64,000 nt of DNA from Candidatus Alcium sp. F082 (GCA_001543395.1 LPNG01000001.1:87760-151759); one strand, 5' to 3'. Positions 1 through 64,000 are shown, counted from the stretch's first letter. The notes: generated from the letters alone by a model not told the origin. A program made the numbers and translations.

Positions 1-2349
1 CACGAAGATGTCAGCTTCAGCGGTCTGATAGGTCAACTTGTCGGCCACAGGATACACGCCACGGAAGAGCTCCACCTTGGTGTCTTTCAACAGGTCTTTC
101 AAGATGACCGTCTGACCGATGGCAAAGATGACCATATCGGCGTCCAAGGTGATGAGTTCGTTCTCATCATATTGTGGGGCAAAGCGATGCTCATTGTCGT
201 ACACCGATGTGCATTTCTTGAAGACAATGCCGCTGACTTTGCCATCGCCAAGCACTTCCTTCGGTCCCCAACCTGGGTTGATGACCACGCCGTCTTCGCG
301 AGCTTCTTTGCGCTCTTCAAGCGATGCCGGCATGATGTCTTCGGTCTCCAATGAAAGCATCGTCACTGTTTCGGCGCCACTACGCTTGGCCACACGGGCA
401 GCATCGATGGCCACATTGCCGCCGCCAACGACTACTATGTTGCCCGAGACCTTCACCTTGCCGCAGTTGGCATCGTGCAAGAAGTCGATGGCGGTGATGG
501 TACCGGGAAGTGTTTCTCCCGAAATGCCGGGCAGCTTGCCGCCTTGGCAACCGATGGCCACATAGAAGCCTTTATAGCCTTGCTCGCGGAGTTGTTCTAT
601 GGTGATGTCCTTGCCGACCTCCACGCCCGTACGAATCTCTACACCGATCTCGCGCATGATGTCGATTTCAGCCTTGATGACGTCTTTATCCAGTTTGTAG
701 GAAGGTATGCCATAGCGTAACATGCCACCAGGTTCCTCGCTCTTCTCAAACACAGTGGGCTTGTAGCCCATAGTGGCAAGATAATAGGCGCAGCTCAATC
801 CTGCAGGGCCGCCGCCGATGATGGCAATCTTTTCCTCCCATTGTTCCTGCACATTCGAGCAGATATTCACCTCTGGCACAAAGCGTGTCTCAGCGTTGAG
901 GTCTTGCTCGGCGATGAATTTCTTGACGGCATCGATAGCAATGGGCTGGTCGATGGTGCCACGGGTACAGGCATCCTCGCAGCGTCGGTTACACACGCGA
1001 CCGCAGACTGCCGGGAAGGGATTCTCGCGCTTGATGAGCTCCAAGGCTTCGGCATATTTGCCCTCGGCAGCTTTCTTCAGGTAGCCTTGTACGGCGATAT
1101 GGGCAGGACAAGCGGTCTTGCACGGTGCCGTACCCGTTGGGTAGCAGTTGATGCGGTTCTTGTCGCGGTAGTCTTCCGTCCACTTCTCCGGACCCCATTT
1201 CTTGGCATCGGGGAGTTCCTGCTTGGGGTAGGTCTGTTCGCCATGTTTTGTACAAAGCTTCTGTCCCAATCTGACGGCGCCCGCAGGGCAGTATTCCACG
1301 CAGCGACCACAAGCCACACAGTTTTTCGGGTCAACATGAGCCACGTATGCACTACGCGACATGTTCGGGGTGTTGAAAAGCTGTGATGTACGTAAAGCAT
1401 TACATATCTTTACGTTACAATTACAAATGGCAAATATCTTTCCTTCACCGTCAATGTTAGTGACTTGATGCACGAAACCGTGGTCTTCGGCCTTCTTCAA
1501 GATGGCAATCGCCTCGTCGTAGGTGATGAAGTGTCCACGGCCCGTCTCGGCAAGGTATTCGGCCATGTCGCCCACGCCGATGCACCAGTCGCGGTAGTCG
1601 TCGGCACAGCCTTCATCGAGTTTTTTGCGTCCGTAGCGGCAGCTGCAGATACCCACTGCCAGGTGGCCTTCATAGCGCTTGAGCCAATAGGAGATATGCT
1701 CGATGTCGGCAGTCTCGTTTTCCATTGAGATGGCTTTTTCGACGGGAATCACGTGCATTCCGATACCGCTACCGCCCATAGGCACCATTGGGGTAACCTT
1801 TTCCAAAGGCAGGAAGGTCATGCGTTCGAAAAACATGGCAAGCTCTGGGTGTTTGTCCATGAGGTCCACGTTCATGTTTGTGTATTCTGCTGAACCTGGG
1901 ACAAACATCGGCACCCAGTAGATGCGAGCGTCGCGTTCAAACGAAGTGCCGGCCACCGGTCCTTCCTTGGTGTATTTGTCGCCGTAGTCGTACTCCAACA
2001 TGCCGAAATAGGCCAGCTTGTCCAGAAGTTCATCAAATGACTTGTCGTCGGGGGTATAGTGTTTCTTGGCGTTCAACTCATGCAATTCAGCATAGCTGTG
2101 ATGCTCTCTCACTTTGAAGAAGTTGCCAGGAAGCATGTCTAAGAGCAAATCCAATGAGGCCTCCCGAGTGGCGGCATCCATCTCATCTTCGAAGATGCAA
2201 GCGAGCCCCCAATACTCTGGGGCATCGGTGTCCATCTTGATTTTTCCAGGGATACGGTCTGTGACGTGACGGACGAATTTCAACAGTTTCGGGTTCGGGT
2301 TTTTGTCGCCTTTGTGCTTGGGGACAAACTTGGTTGACATTTCGGGCAT
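1..2349 (-). CDS. FAD/NAD(P)-dependent oxidoreductase, glutamate-synthase-small-subunit (GltD)-like, with Cys-rich and 4Fe-4S ferredoxin-type N-terminal half; 3' end runs off the window
   Basis: Absent from the ORF track because it has no in-window stop. My reverse-strand translation from the ATG at 2349 (MPEMSTKFVPKHKG...) stays open to nt 1. It contains CVACGRCVEYCP (4Fe-4S motif), IAIIGGGPAGLSCAYYL (GxGxxG) and VVVGGGNVAIDAAR (second dinucleotide site). Confidence 0.8.
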   Translation of the reverse strand, partial: MPEMSTKFVPKHKGDKNPNPKLLKFVRHVTDRIPGKIKMDTDAPEYWGLACIFEDEMDAATREASLDLLLDMLPGNFFKVREHHSYAELHELNAKKHYTPDDKSFDELLDKLAYFGMLEYDYGDKYTKEGPVAGTSFERDARIYWVPMFVPGSAEYTNMNVDLMDKHPELAMFFERMTFLPLEKVTPMVPMGGSGIGMHVIPVEKAISMENETADIEHISYWLKRYEGHLAVGICSCRYGRKKLDEGCADDYRDWCIGVGDMAEYLAETGRGHFITYDEAIAILKKAEDHGFVHQVTNIDGEGKIFAICNCNVKICNALRTSQLFNTPNMSRSAYVAHVDPKNCVACGRCVEYCPAGAVRLGQKLCTKHGEQTYPKQELPDAKKWGPEKWTEDYRDKNRINCYPTGTAPCKTACPAHIAVQGYLKKAAEGKYAEALELIKRENPFPAVCGRVCNRRCEDACTRGTIDQPIAIDAVKKFIAEQDLNAETRFVPEVNICSNVQEQWEEKIAIIGGGPAGLSCAYYLATMGYKPTVFEKSEEPGGMLRYGIPSYKLDKDVIKAEIDIMREIGVEIRTGVEVGKDITIEQLREQGYKGFYVAIGCQGGKLPGISGETLPGTITAIDFLHDANCGKVKVSGNIVVVGGGNVAIDAARVAKRSGAETVTMLSLETEDIMPASLEERKEAREDGVVINPGWGPKEVLGDGKVSGIVFKKCTSVYDNEHRFAPQYDENELITLDADMVIFAIGQTVILKDLLKDTKVELFRGVYPVADKLTYQTAEADIFV

Positions 2350-2357
2350 AATATTAT

Positions 2358-2404
2358 CAGTTTGCAGTTGTCAGTTTGCAGTTGTTCAGTTATCAGTTGT
2401 TTTT
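2358..2404. repeat. AGTT-type heptamer/octamer tandem repeat (cagtttg cagttgt cagtttg cagttgtt cagttat cagttgtt)
   Basis: Read directly. It fills the hypB-oxidoreductase spacer and overlaps the hypB stop codon (2393-2395). Confidence 0.7.
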
Positions 2405-3067
2405 CCAGGCGTTGACCTCTGCGAGGAGCCATTGGACGAAGGCATCCACACCCTCCCCTGTCTTGGCGCAGATAGGGATGACTTGTGCTTTGGGGTTACG
2501 CTGGTGGATGTAGGATTTACAGCGTTCGAGGTCGAAGTCAAAATACGGCATGACATCCGTCTTGTTGATCAAAACCAGGTCGCACACCGTGAACATCAAA
2601 GGATATTTGAGCGGTTTGTCGTCGCCTTCCGGCACAGAGAGAATCATCGCATTGCGCACGGCGCCAGTATCAAACTCAGCTGGGCATACCAAATTGCCTA
2701 CATTCTCCAAGACGACCAAGTCAACGTCTTTCAGTCCCACATTGTCGAGACCTTGACGCGTCATCTCCGCATCGAGGTGGCACATGCCTCCGGTATGGAG
2801 CTGTATGGATGGCACGCCTGTGGCTTCCACAATCTTGACGGCATCCACGTCGCTGTCGATGTCGGCTTCCATCACTGCCACACGCACCTTGTTTTTGATG
2901 CGGTTGAGCGTCTGGATGAGTGTTGTTGTCTTGCCGCTACCAGGAGCCGACATAAGGTTGAGCAGAAACACACCTTTGTCTTTCAATTCTTTACGGAGAT
3001 CCTCTGCGTCTTTGTCGTTATCTTCAAAAACGTTCTTCTTGATTTCAATGACTTTGATTTCATCCAT
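2393..3067 (-). CDS. hypB: Nickel-insertion GTPase HypB
   Basis: Track ORF 2393..3247 trimmed to the ATG at 3067 (MDEIKVIEIKK...). It has the P-loop SAPGSGKTTT, the ENVGNLVCPAEFD signature and INKTD (NKxD). Confidence 0.85.
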   Translation of the reverse strand: MDEIKVIEIKKNVFEDNDKDAEDLRKELKDKGVFLLNLMSAPGSGKTTTLIQTLNRIKNKVRVAVMEADIDSDVDAVKIVEATGVPSIQLHTGGMCHLDAEMTRQGLDNVGLKDVDLVVLENVGNLVCPAEFDTGAVRNAMILSVPEGDDKPLKYPLMFTVCDLVLINKTDVMPYFDFDLERCKSYIHQRNPKAQVIPICAKTGEGVDAFVQWLLAEVNAWKNN

Positions 3068-3116
3068 GGGAATGTGGATTCGGTTAATAATGCTGCAAAA
3101 ATAGGGAAAAAAGGCG

Positions 3117-3668
3117 TCATCCCAACAAAGTTGGGTAATTAGTCTCATTCCAAGCGATGGCATAGTGTTTCGAGAAATACCTTCTGGCGTGACGGTTGGC
3201 GCGTATCTCGGTCCAAAAGTGGTTGTGGTCGCCTTTGCCGAGGGCACTCAACAGGCTGGGCAGTCCGATGAGAGGGAGATAAAACCAGCCGAAGCGTTGG
3301 CTATCTATGGTATGGCCGAACTCGTGCTGACAGACTTGGTTGGCGAGGACAAAGTCCTCCCCTTCGCCTCGCATCCACGGCACCGTCCACAGGTCGACGA
3401 AAGTGCCTAGCGACACGCCCATGAGGTAGGCACACGACGACTTCGTCGCAAAGGTGATGCCACCCAAAGTATCGACACGGTCAATCTGTCCCGCCAAGGC
3501 CCTTCCCACCGAAAAGAGCCATCCCACGAGGGTCTGCGGCAACTCCCAAGTGAACCTGGAAAGCAGTTGCCACACGCGGCCCCATGGTGACCGGTTGGGG
3601 TCGGTCAAGAAGAGCCCCCGGGTGAGTTGGGCGGTGATTTTGAGACGTTTTGAGATGGTGATTGGCAT
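3117..3668 (-). CDS. Hypothetical protein with HExxH zinc-metallopeptidase-like motif
   Basis: 183-aa ORF with HEFGH at aa 115-119 and no obvious signal peptide. It lies on the same strand, 81 nt downstream of the Sel1-repeat genes. Confidence 0.5.
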   Translation of the reverse strand: MPITISKRLKITAQLTRGLFLTDPNRSPWGRVWQLLSRFTWELPQTLVGWLFSVGRALAGQIDRVDTLGGITFATKSSCAYLMGVSLGTFVDLWTVPWMRGEGEDFVLANQVCQHEFGHTIDSQRFGWFYLPLIGLPSLLSALGKGDHNHFWTEIRANRHARRYFSKHYAIAWNETNYPTLLG

Positions 3669-3749
3669 GGGGCAAAGATAATAAAAATACCATCATGAAA
3701 AGACAAGAAAAAAGCCAACTGATCGTTGGTTGTAGCATCATGCCTTTCT

Positions 3750-5477
3750 TCACTTTTCACCCAGCTCCAATAGCTTTTCCTTGGCTTCTTTTGAGCCAAA
3801 CGATGCAGCTTTCCTAATTTTAGCAAGGGCTTTCTTTTTGTTAGGCTTCACGCCTTTCCCTTCGAGATAGAAAAGACCTGTTTTGTATTGTGCGTCGATT
3901 TCACCTCGACTGGCAAGTTGGGCATACCACTTATAGGCTTCTTTATTGTCCTGCGTTACAACCACACCCTGTTCATACAATTCAGCGAGTTGTCTCATCG
4001 CATAAAGATCCCCAAATTGCGCTGCCTTCTTATACCATTTAATGGCTTGTTGATAGTTTTGACCGATTCCATCTCCGAAGAAATAGCCATCTGCAATATC
4101 GCGCAATTCAGCACCTGTTTCAGGGAGGGTCAAAAGGATGCGTCCAGCCTTCTCATACCATCGGGCTGCTATCACGTCGCTTTGCTTCACCCCCTTGCCT
4201 TCATGATAACGCAACCCCAGTCTTTTGCATGCACGCCATGCGTCTTTAGGTATCATACGCCAAAGATCTTTATCGGTTTGCCGAGCCGATTTCCGATACC
4301 ACTTCACCGCTTCTTGATCGTTTTGCGCCACGCCCTCTCCTTTAGTGTAAAACTCACCCAGCATATACTGCGACAGGGCACGGCCTTGCTCTGCCGATTT
4401 CCTATACCACTTGAATGCTTCCTCTTTGTTTTGTTCAACTTTAACACCTTGGTAATACAACTCACCCAACTTGAATTGCGATTCCTCATGGCCTTGTTCA
4501 GCCGCCTTGGTAAACCATTTGACGGCTGTGTCATGATTCTTTCTAACACATTGGCCATCAAGATAGAAGAACCCAAGGCAATGCTGGGCAACAGGATCAC
4601 CTTGCTCTGCATATTTCTTGAACAACCTGAAAGCCTCCTTGGTGGTCCACCACTTTCCGTCTTCGTATGTATAGGGATAACCTATCCTATCCAAGTCGGA
4701 TTTATCAAGATAATCGGTGGTTTCGATATAATGCATCCACCAGTAAAACGCCTCTTCTTTGTCTTGCTTGACACGGTCCCCACGATACAGAAAACCAGAA
4801 AGCAAATATTGAGCCTCCGAATCACCGCCTTGAGCGGCTTTTCTGTACCATTTGATTCCCTCTTGATCATCCAAATCCCCTATCCCGACACCGACAATAG
4901 TGTCGTTGATATAGGTCTCGGCAATCTTGCATTGGGCCCACGCATCACCGTGATCAGCCAGGTTACGTAGGTATCTCAACATGGTTTCACCGTCACCATC
5001 GGGGCAACCGTTTTCTTCAATATGAAGCCATATCGTATCCGCCACATACCTTTGTGCTTCCAGGTCTCCTTGATCGGCCAACGCCCACATTTTCCTATAT
5101 TCCTCCGTGTCTTGGGGGCCAAATCCCGCACCCACCACAATCCAATCATCCAAATCGGTCCCTACAATACCAATGCCTTTGCCTGAATCGATGTCTGCAA
5201 GACTTTCAAGACGAAGCTTGGCCTCTTCGCTTAGTTTTTCTCCAGCTTTGGCTACGGCCTCAAAGCATTTTGCTGCTTCTACAAGGTCTTTCTCAACACC
5301 CTTCCCCTCATAATACAGAAGAGCCAAATAGTAGAGTGCCGTTGTATAACCCAATTCGGCCGCCTCTTTGTAGCATTTGGCAGCAGATTCATATTTCCTG
5401 CGGCAATGAAAAAGCCATCCTTGTTTGTACAGTTCTTCCGCCTTTGTTTTTTGATTGTTTGTGTTGTTTGATTTCAT
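3750..5477 (-). CDS. Sel1-like (SLR/TPR-family) repeat protein, 575 aa
   Basis: Many tandem ~36-aa units of the type A..WY.KAAEQG...AQY.LG..Y..G.GV.QD...A.KWY. No signal peptide seen. Confidence 0.85.
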   Translation of the reverse strand: MKSNNTNNQKTKAEELYKQGWLFHCRRKYESAAKCYKEAAELGYTTALYYLALLYYEGKGVEKDLVEAAKCFEAVAKAGEKLSEEAKLRLESLADIDSGKGIGIVGTDLDDWIVVGAGFGPQDTEEYRKMWALADQGDLEAQRYVADTIWLHIEENGCPDGDGETMLRYLRNLADHGDAWAQCKIAETYINDTIVGVGIGDLDDQEGIKWYRKAAQGGDSEAQYLLSGFLYRGDRVKQDKEEAFYWWMHYIETTDYLDKSDLDRIGYPYTYEDGKWWTTKEAFRLFKKYAEQGDPVAQHCLGFFYLDGQCVRKNHDTAVKWFTKAAEQGHEESQFKLGELYYQGVKVEQNKEEAFKWYRKSAEQGRALSQYMLGEFYTKGEGVAQNDQEAVKWYRKSARQTDKDLWRMIPKDAWRACKRLGLRYHEGKGVKQSDVIAARWYEKAGRILLTLPETGAELRDIADGYFFGDGIGQNYQQAIKWYKKAAQFGDLYAMRQLAELYEQGVVVTQDNKEAYKWYAQLASRGEIDAQYKTGLFYLEGKGVKPNKKKALAKIRKAASFGSKEAKEKLLELGEK

Positions 5478-5503
5478 AATTGATAGTTTGTTTTATTGTT
5501 TTA

Positions 5504-6307
5504 TTAAAAAAGTTCGTCTTGATTCGATAACAGCGTTGATAGATTGGCAAAAAAGCCATCTTCATCCATCTGTTCCTCACCATTTCTTAACCTTTCGGCT
5601 TCCTCTTGCCATCCTGCTTTTTCGGCCCACTCCAAGGCTTTTGCACGGTTTTTCTTTGTGCCACATCCAATTTTATAGCACCCAGAAAGGGAACACATCG
5701 CCTCTTCGTGCCTCAATTCCGCAGCTCTTTTAAACCACACGAAAGCTCTTTTCCGGTAATGCCTAACACCCCAGCTATAAGAATCATAGATGGTACCAAG
5801 CATATACATTGCCTCGACGTTGCCTTGAACAGCCGCCTTTTTGAGCCAAAGTGCCGCCTCATGTTTGCGACTTCTCCATCCCATTTTTAGACAGTCGAAT
5901 TCGCTATATTGCCATCCAAGCTTGTATTGCATCTCAGCATAACCGTAGTCAGCTATTATCGTCAAGTACTCCAATGCCTTGTCAATATCCGCTTCCACGC
6001 CGATGCCATAATAGTATGCGTAATACATCCAATAAATGGCGTCTTGGTTGCCTTCTTCGCAAGCAGGCTGCAACACATTGTTGATAACAGTCTTCAATTG
6101 ATGCTTCTTCTTTCTCGTCAAAGGACGACATTGCTGATGGTAACGTTGTATGTTTTGGAGTATTTCCTCCTCCGTTTTTGGCAAGCAGTCAGACAAGCAT
6201 TGAATAGCCTCCTCAAGTGGGGTATGAGGCTCAGCATCTTCTGCATAAGGAAAATAGGTGAGGGTAAAATTGCCTTCGGGAGTAATGTTGGGATTTGTTG
6301 TTTTCAT
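5504..6307 (-). CDS. Sel1-like repeat protein, 267 aa
   Basis: The C-terminal half carries Sel1-type units (ALWLKKAAVQGNVEAMYMLGTIY; AFVWFKRAAELRHEEAMCSLSGCY; ALEWAEKAG). 26 nt upstream of the larger Sel1 gene. Confidence 0.8.
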   Translation of the reverse strand: MKTTNPNITPEGNFTLTYFPYAEDAEPHTPLEEAIQCLSDCLPKTEEEILQNIQRYHQQCRPLTRKKKHQLKTVINNVLQPACEEGNQDAIYWMYYAYYYGIGVEADIDKALEYLTIIADYGYAEMQYKLGWQYSEFDCLKMGWRSRKHEAALWLKKAAVQGNVEAMYMLGTIYDSYSWGVRHYRKRAFVWFKRAAELRHEEAMCSLSGCYKIGCGTKKNRAKALEWAEKAGWQEEAERLRNGEEQMDEDGFFANLSTLLSNQDELF

Positions 6308-6348
6308 ACTAATAACAGCAAAAATAGGTGTTTTTATGATAGTGAAGC

Positions 6349-6364
6349 TGGTACTTTTCAGTAC
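6349..6364 (-). promoter_or_regulatory. 16-nt motif TGGTACTTTTCAGTAC (inverted repeat GTACT-N4-AGTAC), copy 1
   Basis: Identical 16-mer also at 16184..16199. This copy lies about 42 nt upstream of the Sel1 gene ATG (6307) and just downstream of the 44-aa ORF. Confidence 0.35.
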
Positions 6365-6382
6365 ATATAATTACTGTCATGA

Positions 6383-6517
6383 TTAAAAAAACAAAGACAT
6401 GACCAAGCTAATAACAGCGATTACACCAAACACGATAGCAGCAATAACAAAGCACCCAGGCCCATCACTGCCACCCCCATCGAAATCACCTGTTTTTGGA
6501 TTATATTCCCAACCCAT
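6383..6517 (-). CDS. Small membrane peptide, 44 aa (MGWEYNPKTGDFDGGGSDGPGCFVIAAIVFGVIAVISLVMSLFF)
   Basis: Not in the track (<60 aa). The ATG is 12 nt after the E1 stop. The N-terminus carries the YNPKTGDF motif shared with two upstream small proteins, followed by a Gly-rich linker and one C-terminal hydrophobic helix. Confidence 0.4.
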   Translation of the reverse strand: MGWEYNPKTGDFDGGGSDGPGCFVIAAIVFGVIAVISLVMSLFF

Positions 6518-6529
6518 AAGTGTAAGTAT

Positions 6530-7741
6530 TTAAAATGATTGTAATAGTTCCTCAAATTCATCTCCTGTATCCAGCAGAATCTCATCCTTTGAACAAACAG
6601 CGCAATCATCTCGTCTACTGATATTGGCCCCGTACCAACGCATGATTGTAGGCATTGGGCCTGCTCCTGGCAAGATGTGCCAATTGGAGAATTTGCGTTC
6701 TCGTCTGTTTGCCCATAGATAGTAATTGTAAACAAGTTCATCTTCCAAACACGAAATGCCAGAAGCCTCACCTCTCGACAGCTCCACTAAGGCCAACTTA
6801 ATCATCATGTTACAGATAGGCTCAATATCAGCCGAAAGACCCACTTGAACCATCGCGTCAGCATCCTGGGCTGAAACGTATGCGGGAATTATGCCGGTCT
6901 GGCGAGCCGAGACCTCGTCAGTAATCTCTTCATGGACAACTCCAATATTTCCCACCAAACAGCTGTAGCAGGCCTGACCTGGATGATAGATAAATACATC
7001 ACCACCTTCGGCTCGAGTAAAAGCCCTTCCAAAGATACCAACTTTCTGGAAATCGACCAAAGCCTGCGACAAGGCAAAGCGGCTCGGGTTGTTGTCGGTG
7101 GCACAAATCACTAAATCAGCACAACACACAATTTCTTCAAGTCTTTGGTTGTTTTTGCTGATATCCAAGGGGTATTTGTGGATTTTTGTGTAAGGGTTTT
7201 TACCGAGAATAGATTCTTCGATGGCATCTGTTTTCAGCCTTCCCAAATCTTTGATGAAACAAGTGTGGCGGGCAAGATTATGAAGTTCTACCCGATCAAA
7301 ATCCACCAAAGAAAACTCTCCCACTCCAGCTTTTGCCAACTCAATGGCAATCTGTGACCCGAAACTGCCTAAACCAATAACGGCTACATGCTTTTTTTCC
7401 AAGATTCCGACTTCCAAAATACCTTTACTTCTGGAATACAAATTCTCCTTCGATGGTATCATTTGGGAATCCACCCGTTGAAGCTCATTATCAGTCTTAA
7501 CGAACACCTGTGGGCCGTCACCTCCGACAAAAACACACCAAAGAACATCATTCAAAAATGATACAATTGGGGCGGCCTTTGAGAAAAAGCACTTTGAAAC
7601 CCTACCGAAGGCATGTGCCAAAGGCTGAGTATGGAGATGCACCACGTCCTCTCCTTCCCATTCGTAAGCATAGCCACATTGAGATTCTGCTTCACCACTG
7701 GCAAAAGCATCCAACTCCTCTTGTGAAAGATAGACAATCAT
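6530..7741 (-). CDS. ThiF/MoeB/HesA-family E1-like adenylyltransferase with ~115-aa N-terminal extension
   Basis: VAVIGLGSFGSQIAIELAKAGVGEFSLVDFDRVELHNLARH (Rossmann/ATP motif plus the NLxRH/Q signature). Two CxxC pairs (CYSC, CAVC), as in Zn-binding E1-like enzymes. Confidence 0.85.
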   Translation of the reverse strand: MIVYLSQEELDAFASGEAESQCGYAYEWEGEDVVHLHTQPLAHAFGRVSKCFFSKAAPIVSFLNDVLWCVFVGGDGPQVFVKTDNELQRVDSQMIPSKENLYSRSKGILEVGILEKKHVAVIGLGSFGSQIAIELAKAGVGEFSLVDFDRVELHNLARHTCFIKDLGRLKTDAIEESILGKNPYTKIHKYPLDISKNNQRLEEIVCCADLVICATDNNPSRFALSQALVDFQKVGIFGRAFTRAEGGDVFIYHPGQACYSCLVGNIGVVHEEITDEVSARQTGIIPAYVSAQDADAMVQVGLSADIEPICNMMIKLALVELSRGEASGISCLEDELVYNYYLWANRRERKFSNWHILPGAGPMPTIMRWYGANISRRDDCAVCSKDEILLDTGDEFEELLQSF

Positions 7742-7914
7742 GCGAATCCATCCTTGGTCATGTCGGTTACAACCTCACCAGCGCTATGGGTGATACCCAT
7801 TGGGGCTTCCTCAAACTCACCCGTGTTGGGATTGAATACTAAATCCGTGATGGTGTTTCCGTTCTGCGTGTCTTTTACGACTTTGGCGATTTTGTTTGCT
7901 TTCTCTTCGTTCAT
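7738..7914 (-). CDS. Small protein, 58 aa (MNEEKANKIAKVVKDTQNGNTITDLVFNPNTGEFEEAPMGITHSAGEVVTDMTKDGFA), translationally coupled to E1
   Basis: Not in the track (<60 aa); translated by hand. Its TGA (7738-7740) overlaps the E1 ATG (7739-7741) as ATGA. Carries the FNPNTGEF motif. Confidence 0.45.
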   Translation of the reverse strand: MNEEKANKIAKVVKDTQNGNTITDLVFNPNTGEFEEAPMGITHSAGEVVTDMTKDGFA

Positions 7915-7926
7915 ATAAATTCGTAT

Positions 7927-8268
7927 TTAAGGTTCGTCAAATCTTTTATCGAATAACTCTTCTATCTGTTCACTTGTTAGCTGTATTCCGTCGGCTTCAC
8001 ATTCTTGAATGGTTTCTTCCATCATTTTACGATACCTATCCACAACGTGTCTTGCAGTATCAGCTATCAAATCTGATAATTCCTTCGGAGGTGCTATATA
8101 TGAAGCAAGTAGAAAACTCGGCACCTCACCTTCTTCATAATTGTTGGGATCTTCATACTCATCTGTTTCACAATTATAAATCAATTCGAGCTCACTTTTG
8201 GACTTGCAATTCTCGAAATCACCGGTCCTTTCATTATAGGCCAAATCGAACCAATCATTGTCTTCCAT
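7927..8268 (-). CDS. Acidic hypothetical protein, 113 aa
   Basis: Track ORF, strongly D/E-rich. The N-terminal DLAYNERTGDFEN matches the motif of the 58-aa and 44-aa ORFs. Sits between E2 and the 58-aa ORF with 12-17-nt gaps. Confidence 0.55.
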   Translation of the reverse strand: MEDNDWFDLAYNERTGDFENCKSKSELELIYNCETDEYEDPNNYEEGEVPSFLLASYIAPPKELSDLIADTARHVVDRYRKMMEETIQECEADGIQLTSEQIEELFDKRFDEP

Positions 8269-8285
8269 AGTATCACGCTTTTAGA

Positions 8286-8714
8286 TTAGCTTTGATGTTT
8301 CAAATAATAACCGATAGGCGCGCCGGTGCTCAAATGTGCCTCATACATTTCAAGCCACAGACGGCACTTGATATAAACTTTATATAGGGAAACCCTATTG
8401 GTCCATGAGGAAGTCCCATAATGGCAAATCTGGGTACACCCGTTTTCGCTATTTAATGTATGCATAGAAGAACTCGGGGTGTCGAGTGGGTTGAGATTAC
8501 AATCATATAACATTTTGGTTACAAACACCTTGGGAATATTATCGGGAAACACATCCAATTCAATTTTCAAGGTATAAATATTCCCTCTATTGGTACGGGC
8601 TGCCATTACCAAATAAGGCTTTGCCGTATTCATATCCATGAAACGATAAATGTTTGAAGGTAGTTTCTCCTCCAACACTTTAATTTCAGCTTGATATCTG
8701 CTGTATTTCATCAT
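8286..8714 (-). CDS. UBC-like (E2-like) protein, 142 aa
   Basis: The start ATGATGA overlaps the JAB stop. YTLKIELDVFPDNIPKVFV resembles the E2 hP..hP flap, followed by HTLNSENGCTQICHYG, which resembles the E2 HPN...G.IC active-site region (Cys93/Cys97). Fold assignment is by pattern only. Confidence 0.6.
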   Translation of the reverse strand: MMKYSRYQAEIKVLEEKLPSNIYRFMDMNTAKPYLVMAARTNRGNIYTLKIELDVFPDNIPKVFVTKMLYDCNLNPLDTPSSSMHTLNSENGCTQICHYGTSSWTNRVSLYKVYIKCRLWLEMYEAHLSTGAPIGYYLKHQS

Positions 8715-9616
8715 AATCTATGTAGTTTATAGTATTCAATAAATGATTGTTCGGTTTCTCCTTCAATAGGTTGCCAGCCCAATCCAGATGCACATAAGCC
8801 TTCTGTTTCATAGGTAATCAGAGGAGAACGTTCGGGGAATCCCATTGGGAACAGAATATCAGTTGTTATCGCTTCTTCTTCGTTTTTTACAAGGATATGA
8901 ACAAGGCGGTTTTCATCAAGCGAAACATTGCAATCCATATCATCATGCTGTTCTTGAACAAAATCAAGCATCGTTTTTAGCACCTTGTTATTGCTCTTGT
9001 CGTTCATCCAATAACCTTTGGGGTATTGTTGTTTCACTCCTTGAACGACCATGGATTTGTATTTCATCCCGACCAGCACAGGGGTTTTGGTGTAAGGATG
9101 CCTCAATATCCGTTTCAAACGCCTGTCTATCACTTTTCTGAAAGGGCTTTCCATAGGCAACACTTCCCATTGTGATTCTTGGTAACAAGAAGTGCTTTCA
9201 ACGAAATTAAAGGCATTGATGGTTGATGTCGTGTTGGTGCAGTTACCAATACAAAGCAAGAACCAACGCAAATTATGGCGAAGCATGTTGTCATATATAG
9301 TATGGGCATCGTGGCCACTGGGATAAGCCAAACCCAGCTGATGATGGGAATGCCATTCGCCGATATGTTGCAGTCCAAATTCATGAACGAGGATTTCGCC
9401 CACTGTTTCAAGATAGTCAAGGTCTTGGTTGAAGAAAGTGGGCTGATGGTTGGCGTTGTCGCCAGGGCCAATGGCGTACAACACCACGGGAACACCTGCC
9501 GAAGTCCAATAGCCAAACAGTTGTCCGCCCGTCTCGATATGCGGATAGTCAAGGATGCAGCGCGAAAGATAATCCAATTCGCTTTGATAGACCAGAACAG
9601 TGTCGGCGGGTTTCAT
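8711..9616 (-). CDS. JAB/MPN (JAMM) metallopeptidase with ~150-aa C-terminal extension
   Basis: HIETGGQLFGYW (Glu) and EWHSHHQLGLAYPSGHD (H-x-H-x(7-8)-S-x-x-D JAMM motif). The track start at 9646 is TTG; the ATG at 9616 (MKPADTVLVY...) is preferred. Confidence 0.8.
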   Translation of the reverse strand: MKPADTVLVYQSELDYLSRCILDYPHIETGGQLFGYWTSAGVPVVLYAIGPGDNANHQPTFFNQDLDYLETVGEILVHEFGLQHIGEWHSHHQLGLAYPSGHDAHTIYDNMLRHNLRWFLLCIGNCTNTTSTINAFNFVESTSCYQESQWEVLPMESPFRKVIDRRLKRILRHPYTKTPVLVGMKYKSMVVQGVKQQYPKGYWMNDKSNNKVLKTMLDFVQEQHDDMDCNVSLDENRLVHILVKNEEEAITTDILFPMGFPERSPLITYETEGLCASGLGWQPIEGETEQSFIEYYKLHRL

Positions 9617-9629
9617 GGCATGTATGATT

Positions 9630-9953
9630 TTATCTTTGGTGAGCAATAATGATTTGTCTCATTTCGATGGCTTCCGATTTCAGGAAGCCGTGGATGGAAA
9701 CAAGGTTCCCGAACGCGAAGAACGATATGGTGGAAAAGCCCACAATGGGCGTTTCGATATGCACCAACGAGATACAGTTGTAAGGTATGTAAGTCGATTT
9801 TCCGCTGAAAATGAAAGGGCAACGCACCGTCACGCCGTTGTCATCGAAAATGATGGTCGGCGGGAACAAGGCGTTGCCTTGGGAAATTCGGGATGCGGTG
9901 TAAGTACGGAGCATGATATTCTGGTACTTTTCTTCGAGGTCACCATCTTGCAT
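9630..9953 (-). CDS. Hypothetical 107-aa beta-rich protein (possibly bacterial PH-like)
   Basis: Track ORF. The ATG at 9953 is 1 nt after the Zn-ribbon stop. Alternating hydrophobic strands (TIIFDDNGVTVRCPFIF...ISLVHIETPIVGFSTISFFAFGNLVSIHGF) end in a helix. No GG terminus. Confidence 0.5.
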   Translation of the reverse strand: MQDGDLEEKYQNIMLRTYTASRISQGNALFPPTIIFDDNGVTVRCPFIFSGKSTYIPYNCISLVHIETPIVGFSTISFFAFGNLVSIHGFLKSEAIEMRQIIIAHQR

Positions 9954-9954
9954 T

Positions 9955-10179
9955 CTAAATTAAAATCCATTCATGCGACCCTCCTTTTGAACAATCGGTG
10001 AATTTGGGGCGACCACTACTATGAACTATAATCCCGCATTTATCACAACAATAGGTATCATCGCCCACTTCTGAATTATATTGCCAATCATGTTCCCCTC
10101 CGTTAGGGCATGAAGATTTAGGCGGCATTCCATTAGTTTTTGTAATCGAACTACATTTTGGACAATCAAAGTTTTGCAT
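9955..10179 (-). CDS. Tandem zinc-ribbon protein, 74 aa
   Basis: Two copies of C-x2-C-x(13-14)-C-x-x-G-G-x-H-x-W: CPKC...CPNGGEHDW and CDKC...CSKGGSHEW, giving eight potential Zn ligands. Confidence 0.6.
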   Translation of the reverse strand: MQNFDCPKCSSITKTNGMPPKSSCPNGGEHDWQYNSEVGDDTYCCDKCGIIVHSSGRPKFTDCSKGGSHEWILI

Positions 10180-10224
10180 GGTTCTTTAACCCTAAATTCG
10201 TCATCGGGTGCAACTTCTTATTTC

Positions 10225-10254
10225 TGCCTACTCGTGAGCTTTTCGGCTTCCGCT
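10225..10254 (-). promoter_or_regulatory. Conserved leader motif, copy 1: minus-sense AGCGGAAGCCGAAAAG-N5-GAGTAGGCA
   Basis: Lies in the only long spacer of the operon (10180..10345), 45 nt upstream of the Zn-ribbon ATG. Both half-motifs recur at 15845..15877. Confidence 0.4.
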
Positions 10255-10345
10255 TAAAATTATCCAATCATTACCCCTAAAGATGCTTGGTTTATCCTTT
10301 CCAAAAACAGTACACTTTTTGGGGGTAGTATAATCTTATTTTGAA

Positions 10346-11680
10346 TTATTCTCCTCGTTCAATGGTATCGACTATAACACCAACACACGTTGCCATTGAA
10401 GGATTACAAATACCATCATCACCATTTAAAACGATGTGTTCGTCGGGATAACCTATTCGAACATCCATGCCTGTTTTGAACTCAACAAGTTGCTTTAGGT
10501 GTTTCATCATGGCTCCACCACCAGTTAGGACAATCCCGGCATACAATTGTTCTTCCAACCCCGTTTTAGTTATTTCACTATAAATAAGGTCAATAATTTC
10601 TTCTTCTCGACTTTGGATAATATGGGACAAGTTTTTGAATGATATTTCTCGAGGTCCCAATTTGCCAACGCCCGGTATGGAAACAACTTCATCTTCACTG
10701 TTTTCACTGGCTAAAGCAGAGCCAAAATTTACTTTCACTTCTTCGGCATAACGTTTGATTATTTTGCAGGAGGCACAAATATCCTTTGTAATAATACATC
10801 CGCCAAGAGGAACAGCAGCAACATGTTTGACTTTTTTGTCTTTATAGACAACTATGTCTGTTGTATTTCCACCAATATTAACGAGAACGACACCAACTTC
10901 CATTTCATTTTTATCAAGTACTGAATTGGCTGATGCTATGGGGTCTGGAATAATGAAATCTATCTTCACACCAGCACTCTGGAGGGGTTTCATGATGTTT
11001 TTGGCAGCAGAGGTTTGCCCAATGATGACATGGAAGTTGGCTTCGATTTTGTTACCTAACATGCCAACGGGGTTAGTGGCGAGCTCGCCATCGACATAGG
11101 TGTCTTGACGGATGACGTAAATGATTTCCTCACCAGGTGTCATGTTGATTTTAAAAGTATCGTTGCGCAAACGCTCCAGTTCCGCTTCCGAAATCTCAGT
11201 GTCATGGTGGTCACGCATCAACACGCCTCGATGTCGTATAGACTTAATCCGTTTATTAGAAAAACCGACACTTACATGGGTTATTTCTACTCCAGCTTCT
11301 TGCGAAGCTTGTTTTATAGCTGATTTGACCGCTTCGACAGAATAGCCGACTTCTTGTTCTTCTTCATTTAATGCAATTTGACTGCTCCCTATAACGACAA
11401 TCTTACCATTAGCATTTTTATATCCGATTACACATACAACTTTTGTGGCACCAATATCCAACCCGACAACGACACTTTTATTATCTTGCTTTTTTGCTTC
11501 TTCACCCAAGTTTTCTTCTTCATTTGAAGAATCTCCAAACTTTTCATTATTAGCAGATTCAACATCTATTTTTTTATCGCTATATTGTGTTGGCATTTCA
11601 TCAACACTTCCTGAATTATTTGAAGAATCTCCAAATAATTCGTTATAAGCAGCATCAAAGTCTATATTGATCGTACCCAT
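10346..11680 (-). CDS. FtsA-like actin-fold ATPase paralog with acidic repeat-containing N-terminal extension
   Basis: VVVGLDIGATKVVCVIG (phosphate-1), VLVNIGGNTTDIVVY (phosphate-2) and GIVLTGGGAMMKHL (adenosine motif), collinear with FtsA including the SHS2-type insert. The first ~70 aa carry a duplicated NE[LK]FGDSSN. It ends right after the core, without a C-terminal amphipathic helix. Confidence 0.8.
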   Translation of the reverse strand: MGTINIDFDAAYNELFGDSSNNSGSVDEMPTQYSDKKIDVESANNEKFGDSSNEEENLGEEAKKQDNKSVVVGLDIGATKVVCVIGYKNANGKIVVIGSSQIALNEEEQEVGYSVEAVKSAIKQASQEAGVEITHVSVGFSNKRIKSIRHRGVLMRDHHDTEISEAELERLRNDTFKINMTPGEEIIYVIRQDTYVDGELATNPVGMLGNKIEANFHVIIGQTSAAKNIMKPLQSAGVKIDFIIPDPIASANSVLDKNEMEVGVVLVNIGGNTTDIVVYKDKKVKHVAAVPLGGCIITKDICASCKIIKRYAEEVKVNFGSALASENSEDEVVSIPGVGKLGPREISFKNLSHIIQSREEEIIDLIYSEITKTGLEEQLYAGIVLTGGGAMMKHLKQLVEFKTGMDVRIGYPDEHIVLNGDDGICNPSMATCVGVIVDTIERGE

Positions 11681-11691
11681 ATTACATCTTT

Positions 11692-12012
11692 TTAAAAATC
11701 CAAACCACCACTAAATGTCGCCCCTGAAGCCGTGGTGATGTTTACGTCTGTAGCACCAAGATTTCTTTTGATATATGGGATATCCGTGTCTTCTATATGC
11801 TTTATAAGACTATGGATATAGTCTTTGTCACGAGAATAATTATCGCTTGAATACTTTTGATAAACCTCGTTCGACAATCCATCAATGTGCAATTCCTCTA
11901 CTCGCTTTTTATATCTTTCCATTGTGTCAATTAATTCTTCTTGGAATCCTTCCAAAAAATGTTGCAATTTCTGTAATGCTTCTAATTGTTTTTTTAATGA
12001 TTGCGTTGACAT
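11692..12012 (-). CDS. 106-aa helical-hairpin protein (WXG100-like architecture) with flexible ...SGGLDF C-terminal tail
   Basis: Two predicted long helices are joined by a HIDGLS turn (in place of W-x-G). The tail is GATDVNITTASGATFSGGLDF. It sits between the coiled-coil and FtsA-like genes with 11-12-nt gaps. Confidence 0.5.
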   Translation of the reverse strand: MSTQSLKKQLEALQKLQHFLEGFQEELIDTMERYKKRVEELHIDGLSNEVYQKYSSDNYSRDKDYIHSLIKHIEDTDIPYIKRNLGATDVNITTASGATFSGGLDF

Positions 12013-12024
12013 GTTGTTATGATT

Positions 12025-13089
12025 TTAGTGGGTGAATAAATGTTTTAGTTTGGCAAAAAAACTTCCATGTTTCATTTCATAGATAGTCTTGTCTCTATCT
12101 TTGAGTTGATCTTTTAACCGCGCTATCTCATCTTTCAATTCTTTAACGGCTTGCGACACTTTGGCTTTGAATGTTTCAAATTCTTTACTATAAGTATCGT
12201 TATTGTCAGCTAATTCTTGAATGTGGCGTCCTTGCAACTGCTCCATCTGCGTATGATAATGTTCTTCTTTGTCTGACAACTCCTTGTGGTGTTGCTCTTG
12301 CAACTGCGCAATTTGTTTGCTATGGTTTTCATTAACCAGCGCTATTCTATTTTCGTGTTCTTTCTTAAGCGACTGAAAATCAACAAGTGGAACCTCATCG
12401 GCATATTTCTTGGTCATCTCACTTATCTTGTCGTTCAATTCCTTGATTTTCCCGTTATACTCATTTACAATCTTTTTCCTCTCCGATTCAGCAGTCTTCA
12501 TTAAAGCTTCATGTTTGTCCGCTGCGCTTTCCACCTCTGCTTTATGCTCTGCTCTCTCTCTTGCAATCTGATCACGCAACCCACTAACTTCCTGCATGTG
12601 TTGTTCAACAAGTGTCTTTTCCCTGTCTTCAGCGGCACTCCTAAAGGCATCCATTGCTTCTTTGGCATTTTCAGCAACCTCTTTCATCTCTGATTTCAGG
12701 TCGGATTTTTCCTTTTTTGCCTTGTCTTGCAGCATTTTTATTTTTTCCTCATACTGTTTTTCGCTGCTTTCTTTCTCCATCTTTAGCGCTTCTATTTCTG
12801 TTTCAAATCGCGCAACGAGTTGTTTTTCCTTACTATTTGCAGAAACTATATAGGTTTCCATTTCTTCTTTGGCTTTGGCGCCAGCAGAAGCCATTTCCGC
12901 TTTTAAGTCCATCTTATCCTTTTGGGCTTGCTTGCGAAGCTTCTCAATCTCCAACTTATGTTTGTCTTTCAACTCTGCCAATTGATTCTCATAAGAATCT
13001 CTAATGGCATTTTCTTTTTCAAGAATTTCATTCTTGGTTTCATCATCAACATGATGGAGATAATTAAGATAAAAATTATAGTCTGCCAT
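12025..13089 (-). CDS. Lys/Glu-rich coiled-coil protein, 354 aa, with internal duplication
   Basis: Heptad-rich K/E/Q sequence throughout. LRKQAQKDKMDLKAEMASAGAKAKEEME... is repeated as LQDKAKKEKSDLKSEMKEVAENAKEAMD.... The start is 5 nt after the ATPase stop. Confidence 0.75.
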   Translation of the reverse strand: MADYNFYLNYLHHVDDETKNEILEKENAIRDSYENQLAELKDKHKLEIEKLRKQAQKDKMDLKAEMASAGAKAKEEMETYIVSANSKEKQLVARFETEIEALKMEKESSEKQYEEKIKMLQDKAKKEKSDLKSEMKEVAENAKEAMDAFRSAAEDREKTLVEQHMQEVSGLRDQIARERAEHKAEVESAADKHEALMKTAESERKKIVNEYNGKIKELNDKISEMTKKYADEVPLVDFQSLKKEHENRIALVNENHSKQIAQLQEQHHKELSDKEEHYHTQMEQLQGRHIQELADNNDTYSKEFETFKAKVSQAVKELKDEIARLKDQLKDRDKTIYEMKHGSFFAKLKHLFTH

Positions 13090-13094
13090 AGCCT

Positions 13095-15602
13095 TTATAA
13101 TTTGTATATTTTAATTTTTTCGATTTCCTCTTCCATTTCAGCAGAACGCAGATTGGCTGTGTAACTATTCCTTACTGTCGATTTGTCGGCACCGCCAAAA
13201 ACCTTGTATCCTTCACCACCTTTCAACTCTATGCCGATTCTCCACTCAAAAATGAAGTCTCTACTATCAAATATCCGTTCATAATGTTGCCAAGTATCCA
13301 CGTATGCAATGACATGAATGCCATATTCTGGACCATCGCTCACAATTTCAGTCAGTTTAGAACAAACAGATGTAGTCCTATCACCACGAAGGATTCTCAC
13401 TGGACGGAAATTGTATAGGTTATGAAAAGCCAACACCAATCTTGCATATTTTCCTTTTTGAGTCTTTCTTTTGTTTAACTCTACACATATCTGTTCAATA
13501 CGTTTTTCTATTTCCTCATCATCTGTTTCGACTCTCAAATTAGAATACTTTTTCTGCAATTCTCTATACTTTCCATATAAACCGCTTTCTTCGTTTGTTT
13601 TGTCGCAAACAATAAACCGGCCTTCTTCTGAGGTCTGTTTGACTATTTGCTCCAATGAATGGAAAATGACAGAAGTGGCTGCTTCTTGATCTTGGCCTAT
13701 CATAAGCACATTGTAGCCATTCTCTCTTTGTAGTGAATAATATATATGAGAATCACTCAGGGAGAAAGGCGTTCCAATATATACTTTAATCTTACCATCT
13801 GTTGGTATAAGATTCTGTATAGCAAGATTTGTGCTTATTTCAACAGGTGTTTCCCCATCAAATATATAGCGACTAAAGTCCTCGTTAATATTACTTTCGT
13901 ATTTTAATCGCAATTTTGAGACCATCTCCTTTATCCTTGTCTCATTCAAATAAGCAACTTGATAAATTACATTGTCCTTATAATTACCACCTGGGCAATA
14001 CACAGACTCGCCTTTTTTTGTGAGTGAACGCGGTGCATAATTATTGGGACCAAGAATCTTCGTACATTCATTTTCGGAATTGAGTCTCATTGAAATCCTC
14101 AAACCAAACTCATCCAATGAATGACCGATACTGAGGTCTCCCAAACCCTGCGTGGATAGAATCATGTTGATTCCAAAAGACCGTCCTCTTTTCCCAATAT
14201 CAGATATTCTGCCAGCGAAATACTCCGCTGCGCGATAGCTGCTATCAAACAGTTTTTGGAACTCGTCAATAATAATAACGTATCGAGGTAGTTTTTCTAA
14301 AGCATTCTTATTGTATTCCAACAAATTGGTTGCTCCAAGAGGTTTGTATAATTCTCCTCTACGAGTAATTTCATCATCAAGGTATTTGAAGACATTTTTT
14401 GCAAATTCCAACTCACTTTTTATCGAAAGCACCTTTACATGCGGCAAATCCTTGTAAACATTAAACTCCGTACCTTCCTTGAAATCAAGCAACAAAAACT
14501 GGACTTCTTGAGGAGAATAAAGCCATGCGGTATTACAAATGATGTTATGCAACAATACGGTTTTTCCCGAACCCGTGGAGCCGCCAATCAAACAATGATG
14601 ATATGATTGCCCTCGGCCATCTTCTACACTTAGAACAAAATTTTGAATATCAGTCGCGTTCACCTTTCCAATAGGAACTTCTATTCCATAACTTGCATCA
14701 GAAGTCCACATGTTCTTTCCTGTAAATTTATCGGCAAGGCTGACAGCAACATTTTGCGCCCTTTGGAGATTCTTGTTGATATAATCTTGTATTTCCTCCG
14801 TTTGAGTAGCATCGGGGAATGCAGTATCTAAGTGCAATGCAAACCGTCGAAGCATTTCATCATTAAGGAGGTTCTTGACATAGAATCTTTGGCCTTTTTC
14901 GTAAATCACCGTCATACTATCGAGCAAAGGCATTGGGTTGTACTCGTATTCTTTCCCAACAGTAAAGGAGGTATCAAAACTGATAATTGTAAAAAATCCT
15001 GCCTTTCTACCTGTCTTCACTATTTGCTTTAGCAACTCCCCGGTTTCCTTATCAATTGAATAAGGCACGTCTGTAAGAACGATAATATGATATGGCTTTG
15101 CCAGTTCTCCTGCATTTCCATTATAATCCACAAGCGTCTTATCGGCATATCTAGCACCTAAGATCTTTTGAATAACCATCGGGATGTTATTCTTCACTTT
15201 CAACAACTCTGATTTCAAATCATAAGTATCGGTCAAAATTCGTTCACCAATAATCTTGGAATTCAAATAAGAAAGGTTGATCAGATTGCCTCCTTGTCCC
15301 TTTGCATCGAACAATGTGAATTTGCACAAACCCGGAGGAATTGACAAAGCCAACCGAAGAGCCATCATTTGGATGGTGTTCTTTACGGTTTTTTCATTTT
15401 CTGGCGTAGTCAAAAAGCAAACACCGTTGGTCTGGTCAAGAGGAATCAATGCGGGAATTCTGTTACCTGTCACAGATTCATATTCGCCAATATAAATGCC
15501 TTCCTTGGGAAAAACATCAAAATCCTGCTCAACCAATTCAAAGTCCCTAGAATTGGCCGAGGTCTTGTGAGTTGTTTTATAGTAATCTTCGACGGTAATC
15601 AT
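13095..15602 (-). CDS. Soluble multi-domain FtsK/SpoIIIE-family (EssC/EccC-like) P-loop ATPase, 835 aa
   Basis: The central domain has Walker A CLIGGSTGSGKT and Walker B RYVIIIDEFQ, plus LSTQ. The flanking N- and C-terminal regions look like degenerate copies (FLTTPENEKT...KFTLFDAKG...YHIIVLTDVP; VLMIGQDQEAAT...ARLVLAFHNL). No TM or FHA region. Confidence 0.85.
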   Translation of the reverse strand: MITVEDYYKTTHKTSANSRDFELVEQDFDVFPKEGIYIGEYESVTGNRIPALIPLDQTNGVCFLTTPENEKTVKNTIQMMALRLALSIPPGLCKFTLFDAKGQGGNLINLSYLNSKIIGERILTDTYDLKSELLKVKNNIPMVIQKILGARYADKTLVDYNGNAGELAKPYHIIVLTDVPYSIDKETGELLKQIVKTGRKAGFFTIISFDTSFTVGKEYEYNPMPLLDSMTVIYEKGQRFYVKNLLNDEMLRRFALHLDTAFPDATQTEEIQDYINKNLQRAQNVAVSLADKFTGKNMWTSDASYGIEVPIGKVNATDIQNFVLSVEDGRGQSYHHCLIGGSTGSGKTVLLHNIICNTAWLYSPQEVQFLLLDFKEGTEFNVYKDLPHVKVLSIKSELEFAKNVFKYLDDEITRRGELYKPLGATNLLEYNKNALEKLPRYVIIIDEFQKLFDSSYRAAEYFAGRISDIGKRGRSFGINMILSTQGLGDLSIGHSLDEFGLRISMRLNSENECTKILGPNNYAPRSLTKKGESVYCPGGNYKDNVIYQVAYLNETRIKEMVSKLRLKYESNINEDFSRYIFDGETPVEISTNLAIQNLIPTDGKIKVYIGTPFSLSDSHIYYSLQRENGYNVLMIGQDQEAATSVIFHSLEQIVKQTSEEGRFIVCDKTNEESGLYGKYRELQKKYSNLRVETDDEEIEKRIEQICVELNKRKTQKGKYARLVLAFHNLYNFRPVRILRGDRTTSVCSKLTEIVSDGPEYGIHVIAYVDTWQHYERIFDSRDFIFEWRIGIELKGGEGYKVFGGADKSTVRNSYTANLRSAEMEEEIEKIKIYKL

Positions 15603-15605
15603 TGC

Positions 15606-15821
15606 TTATGGCAAGGTTTTGAGAAACTCTTGGTACATTTCCATGGCACTGCTAAAATTCTGTCTTTCATCCTTCAACAAATCCCTACCGTCAAAAATAT
15701 AACCGACATAAGTTGGATATTGGTCTGCGGAATTTTGGGTCAGTTTTTTATTTTGTACTTTTTCTTTATCTAACCAATCTTTAAACTCATCTCTTTTGTA
15801 ATAATTTGCTTTTCGGCTCAT
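15606..15821 (-). CDS. Hypothetical 71-aa protein, first gene of the operon
   Basis: Track ORF. Its stop is 3 nt before the ATPase ATG. Charged, probably helical; no recognisable motif. Confidence 0.5.
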   Translation of the reverse strand: MSRKANYYKRDEFKDWLDKEKVQNKKLTQNSADQYPTYVGYIFDGRDLLKDERQNFSSAMEMYQEFLKTLP

Positions 15822-15844
15822 AGTATTTACTTGTCTTTAATTAT

Positions 15845-15877
15845 TGCCTACTCTCTCCCAACTTTTCGGCTTCCGCT
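15845..15877 (-). promoter_or_regulatory. Conserved leader motif, copy 2: minus-sense AGCGGAAGCCGAAAAG-N8-GAGTAGGCA
   Basis: 23 nt upstream of the ATG of the first operon gene (15821). Same 16-mer and 9-mer as at 10225..10254. Confidence 0.4.
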
Positions 15878-16076
15878 GTCTTGGAGTAGAGGCAACAAAA
15901 AAAAAGCCCGCACCCCAATCCTATCATGAAGTGAAGGCTCTCGCATGCCCGAAGTAAAGATAAGGAAAGCAGTGCGTGCTTTATGGGCACACAACGCTCA
16001 CACTTCTGCCTTACTTCGTTCAAATTTGCGAGATTCTCACTTTCAGACAGGTGGTATCGCTACCGATTATATGCCG

Positions 16077-16084
16077 CAAATATA
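16077..16084 (-). promoter_or_regulatory. Candidate Bacteroidota -7 box TATATTTG (TAnnTTTG) for the FtsK/E1-E2-JAB operon
   Basis: Minus-sense ...ATTGTTGCAAAAGCGAAAAATATT-TATATTTG, with a TTG-containing -33-like element about 20 nt upstream. It would give a ~250-nt leader. Confidence 0.35.
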
Positions 16085-16183
16085 AATATTTTTCGCTTTT
16101 GCAACAATTTTTGCACATTTTTCCGGCAAACCACCAGCACTGCTATCCGAGGGCAAAAGTAGAGGTTTTAATAAAACCAGATG

Positions 16184-16199
16184 TGGTACTTTTCAGTAC
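16184..16199 (-). promoter_or_regulatory. 16-nt motif TGGTACTTTTCAGTAC, copy 2
   Basis: Identical to 6349..6364. Lies between the kinase stop (16250) and the candidate operon promoter. Confidence 0.35.
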
Positions 16200-16249
16200 T
16201 TATTATAGAGAAGGAACGGATGGAAAAACTCACTTGTCCACAGCTATTA

Positions 16250-18112
16250 CTACAAAGTGGAAAGATTCAGAAACTGTGGTTCGCCTCCGTTTTTAATGAT
16301 GGCAACTCCTTCCGAAACAATGATGGACTCGCTCTTGGGTACGACAACCCTGCCATTGATGTCGATAATGGTATAAAACCCGTCTTTGGTCTTTGCAAGA
16401 ATCATGGCAAAGCCCTCCAAATATGTCGTCCGAGCATAAGTACCCGGCTCAATGCTCATCTTCCCCCCTCCATTAACCACACCAAAATCATTTTCATATC
16501 GACCAAGCAAAAAGGCACCATCTTCAGCTTTTTTTCCATAAGGATAGTTCAGATTGGTGACATGCTCCATACGAACATTGACAACACCATACCCTTCGTC
16601 AGTCTCAGCAAGGGCAAGGTCATTACTATTGAAATCTAAGCGGTGCTTGAATATCGGTTTCTCCAACTCCTTGCCATCCATTCCTATATAACCATACCGT
16701 CCAAGCTTTTTCACAGGTATTATTCCCTTTTTGCTGAATGCTAATTCCACATCATTATACTCAGCTTCAGCAGGTAGAGGATTTAGGTAAATCACATAAT
16801 CTAGAGTCCGTCCACGTCTTCTTCCGATATAAAAATGATAGTCCTCTGCCAGTGTAAGTATTTCTCTGTAATTAAACAAATATTGCCGCCCATTTGGCGC
16901 GACCAATCCATACTTCCCATCCAGGCAACAAACAGCATACCCGTCTTTAAACGCTTTGGCATCTTGATAGATGGCTGGGATAACCTCCTTCCCATTTCTG
17001 TCAACATACCCATATAGGCCATTCGTTTCATCCAAAAAAAACAATGGCGATGCAGTTTTGCTTTCCAACTCAGCACGTTGATACTGTTCAAGATAACTTT
17101 GTGCAAGGGAATCTTGGTCTAAGTCTGTCGGGACATCGGAATCTACGGGAATTTGTACATGGACAATATCCAACTTTGGCTTGATCGGAATTTCCACCTT
17201 AATAGTATCATGCCTCTCTTCAACAATAAAAACCGTGTCGGTCACTATTTCAGATTGTGTCTGGATTTCATCGTCAGTAACAAGTTGTTTGTCTGCTTTT
17301 TCGTTTATGGTTTTGTTGGTGAGAAACCACACCAATAACGGCACAACGAACACCAAGAGCGACACCCATCGTGAAAGAAAATCCCTAAAACGAAGGGCTT
17401 TTCGCACCTCATTGATGTTTTTATGCCGTTTTGAGGCTTTTTTCCGCTGGCATTTGCGCACAACCCCTCCATAGCGGTGTGGAAACAACGCCTTGATGAC
17501 AAAACCCAAGGAAAAGATGTCGCTCGTGACATCCGTCTGCTCGCGGTTCGCCAACTCGGGCGCGGCATAGGCTTCCGTGCCTCCTGTGGCCTTGTCGCAG
17601 TTGGAATCGCTGTCGGCATAGCCGAAATCTATCAGCTTGACATTGTGTCCGTTGCGAGTTATAAGGATATTCGCAGGCTTCAAGTCGTTGTGAACCACCT
17701 GATGGCTATGAACGAAGGCCATGGCATCCAGCAACTCGCCAAGAATGCGTTTCTTTTCTTTATGGGAAGGCGATGTCTTCAAAAAATCCGACAAGGTCGC
17801 ACCATCGATATATTCCATGACGATGCACGGCCCCACTTCGGCATCCTCGCGCCAGCCAATGCAACGCACAACATGTTCGTTGCCATACAAACGCTCCAGC
17901 AGCCTATACTCGCGCTGCAACCTCGCGAGGTTCTCTGCCAATACACCCTGGTCCCGATTCAAGGCTTTGAGGAACAGCTTACGCTCTCCGCTGAGCACGG
18001 AGTACAAAACACTGTAGCCCGCACCATGATAAGGCAAGCGTCTATAGTCGTGAAACTGGGAATAGCTGGCAACCATCTCCCCAAACGATCCCGAAGTGAA
18101 ACAATCTTCCAT
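16250..18112 (-). CDS. Ser/Thr protein kinase with one TM segment and C-terminal WG-containing (KWG-type) repeats
   Basis: Kinase subdomains HNDLKPANILI, DFGYA and AYAAPE; TM segment WVSLLVFVVPLLVWFL; then repeated units of the type GLYGYVDRNGKEVIPAIYQDAKAFKDGYA / GKYGLVAPNGRQ / GRYGYIGMDGKELEKPIF. Confidence 0.85.
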   Translation of the reverse strand: MEDCFTSGSFGEMVASYSQFHDYRRLPYHGAGYSVLYSVLSGERKLFLKALNRDQGVLAENLARLQREYRLLERLYGNEHVVRCIGWREDAEVGPCIVMEYIDGATLSDFLKTSPSHKEKKRILGELLDAMAFVHSHQVVHNDLKPANILITRNGHNVKLIDFGYADSDSNCDKATGGTEAYAAPELANREQTDVTSDIFSLGFVIKALFPHRYGGVVRKCQRKKASKRHKNINEVRKALRFRDFLSRWVSLLVFVVPLLVWFLTNKTINEKADKQLVTDDEIQTQSEIVTDTVFIVEERHDTIKVEIPIKPKLDIVHVQIPVDSDVPTDLDQDSLAQSYLEQYQRAELESKTASPLFFLDETNGLYGYVDRNGKEVIPAIYQDAKAFKDGYAVCCLDGKYGLVAPNGRQYLFNYREILTLAEDYHFYIGRRRGRTLDYVIYLNPLPAEAEYNDVELAFSKKGIIPVKKLGRYGYIGMDGKELEKPIFKHRLDFNSNDLALAETDEGYGVVNVRMEHVTNLNYPYGKKAEDGAFLLGRYENDFGVVNGGGKMSIEPGTYARTTYLEGFAMILAKTKDGFYTIIDINGRVVVPKSESIIVSEGVAIIKNGGEPQFLNLSTL

Positions 18113-18131
18113 TTATGGCCAATTATTGATG

Positions 18132-18139
18132 CAAAAGTA
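18132..18139 (-). promoter_or_regulatory. Candidate -7 box TACTTTTG for the kinase gene
   Basis: Plus-strand caaaagta, 20 nt upstream of the ATG at 18112. Confidence 0.4.
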
Positions 18140-18170
18140 AAAAAAACCCCACTTATCTGACCGATTATCG

Positions 18171-18178
18171 TAATTTTG
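18171..18178 (+). promoter_or_regulatory. Candidate -7 box TAATTTTG for the divergent 201-aa gene
   Basis: 25 nt upstream of the ATG at 18203. It overlaps the track's alternative start at 18176, which argues for the 18203 start. Confidence 0.4.
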
Positions 18179-18202
18179 CCAGACCAAATAGTGCCAATAA
18201 CC

Positions 18203-18808
18203 ATGACAAGGACATCCGTTTTAAGAAGTGCAAAAGAGCTTGACGAGTTGCGCCAGGAAATCAGAAAACGCGCTGGTTTTCAAGACAAAATCTTGTCGCC
18301 TAGCGATTTTGACTTCCTTGAGGAGGATATCAAAAAGGAACTACCTCAAGCGGTCATCAACGCGAAAACACTGAAACGATTTTTCGGTTATGACCAGACA
18401 GATGAGGGTTCCACTATTAGACTCTACACCTTGGATGTCTTGTCACAATATTCGGGTTATGAAAACTGGAATGCCTATCTTGTACATTTACAACTTTTGG
18501 AAGGTAGTGGCTCTGGAGATCTCAAAGAAGCTGAAATCAAAACAGATGATATGAACATTGGCGTTACTCTGCAAATCGCATGGCAACCCAATCGAAAATC
18601 CACATTGAAATATCTTGGCAACCAACAGTTTGAAATCGTTGCAACCGAAAACTCCAAATGGCAGGTCGGAGACACTTTCTTTTGTAGGCATTTCATTTTT
18701 GGCAAGCCGCTTTATGTCGACAATCTGACTGACAAAAACGGTGTATTGAAATCCTCAATGTATGTTGTTGGGGAAAAGAACGGAATATATTTTGATTCAC
18801 CAAAATAA
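18203..18808 (+). CDS. Hypothetical protein, 201 aa
   Basis: Track ORF 18176..18808 trimmed to the ATG at 18203 (MTRTSVLRSAKELDELRQE...). Followed directly by a strong terminator. No family recognised. Confidence 0.6.
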   Translation: MTRTSVLRSAKELDELRQEIRKRAGFQDKILSPSDFDFLEEDIKKELPQAVINAKTLKRFFGYDQTDEGSTIRLYTLDVLSQYSGYENWNAYLVHLQLLEGSGSGDLKEAEIKTDDMNIGVTLQIAWQPNRKSTLKYLGNQQFEIVATENSKWQVGDTFFCRHFIFGKPLYVDNLTDKNGVLKSSMYVVGEKNGIYFDSPK

Positions 18809-18867
18809 AAAAGACCCTCAGTCACCTAAGGGTCTTTTTTTGTTTACTAACTTATTTCGTACTCGTC
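18806..18867. repeat. ~62-nt direct repeat, copy A (terminator plus degenerate copy of a gene 3' end)
   Basis: ataaaaaagaccctcagtcacctaagggtctttttttgtttactaacttatttcgtactc matches 20442..20506 with only a few differences. Confidence 0.75.
18811..18841. terminator. Bidirectional rho-independent terminator
   Basis: A-tract, stem AGACCCT / AGGGTCT with a 10-nt loop, then a T-tract. Lies between convergent genes (18808 + / 18903 -). Confidence 0.75.
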
Positions 18868-18902
18868 CTTTTCCACGAAGACGAACAACTTCCACTCGAA
18901 TA

Positions 18903-20252
18903 CTACAAGAACGGAACCATATACAATGGCACCATCAGCGTCTCACCGTCTTTACGCAAATCCTTGGTATATACCAGATAGCGATGCAAAATTTCCGACG
19001 AGAACTTCTTGCAAAATCCATCAAGCGAAACATGGGCCTTGTAACCCGAAGACTTCACTTCTATCGGACAGAGTTTGTTGCCACGCGACAAAAGGAAGTC
19101 AATTTCATAGTTGTGTTTGCCTGATGGTGTCGGCCAAGTATGGTAAAACAACTCATTGCCTCCGGCTTTCAGCATTTGCGCCACCACGTTCTCATAAACA
19201 TACCCTAGATCGGCACTCAGCTTGTCGGAAAGCAGCTTTTGATAAATGATGTTTTCGGTCACATCCTTGTCCCAAAATGCCAACGTGATGAACAAACCCG
19301 TATCGCCGACAAACATCTTATAACGGTCTTTGTCCTTATGCAAGGCCAATCCTACCGAAGGATTGTTAGCATTGTAGGCGAAGTTCACACAAAGGCTATC
19401 CTCCATATCCTCCAACAACTCATCCATGTCAGTGTTTTCCGCACTACGCCCCAACACACTCATCACCTGATAACGAGAGGCATTCTTCGCAAGTTCCGAA
19501 GGGATGGCTTTAAACAGACGTGCGGATTTCCCCGAAGGATCAATCTTGCGGAAATCCTCGGTATAAAGGTCTATGATTTCGCGCTTGGATTGGTCAACCT
19601 CGCTTAGGTTGTTTGTGACAAGATAGGTGTTAACCGCCTGAGGCATTCCCCCAACCAACATATACAGCCTAAAGTCGCGCAACAATTGTCTGGCAACTTG
19701 GTCGCCAACAGAACGCTTGTTCTCGTAGGCTTCCCTCAACAACGGAATAGTCACCTCATCTCCCAAGGCCCAACGAAATTCCTCATAATCCATAGGGTAC
19801 ATCGTGATGCGCGTTTCCTCACTTGGAATAGTGATACCCTTCGTATTCTTCTTAATCGACAAGAGCGACCCCGTCTCGATGTAGTCATACCGATGATCTT
19901 TCACCATATACTTTATGGCTTGCCTCACTAGCGGGGCGTTTTGTATCTCATCGAAGATGACAACCGACTTGCGTTCCACCAGCTTTACCTTATAAATGAA
20001 TTGCAACTGGAAGAAAAAGTTGTCAAGGTCAGCGATGTTCTTTACGGCTTCCCACACTCCCTCTGGCGCATTGGCAAAGTCAACCACAATATATGAAGTG
20101 TATTCTCGTTTGGCAAACTCCTCGGCGATGGTCGATTTCCCAACTCGACGTGCCCCTTTGATAAGCAGTGCCGATTTACCGTCCTTGGTACGTTTCCAAT
20201 TCAGCATCTTATCGTACAGCTTCCTCTTGAAAATGCGAAATCCAGCATCCAT
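18903..20252 (-). CDS. AAA-family ATPase of the AAA_14 + DUF4143 type
   Basis: Walker A LIKGARRVGKST and Walker B VVIFDEIQ. The C-terminal portion is of the type seen in DUF4143 proteins. Paralogous in architecture to 57949..59121. Confidence 0.8.
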   Translation of the reverse strand: MDAGFRIFKRKLYDKMLNWKRTKDGKSALLIKGARRVGKSTIAEEFAKREYTSYIVVDFANAPEGVWEAVKNIADLDNFFFQLQFIYKVKLVERKSVVIFDEIQNAPLVRQAIKYMVKDHRYDYIETGSLLSIKKNTKGITIPSEETRITMYPMDYEEFRWALGDEVTIPLLREAYENKRSVGDQVARQLLRDFRLYMLVGGMPQAVNTYLVTNNLSEVDQSKREIIDLYTEDFRKIDPSGKSARLFKAIPSELAKNASRYQVMSVLGRSAENTDMDELLEDMEDSLCVNFAYNANNPSVGLALHKDKDRYKMFVGDTGLFITLAFWDKDVTENIIYQKLLSDKLSADLGYVYENVVAQMLKAGGNELFYHTWPTPSGKHNYEIDFLLSRGNKLCPIEVKSSGYKAHVSLDGFCKKFSSEILHRYLVYTKDLRKDGETLMVPLYMVPFL

Positions 20253-20280
20253 CCCTCAAAATGTTTATTCGTTTCGGATG

Positions 20281-20288
20281 CAAAAATA
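20281..20288 (-). promoter_or_regulatory. Candidate -7 box TATTTTTG with TTTG 19 nt upstream
   Basis: Minus-sense TTTGAGATTATTACATAAATGCG-TATTTTTG, 29 nt upstream of the ATG at 20252. Confidence 0.5.
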
Positions 20289-20441
20289 CGCATTTATGTA
20301 ATAATCTCAAAATGAATTTATAAAAGATATGTAGAAATCTCAATTTTTAGTTTTCCGTGCAATTACTACTTCGCAGAAAAACGAGTAATATATATAGGCT
20401 AACTATTCGTGAAAAAAGGCTAGAAATCGGCCAAAAAAAGC

Positions 20442-20506
20442 ATAAAAAAAGGCCCTCAGTCACCTAAGGGTCTTTTTTTCTGTTTACTAACTTATTTAGT
20501 ACTCAT
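20442..20506. repeat. ~62-nt direct repeat, copy B (terminator plus authentic 3' end of the DUF2795-like gene)
   Basis: ataaaaaaaggccctcagtcacctaagggtctttttttctgtttactaacttatttagtactc; see copy A. Confidence 0.75.
20444..20480. terminator. Rho-independent terminator (bidirectional form)
   Basis: A-tract, stem GGCCCT / AGGGTC, then a T-tract. Downstream of the minus-strand gene ending at 20496. Confidence 0.65.
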
Positions 20507-20717
20507 CTTCGTGGAAGAAGAAGTCGTCCTTCGTGGGATAATCGGGCCAGAGGTCTTCGATGCGTTCGTATATCTCACCCTCGTCTTCGATTTCCTGAAG
20601 GTTCTCGATGATCTCTTCCTGCGCGCCCGTACGCAAAGCCCAATCCAACAGCTCGTCACGGGTTGCCGGCCACGGGGCGTCTTCCAATTTTGAGGCTAAT
20701 TCTAGTGTCCAATACAT
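20496..20717 (-). CDS. Small acidic protein, DUF2795-like, 73 aa
   Basis: PWPATRDELLDWALRTGAQEEIIENLQEI fits the DUF2795 pattern (fPa.k.eLi..A...GA...v...L..l). Assigned from memory of the family. Confidence 0.55.
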   Translation of the reverse strand: MYWTLELASKLEDAPWPATRDELLDWALRTGAQEEIIENLQEIEDEGEIYERIEDLWPDYPTKDDFFFHEDEY

Positions 20718-20745
20718 AGTCTTTTTTCCTTTTTATTTGAGCGCG

Positions 20746-20753
20746 CAAAAGTA
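20746..20753 (-). promoter_or_regulatory. Candidate -7 box TACTTTTG
   Basis: 29 nt upstream of the ATG at 20717. Confidence 0.45.
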
Positions 20754-20803
20754 CAAGTATTTTCTTAACTGACAAGGGGTTTTTCTTCTAAAATATAGAA
20801 TTA

Positions 20804-21373
20804 TTATTTGTTTGATTCCCAGTTGTTTTCGTCGACTTTGTCTAAAAAGCCAAAAAATCTTGCCAACACAAAGAAGTAATCCGACAAACGGTTCAGGTAT
20901 TTCAAATCGAGTGCATCGACAGGATGTTGGGCAGCCAAACGCCAGCCCTGACGCTCGGCACGACGGCACACGGTGCGGCATACGTGCGCATAACTCGCCT
21001 TGAGATTGCCACTCGGAATGACGAAGCTTCTCAACTCGGGCAACTGCTCGTTCATCACGTCGATTTCGTGCTCCAAGTAGGCCACATCATCAGGAGCCAA
21101 CACAGGGATCATCTTCTTGACCTCGGAGTTTTCGTCCAAGGCAAAGTGCGACTCTATGGTGAACAACTTGTTCTGCACCTTGTCCAACACGGTCTTCATC
21201 TCGGCGGTGACGCCTTCTTGGTCGTATAGCACCCCGATAAAAGCGCTCAGCTCGTCGACAGTGCCATAAGCCTCCACCCGGTCGTCGTATTTCGCGACGC
21301 GCAAGCCACCAATCAACGAGGTCTTGCCTTCGTCACCAGTTCTAGTGTAGGTAATATTCTTCATATTTGTCAT
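20804..21373 (-). CDS. ATP:cob(I)alamin adenosyltransferase, PduO type
   Basis: The N-terminal YTRTGDEGKTSLIGGLRVAKYDDRVEAYGTVDELSAFIG is the classic PduO/MMAB signature. Confidence 0.85.
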   Translation of the reverse strand: MTNMKNITYTRTGDEGKTSLIGGLRVAKYDDRVEAYGTVDELSAFIGVLYDQEGVTAEMKTVLDKVQNKLFTIESHFALDENSEVKKMIPVLAPDDVAYLEHEIDVMNEQLPELRSFVIPSGNLKASYAHVCRTVCRRAERQGWRLAAQHPVDALDLKYLNRLSDYFFVLARFFGFLDKVDENNWESNK

Positions 21374-21380
21374 TTTCTGT

Positions 21381-21453
21381 CGGGCCTTTCGACAGGCTCA
21401 AGGACCCTTAACTTCAGTATTAAAACAAGGTCCCTGAGCCTGTCGAAGGGCCG
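21381..21453. repeat. Long imperfect palindrome (about 28-bp arms, 17-nt loop), REP-like/terminator
   Basis: cgggcctttcgacaggctcaaggaccctt ... aaggtccctgagcctgtcgaagggccg, between two minus-strand genes. Confidence 0.7.
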
Positions 21454-21462
21454 ATTTATTCA

Positions 21463-22131
21463 TTAATATTTCAAAACAAAATCCTGTTTCTCAATGCCTT
21501 CACGGAAGAAGACCATACCCACACAAAAGAGGTCGAAGGTGACCGAAACGTCCTCGTTGGCCTTGATCTCTTCCCAAGCATCCTCCATGTCACGGTTGTG
21601 GTGTATGCCCTCGAAGACAAACACCGAATCAGAGGTCTTATGGTTCAAACAGTCCGCCAGGTAATCCCAAGTGTCATCCTCAAAGGAGTCACGGCTGAAG
21701 AAGACAAAGCCCGTGTTGAGTCGCTTGAAATGCTCGGAGTCGAACTCGGCCGGTTGGATGAGGTTGACGTTGACGACACCCATCGAATTTAGCGTCTCCA
21801 AGAAGCTCTCTGACTCCTCCAGATAGACCTTGGTCTGCATATGGCCCAAAGCCATCGAAGTGGCGTTCAAGGCGCTTATGTGTCCGAACGACACCACCGA
21901 ATCGGGCTCAAAATATCGCACCATCCTATAAAGCAGGCGGCTCTGCTTGCGGAGGTTGAAGTTGATGTACTTCTTCTTATCCAACAAGCGACTGATACGT
22001 AATATGGTGTCGTAGTCACGGTTGGAGCCGCTGTCGTTGAGCACCTTACGGCTAAACTCATAGACAAAAGGCGAATGGATGCTGTATTCGCTCTTGCGCT
22101 TCCATAGGTATTTCAGATAACTGCACACCAT
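21463..22131 (-). CDS. Hypothetical protein, possibly class I methyltransferase-like, 222 aa
   Basis: The N-terminal SIHSPFVYEF motif recalls a Bacteroidota methyltransferase-like family. No clean SAM-binding glycine motif seen. Confidence 0.45.
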   Translation of the reverse strand: MVCSYLKYLWKRKSEYSIHSPFVYEFSRKVLNDSGSNRDYDTILRISRLLDKKKYINFNLRKQSRLLYRMVRYFEPDSVVSFGHISALNATSMALGHMQTKVYLEESESFLETLNSMGVVNVNLIQPAEFDSEHFKRLNTGFVFFSRDSFEDDTWDYLADCLNHKTSDSVFVFEGIHHNRDMEDAWEEIKANEDVSVTFDLFCVGMVFFREGIEKQDFVLKY

Positions 22132-22134
22132 AAC

Positions 22135-23691
22135 TCAATCGTATTGAACCTTTTGCAAATAGTATACCGTACGTCTCGGTTTAGGCTGGCTGCCATTCTG
22201 AATGATCTGCGAGCCATAGATGAGGAAACGGCTACCATACCACCTCGTCATCTGAGCGAAGTACTCGTCTTCCACATAGTCGGCACCATAGATCGGGGCC
22301 AACTTCTCCTCCTGCAGGTTCATCAAAGGCTGACCCTGGGCGTCGAAAGCGGCATAACGCAACTTGTTGCGATAAGGCGAAGCCACAACAAGCTCATCAT
22401 AGCAAGCGCCTTCAGCGGCATGTGGGAAGAGTTCGAAAGTCAACTCGTTGTCGAACTTCAACGATTGCTGCCATTGCAGATGGCCTTCCTGGTCGAAAGC
22501 CAGCAGCACCTCACTGAAGAAGTCGTAGCCGTCGAATACGGTGTAGGTATAGGGATAGCCGCCGTAATAGCCATAATAGCCATAGTTCATGCGCGTCTCC
22601 GTATGATAATAGGGCATAAATGCCTCCACTGCAAAGACGGTCAAGTCGCCAAAATCAGTCAGACGCGGCGTCAGGAATTGGAAAGCGATCTCGCCTTTGA
22701 CGGCTTTTTGGTTCTTGCTCAGCTTCAGCTTCTCCTCGCGCAGCCGCACACGATCGGAGGCCGTCAGCGCATGTTCTATCTCAGGCATGTCCTTGAAGAG
22801 ATACACCTTGCTGTCGGGCACACTCGAAGCGAAGCGCATCCACACCACGCCGACGCTCTCCTTGTCGTAGTTATCGGTCACGCCTTCAAGGTTGACTTTA
22901 CGGCCTGTCTCGCGCTCCAAGGTACCGATGACCACTAGGTTTCTGTTTCGGTCAAAACGGAACACCATACGACCCAAGGCAGCGTTAGGGATGTTCTCGT
23001 AGCGGTAGCTGCCCTGAAGGCTGCCCGTAGGGGAATAGACCAAGAACGACGTCGAAACAAAATGCTTGTTCTCGTATTCCTTAGCCGCCACCACGAAGCA
23101 ACGTTCCTTGGTGAAAGCCTCCGTCTGAAACAACACGAAACTGCTAGAGGAAGGCGACACCGTGCGGCATTGGTTGTCGGTGAGGTCATAGAAATACAAG
23201 GCACCGTTACCGCTTTTGTTGTTAAGCGCCATCATCATCGTGCCACCAGTGACTTCCACCGACAGCGGCACCGACTTCTCCGGCCATTTATTCCAGAAGG
23301 TCTGGTAGGTCTTTTCTTGACGATTGAAGCTCACGACAAGGAAGTCCAACGTATCCGAGGCCTTTTTGTTGCCGTCATTCATAAAGAGGAAGGCGGCGAA
23401 GCGGTCGTCGCCACCCGAGTCGACGAATTTGAGTTTTTCGGGCAAGGGAATCAAATCGCTGCGGGTCTCGTAGAGGCTGCTGTCGACGCAAGCGAAGTTC
23501 CAAAGGCGATGCTTCTGCTTGTCGGTCTTCTCGGTCTCGTAGACCATGAGGCCGCCCTTGTCGCCAAAGGACTGGAAGTGGCAGCCTTGATCCTTGTTCC
23601 AACGGCTCACCTCATAGCGCACAGGCTCCACCTGCTGGGCTGAGGCCCAACTGGCAAGGAACAAGAATGCTATGAGGAGGAGTTTCTTCAT
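22135..23691 (-). CDS. Secreted hypothetical protein, ~518 aa
   Basis: Track ORF trimmed to the ATG at 23691 (MKKLLLIAFLFLASWASAQQ signal peptide). Its stop is 3 nt before the next gene. Confidence 0.65.
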   Translation of the reverse strand: MKKLLLIAFLFLASWASAQQVEPVRYEVSRWNKDQGCHFQSFGDKGGLMVYETEKTDKQKHRLWNFACVDSSLYETRSDLIPLPEKLKFVDSGGDDRFAAFLFMNDGNKKASDTLDFLVVSFNRQEKTYQTFWNKWPEKSVPLSVEVTGGTMMMALNNKSGNGALYFYDLTDNQCRTVSPSSSSFVLFQTEAFTKERCFVVAAKEYENKHFVSTSFLVYSPTGSLQGSYRYENIPNAALGRMVFRFDRNRNLVVIGTLERETGRKVNLEGVTDNYDKESVGVVWMRFASSVPDSKVYLFKDMPEIEHALTASDRVRLREEKLKLSKNQKAVKGEIAFQFLTPRLTDFGDLTVFAVEAFMPYYHTETRMNYGYYGYYGGYPYTYTVFDGYDFFSEVLLAFDQEGHLQWQQSLKFDNELTFELFPHAAEGACYDELVVASPYRNKLRYAAFDAQGQPLMNLQEEKLAPIYGADYVEDEYFAQMTRWYGSRFLIYGSQIIQNGSQPKPRRTVYYLQKVQYD

Positions 23692-23707
23692 CTTGTCGTC
23701 GCTTTGC

Positions 23708-23783
23708 GTCATTGCGAGGAGGAACGACGAAGCAATCCAGGGGTTAAGCTGGCTCTCTGGATTGCTTCGTTCCTCGCAATGAC
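23708..23783. repeat. Long imperfect palindrome (about 27-30-bp arms), REP-like/terminator
   Basis: gtcattgcgaggaggaacgacgaagcaatccag ... ctggattgcttcgttcctcgcaatgac, between two minus-strand genes. Confidence 0.7.
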
Positions 23784-23798
23784 GCTATCGCGTCTGTA

Positions 23799-25439
23799 TC
23801 AGAACTTCACGAACTTCGCAACTGCCGTCGTGCCGTTGGCATAGCGGAAGTTGACGAAGTAAACGCCGTTTTCGAGCTCGCTCACGTTGAGTTGAGCCTC
23901 GCCGGCAGTGGCATTCATCTCACGCACCATGCGGCCCGTCATGTCGAAGACGCTGACTTGGGCGTCGCTGTCAAGTGTGAAGGAAACCTGGGCACTGGCG
24001 GGGTTGGGATAGACACCAACCGTCGTGGCAGCGTTCTCGTTGACTGCGGTCAGATGTTGACCCGTCACTTTCACATAGTCGATCTCCCATGAAGCGGCAG
24101 CTTCGTCACTGCTGGTATAGATGAAAGCGATGTAGAAGCTGTGATTGCCAACGATGTCAGACACATCTAAGGCACCTGACTCAACCCATTCGTAGTTACC
24201 TGTCGAATAGTCGAAGGCGTCGGTGATGTCTTCCCATTCGAAATCGCTTGGTTCGCTGATGCCGTCATAGTCGGTGGAGATGGCCACACGCAGCGGGTCG
24301 CCTTCAAACTTCATGGCGTTGCGGAATTCAACCCAAATCTCGTCAAAACCGAGGCCATTCGGGATCTCAGCATAGCCAATCAGCCAGTCTTCGTTCTGAT
24401 GAGCAGCGCCATCGGCATAACCATTCATATTGGCATAGGTCGTGCCTTGATGAGTGCCTTGATGCCAGGTTTGATCGCCATAGGCATCGAAGGTGAAGAA
24501 CACGCCAAGACCATCATCAAAATCTTCATAGAGCAGAACGTAGACCTCTTCAGTAGTGGCCTCTGCGGTTGGATAGGTGCCATCGGTCTTGTAGTCGATG
24601 TTGGAACCACTGTTGGTGTAGGGGAAGATAGCGAAGTGATAGGTAGTGTTGGGTTCTAAGCCTTCGAAAACGACGCCATTGATGCCATAAGGCACATTCT
24701 TGGCGAGGTCGCTATCGGGAACAGGTGTTCCGTCGACAGGAACGGTGATATTGCCCGTGGAGGCCAAAACCAAATACTTGGAAGGCAATTGAGCTCCGGT
24801 GGCATCCTGCCACACGACGTAGACATCAACGCCATCAGGCGCAGCCGTGAATTGGGTCGGATAGTTGCTCGGCTCGGGATCGGGCTGGGCAGCGCCACCG
24901 GCCTTGAAGAAGTAAACGGTAGCGGCCACATTCGACGACTCCTTATAGCAGCCGAACAAAGTGGAAGTGATGTTGTAGCGCATGTAGCACTGCTCCACAC
25001 CACCGTTGCTGACAGGCACCATACCGCCTTCATCACCATCGGTGATGGTCCAGCGACCGTTGTCGTTCAGATCGGTTTGCGTGCGGAGGTAGTTGCCACC
25101 GCCAGGGGCATAGAGATAACCGTTGTTGAGCGGATCGTAAATGGTCCAGGCACCGGGAGCACCGTCAAGGGTGAACTCGAAAGGAAGGTCCTGTTGCGAG
25201 GGGTCAGTGGCCACGGTAGCCGTGATGACACCGCCATTCTCGTCGATAGTGAGTGCATGACGGTTATTGGATTTCTGGTAGCTCATGACAAAGGCTTGGC
25301 CTTCGTTGTCGTAGCCCACCAGGATGTACTGGCCAGGCTCAAGTTGCGCGGCCGAGTTGACCATGGTGTAGGTCGTTTGGGCAAAGCCGCTCACCGAAAG
25401 GAGCAGCAGTGCCAATAATGAGAATAGAACTTTTTTCAT
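23799..25439 (-). CDS. T9SS-sorted surface protein, 546 aa
   Basis: Signal peptide MKKVLFSLLALLLLSVSGFAQ. The C-terminal ~75 aa (VGVYPNPASAQVSFTL...GVYFVNFRYANGTTAVAKFVKF) has the form of a T9SS type A sorting domain. Confidence 0.75.
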   Translation of the reverse strand: MKKVLFSLLALLLLSVSGFAQTTYTMVNSAAQLEPGQYILVGYDNEGQAFVMSYQKSNNRHALTIDENGGVITATVATDPSQQDLPFEFTLDGAPGAWTIYDPLNNGYLYAPGGGNYLRTQTDLNDNGRWTITDGDEGGMVPVSNGGVEQCYMRYNITSTLFGCYKESSNVAATVYFFKAGGAAQPDPEPSNYPTQFTAAPDGVDVYVVWQDATGAQLPSKYLVLASTGNITVPVDGTPVPDSDLAKNVPYGINGVVFEGLEPNTTYHFAIFPYTNSGSNIDYKTDGTYPTAEATTEEVYVLLYEDFDDGLGVFFTFDAYGDQTWHQGTHQGTTYANMNGYADGAAHQNEDWLIGYAEIPNGLGFDEIWVEFRNAMKFEGDPLRVAISTDYDGISEPSDFEWEDITDAFDYSTGNYEWVESGALDVSDIVGNHSFYIAFIYTSSDEAAASWEIDYVKVTGQHLTAVNENAATTVGVYPNPASAQVSFTLDSDAQVSVFDMTGRMVREMNATAGEAQLNVSELENGVYFVNFRYANGTTAVAKFVKF

Positions 25440-25468
25440 CTTAGAGTGATTTTATGTTTGACATTGAT

Positions 25469-25726
25469 TTATAGATCCAAAGTTTCCGCCTGTTCCACCG
25501 CCTTGATCTCGGGGATGACTTTCTTCATCACGGATTCGATACCGTTTTTGAGGGTCATCTTGCTGTGAGGGCAATTGCCGCAGGCACCCGTGAGCTGCAC
25601 CAGAACGACCATATCGTCGGTGAGTTCCACGAAGTTGACGTCGCCGCCGTCCTGCTGGAGGTAGGGACGCACTTGTTCGAGGACGTTCTTGACTTTGCGT
25701 AATATCGTTTCTCTTTCCATTTCCAT
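25469..25726 (-). CDS. NifU-like Fe-S cluster assembly domain protein
   Basis: VRPYLQQDGGDVNFVELTDDMVVLVQLTGACGNCPHS: NifU C-terminal domain with CxxC. Confidence 0.85.
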   Translation of the reverse strand: MEMERETILRKVKNVLEQVRPYLQQDGGDVNFVELTDDMVVLVQLTGACGNCPHSKMTLKNGIESVMKKVIPEIKAVEQAETLDL

Positions 25727-25765
25727 CAGTTGTTCAGTTGGAAGTTGTTCAGTTGTTCAGTTAGG
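25727..25765. repeat. AGTT-type tandem repeat, 39 nt, identical to 61963..62001
   Basis: cagttgttcagttggaagttgttcagttgttcagttagg, checked base by base against the second copy. It spans the whole mrp-nifU spacer and the mrp stop codon. Confidence 0.85.
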
Positions 25766-26780
25766 CATTGATAATGGTTTGCGCAATCTGGTCGAAGGCC
25801 TTGGTGACGGGTGAGTCAGCGTCCAAAGCGAGCGGCATACCGGCATCACCGCACTCGGCGATCTTCTCCGTAATCGGGATCTGACCCAAGAGCGGCACAC
25901 CCAGTTGGTCAGCAAATTCCTTGCCAGTCTCCTTGCCGAAGATATAGTATTTCTTCTCAGGCATGTCGGAAGGCGTGAAGTAGGCCATGTTCTCCACCAG
26001 ACCGTAAATCGGGATCTGCAAGGCTTCTTCCTTGAACATCATGGCGGCGCGAAGCACATCGGCGAAGGCCACCTTCTGAGGCGTCGTCACGATGAGGGCG
26101 CCCGACACGTTGTATTGCTGGGCCAACGTCAGCTGGATGTCGCCTGTCCCAGGAGGCATGTCAACGACCATCCAGTCCAACTCGCCCCAAAGGGTGTCAT
26201 TCATCAGCTGGTTCAAAGCGCTGGTAGCCATAGGTCCACGCCAGATGAGCGGACGGTTGGCGTCGACAAAGCAACCTATACTCATCAACTTGATGCCAAA
26301 TCTTTCAAGAGGCAGCATCACGGTCTTGCCGTCTTTCTCGAATGCAGCTGGCTGTTCGTTGCCAAGGCCAAACATCATCGGGACGGAAGGACCATAGATG
26401 TCGGCATCGATCAAACCCACACGCTGGTTGGCGCGTGCCAAGGCGATGGCCAGGTTAGCAGCCACCGTCGACTTGCCGACACCACCCTTGCCCGAAGCCA
26501 CAGCAATGATATGCTTCACCTTCGAGAGGGCTGTCTTCTCCTCCACTACCTTGATTTCGATGTCGACATCCTCGCCAAACACCTCGGTCAGCGTGCGCTT
26601 GGCACCATTCACAAGGATGTCGTTCTTCGGGTCGTTGGCGTGTTCCATAACAAGGTCGAAGCGGATGGCATTGTCTCTAACCATCAGGTTCTCAACCATA
26701 TTCAATGCGATGATATTATCCCCTTTAGGGAAATAGATGACGTCCTTCAGGACTTCCTGTACGTTTTCTTTATTAAGCAT
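25761..26780 (-). CDS. mrp: Mrp/NBP35 (ApbC) family Fe-S cluster carrier ATPase
   Basis: IAVASGKGGVGKSTVAANLA deviant Walker A and VVDMPPGTGD; N-terminal MIP18-like domain. Confidence 0.9.
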   Translation of the reverse strand: MLNKENVQEVLKDVIYFPKGDNIIALNMVENLMVRDNAIRFDLVMEHANDPKNDILVNGAKRTLTEVFGEDVDIEIKVVEEKTALSKVKHIIAVASGKGGVGKSTVAANLAIALARANQRVGLIDADIYGPSVPMMFGLGNEQPAAFEKDGKTVMLPLERFGIKLMSIGCFVDANRPLIWRGPMATSALNQLMNDTLWGELDWMVVDMPPGTGDIQLTLAQQYNVSGALIVTTPQKVAFADVLRAAMMFKEEALQIPIYGLVENMAYFTPSDMPEKKYYIFGKETGKEFADQLGVPLLGQIPITEKIAECGDAGMPLALDADSPVTKAFDQIAQTIINA

Positions 26781-26811
26781 GGCGTTTCTAAAATGATTCT
26801 AAATTACCCTG

Positions 26812-26819
26812 CAAAGGTA
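26812..26819 (-). promoter_or_regulatory. Candidate -7 box TACCTTTG
   Basis: About 32 nt upstream of the mrp ATG at 26780. Confidence 0.45.
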
Positions 26820-26826
26820 AGAAATA

Positions 26827-26858
26827 GTTTAGAGTTTAGAGTTGAGAGTTGAGAGTTT
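26827..26858. repeat. AGTT-type heptamer tandem repeat (agtttag agtttag agttgag agttgag agttttt)
   Basis: Read directly, between the C10 peptidase stop and the mrp promoter. Confidence 0.75.
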
Positions 26859-26864
26859 TTTTGA

Positions 26865-29402
26865 TTAATGCTTTAGGGTGATGCGTTTGGAGATGATGCC
26901 TTGCTCGGTCTTGATGCGAAGCATGTAGAGTCCTTCGGACGCATGCTGCAGGTCAACGGTGGTTTGATTACCATCGACTTCTTTCTGCAAGACACACTGC
27001 CCCAGAGTGTTGTAGACTGACACCGCCGTCATGCCTTCGGCTTCAACGGTAATAAGGCTCTTGGTCGGGTTAGGATAGACCTTCACTTGCGCCTCATTCT
27101 CATCCATGCCTGTGGGCGAATAATACACATGCAACTCGAAGACGTTGTCGTAATAATGCCGGTTAGCGGGTGCCGAGGTGCAATCCAAAGCACCGTAATA
27201 CGCATAAAGACGGTAGTAATAATGGCCTTCTTGATTCGCGGAATTGTCGGTGAAAGAAACCGCTGAAGCATTAAGCGACTTGATACGATGGTATTCGCCA
27301 TCGCCTTCCTTACGGAAGAGATAATAGCCCGATAGACCATCGTTCAGCTGTGGCGTCTCCCACATCAGTTTAACCTTGAAATTACTTGTTAATTCATAGT
27401 CCAGGTTACGGGGCGGATAGCAGGGTCCTGCCGTGGCACACGACTCGTTGGAGCGTTCACCGCTATCGCCGCCTTCGCAAAGCACAGCCACCTGATAGCA
27501 ATGTCCACCCATGGGCGCGTTTTCGTCAAGACAGGTCGTACCCTCTTGGACAAGACGATACAGTAAGCCGTCGCGATAGATGTTATAACCATAACCAGGA
27601 TCCTGGACGGCATCCCAAGTGAGCAAGATGGCGTCGTCATGGGCCGTGGCAACGAGATTCTGCGGGACTCCGCAAACCATTTCGTTTCCGCAATTGTTGT
27701 TGGTCTCGAAGAAGACGCCCGAAGGCAAGTCATCAGAAGACCCTGAGAAGGAATACACCGTCTGCCCGGTGGCATCCTTGATGACGAAAGCCATCTGGCT
27801 GACCGTTTCTTCAGGGGCAGTCCAGCCAAAGCTCACATGACCAAGCGGCAATTCAGGCTGGACCTGTACGCCAGCCGAGGTGTTGGTCGTCATACTCACT
27901 ATTTCGCGGCCTGTGGCTGAATACGCCGAAACGGCACCACCCTTCCAGCCTTGATAGCTGGTGGTGGTCATGATAACCTGCCATGTGCAGGAAGGACCCA
28001 CCAAAACTTTCATGACATTGGCGTGTTTCCCAACACGACCATTGGCAACGGCATACACGGCATAGTGGAATACATCGTAACGCGGCACACCGGCGTCTTC
28101 AAACTCAAGCGTAGCACCGGGGACTACATCGGTAAGGGTGGCGATGACTTCGTTGTCGCGCGTCACCACAACCTGTTCGATGGTCTCCAAGGTCGTGCCG
28201 TCAAGGGTGGTAGTAGGATTGGTCCAGTTGAGGCGCACCTTGAGGTCGGTGTCGCTGACAGGAACCGCCGTGAAATCAGTCGGCTCCGAAGGCGTCTGGT
28301 TATAGACCTCAGCAGGGACAAAATTGAACATGGCATCGGCGGGACTGGTGTAAGGAGCGTCATCGATGAGATACCAGCCGTCGGAGCCGCCGCCCCAACC
28401 TAGGTTGAAGTGGAACATATCGAAATCATCGTAGCCGTCGCACACGAAGGCATGGCAGCCACCGTCTTGGCAGCCACCGTAATACATAGGCCATCCCATG
28501 TCGAACTGTTCGCGCACCATGGCCTTCCAGGTCTCCGTCTCGAAGTCGTTGCGACGGAGCTGGACGATGGCATCGCAGTAGTTGAAATAGGTATGCATCA
28601 CACCAGGGATGGGACCCGATGCGCCTCCGCTGCCATCAGGTCCATAGCCCATGTCGATGGTGACACCACAATGGAAACACAGTGTACCCGTGGCCAGCAT
28701 TTCGGCTTCCGATGAATTGTTGTTCAGCACATTAGGCATGTTGTCCCAATCGTAGGTAGTGTTGCCGAAGTCGGCACAGATTTGGCCATAATCCTCATGG
28801 TAATAGCAATGGCTACCGATACCTTGGGCAGGATAGGCCCAGAAGCGCATCAGCTGCGACATAGCAGTGGCAAGGCAACCCACGATGGCATGACCGCCTG
28901 AGCCGGCAGGATCTTCGGGACAACAATAGTTATAGGGATAGGTTTGGTTCCATTGGGTTTGGCAGAAGTAACCCGTACCACGACCACCATGACGTGAAAC
29001 GAGCCGACCATGCTCAAGTACCGAAGCCCATTCGGCAGCCACATCGGGAGTGGCCACGGCATTGCGCAATAGCGATATACACTCGGCCACGCCATCCAGA
29101 TAATATGCCAACGCGGGCGGGATGTTTGCTGCATCGAAAGCCGACTGGTCGGAATATCCGATGACAGGACGATGCGCGTCGTCGCCAGCAATGATGACGA
29201 AATTATGTTCGCCGATGTTATAGACATAAAACGCATCGTTCTGACCCGTGTAGACGAGTTCGGGCAGGGCGCGTTCCATTGCAAACTGTGTCGAGGCAAA
29301 TTTTTGGGCGGCAGTCAAGGCTAGGCTGCTGTCGATGGGCTTGGCCTGAAGTGCCATTATGCTGAAAACCAGCATGAAAACTGATAATAAAAGCTTTTTC
29401 AT
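26865..29402 (-). CDS. C10-family (streptopain/SpeB-like) cysteine peptidase with T9SS C-terminal sorting domain, 845 aa
   Basis: Signal peptide; inhibitor-like propeptide; QTQWNQTYPYNYCCP...HAIVGCLATAMSQLMRFW (catalytic Cys context of C10); Ig/FN3-like middle region; C-terminal VKVYPNPTKSLITVEAEG...GLYMLRIKTEQGIISKRITLKH. Confidence 0.8.
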   Translation of the reverse strand: MKKLLLSVFMLVFSIMALQAKPIDSSLALTAAQKFASTQFAMERALPELVYTGQNDAFYVYNIGEHNFVIIAGDDAHRPVIGYSDQSAFDAANIPPALAYYLDGVAECISLLRNAVATPDVAAEWASVLEHGRLVSRHGGRGTGYFCQTQWNQTYPYNYCCPEDPAGSGGHAIVGCLATAMSQLMRFWAYPAQGIGSHCYYHEDYGQICADFGNTTYDWDNMPNVLNNNSSEAEMLATGTLCFHCGVTIDMGYGPDGSGGASGPIPGVMHTYFNYCDAIVQLRRNDFETETWKAMVREQFDMGWPMYYGGCQDGGCHAFVCDGYDDFDMFHFNLGWGGGSDGWYLIDDAPYTSPADAMFNFVPAEVYNQTPSEPTDFTAVPVSDTDLKVRLNWTNPTTTLDGTTLETIEQVVVTRDNEVIATLTDVVPGATLEFEDAGVPRYDVFHYAVYAVANGRVGKHANVMKVLVGPSCTWQVIMTTTSYQGWKGGAVSAYSATGREIVSMTTNTSAGVQVQPELPLGHVSFGWTAPEETVSQMAFVIKDATGQTVYSFSGSSDDLPSGVFFETNNNCGNEMVCGVPQNLVATAHDDAILLTWDAVQDPGYGYNIYRDGLLYRLVQEGTTCLDENAPMGGHCYQVAVLCEGGDSGERSNESCATAGPCYPPRNLDYELTSNFKVKLMWETPQLNDGLSGYYLFRKEGDGEYHRIKSLNASAVSFTDNSANQEGHYYYRLYAYYGALDCTSAPANRHYYDNVFELHVYYSPTGMDENEAQVKVYPNPTKSLITVEAEGMTAVSVYNTLGQCVLQKEVDGNQTTVDLQHASEGLYMLRIKTEQGIISKRITLKH

Positions 29403-29451
29403 TTTACAGACAATTGTTCTAATTAACTACGTTGATTCTACGAATTGCCTG

Positions 29452-29459
29452 CAAATGTA
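29452..29459 (-). promoter_or_regulatory. Candidate -7 box TACATTTG
   Basis: 50 nt upstream of the ATG at 29402. Confidence 0.4.
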
Positions 29460-29462
29460 GTA

Positions 29463-30143
29463 TTATTTTCTTAAAAAATCCGCCACCACCTTATTAAATG
29501 CGTCAGGGTTTTTGTTGGCCACAAAATGGTCGCCTTCGAGGATGGCTAGTTGGGCATTAGGCAAACTCTTGTAGATAAGCCGTGTGTGCGATTCCTTAAT
29601 CATGTCCTTGTTGCCTGCAACGACCAAAACAGGCATCGTCAGGCTGGCCAATTCAGAAGGCTCAATATGTGGCTCGTTGACCATCAGGCCGAGCATTTCG
29701 GCATTCTGTTTGGCTTTTTCGGATTTCTTGGCTAACAGCCTTGCGATGCGGTAGCCAAATTCGATGGGCCATTGATACAGCGGCTTCACACCCGAAGGAA
29801 ACAGGTTGGCACCATCCACAATCATTTTATCGACCCTTTCCGGGTACTTCAATGCAAAGGTCAAGGCGATGTTGCCACCGTCGGAGAAGCCGAGTAGTAT
29901 AGCTTTTTCTATGCCTTTTTCGTCCATGAAATCGTGCAAGTCCTCTGCAAATTGTTTGATGGTGAAAGGCTTTTCGCCACGAGGAGACTTACCATGACCT
30001 CGCGTATCGATGGCAATGACGCGGTAATCCCCAGCGAAAAAAGGGATCTGATGCTCAAAGTAGTCGTTGCTTTCACCGTTGCCATGGAGCAAGATGAGCG
30101 GTTGGCCTTGGCCTTGTTCGATATAGTTTAGTTTGATATCCAT
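29463..30143 (-). CDS. Alpha/beta hydrolase
   Basis: PLILLHGNGES (oxyanion region) and GFSDGGN (nucleophile elbow GxSxG). Confidence 0.8.
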   Translation of the reverse strand: MDIKLNYIEQGQGQPLILLHGNGESNDYFEHQIPFFAGDYRVIAIDTRGHGKSPRGEKPFTIKQFAEDLHDFMDEKGIEKAILLGFSDGGNIALTFALKYPERVDKMIVDGANLFPSGVKPLYQWPIEFGYRIARLLAKKSEKAKQNAEMLGLMVNEPHIEPSELASLTMPVLVVAGNKDMIKESHTRLIYKSLPNAQLAILEGDHFVANKNPDAFNKVVADFLRK

Positions 30144-30159
30144 AGGTTTTTGTCTTATT

Positions 30160-30287
30160 GAGTTTCCCCTTCGGGGAATGGAGATGCATGTGTTTTGTTA
30201 ACCGCGGCAAGCAACGTCTACGACTCGTAAGCTTTAAAAGCCGCCGCTGGCAACTATATGCCCCAGCTCCATTCCCGAAGGGAATCT
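30160..30287. repeat. Nested-palindrome intergenic element (MITE/REP-like), copy 1
   Basis: Terminal hairpins tttccccttcggggaatggag / ctccattcccgaagggaatct, inverted with respect to each other, and an inner gcggc...gccgccgc stem. Confidence 0.75.
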
Positions 30288-30289
30288 AT

Positions 30290-31054
30290 TCACATATACT
30301 TTTTCCTTTCTTCATCCGTAAACTTCTCAATGGCATACCTCAGCATGGTGCGCGGCATTGTTGCATGACGTGGCGCTAGCCATTCTTTCAGCCTTTGCTC
30401 ATCGCGTTTTCCCGCCTCACGTAGCAGCCATCCGACGGCCTTCTGCAGGAGGTCGTGCAAGGGTTTCGGCTTGGCCAAAAAGAGTTCAGCAATGGCATAG
30501 GTGTCGTCCAACTCGCCATGACGGATGAATTGCATAGTACTCACCATACCGATGCGTTGCTCCCAAATCGTCTTTCCGTCGCGGGCTAGGTCGTAGAGCA
30601 AGGATCGGTCTTTGTCCAGGAGCCAGGTGCCAAGTAGTTCGTAACAGGAGAGGTCGACCAAATCCCAATTATTGATGTATTGGGTATGGGAAAGGTAAAA
30701 GTCAATGCATTGCTGTTGGAGATTCCGGGTCAAGCCCGGAATGACTGACAAGCCCGGAATGACTGAAGAGGAGGGCGAGACTCGCTTGCCTGCATGCTTG
30801 AAGATCTGCACCAAAGTCAGTAAAGCTGCCAAACGGATTTCGTGATACTCAGATTGGATGCACGCCTCCAAGTCGTCGAAAGAGGTCTCCTTCCAGCACT
30901 GTTTCACCACCTCACGAGTGACAGGCACTTTGACACCAAGGAATTTATCCCCCTCGCCATATTGTCCCTTACCCGTCTTGAAGAAACGCGACAGGTTGAC
31001 GGCTTGCTCGGCATCTTGTCGGGCGAGGATTTCGTTAAACAGCCTGCAATTCAT
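30290..31054 (-). CDS. DNA alkylation repair protein (AlkD/HEAT-repeat family)
   Basis: FFKTGKGQYGEGDKFLGVKVP and the overall HEAT-like helical pattern. Contains an in-frame palindrome/duplication insert (see 30720..30766). Confidence 0.75.
   Translation of the reverse strand: MNCRLFNEILARQDAEQAVNLSRFFKTGKGQYGEGDKFLGVKVPVTREVVKQCWKETSFDDLEACIQSEYHEIRLAALLTLVQIFKHAGKRVSPSSSVIPGLSVIPGLTRNLQQQCIDFYLSHTQYINNWDLVDLSCYELLGTWLLDKDRSLLYDLARDGKTIWEQRIGMVSTMQFIRHGELDDTYAIAELFLAKPKPLHDLLQKAVGWLLREAGKRDEQRLKEWLAPRHATMPRTMLRYAIEKFTDEERKKYM
30720..30766. repeat. In-frame REP-like hairpin (gagattccgggtcaagcccggaatgac) plus perfect 18-bp tandem duplication
   Basis: caagcccggaatgactga at 30731-30748 and again at 30749-30766. 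Encodes ...SSSVIPGLSVIPGLTRNL... within the AlkD-like ORF. Confidence 0.85.
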
Positions 31055-32165
31055 GTTTTTGCTTCTTAATACCTAACACGCACCATCTGACAAACGGAAT
31101 ACGGCATATGATCTCATAAATCACTGGCGACAAAACCATGACGGCCAAGAAAAGGATAACATACATCATCCAAGGGGCCAACGAGGTGTAGTATTTCATC
31201 ATATAGCCCAAAGAGGCAATCACCAGATAATGAACGATATAGATACCGTAACTCGAACGAGTCATATAACCTGCGAAAGCTCCAGTACGGTTGAAACGCG
31301 CCTTAAACCAACCCATCATGGCAAGACACATCAGCCAGCCATAAAGGCAGTTAAGCGGGCTCCCCAGATACTGAGGCGAAGTATTATCCTGACCGAAGGT
31401 AGAAATAATTAGGACCGCGCCAGCAACGACGGCACAAGCCAACAACGGAATCCAAGCCTTCTCGAGTTTCGCGTGCACCTCGTCGTGCGAGAACACGAAA
31501 TAACCCAACAGGAAGGGAACCAGATAGAACAGAGGCTTATACAAGTTCAAGAGGCCATCCAACGATTCGGGACGGGGATTCTTGATGAGCGTCTGCTCAC
31601 CAACCCAAAACAGCACACCCAGCAGGATGATGACAACAAGGTTGGCCTTTCCGCACCAGTTCCAGAATCTGTCTTTCCTGTCTATCGCACGCACCAAAAG
31701 CAACACAAGGCAAAGCAACCACAACACCTGGATGAACCACAAGGGTCCTGTGCCGCTTATGGCCATCATGAAATACTTTGCTATTGCGGGCACGCCATCA
31801 AACACGCCTTGCCTTGAGGCAACAACGGTATTGAAATAACCCACCATCCAATGGAACACAAAGAGGCCTATCGTGCCTGGCACCAATAGTTTGCGCGTAC
31901 GCGACTTAAACCACTCCTTACCTGATTGCTTTTGCAGTGCATATCGGGAGCTGGCACCGGCCAGTAAAAACAATAGCGGCATGAACCAGGGATAGAGGAT
32001 ATACATGACGACATCCTGATACTGCTTATACTGAGGGTATTCGCCAAAGCCACCGACACCACCGAAGACACCTTTGTTGTTGTAGAAATAAAAAACGTGG
32101 TAAAACAGCACCAAGAGCACCGTCACCCAACGTAGGTTATCCATCCAATGCTTGCGTTCCATCAC
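31035..32165 (-). CDS. Acyltransferase family 3 integral membrane protein
   Basis: MDNLRWVTVLLVLFYHVFY start and about 10 hydrophobic segments, typical of acyltransferase_3. Confidence 0.8.
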   Translation of the reverse strand: MMERKHWMDNLRWVTVLLVLFYHVFYFYNNKGVFGGVGGFGEYPQYKQYQDVVMYILYPWFMPLLFLLAGASSRYALQKQSGKEWFKSRTRKLLVPGTIGLFVFHWMVGYFNTVVASRQGVFDGVPAIAKYFMMAISGTGPLWFIQVLWLLCLVLLLVRAIDRKDRFWNWCGKANLVVIILLGVLFWVGEQTLIKNPRPESLDGLLNLYKPLFYLVPFLLGYFVFSHDEVHAKLEKAWIPLLACAVVAGAVLIISTFGQDNTSPQYLGSPLNCLYGWLMCLAMMGWFKARFNRTGAFAGYMTRSSYGIYIVHYLVIASLGYMMKYYTSLAPWMMYVILFLAVMVLSPVIYEIICRIPFVRWCVLGIKKQKHELQAV

Positions 32166-32368
32166 TTGCCCTCCCCTAACACTTCATCAATTTTGTCCTG
32201 AAATATCTCCGTCTTCAAAATGGCCATGCCTTTTGAGTCGCCCAGCACCAACAGGCTGTCGCCAGCCTTGATGCCATAAAGTTCGCGGGCGTCTTTCGGA
32301 ATGACGATCTGTCCCCTGTCGCCCACTTTTACTACACCGAAAATGTATTTTCCTTGTTCTGCTATCAT
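32162..32368 (-). CDS. AbrB/MazE/SpoVT-type DNA-binding domain protein
   Basis: VVKVGDRGQIVIPKDARELYGIKAGDSLLVLGD is a swapped-hairpin barrel motif. The start is moved to the ATG at 32368 because a -7 box overlaps the track start. Confidence 0.75.
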   Translation of the reverse strand: MIAEQGKYIFGVVKVGDRGQIVIPKDARELYGIKAGDSLLVLGDSKGMAILKTEIFQDKIDEVLGEGK

Positions 32369-32404
32369 GATAGTTTGATTTGTATGATTTTTCATATTTT
32401 GCAG

Positions 32405-32412
32405 CAAAAGTA
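32405..32412 (-). promoter_or_regulatory. Candidate -7 box TACTTTTG
   Basis: 37 nt upstream of the ATG at 32368. Confidence 0.45.
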
Positions 32413-32476
32413 GGAAAAGTTTTCATTACTTGTATCATTTCAAGCCAAAAAAAGCGCATTTTTTGATGGTTTTTTC

Positions 32477-32484
32477 TATTTTTG
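32477..32484 (+). promoter_or_regulatory. Candidate -7 box TATTTTTG
   Basis: 34 nt upstream of the ATG at 32518. Confidence 0.45.
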
Positions 32485-32517
32485 CACTCAAATCGAAGTC
32501 AAATAATCATATTTAAA

Positions 32518-35500
32518 ATGAAAAAGATAACCTTACTTCTTGTTCTTGCCTTGAGCACCCTGTTTGCCCTGGCCCAAAATGGCCGCATTGACTTGCGCCA
32601 CGAAACAAAAGCTGAAATCACGCACAGCGAGTTCAACAACCTCCGTGCCACCTTCAGCTATGGCTCCATCGAGAGCATTGAGATTGCTACCGAAAGAGGC
32701 ACTTTCTCCGAAATCGCCATCGAAGGCACCTATGCCTCTGGCGAAATCGGCACGCCCGAACTACCTGCCTCTCACCAACTGCTGGCTGTGCCTTTTGGTG
32801 CCACGCCTCGCGTTAATGTCATCAGTTACACGACAACCGATTATCGTCTCTCCGACTATGGCATCGGCACCATCCTGCCGCATCAGCCTTCTGTCCGCAA
32901 GGACCAGAATCCTGAAGACGTAGAGTTCGTGTACAACACCGCTGCCTATCAAACCCGCAGCCTTGCCACAGCTCCCGAAGCCACAATCGAAATGCAAGGC
33001 ACCATGCGTGGCATCCGCATCGGCTCGCTGCTCATCAACCCCGTCAGCTACAACCCCGCCGCCAACACCTTGCGTGTGTTCAACGACATCGAGGTGGAAG
33101 TCAGCTTCGACGGTGCCGACCGCGCCGAAACCGAACGCATGCTGCTCAGCACCTACAGCCCCTATTTCGACATCGTCTACAAGCAGATGTTCAACTATCG
33201 TCAAATCCTTGACGTCTACACCGACCACCCCGACCTGATGGCCTATCCCGTCCACATGATCGTGATTACGCCCGAAGACTACGTCACTGCCTTGCAGCCT
33301 TGGATCAACTGGAAGATTCAGAAGGGCTTCGACGTGAATGTGGTGACCACAGCACAGGCCGGCGGTAACTACAACGCCATTCAGTCCTACGTGCAGAACC
33401 TCTACAACACAGGCGTCAACCAAGGTGCTACGCCGACCTTCGTCATCCTGGTGGGTGACACGGGTCAAGTCCCAGGAAAAACTAGTGGTAATGCCACCCA
33501 AAAGGTGACCGACCTGTACTATGGCTCCATCGATGGCGACTACTTCCCCGACATGTTCTACAGCCGTATGTCGGCCGAGAACACCAACCAAGTCACGGCC
33601 ATCGTCAACAAGATCTTGCAATACGAGCAATACACCATGCCCGACCCGAGTTACCTGAGCAACGTGACCCTCATCGCCGGCTGGGACAGCTACTGGAATG
33701 CTCGCATTGGTCGACCCACCATCAACTATGCCACCACCTATTACTATAATACAGCCCATGGCTTTAACCAGGTGAACGCCTACCTCCAACAAGGCCAATA
33801 TACGGGTTGTTATAACACCCTGAATACAGGTGTTGGTTTCATCAACTATACGGCTCACGGCTCAGAGACCAGCTGGTCCGACCCGCAATTCACGGTCTCC
33901 AACGTCAACGCCTTGACCAATGCCAACAAATATTTCCTTGCTATGGGTAACTGCTGCTTGACGGGTAACTTCGGCCACAGTCAGCCCTGCTTCGGCGAGG
34001 CCATGCTCCGTGGCGAAAACAAAGCCGCCTATTCCTATATCGGTTCATGCCCTGTCACCTATTGGTATGAGGACTACTACTTCGGCGTAGGCGCTACCAC
34101 CGTCATGAACCAAACCCCCACGCTTGAAAACACAGCCACTGGCGTTTACGACGGCATCTGGATGGACGACACCTACAACACGGTATCTTCCATTACTTTC
34201 CTTGGCAACATCGCCGTCTGCTATGCCAGCACAGGTGGTTACCAAACCAGTTCCAGCCCACTCTATTATTGGCAGGCTTACCATGTGCTCGGCGACGGCT
34301 CCATCATGCCTTACCGTGTGAATCCCACACCCAACACCGTCAGCCACGCCAGCACCTTCCCCGCTGGTGCCACCTCGTTCCAAGTGAGCGCCGAAGCCGG
34401 CTCTTATGTTGGCATCTCGCAGAATAACGTCCTGAAAGGCGCTGCTTTGGTACCTGCCTCTGGCTCGGTCAGCGTACCGGTCTCAGCAGGTATCACTTCA
34501 GGACAGGTGCGTATCGTGGTCACCAAGCCGCAACGTCAGCCCTACATCCAAGACATCAACGTAGGCGGTGCTCCGCAGTCATTCACCATCAACGTGTCGG
34601 CCAACCCGACTATTGGTGGCACCGTCAGTGGTGGCGGAACCTACAACCAAGGTCAGTCGTGCACGGTTACCGCAGCAGCCAACGCGAGTTACTCCTTCGT
34701 TAACTGGACCGAAAACGGCAACGTGGTCTCCACCAACAGAAACTACACCTTCACCGTCACGAGCAACCGTACCTTGGTGGCCAACTTCCAGGCACAGCCT
34801 CAGAACTACAGCATCACCGTGTCGGCCAACCCGACCAACGGCGGCACCGTCACGGGTGGTGGCTCCTACCAGCAGGGACAATCCTGCACCGTGAATGCCA
34901 CGCCTGCTACAGGTTACAATTTCGTGAGATGGACAGAAAACGGCCAGCAGGTTAGCACCAACGCCAGCTATACCTTCACCGTCACGGGCAACCGCACTTT
35001 GGTGGCTCAATTCCAACTCCAGAGCTTCTCCATCACTGCATCGGCCGACCCGAACAACGGAGGCACGGTGACGGGTGGTGGCACCTATAACTACGGTCAA
35101 AGCTGCACACTGTCGGCCACACCTGCTACGGGCTACACCTTCGTCAACTGGACCAAGAACGGCCAGCAGGTCAGCACCAACGCCAGCTACACCTTCAACG
35201 TGACCAGCTCGGGAGCGTATGTGGCACATTTCCAGATCCAGAGCTATAACATCGCTGTGGTTGCCAAACCTGCCAATGGCGGCACCGTGACGGGTGGCGG
35301 CACTTACACTTATGGCCAGAATTGCACCATCACGGCCACTGCCAACGAAGGCTACGATTTCATCAACTGGACGGAAAACAACATCCCGGTTTCCACCAAT
35401 CCGAGCTATAGCTTCAACGTGACGGGCAACCACAGCTTCGCTGCCAACTTTGAGTTGCAGACCATTGAAATCACCGCTACCGTTGAGCCGGCCGAAGGCG

Positions 35501-35931
35501 GCACCGCCACTGGCGGCGGCACATATACCTATGGCGACGAGGTGACCATCACCGTGGAGACTAACGAAGACTGGGCCTTCCTCAACTGGACTGAAAACGG
35601 CACTGTGGTGTCGGAGGAAAAGACCTATACCTTCATCGCCACCTCCAGCCGCGACTTGGTGGCTAACCTCATCTACACCGTAGGCGTCGGCGAGCAGATG
35701 GGCAACAACATCACCCTTTACCCCAACCCCGTCAACGACAAGCTGACCATTGAGGCAGAATCCGCCCTCGGTACCGTCGAGATCTACAACCTCATGGGTG
35801 CCTTGGTCTACAGCCAGAAAGGTTGCGCCAACAAGGTGGAAATCAACACCTCCGACCTGCAAAGCGGCATCTATTTCATCCGTATGACGAATGACAATAC
35901 CTCTGAAACCAGAAGGTTTGTGAAAGAATAA
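32518..35931 (+). CDS. C25-family (gingipain-like) cysteine peptidase with five InlB-B-like repeats and T9SS C-terminal sorting domain
   Basis: Signal peptide MKKITLLLVLALSTLFALAQ; propeptide; VILVGDTGQVPG; INYTAHGSETSW (catalytic His context); LAMGNCCLTGNFG (catalytic Cys context); five ~73-77-aa repeats; C-terminal ITLYPNPVNDKLTIEAES...GIYFIRMTNDNTSETRRFVKE. Confidence 0.85.
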   Translation: MKKITLLLVLALSTLFALAQNGRIDLRHETKAEITHSEFNNLRATFSYGSIESIEIATERGTFSEIAIEGTYASGEIGTPELPASHQLLAVPFGATPRVNVISYTTTDYRLSDYGIGTILPHQPSVRKDQNPEDVEFVYNTAAYQTRSLATAPEATIEMQGTMRGIRIGSLLINPVSYNPAANTLRVFNDIEVEVSFDGADRAETERMLLSTYSPYFDIVYKQMFNYRQILDVYTDHPDLMAYPVHMIVITPEDYVTALQPWINWKIQKGFDVNVVTTAQAGGNYNAIQSYVQNLYNTGVNQGATPTFVILVGDTGQVPGKTSGNATQKVTDLYYGSIDGDYFPDMFYSRMSAENTNQVTAIVNKILQYEQYTMPDPSYLSNVTLIAGWDSYWNARIGRPTINYATTYYYNTAHGFNQVNAYLQQGQYTGCYNTLNTGVGFINYTAHGSETSWSDPQFTVSNVNALTNANKYFLAMGNCCLTGNFGHSQPCFGEAMLRGENKAAYSYIGSCPVTYWYEDYYFGVGATTVMNQTPTLENTATGVYDGIWMDDTYNTVSSITFLGNIAVCYASTGGYQTSSSPLYYWQAYHVLGDGSIMPYRVNPTPNTVSHASTFPAGATSFQVSAEAGSYVGISQNNVLKGAALVPASGSVSVPVSAGITSGQVRIVVTKPQRQPYIQDINVGGAPQSFTINVSANPTIGGTVSGGGTYNQGQSCTVTAAANASYSFVNWTENGNVVSTNRNYTFTVTSNRTLVANFQAQPQNYSITVSANPTNGGTVTGGGSYQQGQSCTVNATPATGYNFVRWTENGQQVSTNASYTFTVTGNRTLVAQFQLQSFSITASADPNNGGTVTGGGTYNYGQSCTLSATPATGYTFVNWTKNGQQVSTNASYTFNVTSSGAYVAHFQIQSYNIAVVAKPANGGTVTGGGTYTYGQNCTITATANEGYDFINWTENNIPVSTNPSYSFNVTGNHSFAANFELQTIEITATVEPAEGGTATGGGTYTYGDEVTITVETNEDWAFLNWTENGTVVSEEKTYTFIATSSRDLVANLIYTVGVGEQMGNNITLYPNPVNDKLTIEAESALGTVEIYNLMGALVYSQKGCANKVEINTSDLQSGIYFIRMTNDNTSETRRFVKE
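34579..35679 (+). repeat. Five tandem 219-231-nt coding repeats (divergent InlB B-repeat-like domains)
   Basis: Units start SFTINVSANP / YSITVSANP / FSITASADP / YNIAVVAKP / IEITATVEP. Each has GGTVTGGGTY..GQ.CT and F[VI]NWTENG cores. Confidence 0.85.
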
Positions 35932-35947
35932 GTCAAGTTAATAAACC

Positions 35948-36002
35948 AAAAAACCGACCGTCTATAGATTCCCGAGGGAATGACATAGACGGTCGGTTTT
36001 TT
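35948..36002. terminator. Bidirectional terminator whose loop carries a REP-type inner hairpin
   Basis: A-tract, outer stem ccgaccgtctat / atagacggtcgg, inner hairpin agattcccgagggaatgac, then a T-tract. Lies between convergent genes. Confidence 0.75.
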
Positions 36003-36018
36003 ACGTCGTTGCTCCTGT

Positions 36019-36945
36019 TTATCTATTGGCTTGCGGCGCTGCTGCGCGGCTTTGGTTGACTATCCACACACCTGTGAACACCAAGACCATGGCGACCAAT
36101 TTCTTCCATGTGAGATGGTCCAAACCGATATAGATGCTGATGAGTGTGGCAATGATAGGCTGCACGTAGTTGTACATGCTTACCAAGGTGGGACGCAGTC
36201 TCTTCTGCCCGACAGGGATCAGGAAATAGGCCACAAAGGTGGCAAAGACCACTACGAAGGCCACTTGCCATAAGATCTTACTCTCCATCTGGGCGAAAGG
36301 CACATGGACGAGATGACGCGCATTGAACGGCAAGGCCACCAGCATAGAGAAGAGGAACATCCACTTCATGAAAGTGACCACGTTGTATCTCGAGATGAGT
36401 GGGCGGAAGATACCGAGATAGAGGGCAAATGTCAGGCCGTTGACGACGACCAGGACGATGCCCATGGGCTTCGTCTCCGAAGCCCCACCACCCAGTCCCA
36501 CTGAGTTGAAGATCAGGAAGAGCACACCAGCCAGACTCACCAACACACCCGCGATCTTCTTGAAAGTAATGGGTTCCTTCAAGGCAACAGCTGCAACCAG
36601 CATCGTTAGAATTGGCGTACAAGTGTTGGTGATGCTCGTATCGATGGAGGTCGTCATAGTGATGGCCTTCAGAAAGCTGATTTGGGTCAGGAAGAGGCCC
36701 AACATGGAAGCGATGAAAATCTGCCCCATGTCCTTCAGCGGGACCTTCTCCTTGGGCATAAAGAGCGAGAGCAGCCAAAACAAGGCCGTGGCTCCCATTG
36801 CACGGAGACAAAACAAGTCCATGGGCGTCAGCACGTGCGCATTGGAGATGTTCTTGCAGCACACAATGTTGAAGCCGAAGATGCAATAGGCGCCAAAACA
36901 GGCGAGATGCCCTATGAGGGTGGATTTATTCGATCCAGTAGACAT
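36019..36945 (-). CDS. EamA/DMT-family transporter
   Basis: Ten hydrophobic segments in a two-fold EamA-like arrangement. Start set at the ATG at 36945 (MSTGSNKSTLIGHLACFG...). Confidence 0.75.
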   Translation of the reverse strand: MSTGSNKSTLIGHLACFGAYCIFGFNIVCCKNISNAHVLTPMDLFCLRAMGATALFWLLSLFMPKEKVPLKDMGQIFIASMLGLFLTQISFLKAITMTTSIDTSITNTCTPILTMLVAAVALKEPITFKKIAGVLVSLAGVLFLIFNSVGLGGGASETKPMGIVLVVVNGLTFALYLGIFRPLISRYNVVTFMKWMFLFSMLVALPFNARHLVHVPFAQMESKILWQVAFVVVFATFVAYFLIPVGQKRLRPTLVSMYNYVQPIIATLISIYIGLDHLTWKKLVAMVLVFTGVWIVNQSRAAAPQANR

Positions 36946-37573
36946 AATTCTCCTTACGTGGACGGGCCTCAGGATAGTCACCGTTCACATAGCCGAGGAT
37001 GCAGTTGCCGATGCCGACATATTTGTTGGTGTCGATGCCCAGTCCGGCGAGGATGGCTTTACCTTCTTCCGTCTCAAAGACCTCTTTGGCACGGTGGATC
37101 CAGCACGAGCCCAAGCCTTTGGCATGAGCAGCGTTGAGCAGGTTGCCCATGACGAGCGAGCCATCTTCCTTCCAAGTCATGGCGGCGGTGCTGTCGGCCA
37201 AGACCACGAGCACCACGGGAGCGCCATAGAAGGGATCGTTGTCGGCACCCATCACGGAGGCGTTGAGGCGGCTCATCTCATCGCGCACCTCACGGTTGGT
37301 GACGGCGATGATGATAGGTGCTTGGCGGTTCATGCCCGTAGGGGCGTAGGTGCCCGCCTCGCAGATCTCTTCGATGACCTCCTTGGGAGGAATCTGGTCG
37401 GTGTAGCTGCGGATGCTACGACGCGTCAGCAGGTCTTGCATGGTCGTATTCATAGTCGTTTCGTTTGTAGTTTCTTGATTGCTCTGGTTATCGGAACTCT
37501 CCGTGGTCTTGTTGCCGCATGAACTGACAGCGGCGAAGACGGCCAAAGCGAAAATAAAGCAGAGTCTCTTCAT
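36926..37573 (-). CDS. Nitroreductase-family lipoprotein
   Basis: Start at the ATG at 37573 (MKRLCFIFALAVFAAVSSCG lipobox); LLTRRSIRSYTDQIP...APTGMNRQ nitroreductase signature. Confidence 0.8.
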   Translation of the reverse strand: MKRLCFIFALAVFAAVSSCGNKTTESSDNQSNQETTNETTMNTTMQDLLTRRSIRSYTDQIPPKEVIEEICEAGTYAPTGMNRQAPIIIAVTNREVRDEMSRLNASVMGADNDPFYGAPVVLVVLADSTAAMTWKEDGSLVMGNLLNAAHAKGLGSCWIHRAKEVFETEEGKAILAGLGIDTNKYVGIGNCILGYVNGDYPEARPRKENYVYWIE

Positions 37574-37592
37574 GATATTTGCGTTTAGGCGA

Positions 37593-37600
37593 CAAAGATA
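37593..37600 (-). promoter_or_regulatory. Candidate -7 box TATCTTTG
   Basis: 20 nt upstream of the ATG at 37573. Confidence 0.4.
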
Positions 37601-37641
37601 CGGATATATTTCGCAATTTTGCAGGCCCAAATAAGATTTCA

Positions 37642-38538
37642 ATGCAAAAAATAAAGAGCTACGTCCTCCCCATCGCCATCGTGCTGGGATTGTTGCTGCA
37701 CGACTATTGTGCCGCTTTCAGCGTAGTGGTGCCCTATATCATCTTCACCATCATCCTGTTGACCTTTACCGCCGTCGACATCACGAAGCTGCGGTTCAAG
37801 CCTTTGTTCATTTGGATTATCCTGTTTCAGGTAGTGGTGAGTCTGGGTGGCTATTACTTGCTGCGGCTCTTTCATGTCAACGAAATCATCGCTGAGGGTG
37901 TGTTTATCGGAGTGTTGTGTCCTGTAGCTGCCTCAGTGGCGGTGGTCAGCACTATGCTGGGGGCCGACCGCAACACGGTGACTTCCTTCTCCGTCATCGG
38001 CAATCTAGTGATCTCCGTGGTGGCGCCCATCTACTTCTCCTTCATCGGGGTGAACCAGGACCTGCCTTTCTTCACATCGTTTTTGCACATCTTACGGCGC
38101 ATCGGCACCGTCATCGGCTTGCCCTTCTTCATCGCCTTGGCCTTGCAGCTTTGTCTGCCCAAAGCCAACGCTTTCCTAAGCCGTTACAAGGGCTTGGCCT
38201 TCTACCTCTGGGCGGTGGCTTTGTTTCTCACTTTGGGCCAGACCATTCACTTCATCTTCCTCAACGGCAAGGGCAATTGGGGCAGTATCCTATGGCTCGG
38301 CGTCTCGGCCTTGTTGTTCTGCATCATCCAATTCGGCTTAGGCAAATGGATAGGCAGCAAATACGGCGACACCATTGCGGGTGGGCAGCTGCTTGGGCAG
38401 AAAAACAGTGCCATGGGCATCTGGATGGCCAACCATTATCTAAACCCTTTGGCTTCGGTCTTCTTGGCCTTTTATTCCGTCTTCCAGAACCTGTTCAACA
38501 GCTGGCAGCTTTGGTATAAGGAGAGGAAAAAGAAATAA
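37642..38538 (+). CDS. Polytopic membrane transporter, bile-acid:sodium-symporter (BASS/SBF)-like
   Basis: Start at the ATG at 37642 (MQKIKSYVLPIAIVLG...). About 9-10 TM segments. Family call by overall pattern only. Confidence 0.55.
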   Translation: MQKIKSYVLPIAIVLGLLLHDYCAAFSVVVPYIIFTIILLTFTAVDITKLRFKPLFIWIILFQVVVSLGGYYLLRLFHVNEIIAEGVFIGVLCPVAASVAVVSTMLGADRNTVTSFSVIGNLVISVVAPIYFSFIGVNQDLPFFTSFLHILRRIGTVIGLPFFIALALQLCLPKANAFLSRYKGLAFYLWAVALFLTLGQTIHFIFLNGKGNWGSILWLGVSALLFCIIQFGLGKWIGSKYGDTIAGGQLLGQKNSAMGIWMANHYLNPLASVFLAFYSVFQNLFNSWQLWYKERKKK

Positions 38539-38547
38539 ACACTATAT

Positions 38548-38688
38548 GAGGTTCCCGCCTGACGGCGGGAATGGAGTTGGACACATTGTATCCAGCGGCG
38601 GCGTGATGCGGTTACTGGTCAGTAGCTGGCTTTAGCCGCCGCGTGTAACAATACTATACACTCGCCATTCCCGCGAAGCGGGAACCTC
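38548..38688. repeat. Nested-palindrome intergenic element (MITE/REP-like), copy 2
   Basis: gaggttcccgcctgacggcgggaatggag ... gcggcggc ... gccgccgc ... gccattcccgcgaagcgggaacctc. Confidence 0.75.
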
Positions 38689-38706
38689 AACCCATACAAC
38701 AAACAA

Positions 38707-38740
38707 AGGCCTCCCGTATGGGGAGGCCTCCATTGAATCA
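38707..38740 (-). terminator. Rho-independent terminator for the 87-aa gene
   Basis: Minus-sense GGAGGCCTCCCC-ATAC-GGGAGGCC followed by TTTGTTTGTTG. Confidence 0.55.
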
Positions 38741-38764
38741 AAAAACGATAAAACGTTCAGTGAA

Positions 38765-39028
38765 TTATTCTTGTTCCTTCTTGCGCTTGCCAAGGAGGTA
38801 GGCGCCAGCCAGGCCGGCGAGGAGCATGATGCCTTCTCCAGCAGGGGCCTGCTTCCATTGGTCGTACTCAACATTCTCTTGAGGAACCATGACACCAAAA
38901 TCATTTTCGCTAAGGCGACCACGTTTGTTGTTGTTCCATTCATCTTCCTCGAGAACGAACACCTGTGACATGGCGGGTACAACGGCCATCAACATCAAGG
39001 TTGTGATTGCAATTATTCTTTTTTTCAT
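38765..39028 (-). CDS. Small secreted/anchored protein, 87 aa, with sorting-signal-like C-terminus
   Basis: Signal peptide MKKRIIAITTLMLMAVVPAMSQ. The C-terminus is PAGEG + IMLLAGLAGAYLLG (hydrophobic) + KRKKEQE (basic). Confidence 0.6.
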   Translation of the reverse strand: MKKRIIAITTLMLMAVVPAMSQVFVLEEDEWNNNKRGRLSENDFGVMVPQENVEYDQWKQAPAGEGIMLLAGLAGAYLLGKRKKEQE

Positions 39029-39080
39029 CGTATTTTGGGTTTTATTTGTTATTTCTTCCGTTAATGTTGGGGTCTTGTAA

Positions 39081-39100
39081 GGGCGAACCCGGGTTCGCCC
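39081..39100. terminator. Perfect 20-bp palindrome GGGCGAACCCGGGTTCGCCC downstream of the giant gene
   Basis: Read directly, 20 nt past the stop at 39121. The T-tract is weak, so terminator function is uncertain. Confidence 0.4.
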
Positions 39101-39120
39101 CTACAATTACCATACCGTTT

Positions 39121-42100
39121 TTATCTCACCACGACCTTTTGGACCTTGGTGCTGTTGCCTTCGCTTATGCGGAGCATGTAGACACCCTTGGCCACATTGT
39201 TCAGGTTGACACGGTTCTGGTCGTTGGTCAGGCGAGTGCTGTAGATCGTACGACCCAGCACGTCGACCACGTCGAGGTTACCCTTGCCGTTGATGACCCA
39301 CTCGGAGCCGTCGAACCAGGCGAAGTCGTTGTCGCTCTCGTTGTACTCCTCGACGTCGGTCACAGCGAAGGTGATGTAGAAGCGCGACACATAGTCATCG
39401 GTGGTGGCATCGAAGGTGTAGTGGTCGCTACGCAGCATGTCGGTGATCGTACCCGTCATGTTATCAACCAGCAGCAAGCTCGTGAAGTCACCATTCTGGG
39501 TGTTCCAGGTCAGCGTGAAGGTGCCGTCTTCATCGGTGATGAAGCGCACGGGCACGCGATCGGTACCTTCGGGCGTAAACACCAGACCGTAGCTGGTGCC
39601 CTCAAGATGGGCTGCGATCTTGAAGTTGGCGTTGCGCAGGTTGTTCACCTTGCGGACACCGCCAATCTCAGGACGGAGCAACTCGATAATGGCGAGGTCA
39701 CGATTACCCGTCTCATTCTCAGCAAAGAGGTTGACCACAGGATATCTGGGTTGTTCCTCACCGCGGAAGTAAGACGTCTCGTTAGGCGTAGCAGTAGCCA
39801 TGTCGTAAGTGAACTTAAGTTCTTTTTCCGTTCCTTCACGTCCTTCAATAACCACGAAGAATGCTTGGTGCGGGTGGATGAACTGAGAAGGAACAGCTGT
39901 GTTGACAGAAGCATTGGTGATGTAAGGACCATAAGTGCCATTGTCAGCGTCGTAGATATAGAAACCATTGGCTGTAGCATAACCACCAAAACCGTTCTCC
40001 GATGCAACCTTGGCGAGGTCAAGATAGGCCTGATAGGGGTTACCCACAAGGTTGCTGCCCCAATCCTTAGTGGGAGCAGGGTCGTTTTCCTGGTCTCCAG
40101 AGATGGTAAGATTAATCTTAACCTCCTTGTTGTTCAGTGTACCCGTGTTACTCAGGTAGCTGTCCTTGCTGATGGCCATCATGTAGCCACGGCCAGGAGT
40201 GAAGGTCGTTTCGTTAGTATACATAATCTGGTCGTATGGGTCATCATAGTGCCAGTGGCTATCAGAACCACGCTTGAAGTTAATCCAATGGTACTGTGGC
40301 TCATAGTATGTATAAAGATCCCATGTGACTTCAGTTTGATCAAGCAAACCATTTGGCATGTAGTTTCCAACCATAGTCAAAATATTGGCAGGTGCACCAT
40401 GTAAAGCCTGTCCTCCATAAGTCGTACCCATCGGAGCATCGCTCAGCGGCGTTGACATCAAGTGCCAGTCATACTCTAACAAGTTGCCATAGTAGTCGTG
40501 AGCGCTCTTGCTCGAGTTGTCGAAGGTGATACCCACGACAGCTTTGATACTAGCCATAGCTTTGCCGTTAGTGGCTTCCTTCTGCAGCAATACGGCATCT
40601 TCGTTGATGAAGAGCATATTGTCACCATTGCCCTTCGTCACATCAACAGCTTTGCCATAGAGGAACATTTTGACCGACTTGCCATCAAATCTGGCAAACA
40701 GATTGTCGAGGCCGTTGGCACCATCATAAATGGAGCTATAGCGCAAGAACTTGCCATCAGTAGAAGCCAAACTGTTGTCGGTGTCGAAGCCTAAAATCGG
40801 CAAGTCGCTATTGATGTCGCCAGAGGTCGGACGGAACCACTTGGTATAGCCAGTGTGCGTCTTGACCCATTGGTTCAAAGCGTCAAGCATACCAGGCCAT
40901 CTGTTTATTTTACCACCACTGTATGTAATCGCAGTTGCAACACAATTGTTGGATTGTCCATCAGCAAAAGTAATCTTGTTGTCGTCATACATATAACCGA
41001 TAGCTTTGCGATCCAATGGTGCGCTATAGAGGCCGTGGCCTGTGAGTGAAGTCTCATTACCAGGAATACCAACATAACCGTTTGAAGCGTCTGCATAGCA
41101 GATGGTAATCTCACCATCGCTATTGTCGTAAGCAAAAGCTGGGAAGGTTTGCTCACCAATAGCAGCGTAGCAGTTCTCCACATGACCATTGTTTACGCCA
41201 ACGAGACCACCAATACTAGTAGCTTGCGTACCCGTGACAGTCACGTTGCTGTAGCTATTGTAGAGGTCAGCACCATTGACGGCAACCAAACCGCCAACTG
41301 TGGTTTCGTCTCTCTGTGCTATAATCGTGTTAACAGCGAAAGAGGAATGGATGGTGCTACCTTCTTCGGCAACAGCGACGAGACCGCCAATATTCTGGGC
41401 AAATTCGTCATCGCCAGTAAGATTACCAGCAGCTTCAATATTGGCGAGTGTACCACCTCTCATGGTACCGATAACCGTAGCATAGTTATTGGCCACACCA
41501 TTGAAGTTGGCAACGGCAACCATATCGTGGATATTGGCACCTTCGGTGATACCAAACATACCGAGGTCTGTTCTGTAGAGCGAACTGACGAGGCCTTCAA
41601 TCACAAATCCATTACCCTCAAATTCACCCTTGAACACATTATTTCTCTCACCAATTGGCACCCAAGTATGCTCATGCATGTCTAGGTCTTTCTTGATGAT
41701 CACTTTCTTATTGGTAAAGTCGTCGGGGTCACAGCCATTCTCACCATTGACCAAAGAAATTACCCAAGCAAGGTCTTCTTCGGAGTCGATGTTATCGATG
41801 GAAAAACCTTCGGGCTGCGAAGTGACCCAAGTTACCCAAGTGTCAATCCAATACAGGATGTTGGGATCGGCACCCGTTTCCAACTTATAGATTTCGCCAT
41901 CGTGGACAATAATGGCCTGAGTTTCATGAGGTTCATCAAGCCAGGCAAGCTCGTTAGAATAGACCACCTCAGCAATACCGGCAACAAAGTAATCGATAGG
42001 CTTGCTCAAGCCAATGAAAGCGGAATGTGCTGCATCATTTTCAACGTAAGCCAATTCCTTGTAGTTCTCAGAATCATTGTCTTCACCAATCTGAAGCTTT

Positions 42101-45100
42101 TTATCTACACCAGCAAGGTAGACATTGTTTTGGCCGTTACTATTTGTGTTGTCCCAAACCTTAACCATGTCAGAGGCAATCATGGTGCCATTCATATAAA
42201 CGCCACCGCCATTCCCGTCAGTCTTGTTGTCAGTGATAGAGGCATCCTGATTCATCATCAAAGTACCGCCGTTATTCACATAAACAGCACCGCCGTCATT
42301 AGTATTGTAGTTCTGCTCCAAAAGCACAGCTTGATTCAACTCAAGGGTACCGCCGTTCTGAACAGTGATTAACGGGGACGTAGAAGTAACAGTACTATAT
42401 TCAACACCTTCTTCACCACCATTATTATAATAACCGTCCAAATCGATACCACGTATAATCATATGACCGCCATTCGGCACATCAACTAGTGCACCCGTAT
42501 AGGCTGCGTTGTCAGGATTGCCAATGATACCGACTTCTTCATTATACAATTCATGACCACCATTATAACGGTAAATCTTCACTTGACCACCTTGGGTAAG
42601 GCCATTCCATTCGAGGTCATCGTCGGCTGTCACTTGGTTAACCACATAGACTTCATCGCCAGGCAAGAAGCCTGAACGGGTAAAGATGGCACCCAAAGTA
42701 AGCATGGCTCTGTCAGGTTTCGTACCTGGATAGGAGTTCTTACCGTTAACACCATCCAAATAGAAGCGGTTGCCCATACCACGACGATACACCTTGATGG
42801 TAATCGTGAAGTCTTTAGAACCATTCGGATATTGAGTAGTGGTCTCGCCATAGTTGGTAAATCTCATGTGATATACCAAAGTACCCATCAGTTCAGGAGC
42901 GACAACTCCTACCAATTCCTCTTGTCCATTGTAATTCAAGGCGAAGTCGAATGAGAATTGCGTACGGCCACCCGTGGTACCCATTTCTTTAGGTGTAATC
43001 GCTGGCGGGCCTAACAACACCCTGGTGTCATAAACTGTGGGAGTAAGCTCATTCCAACCCGTTGTACCATCGTAGTTATCGGAAATGCTAAATTCCATGG
43101 CAAACTTGGTCTTATCAAAACCACCATCAGCAATATTAACCAACGTACCTGAGCCACCGCCATTGGTCGGCAAAGTAGCAGGCGTCCAGTCAATGCTTTC
43201 AACGGTGAAATGGGAATCAACGCCTGGTACATTCAAGTTGAAACGAGGTAACACCACTTGTACATGAGCCTCTTCAGCTGTAGAGCCATTACCGTTCATC
43301 ACAGCATAAACCTCAGTCTCAAAGTTACGGCCAACGATGGTTGAGGTATTGACAATCAGCTTGATCTTGACGATGTCTTTCACATTGCCGTTCTTGTCAC
43401 ATTGCACCAGATTAACCCACATCGGTTTGTATGTCTTGTTAGAGCTCAACAAGTCACTATAGGTCAAGCGGAATTTCACAGTAGGCATAATGTCATTGGT
43501 AGTATAAGTGAACTTATTGATAGGTTCACCCTCCTGACGTTTCACCAAGAATTCATCGGCATCATTATTGATAATCAGAGCAGGAGCTGTGGCACCTTCA
43601 ATTTGGGGTGAGCTTAAGGCATCACCTTCACCACTGAGGATGACCAAACCGTAGTTGACATCAGGGTTGCTTCTAATTTCATTTTGAGCCTCAGTATTGG
43701 CTTCAAGAACCTGTGCATGTGTAGAGGTATTGTAATAAATCCAGGCATCATTATCATAAAGAGCCGCATTATAGGTCATCAACTCCGGACCGTAATCAGT
43801 GGTGGTAGCAAGAGCAGGCGCAGTGCCCTTAGTTTGGAAAGCATAATAGTAATCATGGCCACGCCATGCAGGTAATTCAATCTCAACATCCACATATTTG
43901 AACACATTATTACCATAAGCCACCACATCGAAAACGCCTTCACGTTCGTGGATCTGGCCTGTAGTACGCCAAATACGGAAGTAGGCCTCACCCACCTTCG
44001 AGCCAGGAGTGTGGTTTTCGTAGGCCATCTGAACATTACCTTCATTACCTTCCAAATCAAACACGTTGTCGCTATCGACATAGCTCACCCAACCACCATC
44101 GTTGCGGTTGTCATAGGTGGCATCATTGATATGGAACAAGTTATCGTCGTTGGCGCACCATCGCGGACGAGCGTATGCACAGGTAGCTTCGTTGTTGTCG
44201 GCAGTCATCATATATGCATAGCCGTTGAGCATGCCATAGCCAGGCTCATAGGAAACGTTGTTGCCTGAGCCACTTGCAATCTGCTTGTCATGGTAAACCT
44301 TAATGTAGTTACCACCATTCACACGAATCTTATTAGGCGTGGCACTCAATGTAGAAGGATTGACAACTGTGTAATCACCATTGTCATAAGTACCATCGAT
44401 TTGTTTCGTAGGCAACTCAGCCGTGTAAACATCACTGCACGAAGTGCTCCAGAAGGTCATGACTTGGTCGACGGGGGCATCCATGATGAGAGTGCTACCA
44501 CCTGTTACAATGACCGCCTCAGTAGCCTCATAGAGAGAATACACCTCAGTGACATTGAGGGAGTTGATACGGCCTTGGCCTAAGAAATCGACATGGACAT
44601 TATCCAATACAATGTAGTCGGCACGCTGAATAGATCCAAAGTTACGTGTAGCGGAATTGTAGGGACTTTGAGATTGACCATAGTTGCGCAGCATCACGGT
44701 ATGTTCTTTCTTACCAGCATCGCAGGATGTACCTGAGCCGAAAAGGCTGCCGTCGATACCCATGTAACCCACAGTATTCTTGTCTGAGGTGTTGGTGATG
44801 TAGTCTTTACCATCGACATAGACGTTGGAGTTACCAGATATAGTAGGAGCGCCAAACTGGTCCACGAAGGTACCCCAGTCGCCACCAGCCCAAACAGAAC
44901 CTGTGATCGACAGTTTGGAGATGGTGTATTCCTCTCCAGCCGACTCGCTGCCTAAAGTTTCCACATGGTTCGGTGCGTTATAGATGGCATCCTTACCCAC
45001 AAAGGCAAATACCGAACCGAAGCAGTTGCCGAAGAAGCCGGCGGCATACACCTGCTGGTCAATCTGACCACCACTGATGTTGACTACGCACACAGTCTCT

Positions 45101-47955
45101 TCGTTGGTAGCTGTTTCGAAGTCGCCAGGCTCAAACGAGAGAGCATCGTCGGCATTACGCGAGCCGCCATACACGTTGGCGAAGACATGGCCACCCATCA
45201 CGTTGACAGTATGGCGACCGGCTACATACACTTGGTGTTGCTCACCGAGTGCACCACCATACACGCTGCCATGCACCGAGCCGTTCTTCACATTGACGAT
45301 AGTACCACCATCAGTAGTGCCAAAGGCGCCGCCACCAAATACATTCTCGCTGATGTTACCGCCATTGATAGTAACCGTAGAAGCAACAGCAACTTCCTGT
45401 TGCTCTGGAGCAATTATCTCAATATCATCAATAAGCAGCCAATATTGGTCAGTACAATTAAAGTGGCGAATGGCAATATAACCTGCTTTACCAGAATAGG
45501 CACTTAAATTAGCTGAGAATTGATGCCATGTGCCTTGATCACGATTACCGCCACGTGACACTCCTTCAGGACCTTTATTTCCATTAGCAGGCAATGTCCA
45601 TTCGTTAACCAAAACGAAAGAAGAAGCGTTGTTATCTGTAATAGAAACAAACACGCCAAAATGCTCTTCCGAATAATTACCATCTTGAGCACAAGCCCAA
45701 AAACTGATGCTGCCACCTAGATTCACACGTGGGGAAACCAAATAGTTGTCTGGTGTTAAAGCACCGACATTGTTAATATAAGAAGCAGAGGCGGCAACAC
45801 CAGTACCATTATGTCCACCGAAATCCGTACTAGCCTGCCAGTTATAATTATCACCATCGGCATCAATCGTTGTCCAATTGCCCAATGTACCATCAGCAAA
45901 ATCATATGTTAACGTTCCGAAAAGGCCTGGTTCAACAGCACTTTCTGCTCCAATATTTCCATTCTCACCGCCACCATACACATTGGCGATGGTGCCGCCA
46001 GTAACTTCCACAAAGGTTTGGCCAATAACTTCAGCAGAAGAAGAAGTAGCACCCTTGCCAGCGCCATACACATCCTTCATGGTGCCACCGCTGACCTTAA
46101 CGTTGGTATTACCCGTTACGGTACCTTCCTCACCACCGCCATACACATTATTATTAATAGTGCCACCAGAGATGTTGACAGAGGTGCCAGCCGCCATATT
46201 GGTAGCAGATCCATATCCACCACCGAACACATTGGTGACGGTACCGCCTCCGACATTCACAGTGGCAAGACCCGCCACTGCACCAGATGCGTTGGCACCT
46301 CCATAGAGTGATCCAACAACCTTACCACCTTTCATGGTAACCGTTGTCTTGGCCTCGCTACGGGCTCGGTTGGCACCACCGAACACGGAACCACTCACGG
46401 TAAGTGTATTCGCGCCTCCGCCAAGCACCCACACTTCGGTGTCATCGGTGCAGTAACCGTTGTTACCTCCGCCATACACATTACCAGCAATCTGGGCTTC
46501 GTCTGCTACGACAACGAAAGATTTTTGAACAGTATATCTATTATCTGCAGTGGCATAATTACCATAGCCGGATCCGAAGACGCCTTCACCGCTATCAGTT
46601 TGTTTTGCATTACCACCAAAATAAATATAGGTATTACCTTCGGTCACACCATTCTCATCGGTGGAATTGTCTGTACCATAACAACCACCTGCAACCCAAT
46701 CAGTAAATGTACCACCAGTAATAACAGTCTTTCTGCTTCCATATGCTGTTGAGTGCTGTCCTGAACCATATAAATATTGATTGATTGTGCCACCTTTAAT
46801 GCGCATATTTAAGGTGAGTGTAGTGGCACTTACTCCTCTTTCAATACCACCAGCAATACCTCCTTGGAACACGCCTCCTAAGACTTCAAGGTATCGCGGC
46901 GCCTGGGTATTGTATGAACTACTATTGGCTTCATAGCCCATGTATAACTCTGTATTGTCTCCTGTGGAGCCAAATGTACCGCTCATGGCTGTGACTTTAG
47001 CAGTGCCGTTTGCTGAAGTCAAGTTAAAGTTGTAAGCCACCTCCGCTTGTTGAGCAATGGTAAGATTGGTATTCGTCTTCTTGGCACGGTCGTAGTCGCA
47101 ACCAAGTGTCATTTTCCATGTGTTGGCAGAACCAGTTCTTGTATTTCTATATCCATAGAACATATAAGCTCGGGTAAAACTACCACTTTCAATGCGCAAG
47201 TTAAAACTATTAATAGTGACATTACCACCATTGGTGCCATAATAGCCATAAATCCTACTAATAGCATTGCTACAAGTTATACCACGACCGATGATTAGGC
47301 TGTTGCCTTGGCCATTAAGGTAGGTGTTTTCACCTGCTCTAGACAATGTGGCATTCTCAAACTTTGTGTTAGCTCGGCAATTGAAATAATTATTATAGTT
47401 GTCGCTATAGCCAAAAGTGATAGTTCTTTTAGTTCCCGCACCCGTTGCAGGATCAAGTGTAGTATAAGTAACAGGAACGTTCAATCCATTTCCGTATAGG
47501 GTCGTGTTTGAAGAGAGGTAAACAAAGTTGCGCTCATAACCAACCGAAGCCTCAAGGCCATTGGTCGTGTTACTTGTCACGACATAGGCTCTTGCCCAAA
47601 CTGCTTCAAATTCCACTTCATTGCCATCGCTGTTGTTGGTAACAAATTGGATTTCCGTTTCGGCAGGAATAATGCTACCCACATTATAACCATTAATGGT
47701 CACGCCATTGAGGCTCTTCACACGCCAACCATAGAAACCTGTATAATACTTTGTGCCTTGTAAAGTGAAAGAAGGACGCACACTGAACGGGTTCGGAATC
47801 AGCGTATAGGCCAAGTTGCCAGTACCGGCATCACCATTGGCACGCTCGAGGGTCTTCAGATAGATGAAAGTGTCTTCTTCATCAGAAGGACCGACTTTCA
47901 CACCTGTAGCATCGCTAAGGTTACCAGAAGGTGTAGCACCTGTAGAGGTGTACAT
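39121..47955 (-). CDS. Giant beta-helix-repeat surface protein with T9SS C-terminal sorting domain, 2944 aa (probable C-terminal part of a split ~3,460-aa gene)
   Basis: Dozens of V[YF]GGG..G.V.G.T.V.V.GG units. Also a cleaved-adhesin/choice-of-anchor-like module (DGTLGNWTTIDADGDNYNWQ...LVSPRVNL) and a C-terminal GVYMLRISEGNSTKVQKVVVR. No signal peptide at its own N-terminus. Confidence 0.85.
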   Translation of the reverse strand: MYTSTGATPSGNLSDATGVKVGPSDEEDTFIYLKTLERANGDAGTGNLAYTLIPNPFSVRPSFTLQGTKYYTGFYGWRVKSLNGVTINGYNVGSIIPAETEIQFVTNNSDGNEVEFEAVWARAYVVTSNTTNGLEASVGYERNFVYLSSNTTLYGNGLNVPVTYTTLDPATGAGTKRTITFGYSDNYNNYFNCRANTKFENATLSRAGENTYLNGQGNSLIIGRGITCSNAISRIYGYYGTNGGNVTINSFNLRIESGSFTRAYMFYGYRNTRTGSANTWKMTLGCDYDRAKKTNTNLTIAQQAEVAYNFNLTSANGTAKVTAMSGTFGSTGDNTELYMGYEANSSSYNTQAPRYLEVLGGVFQGGIAGGIERGVSATTLTLNMRIKGGTINQYLYGSGQHSTAYGSRKTVITGGTFTDWVAGGCYGTDNSTDENGVTEGNTYIYFGGNAKQTDSGEGVFGSGYGNYATADNRYTVQKSFVVVADEAQIAGNVYGGGNNGYCTDDTEVWVLGGGANTLTVSGSVFGGANRARSEAKTTVTMKGGKVVGSLYGGANASGAVAGLATVNVGGGTVTNVFGGGYGSATNMAAGTSVNISGGTINNNVYGGGEEGTVTGNTNVKVSGGTMKDVYGAGKGATSSSAEVIGQTFVEVTGGTIANVYGGGENGNIGAESAVEPGLFGTLTYDFADGTLGNWTTIDADGDNYNWQASTDFGGHNGTGVAASASYINNVGALTPDNYLVSPRVNLGGSISFWACAQDGNYSEEHFGVFVSITDNNASSFVLVNEWTLPANGNKGPEGVSRGGNRDQGTWHQFSANLSAYSGKAGYIAIRHFNCTDQYWLLIDDIEIIAPEQQEVAVASTVTINGGNISENVFGGGAFGTTDGGTIVNVKNGSVHGSVYGGALGEQHQVYVAGRHTVNVMGGHVFANVYGGSRNADDALSFEPGDFETATNEETVCVVNISGGQIDQQVYAAGFFGNCFGSVFAFVGKDAIYNAPNHVETLGSESAGEEYTISKLSITGSVWAGGDWGTFVDQFGAPTISGNSNVYVDGKDYITNTSDKNTVGYMGIDGSLFGSGTSCDAGKKEHTVMLRNYGQSQSPYNSATRNFGSIQRADYIVLDNVHVDFLGQGRINSLNVTEVYSLYEATEAVIVTGGSTLIMDAPVDQVMTFWSTSCSDVYTAELPTKQIDGTYDNGDYTVVNPSTLSATPNKIRVNGGNYIKVYHDKQIASGSGNNVSYEPGYGMLNGYAYMMTADNNEATCAYARPRWCANDDNLFHINDATYDNRNDGGWVSYVDSDNVFDLEGNEGNVQMAYENHTPGSKVGEAYFRIWRTTGQIHEREGVFDVVAYGNNVFKYVDVEIELPAWRGHDYYYAFQTKGTAPALATTTDYGPELMTYNAALYDNDAWIYYNTSTHAQVLEANTEAQNEIRSNPDVNYGLVILSGEGDALSSPQIEGATAPALIINNDADEFLVKRQEGEPINKFTYTTNDIMPTVKFRLTYSDLLSSNKTYKPMWVNLVQCDKNGNVKDIVKIKLIVNTSTIVGRNFETEVYAVMNGNGSTAEEAHVQVVLPRFNLNVPGVDSHFTVESIDWTPATLPTNGGGSGTLVNIADGGFDKTKFAMEFSISDNYDGTTGWNELTPTVYDTRVLLGPPAITPKEMGTTGGRTQFSFDFALNYNGQEELVGVVAPELMGTLVYHMRFTNYGETTTQYPNGSKDFTITIKVYRRGMGNRFYLDGVNGKNSYPGTKPDRAMLTLGAIFTRSGFLPGDEVYVVNQVTADDDLEWNGLTQGGQVKIYRYNGGHELYNEEVGIIGNPDNAAYTGALVDVPNGGHMIIRGIDLDGYYNNGGEEGVEYSTVTSTSPLITVQNGGTLELNQAVLLEQNYNTNDGGAVYVNNGGTLMMNQDASITDNKTDGNGGGVYMNGTMIASDMVKVWDNTNSNGQNNVYLAGVDKKLQIGEDNDSENYKELAYVENDAAHSAFIGLSKPIDYFVAGIAEVVYSNELAWLDEPHETQAIIVHDGEIYKLETGADPNILYWIDTWVTWVTSQPEGFSIDNIDSEEDLAWVISLVNGENGCDPDDFTNKKVIIKKDLDMHEHTWVPIGERNNVFKGEFEGNGFVIEGLVSSLYRTDLGMFGITEGANIHDMVAVANFNGVANNYATVIGTMRGGTLANIEAAGNLTGDDEFAQNIGGLVAVAEEGSTIHSSFAVNTIIAQRDETTVGGLVAVNGADLYNSYSNVTVTGTQATSIGGLVGVNNGHVENCYAAIGEQTFPAFAYDNSDGEITICYADASNGYVGIPGNETSLTGHGLYSAPLDRKAIGYMYDDNKITFADGQSNNCVATAITYSGGKINRWPGMLDALNQWVKTHTGYTKWFRPTSGDINSDLPILGFDTDNSLASTDGKFLRYSSIYDGANGLDNLFARFDGKSVKMFLYGKAVDVTKGNGDNMLFINEDAVLLQKEATNGKAMASIKAVVGITFDNSSKSAHDYYGNLLEYDWHLMSTPLSDAPMGTTYGGQALHGAPANILTMVGNYMPNGLLDQTEVTWDLYTYYEPQYHWINFKRGSDSHWHYDDPYDQIMYTNETTFTPGRGYMMAISKDSYLSNTGTLNNKEVKINLTISGDQENDPAPTKDWGSNLVGNPYQAYLDLAKVASENGFGGYATANGFYIYDADNGTYGPYITNASVNTAVPSQFIHPHQAFFVVIEGREGTEKELKFTYDMATATPNETSYFRGEEQPRYPVVNLFAENETGNRDLAIIELLRPEIGGVRKVNNLRNANFKIAAHLEGTSYGLVFTPEGTDRVPVRFITDEDGTFTLTWNTQNGDFTSLLLVDNMTGTITDMLRSDHYTFDATTDDYVSRFYITFAVTDVEEYNESDNDFAWFDGSEWVINGKGNLDVVDVLGRTIYSTRLTNDQNRVNLNNVAKGVYMLRISEGNSTKVQKVVVR

Positions 47956-47971
47956 TTTACCATTACCATAA

Positions 47972-49528
47972 TTAAGTAATCTTCACATCAGCAGGATTGA
48001 GACTACGGATGGGATTAGTAGCATCGCTATAGTAGCTCCAGCTATGGTCTTCAAAATCGTTGAGGATAACAACGCCACCATATGTGCCGCTATTGCCACC
48101 GCCAGGCAGATACATCTCAGTCACCACATTCGAAGGGTCGTAGTTTTGGTCAACAACTCCATCGGTCACTTTATAGGCAATCACTTTTACCGTAGTACCA
48201 GGATGGAGGTCATTCACTGTAACCGATGTTCCAGTTGTCACCTCCGTGCCATTGGTCGTGCTGGGGGTAGAGCCGTCCGTAGTATAGCGGATGACGTAGT
48301 TATCTTCCCAAGAGATTGTAGCTGTACCCGTATTGTTATTATCTACGATAGTAATTGAAGGATCAGGCACTTGCAGCTTTGCGAAGTTGTATAGGATCAC
48401 AGCAGACTGCTTGGCACAAGTTTGGGCAACGATACGGAACTTGAAATTGGTATTGGGGCTAGTCCATTCGAAATGCACCTTGCCAGGCATCGCACCGTTC
48501 CATCCATCGGGAGCCACATAGGTACCCACATTATTAGGATTACCATTACCAAGATAATCAGGATCCTCAGGCGTGCCGCCATTGTATGCGCGTGTATAAA
48601 TAACACCATAAGTTTCGTTAATATGGTCCGGCACTGCAGGAGGCGTAATGATGATGGTATTGCCATCACGTTCAATCAACGCATCGTTAGCATTGGGAAC
48701 AGGAGTGGCGTCAGAGGCATTGTAGGTCTTATCTGCAAAACCTTCACATGTTTGGTTGCCAATAACAGTAATTGCCTTCACCGTCGTAGGATAGGTGATG
48801 GAGAAAGGATCTTCATAGAGCATGCTGCTCGTACCCGGATTGCTGCCGTTAGTCGTATAACGGACTTGGGCACCCAACGTAGTGGGATAAAGCACAATCA
48901 AGTCGGAGCACACTTCCATGCTGATGGCAGGCTTCTGCAATCCGTAGGAAGTAGCAGGAATAGCCTTCACCGTAGCGCCCCAACCTTCTTCAGTATGGGC
49001 GTTAACGGCATCGAAATGGAAAGTGATCGGGCCATTTGACATAATGGTGAATTCATCAACGATGGTACCCGTCAACGTAGTGATGAGTTTGGCAGGATCC
49101 ACTGCTGTTCCTTCATACACGCTCAGCGTAGCATCATTCAGACGCATGGAGTATGTACCAGGAAGGGCGTGAGCGTTGTTGGTACCGTTGTTGTCGGTAT
49201 AAGCCGTAAACGACTCAAAATCCACTTGGACGGCATAACCAGCCGTTTCGGGATTAAAGGTGTAGGTAAACTCGTTTCTCGAGAACCAGTGTAACCAATA
49301 ATTGTCTGGACCTTTTGACGGACCGCCCGCATCGTAGAACTTCACACCAGAGGTTCCAACGTACGAACTGCCGTTGTGCATGTATACTTGTGCCTTAGCC
49401 GGCACCACAAAGATCAAGGCGCAGAGCGCCAGGAAAGCAGTCCTCATCACGAGGCGCACTTTCAGCTTGTGATTTTTCACTTGCATGATCGTTTTACTGT
49501 TTTTGGAGTTTGTAACTATTTGATTCAT
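47972..49528 (-). CDS. Signal-peptide-bearing N-terminal fragment of the giant adhesin gene, 518 aa
   Basis: Signal peptide ...MRTAFLALCALIFVVPAKAQ. Two chitobiase/hexosaminidase-C-like modules (VRYTTNGSNPGTSSMLYEDPFSI; IRYTTDGSTPSTTNGTEV). No T9SS domain of its own. It ends 16 nt before, and +1 out of frame with, the 2944-aa ORF. Confidence 0.75.
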   Translation of the reverse strand: MNQIVTNSKNSKTIMQVKNHKLKVRLVMRTAFLALCALIFVVPAKAQVYMHNGSSYVGTSGVKFYDAGGPSKGPDNYWLHWFSRNEFTYTFNPETAGYAVQVDFESFTAYTDNNGTNNAHALPGTYSMRLNDATLSVYEGTAVDPAKLITTLTGTIVDEFTIMSNGPITFHFDAVNAHTEEGWGATVKAIPATSYGLQKPAISMEVCSDLIVLYPTTLGAQVRYTTNGSNPGTSSMLYEDPFSITYPTTVKAITVIGNQTCEGFADKTYNASDATPVPNANDALIERDGNTIIITPPAVPDHINETYGVIYTRAYNGGTPEDPDYLGNGNPNNVGTYVAPDGWNGAMPGKVHFEWTSPNTNFKFRIVAQTCAKQSAVILYNFAKLQVPDPSITIVDNNNTGTATISWEDNYVIRYTTDGSTPSTTNGTEVTTGTSVTVNDLHPGTTVKVIAYKVTDGVVDQNYDPSNVVTEMYLPGGGNSGTYGGVVILNDFEDHSWSYYSDATNPIRSLNPADVKIT

Positions 49529-49677
49529 TTTAATTTATGATTTATTTTCGTAACTATTTACAATTCTCTTTGTCTTCACCTGCTCGGGCTCAATCATTAA
49601 AAAAACTGCCCTTCGCCGGCGAGGCTTTTATTAATAAGGTGTAGTGCCTCTTGGGCACACTATCCATTTTAAGGCTG

Positions 49678-49685
49678 CAAAAGTA
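49678..49685 (-). promoter_or_regulatory. Candidate -7 box TACTTTTG for the adhesin locus
   Basis: 150 nt upstream of the track start at 49528, so the leader would be long. Low confidence. Confidence 0.3.
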
Positions 49686-49780
49686 CAAAAAAAATGGACT
49701 GGAAGGATATTTTTCTTAAAAAACATTTTATTTAGAATTAATTTTAATAGAAGAGTTGGCGTTACTGCACACGGTGCTTT

Positions 49781-49936
49781 AGATTCCCCTGTGGGGAATG
49801 GAGATGGGTGTAAAGTGGCCTGCGGCGGTCAATAACGTTAACGTCCCGTAAACGCTTCAAACCGCCGCGTGATACCTGATAACTATAACTCCATTGACTT
49901 CGTCGAATCAAAGATTTCCCGCGCAGCGGGAACCTC
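49781..49936. repeat. Nested-palindrome intergenic element (MITE/REP-like), copy 3 (right end rearranged)
   Basis: agattcccctgtggggaatggag ... gcggcgg ... ccgccgc ... ctccatt ... agatttcccgcgcagcgggaacctc. Confidence 0.7.
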
Positions 49937-49983
49937 ATACCCCTACACTCCAGCCCAAAACCTTCATTGCGAGAAAAGGGAAA

Positions 49984-50013
49984 CAAAAAAAGCGCCCATG
50001 GGCGCTTTTTTTG
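49984..50013. terminator. Bidirectional rho-independent terminator
   Basis: AAAAAAA-AGCGCCCATGGGCGCT-TTTTTTT, just downstream of the minus-strand gene ending at 50033. Confidence 0.75.
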
Positions 50014-50032
50014 TTTTGACATGATACCATCC

Positions 50033-50899
50033 TTACAGTTGGTTGTAAGCGGGCGAGAAGGTGTCGCCGAGGCTGACGTCGCCCGTGCTGATGCCTTTCC
50101 TCAGCCAACGGGAGCGCTGGGCGCTGGTGCCGTGGTTGAAGGTCTCAGGCATGGTGCGGCCGTAGGCCTGTTTCTGCAGGTAGTCGTCGCCGATCTTCGA
50201 AGCAGCGTTCAAGGCTTCCTCGATGTCGCCGTCCTCCAATGAGCCAAACAGCTTATTGTCGTTGTTGGCCCACACACCAGCGAAGAAGTCGGCCTGCAGC
50301 TCCAAACGCACGCTGATCTCGTTCGACTGTTTGGTGTTCTGTCCATAACGCGCCATCTGCTGATGTGCCTGGCCCAAGATGCCGAGCTGGTTCTGCACAT
50401 GGTGACCCACCTCGTGAGCGATGACATAGGCATAGGCAAAGTCGCCGTCGGCACCAATCTGACGACGCATGCTCTTGAAGAACTCAAGGTCAAGATAAAC
50501 GGTCTCGTCTGCGGAACAATAGAACGGTCCGCTGGCCGAGGTGGCGTTGCCGCATGCCGAGTTGACGGCGTCGCTGAAGATGACCATCTTGGGCGGCTGA
50601 TAGGTGCGGCCCATCTTCTTGAACTCACGGTCCCAGACGTCCTCGGTGCCAGCCAAGATACGCTTGCAGAAGGTCATCAGCTCCTGATCCACCTGACTAT
50701 AGTCCTGCTCGTCGACATACTCGGTTGAAGCACCCTGTTGCTGTTGCTCGAGCATGGGGCTGATGTCGACACCCAAGAAGCTCTTCAACACAAAATAAAG
50801 AATCAAGCCGCCAAGGCCGACGCCACCGGCGGTTGCCACCGCCCTTTTACCGCGGCGGTCTTCTACGTTCGTACTTTCTCTGCGTCCTTCAAGTTTCAT
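50033..50899 (-). CDS. YpfJ-family neutral zinc metallopeptidase (membrane-anchored)
   Basis: N-terminal RRESTNVEDRRG, one TM segment, and HEVGHHVQ (HExxH). Confidence 0.8.
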   Translation of the reverse strand: MKLEGRRESTNVEDRRGKRAVATAGGVGLGGLILYFVLKSFLGVDISPMLEQQQQGASTEYVDEQDYSQVDQELMTFCKRILAGTEDVWDREFKKMGRTYQPPKMVIFSDAVNSACGNATSASGPFYCSADETVYLDLEFFKSMRRQIGADGDFAYAYVIAHEVGHHVQNQLGILGQAHQQMARYGQNTKQSNEISVRLELQADFFAGVWANNDNKLFGSLEDGDIEEALNAASKIGDDYLQKQAYGRTMPETFNHGTSAQRSRWLRKGISTGDVSLGDTFSPAYNQL

Positions 50900-50929
50900 A
50901 GTTTTCGAATTTTTAAGTTAATTTGAGGG

Positions 50930-50937
50930 CAAAAATA
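50930..50937 (-). promoter_or_regulatory. Candidate -7 box TATTTTTG
   Basis: 31 nt upstream of the ATG at 50899. Confidence 0.45.
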
Positions 50938-50978
50938 CATAAAAACCAAAAGAAAAGGGAATTTTTCTGAAAAAACTG

Positions 50979-50986
50979 TATTTTTG
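50979..50986 (+). promoter_or_regulatory. Candidate -7 box TATTTTTG
   Basis: 30 nt upstream of the ATG at 51016. Confidence 0.45.
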
Positions 50987-51015
50987 CCCTACTTAACACA
51001 TCAATCATTTCTATC

Positions 51016-51210
51016 ATGAAAGCCTACGTCAACGACATCGAAGTGCGCACTTACTACGGCGCCAAAGTGAAATCGGTGGTGCTGGCCTACTGCCGCGCCC
51101 ACAACCTGCCCCTCAAACTCGACGACGTCGAGGTACGCGACGCCTACGGCAACATCATCGGTCTGGACGGATCGTTGCGCGCCAACTCAAAAATCTACGT
51201 CAAATTCTGA
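51016..51210 (+). CDS. Hypothetical small protein, 64 aa
   Basis: Track ORF with its own -7 box. Ends 5 nt before the 5'-nucleotidase gene. Beta-rich; no motif recognised. Confidence 0.5.
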   Translation: MKAYVNDIEVRTYYGAKVKSVVLAYCRAHNLPLKLDDVEVRDAYGNIIGLDGSLRANSKIYVKF

Positions 51211-51215
51211 AGGCC

Positions 51216-52646
51216 ATGAAAAAACGCTGTCTACTCGTTTTGACGGCCTTGGCCGCCATGTTCCTCTTTGCCTCATGCGAGAAGGAACAGAAGATCTACG
51301 TCGTTTCGACCAACGACATGCATGCCAACATCGATAACTTCCCACAGCTGGCTGCCCTCGTCGACAGCCTGCGCACGGCACATCCCGACCTGCTGCTCTT
51401 CGGCGCGGGCGACAATCGCTCGGGCAACCCCATCAACGACCGCTACGCCGAGCCTGCCAAGCCCATGTATGAGCTGATGAACAAGGTCGGCTTCGACCTC
51501 TCCACCTTCGGCAACCACGAGTGGGACGGCGGCGTAATAGCTCTGCGTAACGTGCTCACCTGGGCACAGTTCCCCTTCGTCTGCGCCAACGTCACCTTCG
51601 ACGACAGCTTGCAGATGCCCAACTTCAAGCCTTACGAGATCTTTGAGCGCAATGGCTTGAAGATCGGTGTCATTGGTGGTATACAGCTGGGCGAGAACGG
51701 TCTGCCCGACTTCCATCCCAAAAACGCCGGCGGCTCGCACTTCCGCCCCCTCACCGAGGTGCTGCCCGAATATCTGCCCAAGCTCCGCGAGCAATGCGAC
51801 CTCGTCTTCCTCCTCTCCCACTGCGGCTACGAAGAAGACCGTGAGACGGCCGAACAATTTCCCGACCTCGACGCCATCTTCGGCGGCCACAGCCACACCC
51901 GTGTGAGCGAGACCCAACTCGTCAACGGCGTACTCGTCACCCAAGCCGAAGCCAAAGTCAAGTTCGTGACCCTCAGCACCTTCACCTTGAAGAAGGGCAA
52001 GGTCATTGACAAGCAGATGGAGCTGCTCTCCGTCAAGGAGTTCCCGAAACGCAACGAGGAGGTGCAGGCTATGGTTGACGAATACAACGACAACGATTAC
52101 TTCCGCACCGTGGTCACCACCAACACCACGCCTATCGACAACTACGAGTCGCTGGGCTGCCTGATGACCGACGCCATACGCTACACTACGGGCGCCGACA
52201 TGGGCTTCCAGAACCCTGGCGGCGTGCGCTACGACACCCTCTCGGCCCGTCCTGTGACCTTGAAGGACATCTTCGCCCTCGACCCCTTCGACAACGAGAT
52301 CATCGCCTACACCCTCAGCGGCGAGGAGGTCGTCAACATGATGGAATCATGCTTCACCAGCGACCATGGTCCCATCTACTGTTCGGGCTGCTCCTATAGT
52401 TTTAAGGTGAGCGACGAAGGCGAGATCACCGACTTCAAGGTGACCTTGGACAACGGCAAGCCCATTGACCCCAGCGCCAAATACAATGTGGTGATGAACA
52501 GCTACATGTCAAGCACCTTCGACTACGAGCACGAAGACGAGGGCCGCAGCACCTTCCGCAGCTCAAACGAGCTGATGCTGGAGTACCTGGCCAGCCATCC
52601 CGAAATTGATTACGGCACGACTCATAGAGTCACCGAAGTGGAATAA
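51216..52646 (+). CDS. Bifunctional metallophosphatase / 5'-nucleotidase lipoprotein (UshA-like)
   Basis: Lipobox LFASC; metallophosphoesterase motifs STNDMHAN, GAGDNRSGNP, GNHEWD and GGHSHT; C-terminal 5'-nucleotidase domain. Confidence 0.85.
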   Translation: MKKRCLLVLTALAAMFLFASCEKEQKIYVVSTNDMHANIDNFPQLAALVDSLRTAHPDLLLFGAGDNRSGNPINDRYAEPAKPMYELMNKVGFDLSTFGNHEWDGGVIALRNVLTWAQFPFVCANVTFDDSLQMPNFKPYEIFERNGLKIGVIGGIQLGENGLPDFHPKNAGGSHFRPLTEVLPEYLPKLREQCDLVFLLSHCGYEEDRETAEQFPDLDAIFGGHSHTRVSETQLVNGVLVTQAEAKVKFVTLSTFTLKKGKVIDKQMELLSVKEFPKRNEEVQAMVDEYNDNDYFRTVVTTNTTPIDNYESLGCLMTDAIRYTTGADMGFQNPGGVRYDTLSARPVTLKDIFALDPFDNEIIAYTLSGEEVVNMMESCFTSDHGPIYCSGCSYSFKVSDEGEITDFKVTLDNGKPIDPSAKYNVVMNSYMSSTFDYEHEDEGRSTFRSSNELMLEYLASHPEIDYGTTHRVTEVE

Positions 52647-52779
52647 GAGATTCCCCTGCGGGGAATGGAGTTAAGTCGTATGTATTATTGCGGCGGTTTG
52701 TGACGTTTACGATTTGTATGCGTTACTTGCCGCCGCAGTTTACATAATAACAGGTTTTCCATTCCCCGCAGGGGAATCT
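52647..52779. repeat. Nested-palindrome intergenic element (MITE/REP-like), copy 4 (most symmetric)
   Basis: gagattcccctgcggggaatggag ... gcggcgg-N39-ccgccgc ... ttccattccccgcaggggaatct. Confidence 0.8.
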
Positions 52780-52858
52780 AAAATATTTTGGCACGGTTTT
52801 GGTAGTGTGGTAAGGTGAACACAAAAACAGAAGTCAAACCCTCTAAAAAATCACAACT

Positions 52859-54001
52859 ATGAAAGCCAAGAACATCCTGATGACCCTCCTGTTAGTGACA
52901 GGAACCATCGCAGCAAAAGCAAGCGGTTTCCCGCCCGAACTCGCCTTGGTCTCACAGCCCGTGATGGTGTACAACTACAACTCGGTCACGGTCTACTACG
53001 ACGTCGAGAACATTGGCGACTACACCTATAGAGGTAACGTCTGCATCTACCTCGATCCTGACGACGGCTTCTCCTACGCCGAGAAATACGTGAAGGTCCG
53101 TCCCGGTCGCATCAAGAGAATCGCTGTCGAGATCCCTTCCTACAGCATCGACCGTCACTTCACCTACACGATCATGCCCTACTACACGATAGGCCGCGAG
53201 CTCTACAGCTTCACCACCTTCGAGTACTTCGAGCCCATCCGCTTCTGCTGGCATGGCACGCGCACTGAGCCCTGGGTGGTGATCCACATCGGACCACGTG
53301 TGCGCTACTACCACCGTCCGGGCACCTACCGCTACTACTACGACGGATTCCGCCCGCCGATGCCGCCTCACGGTCACCCCATGCCCCCGATGGACCCGAT
53401 CCACCACACCTACGGCTACCACCACAACAACGGCGGTTATCCTGCCACCCACAACTGGAGCAGTGAAGAGCCCAAGCCCAACAGCAGCAACAGCAGCGCC
53501 ACCGTCAGATCCAACAACAGCGGTTCTTCGACCGGCTCAGCCACCAGCGGCAGCATGAGCTCAGGCAACGCCAACACGGGCAACAACAGCGGTAGCGTCA
53601 GCAACGGCAACAAGCCCAACGCCCCCGCAGCTCCGCGCAACGACAGCGGTAGCGTCAGTCGCCCGAGCAACAGCCGCCCGAGCGCTGGCACCAGCAACAG
53701 CGGTCGCACTGGCAACAGCGGCTCTAGCCGAGTCAACAACAACTCGAACAGCAGCCGTCCCAGCAGTGGCACTAGCACCAGCGGTCGCACCGGCAACAGC
53801 AACGTGAACCGCTCAAGCAGCTCCACCAACCGCAGCGGCAACAGCGGTAGCAGCCGCGCCAGCAGCTCAAGCTCAAGCTCCCGTTCAAGCGGCACCTCGA
53901 CAAGCTCGACGACCCGCAGCAGCTCCTCCAACAGCAGAAGCTCAAGCGGCACCAGCAGCACCAACAGCCGCAGCGGCTCAGCAAACAGCGGACGCAGATA
54001 A
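52859..54001 (+). CDS. Secreted protein with His/Pro-rich linker and ~180-aa Ser/Asn/Gly/Arg low-complexity tail
   Basis: Signal peptide MKAKNILMTLLLVTGTIAAKA. A folded ~150-aa N-terminal region, then PPMPPHGHPMPPMDPIHHTYGYHHNNGG, then reiterated S-x-S-G-R-T-G-N-S / SSSSR units to the C-terminus. Confidence 0.65.
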   Translation: MKAKNILMTLLLVTGTIAAKASGFPPELALVSQPVMVYNYNSVTVYYDVENIGDYTYRGNVCIYLDPDDGFSYAEKYVKVRPGRIKRIAVEIPSYSIDRHFTYTIMPYYTIGRELYSFTTFEYFEPIRFCWHGTRTEPWVVIHIGPRVRYYHRPGTYRYYYDGFRPPMPPHGHPMPPMDPIHHTYGYHHNNGGYPATHNWSSEEPKPNSSNSSATVRSNNSGSSTGSATSGSMSSGNANTGNNSGSVSNGNKPNAPAAPRNDSGSVSRPSNSRPSAGTSNSGRTGNSGSSRVNNNSNSSRPSSGTSTSGRTGNSNVNRSSSSTNRSGNSGSSRASSSSSSSRSSGTSTSSTTRSSSSNSRSSSGTSSTNSRSGSANSGRR

Positions 54002-54022
54002 GACAGAAATATAATAAAAAAC

Positions 54023-54056
54023 GAGGACGGTCGGAAGGCCGTCCTCAATTGTTTTC
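54023..54056 (+). terminator. Rho-independent terminator
   Basis: GAGGACGG-TCGGAAGG-CCGTCCTC followed by AATTGTTTT. Confidence 0.65.
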
Positions 54057-54112
54057 CTACCTTTGTTCAAATCTTTAAGCCGTGAACATCATCAATTTTA
54101 TGGCGATAAGAT

Positions 54113-54586
54113 TTAATGCTTATAGAAGCGGAAGTTATAACCAACTGTAATCACCGGACCATAACCGATAACCTTGGCATTAGGTCCGAAATTGATTTGG
54201 AAGCCTGCACCGAAATCCAAGTCTTTATAGCTGGCTCCGCCGACAAGTGAATGTCTCCAAACGGGGTCTCTATTGTATCTAAACGCCCCCACATGATAGT
54301 CGATCAAAGCTGACCAGGGATTATTACCATGAGTATAAACACGGACACCGCCATGTACTGACCCTGCAAAACCAACAGAAACATCATTGCCAGTGGTGTT
54401 AAAGAGGAACAGAGCACCTGGGCCTACAGACACTTGAACGTATGGACTAATCTGATAGCCCACATTCGCAAAGAAACCACCATACAAATCGGGACGGACG
54501 AAGAAGCCTCTCCCACGAGTATAGTCTTGAGCCAAAGAAGGAATAGCCATCATAGCTATTGCCAGAACTAATAATAACTTTTTCAT
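54113..54586 (-). CDS. Small outer-membrane beta-barrel protein
   Basis: Signal peptide MKKLLLVLAIAMMAIPSLAQ, alternating-hydrophobic strands, and a C-terminal ...VGYNFRFYKH (aromatic near the terminus). Confidence 0.65.
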   Translation of the reverse strand: MKKLLLVLAIAMMAIPSLAQDYTRGRGFFVRPDLYGGFFANVGYQISPYVQVSVGPGALFLFNTTGNDVSVGFAGSVHGGVRVYTHGNNPWSALIDYHVGAFRYNRDPVWRHSLVGGASYKDLDFGAGFQINFGPNAKVIGYGPVITVGYNFRFYKH

Positions 54587-54630
54587 AAAAACAGGTTTTA
54601 AGGTTAATAAATTTATGGGTTTAAATAGGT

Positions 54631-55290
54631 TTACTTTTTATCAAGATAATCCACTACAGACTCCACCAAATTGTAGGCACCGTCGTAGACGTCCTTTAAC
54701 GTGGCGTCGAGCATGTAGGCGGGTGTGGTGAAGACCAACAGCTCGTTGTCGGCACAAACGTCGCCGTGTTCGGTCTGCACGTGGAAAGCACCCATTTTGC
54801 GGATGTTTTCGGCATCGGGCGTGCCTTCGTTGCCCAAGGTGACGCAAACACCGGGCAGTAGTTTGGCGAACATCACAGGGGCGATGCACATGCCACCGAG
54901 AGGCTTGCCAGCTTCACGCGTCTCGATGATGGCACGGGCCACATCGGGCTTTACTTCCATGTCGGCGCCTTTGTAGGCATAATCACAAAGATTCTTAGCC
55001 ACACCGTAGCCACCGCTGAAGAGCAGGCCATCGAAATCAGCGGCTTTGTAGTCTTCGATGGGAAGGATGCGGCTACGAGCCAGACGGGCCGCCTCGGTCA
55101 GGATGTTGCGCTCTTCTTTAACCTGCTTCTCGGTGAGGTGATCAACGACCTCGGTTTGCGGGCGGTTGGGCGCAAAACACTGGTATTCACAATAGTGTTG
55201 CTCGATGGAGAGCAAAAGGGTAATGGCTTCGTTGATTTCACTGCCATCCTTACGGCCACAGCCGGCGAGTATTACTGCAAATTTTTTCAT
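54631..55290 (-). CDS. elbB: Isoprenoid-biosynthesis glyoxalase ElbB (DJ-1/PfpI superfamily)
   Basis: Start at the ATG at 55290. MKKFAVILAGCGRKDGSEINEAITLLLSI...CFAPN closely follows the ElbB N-terminal signature. Cys in GGMCIAP. Confidence 0.85.
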   Translation of the reverse strand: MKKFAVILAGCGRKDGSEINEAITLLLSIEQHYCEYQCFAPNRPQTEVVDHLTEKQVKEERNILTEAARLARSRILPIEDYKAADFDGLLFSGGYGVAKNLCDYAYKGADMEVKPDVARAIIETREAGKPLGGMCIAPVMFAKLLPGVCVTLGNEGTPDAENIRKMGAFHVQTEHGDVCADNELLVFTTPAYMLDATLKDVYDGAYNLVESVVDYLDKK

Positions 55291-55313
55291 GATGTTTCGT
55301 TTTGAATTTGAAG

Positions 55314-55321
55314 CAAAGGTA
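55314..55321 (-). promoter_or_regulatory. Candidate -7 box TACCTTTG
   Basis: 24 nt upstream of the ATG at 55290. Confidence 0.45.
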
Positions 55322-55449
55322 CAAAAATCCCCTGAAATTGCCAAAATCGCCAGAAAGAATTATCAAAAATACCCATTCAACTCTGCGGAAAGTGCTATTA
55401 TTTGATAGATTCCGCAGCGTTGGAAGCATGTTTTTCTGACAACAAAACA

Positions 55450-55480
55450 CAAAAAAAGGGCACCCTACCAGAGATGCCCT
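55450..55480 (-). terminator. Rho-independent terminator for the 734-aa gene
   Basis: Minus-sense AGGGCA-TCTCTGGTAGGG-TGCCCT followed by TTTTTTTGTG. Confidence 0.55.
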
Positions 55481-55505
55481 TTCTCCATTCATAATTGAAA
55501 AAGCT

Positions 55506-57710
55506 TTACTCTTTTACGATTTTCCCTTGCAGCAAGCCGTCCTCGGTGCTGATGCTGTAGAAATAGATGCCAGCCTTCCAGGCGCTGCCGTCTATGCCAA
55601 ACTCTTTTGTATCGGCACACTTTTCGGTCTTGCAGTATACCTGTTCGCCAAGGACGTTGTAGACTTGGATAATGGCAGTGCCATTCACGGCTTGGGCGGC
55701 GGTGATTTTCACTTCTCCGCTGAAGGGGTTGGGGTAAACCACGTGGAGCAAGCCATGATTTTCACTTATTGAAGTTTGGTCATCCACATAAAACAAGTTG
55801 TAAAGCTCTTGCGTCTGGCTGTTGCCTGCCATGTCGCTAAGGACAAACTTAACGGTAACCCATTGGTTGAGCACCTCGCCCACCAACTGTGACAATGGAA
55901 TCTCATAAAAATTACCATAGTTGATGTGGAACATTTCTAGTTTTTCTTCATATTCAAGTGGCTGATATTCTGCGCCTTCCGTTTTGTAGAAAACCTCTAC
56001 AATAGCCTCATCATCATATACCATGTTCCAATACAAATCGAGGTCGACATGATAATCACCGCCAGCAAAATTAATTCTTGAGTGTTCCAAATCGCTAACG
56101 GTGATGACTTCTTCATTGTTGGCATCCATCACTTGCAACAAATTGAGCGTAGGCGGCAAAGCATCATTCCGATTCATATCAAACTCAATGTGAGTGATGT
56201 TGGTCTTAGCAACCCCGTCCACTACCAGATTGTCATTCACTATATCGTAAGCCACGGCACCCGCATCCGCAAAATACATAAAAGTCCTGTTGGCCAAATA
56301 CAGGCTGTCCTCAAAATAGGTCTCGCCATTGTACGTGATTTTAAGGGTGCGGTCTTCATCCTTCATTCTTTGAACACCACCTTCACCCAAATATCCACAC
56401 AAGCCTCCAAAGAATGCGGCTCCCCAAGGGCTGGTTTCTGCATTGTAATTAACAGGTTGGTAGTATAACATTGGTGTTCTGTAACCAAAAACAAGAGTTT
56501 TGGTGGGTTCGTAAACGTACATGGCAGGCGTGCAGGGCACAAAATCAGGGTAAAATGCGGGACTCAAGCCAGTTTTAAAAAACATATCATAAGGTTCTCG
56601 TATCATTTTCCCTTCTGAATTCAACGCCATTCCAAACGGTGTCAGCATATCACAAAAGTTTTGTTCGTAAGTAAATTCATGATAGGGATCAAATGACTCG
56701 TATACCATAGGAATAACCATGAATTTCATGTTAGAACCTCCGTCCACTATAGGTTCATCGTTATTGGTTATATTGGTCACAACTCTTAATGGTTCCTTGG
56801 GATTGTATATGCAATCGTATTGCCAACTCTTAACGGAACCCCAGGATCCAAGTCGCGGACCGAAGTGATTATAAGCACTGTTGAAATATGCACTGTCAGG
56901 GTTATTGACATTATAGTATTCTTCATGCACCAACAAATCGTCGGGGAGATTACTGAGTGTAAGGTCGCCCGTTATTCCTTCGGTTATGGTAGGCAACTGG
57001 ATACAATATATTCCCTGATCTGTCGTGTTAAACTTTATGGTATTATACACGGTAATTCTGCTACCAAAAGTGTTGAAATAAAAAGGGACATATAAATCCA
57101 ACGTACTTGTATAAAAGCTACTAGTAAGATGCCAAGAGCCATGACTCATCACAAATTCCGTAAAGATATCAAGTTTTCCGCCAACATCAGGCAGTGATAA
57201 CGGTAATTCTTCTATAGGTGTCCCGTTTTCATCAGTCAGGTCAAAAGAAATACGATTTGTCGCCTCACTGAAAGAAGGTGTAAATTCCGTATCTCCTGAT
57301 ACCTCAAATTGGTCGTAAGCAAGAATACGACCATCATTTTCGCCATTTCCAAGAATTACAATGTCATAAAAGCCTTCCGACACTTCTCTTTGGAAAATGG
57401 TGTCATCGTCATACCAGCCATAATCCTCAAAACCGTCATCATTGTTGATGATGATTATATCCCATACGCCATCTGGTGCAATGGTCAGTGTGTAAACGGC
57501 TTTGTCTTTGGTAAGGACAAGGTTTCGTTCGGGATTTGAAAAGGAAATGATTTGGTGATCATTTACCTTTTTTACTGTTTGGTTGTCAGATACTTGCATT
57601 TCAGACACAAAAGTCTTGTTGTCGGTTAATGTGCAACGGTCCTGTGCCTTCACGCTCGCAATGCCTACTAACAAGGCCGCTGCGAGAAACATAGAATACA
57701 GTTTTTTCAT
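55506..57710 (-). CDS. T9SS-sorted surface protein, 734 aa
   Basis: Signal peptide MKKLYSMFLAAALLVGIASVKAQ. C-terminal VVYPNPFSGEVKITAAQ...GIYFYSISTEDGLLQGKIVKE. Confidence 0.75.
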   Translation of the reverse strand: MKKLYSMFLAAALLVGIASVKAQDRCTLTDNKTFVSEMQVSDNQTVKKVNDHQIISFSNPERNLVLTKDKAVYTLTIAPDGVWDIIIINNDDGFEDYGWYDDDTIFQREVSEGFYDIVILGNGENDGRILAYDQFEVSGDTEFTPSFSEATNRISFDLTDENGTPIEELPLSLPDVGGKLDIFTEFVMSHGSWHLTSSFYTSTLDLYVPFYFNTFGSRITVYNTIKFNTTDQGIYCIQLPTITEGITGDLTLSNLPDDLLVHEEYYNVNNPDSAYFNSAYNHFGPRLGSWGSVKSWQYDCIYNPKEPLRVVTNITNNDEPIVDGGSNMKFMVIPMVYESFDPYHEFTYEQNFCDMLTPFGMALNSEGKMIREPYDMFFKTGLSPAFYPDFVPCTPAMYVYEPTKTLVFGYRTPMLYYQPVNYNAETSPWGAAFFGGLCGYLGEGGVQRMKDEDRTLKITYNGETYFEDSLYLANRTFMYFADAGAVAYDIVNDNLVVDGVAKTNITHIEFDMNRNDALPPTLNLLQVMDANNEEVITVSDLEHSRINFAGGDYHVDLDLYWNMVYDDEAIVEVFYKTEGAEYQPLEYEEKLEMFHINYGNFYEIPLSQLVGEVLNQWVTVKFVLSDMAGNSQTQELYNLFYVDDQTSISENHGLLHVVYPNPFSGEVKITAAQAVNGTAIIQVYNVLGEQVYCKTEKCADTKEFGIDGSAWKAGIYFYSISTEDGLLQGKIVKE

Positions 57711-57757
57711 TTTTTTGAGTTTTAGATTAAATAATGGTTAGCGTTCAAAATCTTTGG

Positions 57758-57765
57758 CAAAACTA
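57758..57765 (-). promoter_or_regulatory. Candidate -7 box TAGTTTTG
   Basis: 48 nt upstream of the ATG at 57710. Confidence 0.35.
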
Positions 57766-57948
57766 TCTTAATCCAAAATGATGTCAAGTATTTCATCCTA
57801 TACAAAACGGGAACATGTCCCATTATGCAGGGGGACAAAAGGGGGACAATGTTTTATTATGAAGATTTTCAGTGTTTTAAAACATCGTCAGAAAACACGG
57901 ATGCTGAGTCTTCGCACCGTCTAACGTATGGATGATATACTTTCCGAA

Positions 57949-59121
57949 TCAATAATTCAGTCCAAACATCCAAAGGGGAACAACTCCCGGAGTGGCATAT
58001 TCAATATCATCTTTTACCACAAAACTATCAGGCACTTCTGCAATCTGACGGCGTCCTTTTTTGTGGCCTCCCACTTCAAAGGTATGGCCATCAACCAAAA
58101 AGTCAGACACTTCGGAGGCGGTCACCGTGTGGCACACCCTCATTTGGTTAAAGAAAAAGGTCTCCCGTAAGTTGCCCGTGTCGGGCTGTGTGCCATTGAG
58201 GGCATACATCAGGTTGGTGTTGTCCAAATAGATTTTCTCCACTTTCGCCAAGCGTGTCATGCCAAAGGCTGGCAACTGTAAGCTTTGTATCATACCCGAC
58301 TTTTCCATGTAAAACAGATAGTCCTTGAGGTCGCTGCGAGCCACGGAAATGTCACGGGCAAGGTCGCTGTAATTGGGCTTGAAAGGCGAAATCTGCGAGA
58401 TGATTTGCATCAATTGCTTCAATTTGTGCATCACACCAACGCTGAGGCCCGCAAATTGGGGTATGTCGGTTTCAAGTGTCTGCTCAACTACTGCGCTCAA
58501 TCGTTCAAGGTAGTCTTCTTCACAGCAAAACGGGAAATAACCAGTTTTAAGATACTCTTTGAACAAAGGCAACGGTCGGTGCTCGGCATACGGAAAAGAT
58601 ACTTTTGTCGAAAGTATTTCGTCAAGCGTAAGTTTTGGCACCACAATGCTTTTTGTCATCTGTAGCCATTCGCGGAACGACATTCCGTGCATATAGTTTT
58701 TCAACTGTCGGCGCGATAGGTCGGCACCGCCTTTCTCCAAGTCGAGAATCGACGATCCTGTATAAACAATTTGCAAGTCGGGAATTTGGTCGTAGATGTT
58801 CTTTATCTCAGTCGACCAATGTTTGTATTTGTGTACTTCGTCAATATAAAGATGCTTGCCACCATTCTTGTAGAATGTGTCGGCCATGTCAAGCAAGGTA
58901 TGCTTTGAGAAATAGATGTCGTCGGCAAACACTACGAGAGAAGTGTCGCGTTCGTCGCTGAGCAAAATGTGTTGGAACATCAAAGTGGTTTTTCCGACGC
59001 CCCTTGCACCAAGGATGGCATTGAGCCGTGCTTCCCAACAAATTTCATCATGAAGATAGCGGACAAAGTCGGTTTTTGTCCTGTCCAATTGCGCTTGATA
59101 GCGTTGCAATAACCTTTCCAT
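57949..59121 (-). CDS. AAA-family ATPase of the AAA_14 + DUF4143 type (second copy in window)
   Basis: Walker A ILGARGVGKTTL and Walker B HLYIDEVH. Same architecture as 18903..20252. Confidence 0.8.
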   Translation of the reverse strand: MERLLQRYQAQLDRTKTDFVRYLHDEICWEARLNAILGARGVGKTTLMFQHILLSDERDTSLVVFADDIYFSKHTLLDMADTFYKNGGKHLYIDEVHKYKHWSTEIKNIYDQIPDLQIVYTGSSILDLEKGGADLSRRQLKNYMHGMSFREWLQMTKSIVVPKLTLDEILSTKVSFPYAEHRPLPLFKEYLKTGYFPFCCEEDYLERLSAVVEQTLETDIPQFAGLSVGVMHKLKQLMQIISQISPFKPNYSDLARDISVARSDLKDYLFYMEKSGMIQSLQLPAFGMTRLAKVEKIYLDNTNLMYALNGTQPDTGNLRETFFFNQMRVCHTVTASEVSDFLVDGHTFEVGGHKKGRRQIAEVPDSFVVKDDIEYATPGVVPLWMFGLNY

Positions 59122-59148
59122 AGCGTCTTTGTTTTATCATTTCGGCTG

Positions 59149-59156
59149 CAAAGATA
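59149..59156 (-). promoter_or_regulatory. Candidate -7 box TATCTTTG
   Basis: 28 nt upstream of the ATG at 59121. Confidence 0.45.
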
Positions 59157-59303
59157 CAAATTTGTAAGTAATAAGAATCAATTTTGGAAATAAATTGTAA
59201 CTAAAAAGAATCAATTTTAGTAAAAATTCGACTCTATTTTATATCAATTTTGACAAAATTGGAGTCAAAAATCATATAATGAAAGACAAAAAAACTTTGA
59301 TTA

Positions 59304-61007
59304 TCAATACTTTGATAAAAAACCCAGCAAACTCACATCTTCACCAGTGAGATTCAAGGATTTGCGCAAACGTTTTCTGGCGGTCTTCACTGAATCGACG
59401 GAAATTCCATTGATAGTGGCAATTTCCTTGATACTCAAGTTAGATTTGATGAAAGCGCAAAGCCTAAGTTCGTTTGGAGTGAGGTTTGGAAAGTCGGTCA
59501 ACAATTTTTGGTAGAAATCGGGGTGCATTTGCACGAAATGCAGGTCGAAATCTTTCTTCGTGTCGGCATCTATAAGGGTTTTCAGGTCGCGGATAACGCC
59601 GGGCAACACGTTATTCTCGGGATGTTCCTCCATTTCGGTCAGCTTTTCGATGGCATTGTTCAGCATTTCGTTGCTTTGTATTTTATCCATCGATTTAGCT
59701 GTGATTTCGCGGTTACGCAATGCCAATTCCGAGGCCAAGCGTTTCTTGTTCAGCAAGATGAGGATGGCCACCAATGTGGCAATTATCGTTATGAAAACAG
59801 CTAAAATAATGATAATCAATTGCTTTTGCTGAAAAGCCTGCTGTTGCAGTTCGTATTGCTTTTCCATTTGTGTTGCCTCATGCTGGTATTGCTGCTCTTG
59901 CACTTTCAAAAGGTTTTCGCGATTGTTGATGGTGTCGGTCAAAATGTTGAAATAGCGCAAGTTCTCCACTTCCCTTTCATAATCCTTCATGTTTTCTAAT
60001 ATATCCGATTTCAGTTTTACAGCAAACCATTCAGAGTATATATCTTCAAAATTTCTTGAGATGATAATGGCCGTATCAATAAGGCAAAGTGCAGTTTCAT
60101 ATAGGCCTTTCCCATTATTGGCATCTGCATCGTGCAAGTAATTGACGCAAAACTGCTTCTTGTCATCAAACTTTTCCAATAATACTCGGGACTCTTTCAA
60201 ACATTGCAAAGCATCATCCCATTGTTCCAAATCCAAATAACATACCGCCTTGGTTTGGTAAGTTTTTATGAGAATGTCTTGAACTACCCGATCCTTTACA
60301 CCTGCTTTTGGCATATACCGAATAATGGAATCAAGATAATAAAAAGCGGAATCATATTGTTTTAATTGCTGAAATGAAGATGCAATATTAAGAATGGCAT
60401 TTTTATCATCAGCCAATATCATCTTAAACTGTACTATGGCATCTTCAAATCTTTCCATACGCATCAATAAAGCCCCATAGTTATTGTGAAAACTAGACTG
60501 TAATTTTTCAAAACCATTGTTTTCAGCAAGTTCCAAGCCTCTATCAATATAGCTTTGGCATTCAGGAAACTGATTATTCCTAAAATAAAAAGCACTTTTA
60601 GCGAGACATATCCGAGTAAGCAAGAGTTGTGTTCGTGTTGTTTCCCGCAGAGTTTCTGTTATTTGCAAAGATTTGTTTATCAAAGGCAAATTTTCAGAAA
60701 AAAGATTGCTTTCGTATGCACACAAACTCTTGTAATACAAGCTCACCGCCTTCCAATATCTATCTTTAATCTCATCTGACAATGCAGCCAATTCATTTAT
60801 ATATGTTTCGGCTTCCAAAATCCGTCGCTCGTCGAAATAAAACCTTATCGCCGCTTCCAAAGCTTCGGCTCTGTTCAAATCAGTCTTTCGGAATTCCTTC
60901 AGCCGTCCCACCAACGAATCCGGCAAGGACAAAGGAGAACTATCCTCTTGGGCGAAAGCACTCAAAGCGAACAAAACAAGAAAAAGGAGAAGAAAGTATT
61001 TTTTCAT
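59304..61007 (-). CDS. TPR-repeat / single-TM / LuxR(GerE)-type HTH transcriptional regulator
   Basis: Signal peptide; TPR-like helical repeats; TM segment LIIIILAVFITIIATLVAILILL; C-terminal LTPNELRLCAFIKSNLSIKEIATINGISVDSVKTARKRLRKSL. Confidence 0.75.
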   Translation of the reverse strand: MKKYFLLLFLVLFALSAFAQEDSSPLSLPDSLVGRLKEFRKTDLNRAEALEAAIRFYFDERRILEAETYINELAALSDEIKDRYWKAVSLYYKSLCAYESNLFSENLPLINKSLQITETLRETTRTQLLLTRICLAKSAFYFRNNQFPECQSYIDRGLELAENNGFEKLQSSFHNNYGALLMRMERFEDAIVQFKMILADDKNAILNIASSFQQLKQYDSAFYYLDSIIRYMPKAGVKDRVVQDILIKTYQTKAVCYLDLEQWDDALQCLKESRVLLEKFDDKKQFCVNYLHDADANNGKGLYETALCLIDTAIIISRNFEDIYSEWFAVKLKSDILENMKDYEREVENLRYFNILTDTINNRENLLKVQEQQYQHEATQMEKQYELQQQAFQQKQLIIIILAVFITIIATLVAILILLNKKRLASELALRNREITAKSMDKIQSNEMLNNAIEKLTEMEEHPENNVLPGVIRDLKTLIDADTKKDFDLHFVQMHPDFYQKLLTDFPNLTPNELRLCAFIKSNLSIKEIATINGISVDSVKTARKRLRKSLNLTGEDVSLLGFLSKY

Positions 61008-61032
61008 GGAGATATGCTATCTTTTGCTGAGG

Positions 61033-61040
61033 CAAAGGTA
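61033..61040 (-). promoter_or_regulatory. Candidate -7 box TACCTTTG
   Basis: 26 nt upstream of the ATG at 61007. Confidence 0.45.
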
Positions 61041-61167
61041 CAACTTTCTTCCAAAACAACATCTGTTTCAAAATCACTGATAATAATTGGATTAGCAAAA
61101 CTATTTTTTCTTTTTGTGGAATTTTGTTTTGGTTTTTTGCGGTGTTTTACTCTTGCTTTTTACGCAA

Positions 61168-61956
61168 TCAATGACACCATTCCGGTCTCCGTTTCTCGAA
61201 AAACGCCTTCATGCCCTCTTGGCCTGCCTCGGAGATGCGTTGGTTGGCGATGAGGACCGAAGTGTCGTGAAAGACGGGGTTGAAAGTATCATTGGTGCCA
61301 CTCACCAGGCGAAGCAGGTTCTTGCACTCGGCGATGGCGTCGGGCGAGGCGTGCATGAAATGCTCAATGTATTGACGTTCCGTGTCAACCATCTCAGCCT
61401 CATCGACGACGGCATTCACTAATCCAAAGGCTTTGGCCTCTTCGGCGGTGAAACGACGTCCAGTAAGCATCAGCTCTTTGGCAGCGGTGTTGCCTATGCG
61501 GCTTACCACAAAAGGTGAGATGGTGGCAGGCGTTAGACCCAAGCGCACCTCAGTGAAGGCAAACTTGGTCTGTCGCTCGGCAATCACGATATCGGCGGCA
61601 GCGATGATGCCGTTGGCCCCACCGATGCATGCGCCGTGAACGTCGACGATGACCGCCTTATTGCAGAAATATATCGTTTGAAACAGCTTCGACAGCTTTT
61701 CGGCATCAGCGATATTTTGGTTGTAGCTGAATCCCGCCATCGCTTTCATATACTCAAGGTCGGCACCGGCACAAAAAGCCTTGCCGTTGCCTTTGAGAAT
61801 GACGACACGGATGTCGTCGCGGCTGTTGAGCCATTCGAAGACCTCGGTCAGCTCGTGTATCAATTCGGCATTCAACGCGTTGCGCACCTCGGGGCGGTCG
61901 AGGTTGATCCAGGCCATGCTTTCGCCCAATTGTATCTTTATCGTTTTGAAATCCAT
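61168..61956 (-). CDS. Enoyl-CoA hydratase/isomerase (crotonase) family protein
   Basis: VVILKGNGKAFCAGADL oxyanion-hole motif and crotonase-length core. Confidence 0.85.
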   Translation of the reverse strand: MDFKTIKIQLGESMAWINLDRPEVRNALNAELIHELTEVFEWLNSRDDIRVVILKGNGKAFCAGADLEYMKAMAGFSYNQNIADAEKLSKLFQTIYFCNKAVIVDVHGACIGGANGIIAAADIVIAERQTKFAFTEVRLGLTPATISPFVVSRIGNTAAKELMLTGRRFTAEEAKAFGLVNAVVDEAEMVDTERQYIEHFMHASPDAIAECKNLLRLVSGTNDTFNPVFHDTSVLIANQRISEAGQEGMKAFFEKRRPEWCH

Positions 61957-61962
61957 AGAATT

Positions 61963-62001
61963 CAGTTGTTCAGTTGGAAGTTGTTCAGTTGTTCAGTTAG
62001 G
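61963..62001. repeat. AGTT-type tandem repeat, 39 nt, identical to 25727..25765, followed by gagttgaga
   Basis: Base-by-base identical to the copy 36 kb away. Begins 7 nt upstream of the crotonase ATG. Confidence 0.85.
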
Positions 62002-62091
62002 AGTTGAGAATGCAATATTCGTGAAAAATTGGCAATCTGGCGCAATCATTCCGCAAAAAATTCGTTTCTTTGCAAACGAAAACAGAAAAAG

Positions 62092-62544
62092 ATGGACGAC
62101 AACCTCAACAACGGCCTCGACGACTTGCTGAACATGTTCAAGAAACTGATGGAGAATCAGGATTTGGACGCCATCCCGGGTATCAACGAAGAGCAGAAAG
62201 AACAGCTGAAAATGTTCTTGGAGGACTTCGACGAGATGAAGGATGAGATGAAGGTGGAGATCTACAAGTTGGACCCGTTCACTAAGCAAATGATAGAGAT
62301 GGTGATGGGACAACTGAAGAACTTCTCCGGCGAAGGCATGCCTGCCACACAGCAGGAAACCACGCCCCAGGAGCCGCCTGTCAACAAGGAGAAGCAGTTG
62401 ACCGACATCCCTGGTACCACCGAGAACCTTGAGGCCAGAATAGAAGCCATCGACAAGCAGTTGCGCCAGTCGGACCTCACCGACGAAGAGATCAACCGTT
62501 TGTTGGATGAGCGGAGAGCTATTATGAAGGAGTTGAGAGTTTAG
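62092..62544 (+). CDS. Acidic helical hypothetical protein, 150 aa
   Basis: Start at the ATG at 62092 (MDDNLNNGLDDLLNMFKKLMENQ...). No motif recognised. Confidence 0.55.
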   Translation: MDDNLNNGLDDLLNMFKKLMENQDLDAIPGINEEQKEQLKMFLEDFDEMKDEMKVEIYKLDPFTKQMIEMVMGQLKNFSGEGMPATQQETTPQEPPVNKEKQLTDIPGTTENLEARIEAIDKQLRQSDLTDEEINRLLDERRAIMKELRV

Positions 62545-62565
62545 GGTTTAGAGTTTAGAGTTTGA
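62531..62565. repeat. AGTT-type heptamer tandem repeat (agttgag agtttag ggtttag agtttag agtttga)
   Basis: Overlaps the last codons and stop of the 62092..62544 ORF and the leader of the next gene. Confidence 0.75.
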
Positions 62566-62579
62566 AAGCATTATCACAT

Positions 62580-63278
62580 ATGAAGAAAGTATTATTCACA
62601 CTTATCGCGATGGTCGTTTCGATGACCTCTTTCGCCCAACTCATTGCCAACAAGACGGACAACAAAATTACCCTTGGCATTGACCTGTTCAGTGACTTGC
62701 AGCTGAAGACCAGTGACAACTGGGATGCCCGTGGCTTCAACCAAGGCGTGGGCTTAGGCCTGACCTACAACTTCCCTTTGGGTGAGAGCACGAAGCATAC
62801 TGTCAGCATCGGTGCAGGTATGTCGTCGCACAACTATTTCTCGTACAACCGTATCTCGAACCCCTATGCCGACACGTTGGTCCTCTCCGATTCGTATCGT
62901 GGCAACGAGAAGTTCAAGCGCGCCAAGGTCAACCCGACCTATCTGGAAGTGCCGCTCGAGCTGCGTTTCCGTATCAAGGACGCCGTGAAGATCGGCGTGG
63001 GCTTCAAGATTGGCATCATGGTGGCAGCAAAGACGAAATATGTGGGTCCCGACCCCACCGAAGGTGCTGTGCTGACCAACGACAACGGTTCCATCGTACA
63101 TGAGAAATACTGTTACATCAACAACCTGGAGCGCTATGCCTATTCGGCCACGCTGCGTGTGGGTTGGAGATGGGTGAGTGCCTTTGCCGCCTATCAGATT
63201 TCGCCCGTCTTCGCTGTTGGCCACAATGCCCCTGAGATTCACCCGCTGTCGGTTGGCTTGACTTTCGCTCCGTTCTGA
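62580..63278 (+). CDS. Outer-membrane beta-barrel protein (porin-family/PorT-like)
   Basis: Start at the ATG at 62580 (MKKVLFTLIAMVVSMTSFAQ signal peptide). Alternating-strand pattern, C-terminal ...LSVGLTFAPF. Confidence 0.65.
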   Translation: MKKVLFTLIAMVVSMTSFAQLIANKTDNKITLGIDLFSDLQLKTSDNWDARGFNQGVGLGLTYNFPLGESTKHTVSIGAGMSSHNYFSYNRISNPYADTLVLSDSYRGNEKFKRAKVNPTYLEVPLELRFRIKDAVKIGVGFKIGIMVAAKTKYVGPDPTEGAVLTNDNGSIVHEKYCYINNLERYAYSATLRVGWRWVSAFAAYQISPVFAVGHNAPEIHPLSVGLTFAPF

Positions 63279-64000
63279 TGGATTCAGGGTGGATTGTAGC
63301 CGAGGCCGAACGCATGGGCTTCGACGCCTGCGGCATTGCTCAGGCGACGGCCCTGGAAGAAGAGTCGGCCCACGTCGAGCAGTGGCTTGAGAGCGACTGC
63401 GAAGGCGAGATGGGCTACCTGACCCGCAACAAGGAGAAACGCTACGACCCCCGTCTTTTGGTGGAAGGCACCAAAAGCATCGTCACCGTACTTTACAACT
63501 ACTATCCAAAAAAGCGTATTGGCGATTCTGACAAGTTCAAAATCGCCAAATATGCATATGGTGCCGACTACCACGATGTGTTGAAACGAAAGATGCATCA
63601 GCTCTTGGAAGGTATTGAGGCTCAGACGGGCAAACTGGAAGGCACACGTCTTTTTGTGGACTCGGCGCCCGTGCTCGACCGCGCCTGGGCGGTGCGTTGC
63701 GGTTTGGGATTTATCGGCAAAAACACCACCTTGATCCATCCCAAGAAAGGCTCTTTCTTCTTTATCGGACACCTTTTTTTACCCATAGAATTGGAGGGGA
63801 CGGGGAAACCTTTGACCAACTGCTGCGGACGCTGCACGAAATGCTTGGACGCTTGTCCTTCAGGCGCTTTGGAGGCTCCCTTCCACATCGATGCGCGCAA
63901 GTGCATCTCCTATCTTACCATCGAATACAAAGGCAGCCTTGCAGGCATTGACCCCAAGACCTTCAACGGTTGGATGTATGGTTGCGACATCTGCCAAGAC
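63278..64000 (+). CDS. queG: Epoxyqueuosine reductase QueG, 3' end beyond the window
   Basis: Not in the track (no in-window stop). Hand translation from the ATG at 63278 (overlapping the previous TGA) gives ...KIAKYAYGADYHDVLK...VDSAPVLDRAWAVRCGLGFIGKNTTLIHPKKGSFFFIGHLF...CGRCTKCLDACP...YGCDICQD, which has the QueG core and 4Fe-4S motifs. Confidence 0.85.
   Translation, partial: MDSGWIVAEAERMGFDACGIAQATALEEESAHVEQWLESDCEGEMGYLTRNKEKRYDPRLLVEGTKSIVTVLYNYYPKKRIGDSDKFKIAKYAYGADYHDVLKRKMHQLLEGIEAQTGKLEGTRLFVDSAPVLDRAWAVRCGLGFIGKNTTLIHPKKGSFFFIGHLFLPIELEGTGKPLTNCCGRCTKCLDACPSGALEAPFHIDARKCISYLTIEYKGSLAGIDPKTFNGWMYGCDICQD

Follow-up and report, generated by a model that had tools for sequence, protein, structure and literature searches.

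Our analysis of a 64-kb stretch of Candidatus Alcium sp. F082 DNA (the window) indicated that a hairpin element present in four copies is, with a probability of roughly 0.75, a REPIN/BIME-like dimer of Ssn-type hairpins that would act as single-stranded DNA with a GIY-YIG nuclease as its partner. Judged by sequence, the family appears to be part of the CGTC-tagged REP superfamily ("Ssn-related motifs"), and its unit is almost the hairpin of the Neisseria dRS3/NTS repeats. In related Bacteroidales, a nuclease gene was shown to lie invariably between two copies in an arrangement resembling NTS-ssn-NTS. The existence of a repeat family, its flanking of a nuclease gene, and the near identity of its hairpin to dRS3/NTS together argue that the element is neither a new RNA nor a classical transposon.

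A covariance model trained on 84 relatives recovered the four copies where the original prediction had placed them (Table 1) and no others in the window, with E values from 1e-15 to 4e-27 and the next match at E = 0.76. The same model yielded about 117 elements in 679 kb from 31 rumen or gut Bacteroidales MAGs; 117 loci had been fetched by a pattern scan, 89 of them from these 31 MAGs. The family is multi-copy, extends across many species, and is common in uncultured rumen Bacteroidales. In each element, two units of the form CTCC-ATTCCC(n)-GNA loop-(n)GGGAAT-CTC meet head to head across a spacer of ~85 nt. Read outward from the centre, a unit comprises the 4-nt tag CTCC, a stem starting with ATTCCC, a GAA, GCA, or GTA triloop (mostly GAA or GCA in tag orientation), GGGAAT, and C. 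The tag preceded the ATTCCC stem 120 times, and in the alignment CTCCATTCC was nearly invariant, with C following GGGAAT or GGGAAC. A GCGGCGG/CCGCCGC stem closes the central part of this spacer, and the pattern GCGGCGG-N30-60-CCGCCGC occurred three times in the window compared with 0.01 expected by chance. The left GC arm of copy 1 is degenerate here (CCGCGGC) and intact in another strain, and the GC arms enclose 33–34 variable bases rather than 35–45 nt. The 3′ hairpin is indeed the inverted unit, but usually an inexact copy of the 5′ hairpin, 79 of 92 elements being "heterodimers." Within the family, units are also found singly, in tandem arrays, and nested inside other hairpins. Predicted folds of copies 1, 2, and 4 reached −52 to −86 kcal/mol (z −4.4 to −13.4), and the truncated copy 3 folded more weakly (−49 to −51 kcal/mol; z −2.2 to −3.3).

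Table 1. Positions of the elements and of related hairpins in the window
Feature	Position	Strand	Description	Covariance-model match
Copy 1	30160–30288		Head-to-head dimer of unit hairpins with GC-clamped spacer	89.5 bits, E 1e-22
Copy 2	38548–38688		Long-stem unit hairpins ATTCCCGCC..GGCGGGAA	74.6 bits
Copy 3	49780–49936			71.2 bits
Copy 4	52647–52780		Most regular copy	105 bits, E 4e-27
Solo unit hairpin	35966–35985	minus	TGTC-ATTCCC-TC-GGGAAT-CT, in the loop of a bidirectional terminator	weak
Intragenic hairpin	30718–30746	minus	AGTC-ATTCCGGG-CTTGA-CCCGGAAT-CTCC, in frame within the DNA-alkylation-repair gene	
Second-family dimer	23707–23784		CGTC-ATTGCGAGG..GAAGCAAT-CCAG, 16-nt spacer and inverse; canonical CGTC tags	

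Copy 1 lies 1 nt beyond the stop of a DNA-alkylation-repair gene (30290–31054, minus strand) and upstream of a hydrolase gene, and copy 2 begins 9 nt past the stop codon of an SBF-like transporter gene. Copy 3 is located between the terminator of a Zn-peptidase gene and the promoter region of a T9SS adhesin operon, while copy 4 begins immediately past the TAA stop of a 5′-nucleotidase gene. The claim that copies occur in every gene-orientation context was overstated, because three are tandem, one is convergent, and none is divergent. At three of the four loci, strains differed less in the element than at third codon positions. The divergence was 1.9% versus about 9% for copy 4, which was found in all six strain contigs, and about 3% versus 6–9% for the core of copy 3; copy 1 differed from its counterpart in strain L002 by 3.8% (96% identity), whereas the third codon positions in the gene next to it differed by 10.6% (89% identity). 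Copy 2 was wholly inverted in L002, with near-identical flanks (45/47 and 52/52) and an element identity of 85%, and a second in-place inversion was observed between L104 and L051. Copies can invert in place from one strain or species to another, and recombination between the inverted arms would flip the element where it stands. The 3′ arm of copy 3 contains an extra 16-nt hairpin (CTCC-ATTGAC-TTC-GTCGAAT; 49893–49908). This variant is also present in other species, and strains L004 and L005 carry copy 3 without the 21-nt extra hairpin, L005 having two copies that flank a 221-nt GC-rich repeat. The locus is also occupied in other species (L042, L071).

A MITE with terminal inverted repeats of ~24 bp, as originally proposed, is highly improbable here; such an element would be an IS deletion derivative mobilised in trans by a DDE transposase recognising these ends. 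Terminal inverted repeats, a small and uniform size (117–134 nt), and many dispersed copies would all fit such an origin, and one comparison of a filled with a shorter locus revealed an extra segment of 232 nt with CATATT at both ends. However, the intergenic region of this case is hypervariable and the insertion not clean, and the loci compared displayed neither a consistent flank duplication nor a clean empty site. No transposase recurred beside the copies among the neighbours in 679 kb; moreover, the two ends of an element are usually different variants, and they are self-folding hairpins that are also found alone. Two metagenome scans for evidence of mobility, run without a positive control, returned nothing. 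The REP-like option of the original prediction was borne out by the multi-copy occurrence in many species, the anatomy of a head-to-head REP dimer, the proximity to 3′ gene ends, and the solo, tandem, and nested units.

Of the 55 elements near an ORF stop, 39 begin within 10 nt of the stop codon, and some provide the stop themselves. In tandem-gene contexts, 42 of 50 elements were closer to the upstream stop than to the downstream start, and divergent-gene intergenic positions were occupied by 7 of 75 elements, compared with 19% of background intergenic regions. Starting 0–10 nt past stops, often within apparent operons, would suit a primarily RNA-level role, in which selection acts on a structured 3′-UTR or intercistronic module (a stabiliser, attenuator, or small RNA), as would the strain conservation of the copies and the metatranscriptome contigs that pass through copy 4. 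An orientation bias of 40:15 relative to the upstream gene, assigned by similarity, points the same way, although orthologous loci are among those counted, so that the numbers lack independence. Against this, no family in Rfam 15 reached its gathering score, with only generic long-hairpin noise returned, and the conserved pairs do not covary because they are invariant. The core had no consensus fold, sense and antisense folding were equal (23 versus 22), no strand-specific RNA signal was found, and elements flip in place without loss. An RNA role would also leave the flanking of the nuclease gene unexplained, the partner enzyme family has been published as not binding RNA, and we consider the structured-RNA option improbable as the primary explanation. 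Within the reading as a single-stranded-DNA repeat, copies probably serve additionally as RNA hairpins at 3′ ends, like classical REPs, because they lie just past stop codons and are co-transcribed.

The candidate partner is a single-domain GIY-YIG nuclease of ~119 aa (PF01541, E = 2.6e-12), the gene for which is element-flanked on both sides in 10 complete contexts of related genomes; these include diverged cognate elements, and an eleventh context (L040) is truncated where the locus ends. In L092, L107, L084, and L062 the gene has an element on either side, and in the truncated L040 it has one downstream; the genes neighbouring the nuclease locus differ in all of these. Loci fetched via the protein alone (L131–135, L145–148) exhibited the same arrangement. 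Homologues of 57–65% identity are flanked on both sides by diverged cognate tripartite elements with CACC or CGTC tags, and homologues in other phyla by (C/T)GTC-tagged hairpins. The catalytic residues Y, Y, R, H, E, and N do not vary. The only solved-structure match was a weak one to a UPF0213 protein (E = 6.5e-4). PF01541 and the spacing of catalytic residues make the nuclease a candidate member of the Ssn clade (CDD cd10448, GIY-YIG_unchar_3). No GIY-YIG gene lies within the 64-kb window, and the original prediction did not include this partner.

The association could in principle run in reverse, with a selfish homing-type GIY-YIG gene having landed in or beside pre-existing repeats and contributing neither to how they spread nor to what they do. 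This would account for the variable presence of the gene at otherwise orthologous loci (element-gene-element in L107 versus three tandem elements in L052) and for the nuclease-flanking copies being near-identical direct repeats in L145 and L107, and homing endonucleases commonly carry GIY-YIG domains (PMC1564403). Nevertheless, the gene does not seem to be spreading through the elements, because only about 5 of 117 adjoin it. The protein is a single domain without a DNA-binding module. Published homologues specifically bind and cut their flanking motif (PMC11893778). The co-variation of protein and repeat is predicted by the homing and the partner readings alike, and overall a homing origin appears doubtful, with a low probability.

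A partnership between repeat and enzyme is known from classical REPINs, dimers copied by a single-copy Y1 HUH transposase (RAYT) in Pseudomonas and E. coli. Our elements resemble REPIN-RAYT and BIME systems (Bertels and Rainey 2011; Bachellier et al. 1994) in that an inverted REP pair with its spacer forms one long hairpin, copies are kept at orthologous loci as if inherited vertically, the low-copy nuclease gene is repeat-flanked, and mosaics of hairpin types occur. RAYT subclasses 2.4 and 2.6, flanked by "atypical secondary structures," exist in Bacteroidetes (PMC6006769). A RAYT-driven REPIN is distinctly improbable here, however: the GTAG/GTGG tag is absent, and a motif search of the window and 123 loci detected no convincing HUH...Y ORF, its two matches being long unrelated ORFs. 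The repeatedly flanked gene encodes a hydrolytic GIY-YIG nuclease, not a DNA-rejoining Y1 HUH transposase.

The single-stranded-DNA reading with a GIY-YIG partner draws on two published groups of repeats. CGTC-tagged REPs are arranged as head-to-head dimers whose spacers are conserved and structured, and they lie under 20 bp from 3′ gene ends (Di Nocera, De Gregorio and Rocco 2013, PMC3733652). Our family shares with them an unpaired 4-nt tag, a stem whose first pairs are A-T and T-A, and a loop and tail that are both short, as well as the predominance of head-to-head dimers with structured conserved spacers of 20–100 bp, common heterodimers, a distance of under 20 bp from the upstream ORF's 3′ end with the stop codon sometimes supplied, and copies within DNA-repair genes. 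It differs in its stems of 6–9 bp and in the tag CTCC, which is absent from the listed tags (CGTC, TGTC, CCTC), and no dedicated enzyme was found for CGTC REPs in that study. In the Neisseria system, NTS DNA is cut by SsnA only when single-stranded, and on just one of its strands (Chenal et al. 2025, PMC11893778). The 3 nt that precede the palindrome and the C that follows it are critical, the enzyme family does not bind RNA, and homologues have such motifs nearby in 71% of cases and on both sides in 42% (PMC11893778). The NTS hairpin CGTC-ATTCCCGCG-MAV-GCGGGAAT-C is closely matched by copy 2 (CGCC/CTCC-ATTCCCGC-GAA-GCGGGAAC-C). As in SRMs and NTS, the unit is a hairpin-forming inverted repeat of 20–50 nt with oriented non-palindromic flanks (a 4-nt tag before and a C after the palindrome) and many intergenic copies. 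As in the Ssn system, a small GIY-YIG gene is motif-flanked on both sides, protein and motif co-vary, and the catalytic Tyr, Tyr, and Glu are equally spaced (Y6/Y17/E64 versus Y7/Y18/E66). SRMs carry an HGTC tag, whereas ours is CTCC, and our units have shorter stems and loops of 3 nt, so that the published search pattern misses the elements: 0 of 7 window units tested matched HGTCWYN(0-2)YYVSBRHN(0-5)WNVSBRGN(0-2)RNCYNB, and one matched with the tag left free. Nor did the literal dRS3 pattern ATTCCC[N8]GGGAAT match: the stems are the same, but the inner part is N3–N10, mostly 3–7 nt. Unlike SRMs and NTS, the elements are fixed-geometry dimers with a GC-clamped core, and unlike Ssn, the protein has a C-terminal extension of ~25 aa and its host is an uncultured rumen Bacteroidales.

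By analogy with the published enzyme family, when DNA becomes single-stranded during replication, repair, or entry of incoming DNA, the tagged strand of a unit would fold into a very stable hairpin. The nuclease would bind this hairpin in a sequence- and strand-specific manner and nick a few bases 5′ of the tag, that is, inside the spacer. The outcome may be control of recombination or uptake around the flanked genes and, over evolution, upkeep and spread of the repeat via break repair. A bolder version, which we regard as unlikely, is that the tripartite dimer (two Ssn-type hairpins and a GC-clamped core of fixed length) is a self-perpetuating unit sustained by the GIY-YIG nuclease, with the core as a second recognition site and copies bracketing strain-variable T9SS adhesin cassettes to steer recombination. 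Copies 2 and 3 flank a T9SS adhesin block at 39.1–49.5 kb. If correct, this would be a second counterpart to the REPIN-RAYT partnership, one working by a different mechanism, and recombination would be steered at adhesin cassettes as it is by NTS repeats around Neisseria surface-protein genes.

Other hairpins in the window carry further tags: in addition to CTCC in the main family, TGTC was seen in the solo unit, AGTC in the intragenic unit, and CGTC in a second family (Table 1). The solo hairpin predicted in a terminator loop is real and also present in strain L002. The second-family dimer lies 14 nt from the stop of a gene at 23799–25439 (minus strand). A hairpin is also present inside a coding region, as had been noted, but it is a related yet different unit; its AGTC type also occurs intergenically in L040 (4087–4117). 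This intragenic hairpin is followed by an 18-nt in-frame duplication (30731–30748 and 30749–30766), by which SVIPGL is encoded twice.

The intergenic repeat of this stretch is a REPIN/BIME-like dimer of hairpins of the Ssn type (CGTC superfamily), Ssn being a single-domain GIY-YIG nuclease of single-stranded DNA; the observation holds up and can be accounted for well. Its four copies lie where the original prediction placed them and are alignable over their full length. A covariance model trained on 84 relatives recovered all four, on both strands (E 1e-15 to 4e-27), with no above-noise score anywhere else in the 64 kb. The arm pair GCGGCGG-N30-60-CCGCCGC occurs three times in the window, against a chance expectation of 0.01.

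The consensus reads GAGATTCCC-TTC-GGGAATGGAG, N18, GCGGCGGC-N33-GCCGCCGC, N20, CTCCATTCCC-GAA-GGGAATCTC. From the centre outward, both ends consist of a CTCC tag (counted 120 times), an ATTCCC-initial stem that matching G-C pairs lengthen in some copies, a loop, the return stem and a C. Read in tag orientation, the loops are mostly GAA or GCA; GNA triloops closed by a C-G pair give unusually stable DNA mini-hairpins. The 3' hairpin had been described as the inverse of the 5' one, which holds for the inverted unit but not for its identity, the two ends being mostly different variants. Because 79 of the 92 elements are heterodimers, local hairpins rather than long end-to-end pairing are the conserved structures. 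Across species, no variation is seen in the GC arms or in the GGGAATGG/CCATTCCC motifs, and the core and linkers are free to vary in sequence at a nearly fixed length, the core measuring 33-34 nt instead of the proposed 35-45 nt.

Features in the window and in loci fetched from related genomes (L-numbers), with within-species divergence where determined
Feature	Sequence	Position	Element divergence	Third codon positions of adjacent genes
Copy 1	window	30160-30288	3.8%	10.6%
Copy 2 (inverted in L002)	window	38548-38688	~15%	9.7%
Copy 3 (divergence of core)	window	49780-49936	~3%	6-9%
Copy 4	window	52647-52780	1.9%	~9%
Tail-to-tail CGTC dimer	window	23707-23784		
Solo hairpin in terminator loop	window	35966-35985		
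18-nt tandem duplication	window	30731-30766		
Low-GC region	window	10000-16000		
DUF805b RNA (minus strand)	window	15845-15879		
Adhesin block	window	39121-49528		
Replaced 71 nt	window	38846-38918		
Non-coding stretch between copies	L079	1063-1537		
Self-pairing segment between copies	L005	11122-11342		
Heptamer array	L136	3260-3385		

Further unit types (CGTC- or AGTC-ATTGCG.., AGTC-ATTCCGG.., CTCC-ATTGAC..) occur in the same genomes, at times nested inside each other's loops. A second hairpin-repeat family is represented in the window by two canonical CGTC-ATTGCGAGG..GAAGCAAT units joined tail to tail, located 14 nt from a stop codon and with related units in L040, L077, L060 and L066. A solo unit hairpin in a terminator loop was confirmed; a hairpin reported inside a coding region is indeed present in a DNA-alkylation-repair gene, but as a related yet distinct unit. 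Following that hairpin within the gene, 18 nt (caagcccggaatgactga) are duplicated in tandem and in frame, which yields the peptide SVIPGLSVIPGL. A subfamily with the core CAAGAACAAGTTGCCAATCTGTAGCGCCACAGG bears a one-sided extra extension of 8-mer repeats in its 5' flank, TTTAACTGTTTAATTGTTTGTTGAG (L079, L102, L105, L038, L093, L106, L008). In L079, a non-coding stretch of ~475 nt between two element copies contains a promoter motif of the Bacteroidetes type (TAACTTTG) and, after it, GC-richer sequence. Parts of this stretch recur in L008, L106 and L116, so it could represent a small RNA gene or a further repeat.

Scanning species-representative genomes with a 23-base gapped pattern returned at least 117 loci. 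Among the matches listed (117 loci), 89 came from 31 Bacteroidales MAGs of rumen, yak, goat, buffalo or horse, including Candidatus Limimorpha, and the rest were hairpin-less GC-rich chance matches. The covariance model counted ~117 elements in 679 kb from these MAGs, and phage contigs yielded no elements, only GC-rich chance matches. Some loci hold clusters or tandem arrays, such as three copies with a 159-nt period in L052.

Within such clusters, the segments between copies proved homologous in four MAGs and encode a GIY-YIG-domain protein of ~119 aa, in which the catalytic residues (Tyr, Tyr, Arg, His, Glu, Asn) never vary; in L092 the gene lies at 6742-7101. In the five loci retrieved by the element pattern, 6-47 nt separate the nuclease stop codon from the downstream copy, which abuts it in three of them; the upstream copy is 40-80 nt 5' of the start, and the neighbouring genes differ in each. 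At an orthologous locus, L052, the three elements of the tandem array stand without the nuclease gene. Most contigs with the gene are very short (<2 kb), as expected if repeats flank it.

Loci encoding the GIY-YIG nuclease and their flanking elements
Loci	Found	Protein identity	Flanking elements
L092, L107, L084, L062	by element pattern	78-100% to L092 protein	this element family both sides
L040	by element pattern	72% (C-terminus only)	this element family downstream; locus end within gene
L131-135	by protein alone	86% to L092 protein	this element family both sides
L145-148	by protein alone	82% to L092 protein	this element family both sides
L136-141, L142, L143, L144	by protein alone	57-65% to L092 protein	diverged cognate tripartite elements both sides
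L149 (Candidatus Magasanikbacteria), L150 (JGI metagenome)	by protein alone	56-59% over 76% of query	(C/T)GTC-tagged hairpins both sides

The diverged elements carry CACC or CGTC tags, stems of the type ATTCCGC.. or ATTCC../ATTTCGAG.. and a GC-rich central hairpin. Just downstream of those in L136, a long CGATTTA/CGATTTG heptamer array runs into an N-gap.

Two published systems serve for comparison. The CGTC-tagged REP superfamily has a 4-nt tag and an AT-initial stem, and forms head-to-head dimers with conserved and structured spacers; its members lie <20 bp from 3' gene ends, occasionally provide stop codons and also occur within DNA-repair genes, and no dedicated enzyme was found for them (Di Nocera et al. 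2013, PMC3733652). SsnA, a single-domain GIY-YIG protein of 94 aa, binds the Neisseria repeat NTS (CGTCATTCCCGCGMAVGCGGGAATCYRG, which includes dRS3) only as single-stranded DNA and on one strand only, cuts a few bases upstream and does not act on dsDNA or RNA; such motifs lie nearby in 71% of homologues and on both sides in 42%, the NTS-gene-NTS arrangement reduces transformation, and NTS repeats cluster at surface-protein genes (Chenal et al. 2025, PMC11893778). The unit in the window is nearly the same hairpin as NTS, and the motif-nuclease-motif gene arrangement is also the same. However, the units here have a CTCC tag, shorter stems and 3-nt loops, so that the published search sequence for Ssn-related motifs matches none of them; they also differ in forming fixed-geometry dimers around a GC-clamped core, and the Bacteroidales nuclease, unlike SsnA, has a C-terminal extension. 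From published work on homologues and the genomic association, the most likely reading is that the element functions in single-stranded form and is recognised by a GIY-YIG nuclease whose gene lies elsewhere in the genome; no such gene was found within the 64-kb window. Our data would extend the recently described partnership between Ssn nucleases and hairpin repeats to abundant, uncultured rumen Bacteroidales, and support an answer to the 2013 question of which enzyme serves CGTC-type REPs. The CTCC tag variant and the dimer architecture escape the published search pattern, and pattern-based surveys therefore undercount the system. In practice, assemblies break at these repeats, the repeats flag hot spots of strain variation beside surface-protein genes, and each further pair of hairpin and nuclease may provide a site-specific cutter of single-stranded DNA.

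The element had alternatively been viewed as a small structured RNA. Sense folds were better in 23 cases and antisense folds in 22, giving no strand-specific signal, and the conserved pairs are invariant, with covariation at one pair only and no consensus fold for the core (RNAalifold); a primarily RNA-level element is not supported. Rfam searches of the window and 10 loci (gathering threshold) and of copy 4 (E-value search) returned no family for the element, only generic hairpin noise. The sole above-gathering Rfam match in the window is a DUF805b RNA (35.9 bits, E 1.8e-06). As to a mobile element, no target-site duplications were found at the elements, a scan for HUH...Y motifs in the window and 123 fetched loci found no convincing ORF of this kind, and the recurrent neighbour proteins are housekeeping products with no transposase among them. 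Comparing all loci against each other yielded two candidate empty sites; neither is clean, and each lies in an intergenic region that has diverged. Metagenome scans detected neither an empty copy-4 site nor copy-2 alleles; both negatives are weak, because the copy-2 result suggests that the collection may hardly hold these flanks. An attC site was rejected because the conserved GTTRRRY-like bases are internal, not terminal, and an invertible promoter because the element lacks a promoter motif.

Among 55 elements with a nearby ORF stop, 39 start within 10 nt of the stop codon, and a few provide it themselves (TGAGATT or TAGATT). Where the neighbouring genes run in tandem, 42 of 50 elements are closer to the upstream stop than to the downstream start; the gap to the downstream gene is often ~40 nt, which places many copies inside operons. 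Only 7 of 75 elements lie between divergent genes, compared with 19% of background intergenic regions. The four copies, said to occupy every gene-orientation context, are found in three tandem, one convergent and no divergent contexts. Assembled metatranscriptome contigs read straight through copy 4, and the post-stop-codon position probably adds a secondary RNA-hairpin effect. Similarity-based orientation relative to the upstream gene is biased 40:15, counts that include orthologous loci; this bias would also be expected if orientation followed replication.

Around the copies are genes for T9SS cargo, for C25 and C10 peptidases and for giant adhesins, and window GC is 47.8%, which assigns the window to Bacteroidota. 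It has one low-GC region (0.37-0.40 vs 0.48 for the whole window). Between strains of the species, most elements are better conserved than third codon positions of adjacent genes, with copy 2 as the exception. In strain L002, copy 2 is inverted as a whole between near-identical flanks (45/47, 52/52), and at a second locus two species share flanks and terminal hairpins with the inner ~85 nt inverted. Copy 2 has the window's orientation in each of four metagenomes, which argues for occasional flipping rather than frequent phase variation. The copy-3 locus is also occupied in other species, and its end types vary between strains. Copies 2 and 3 bracket, just outside its ends, a strain-variable T9SS adhesin block (39.1-49.5 kb) encoding a 2944-aa Cleaved_Adhesin/T9SS protein and a 518-aa Fn3_assoc protein; the block is missing from L002 and replaced by other giant-protein variants in strains L001 and L004-L006.

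In L005, a GC-rich, strongly self-pairing segment of 221 nt separates two copies of the copy-3 element, and window copy 3 resembles a product of recombination between the two flanking copies. The segment is itself a repeat (L076 6565-6772, 79%; L042 1-118, 88%; also L015, L009 and L071), with no Rfam match in an E-value search. Finally, in the 87-aa ORF adjoining copy 2, 71 nt are replaced by 71 different letters in three other metagenomes.
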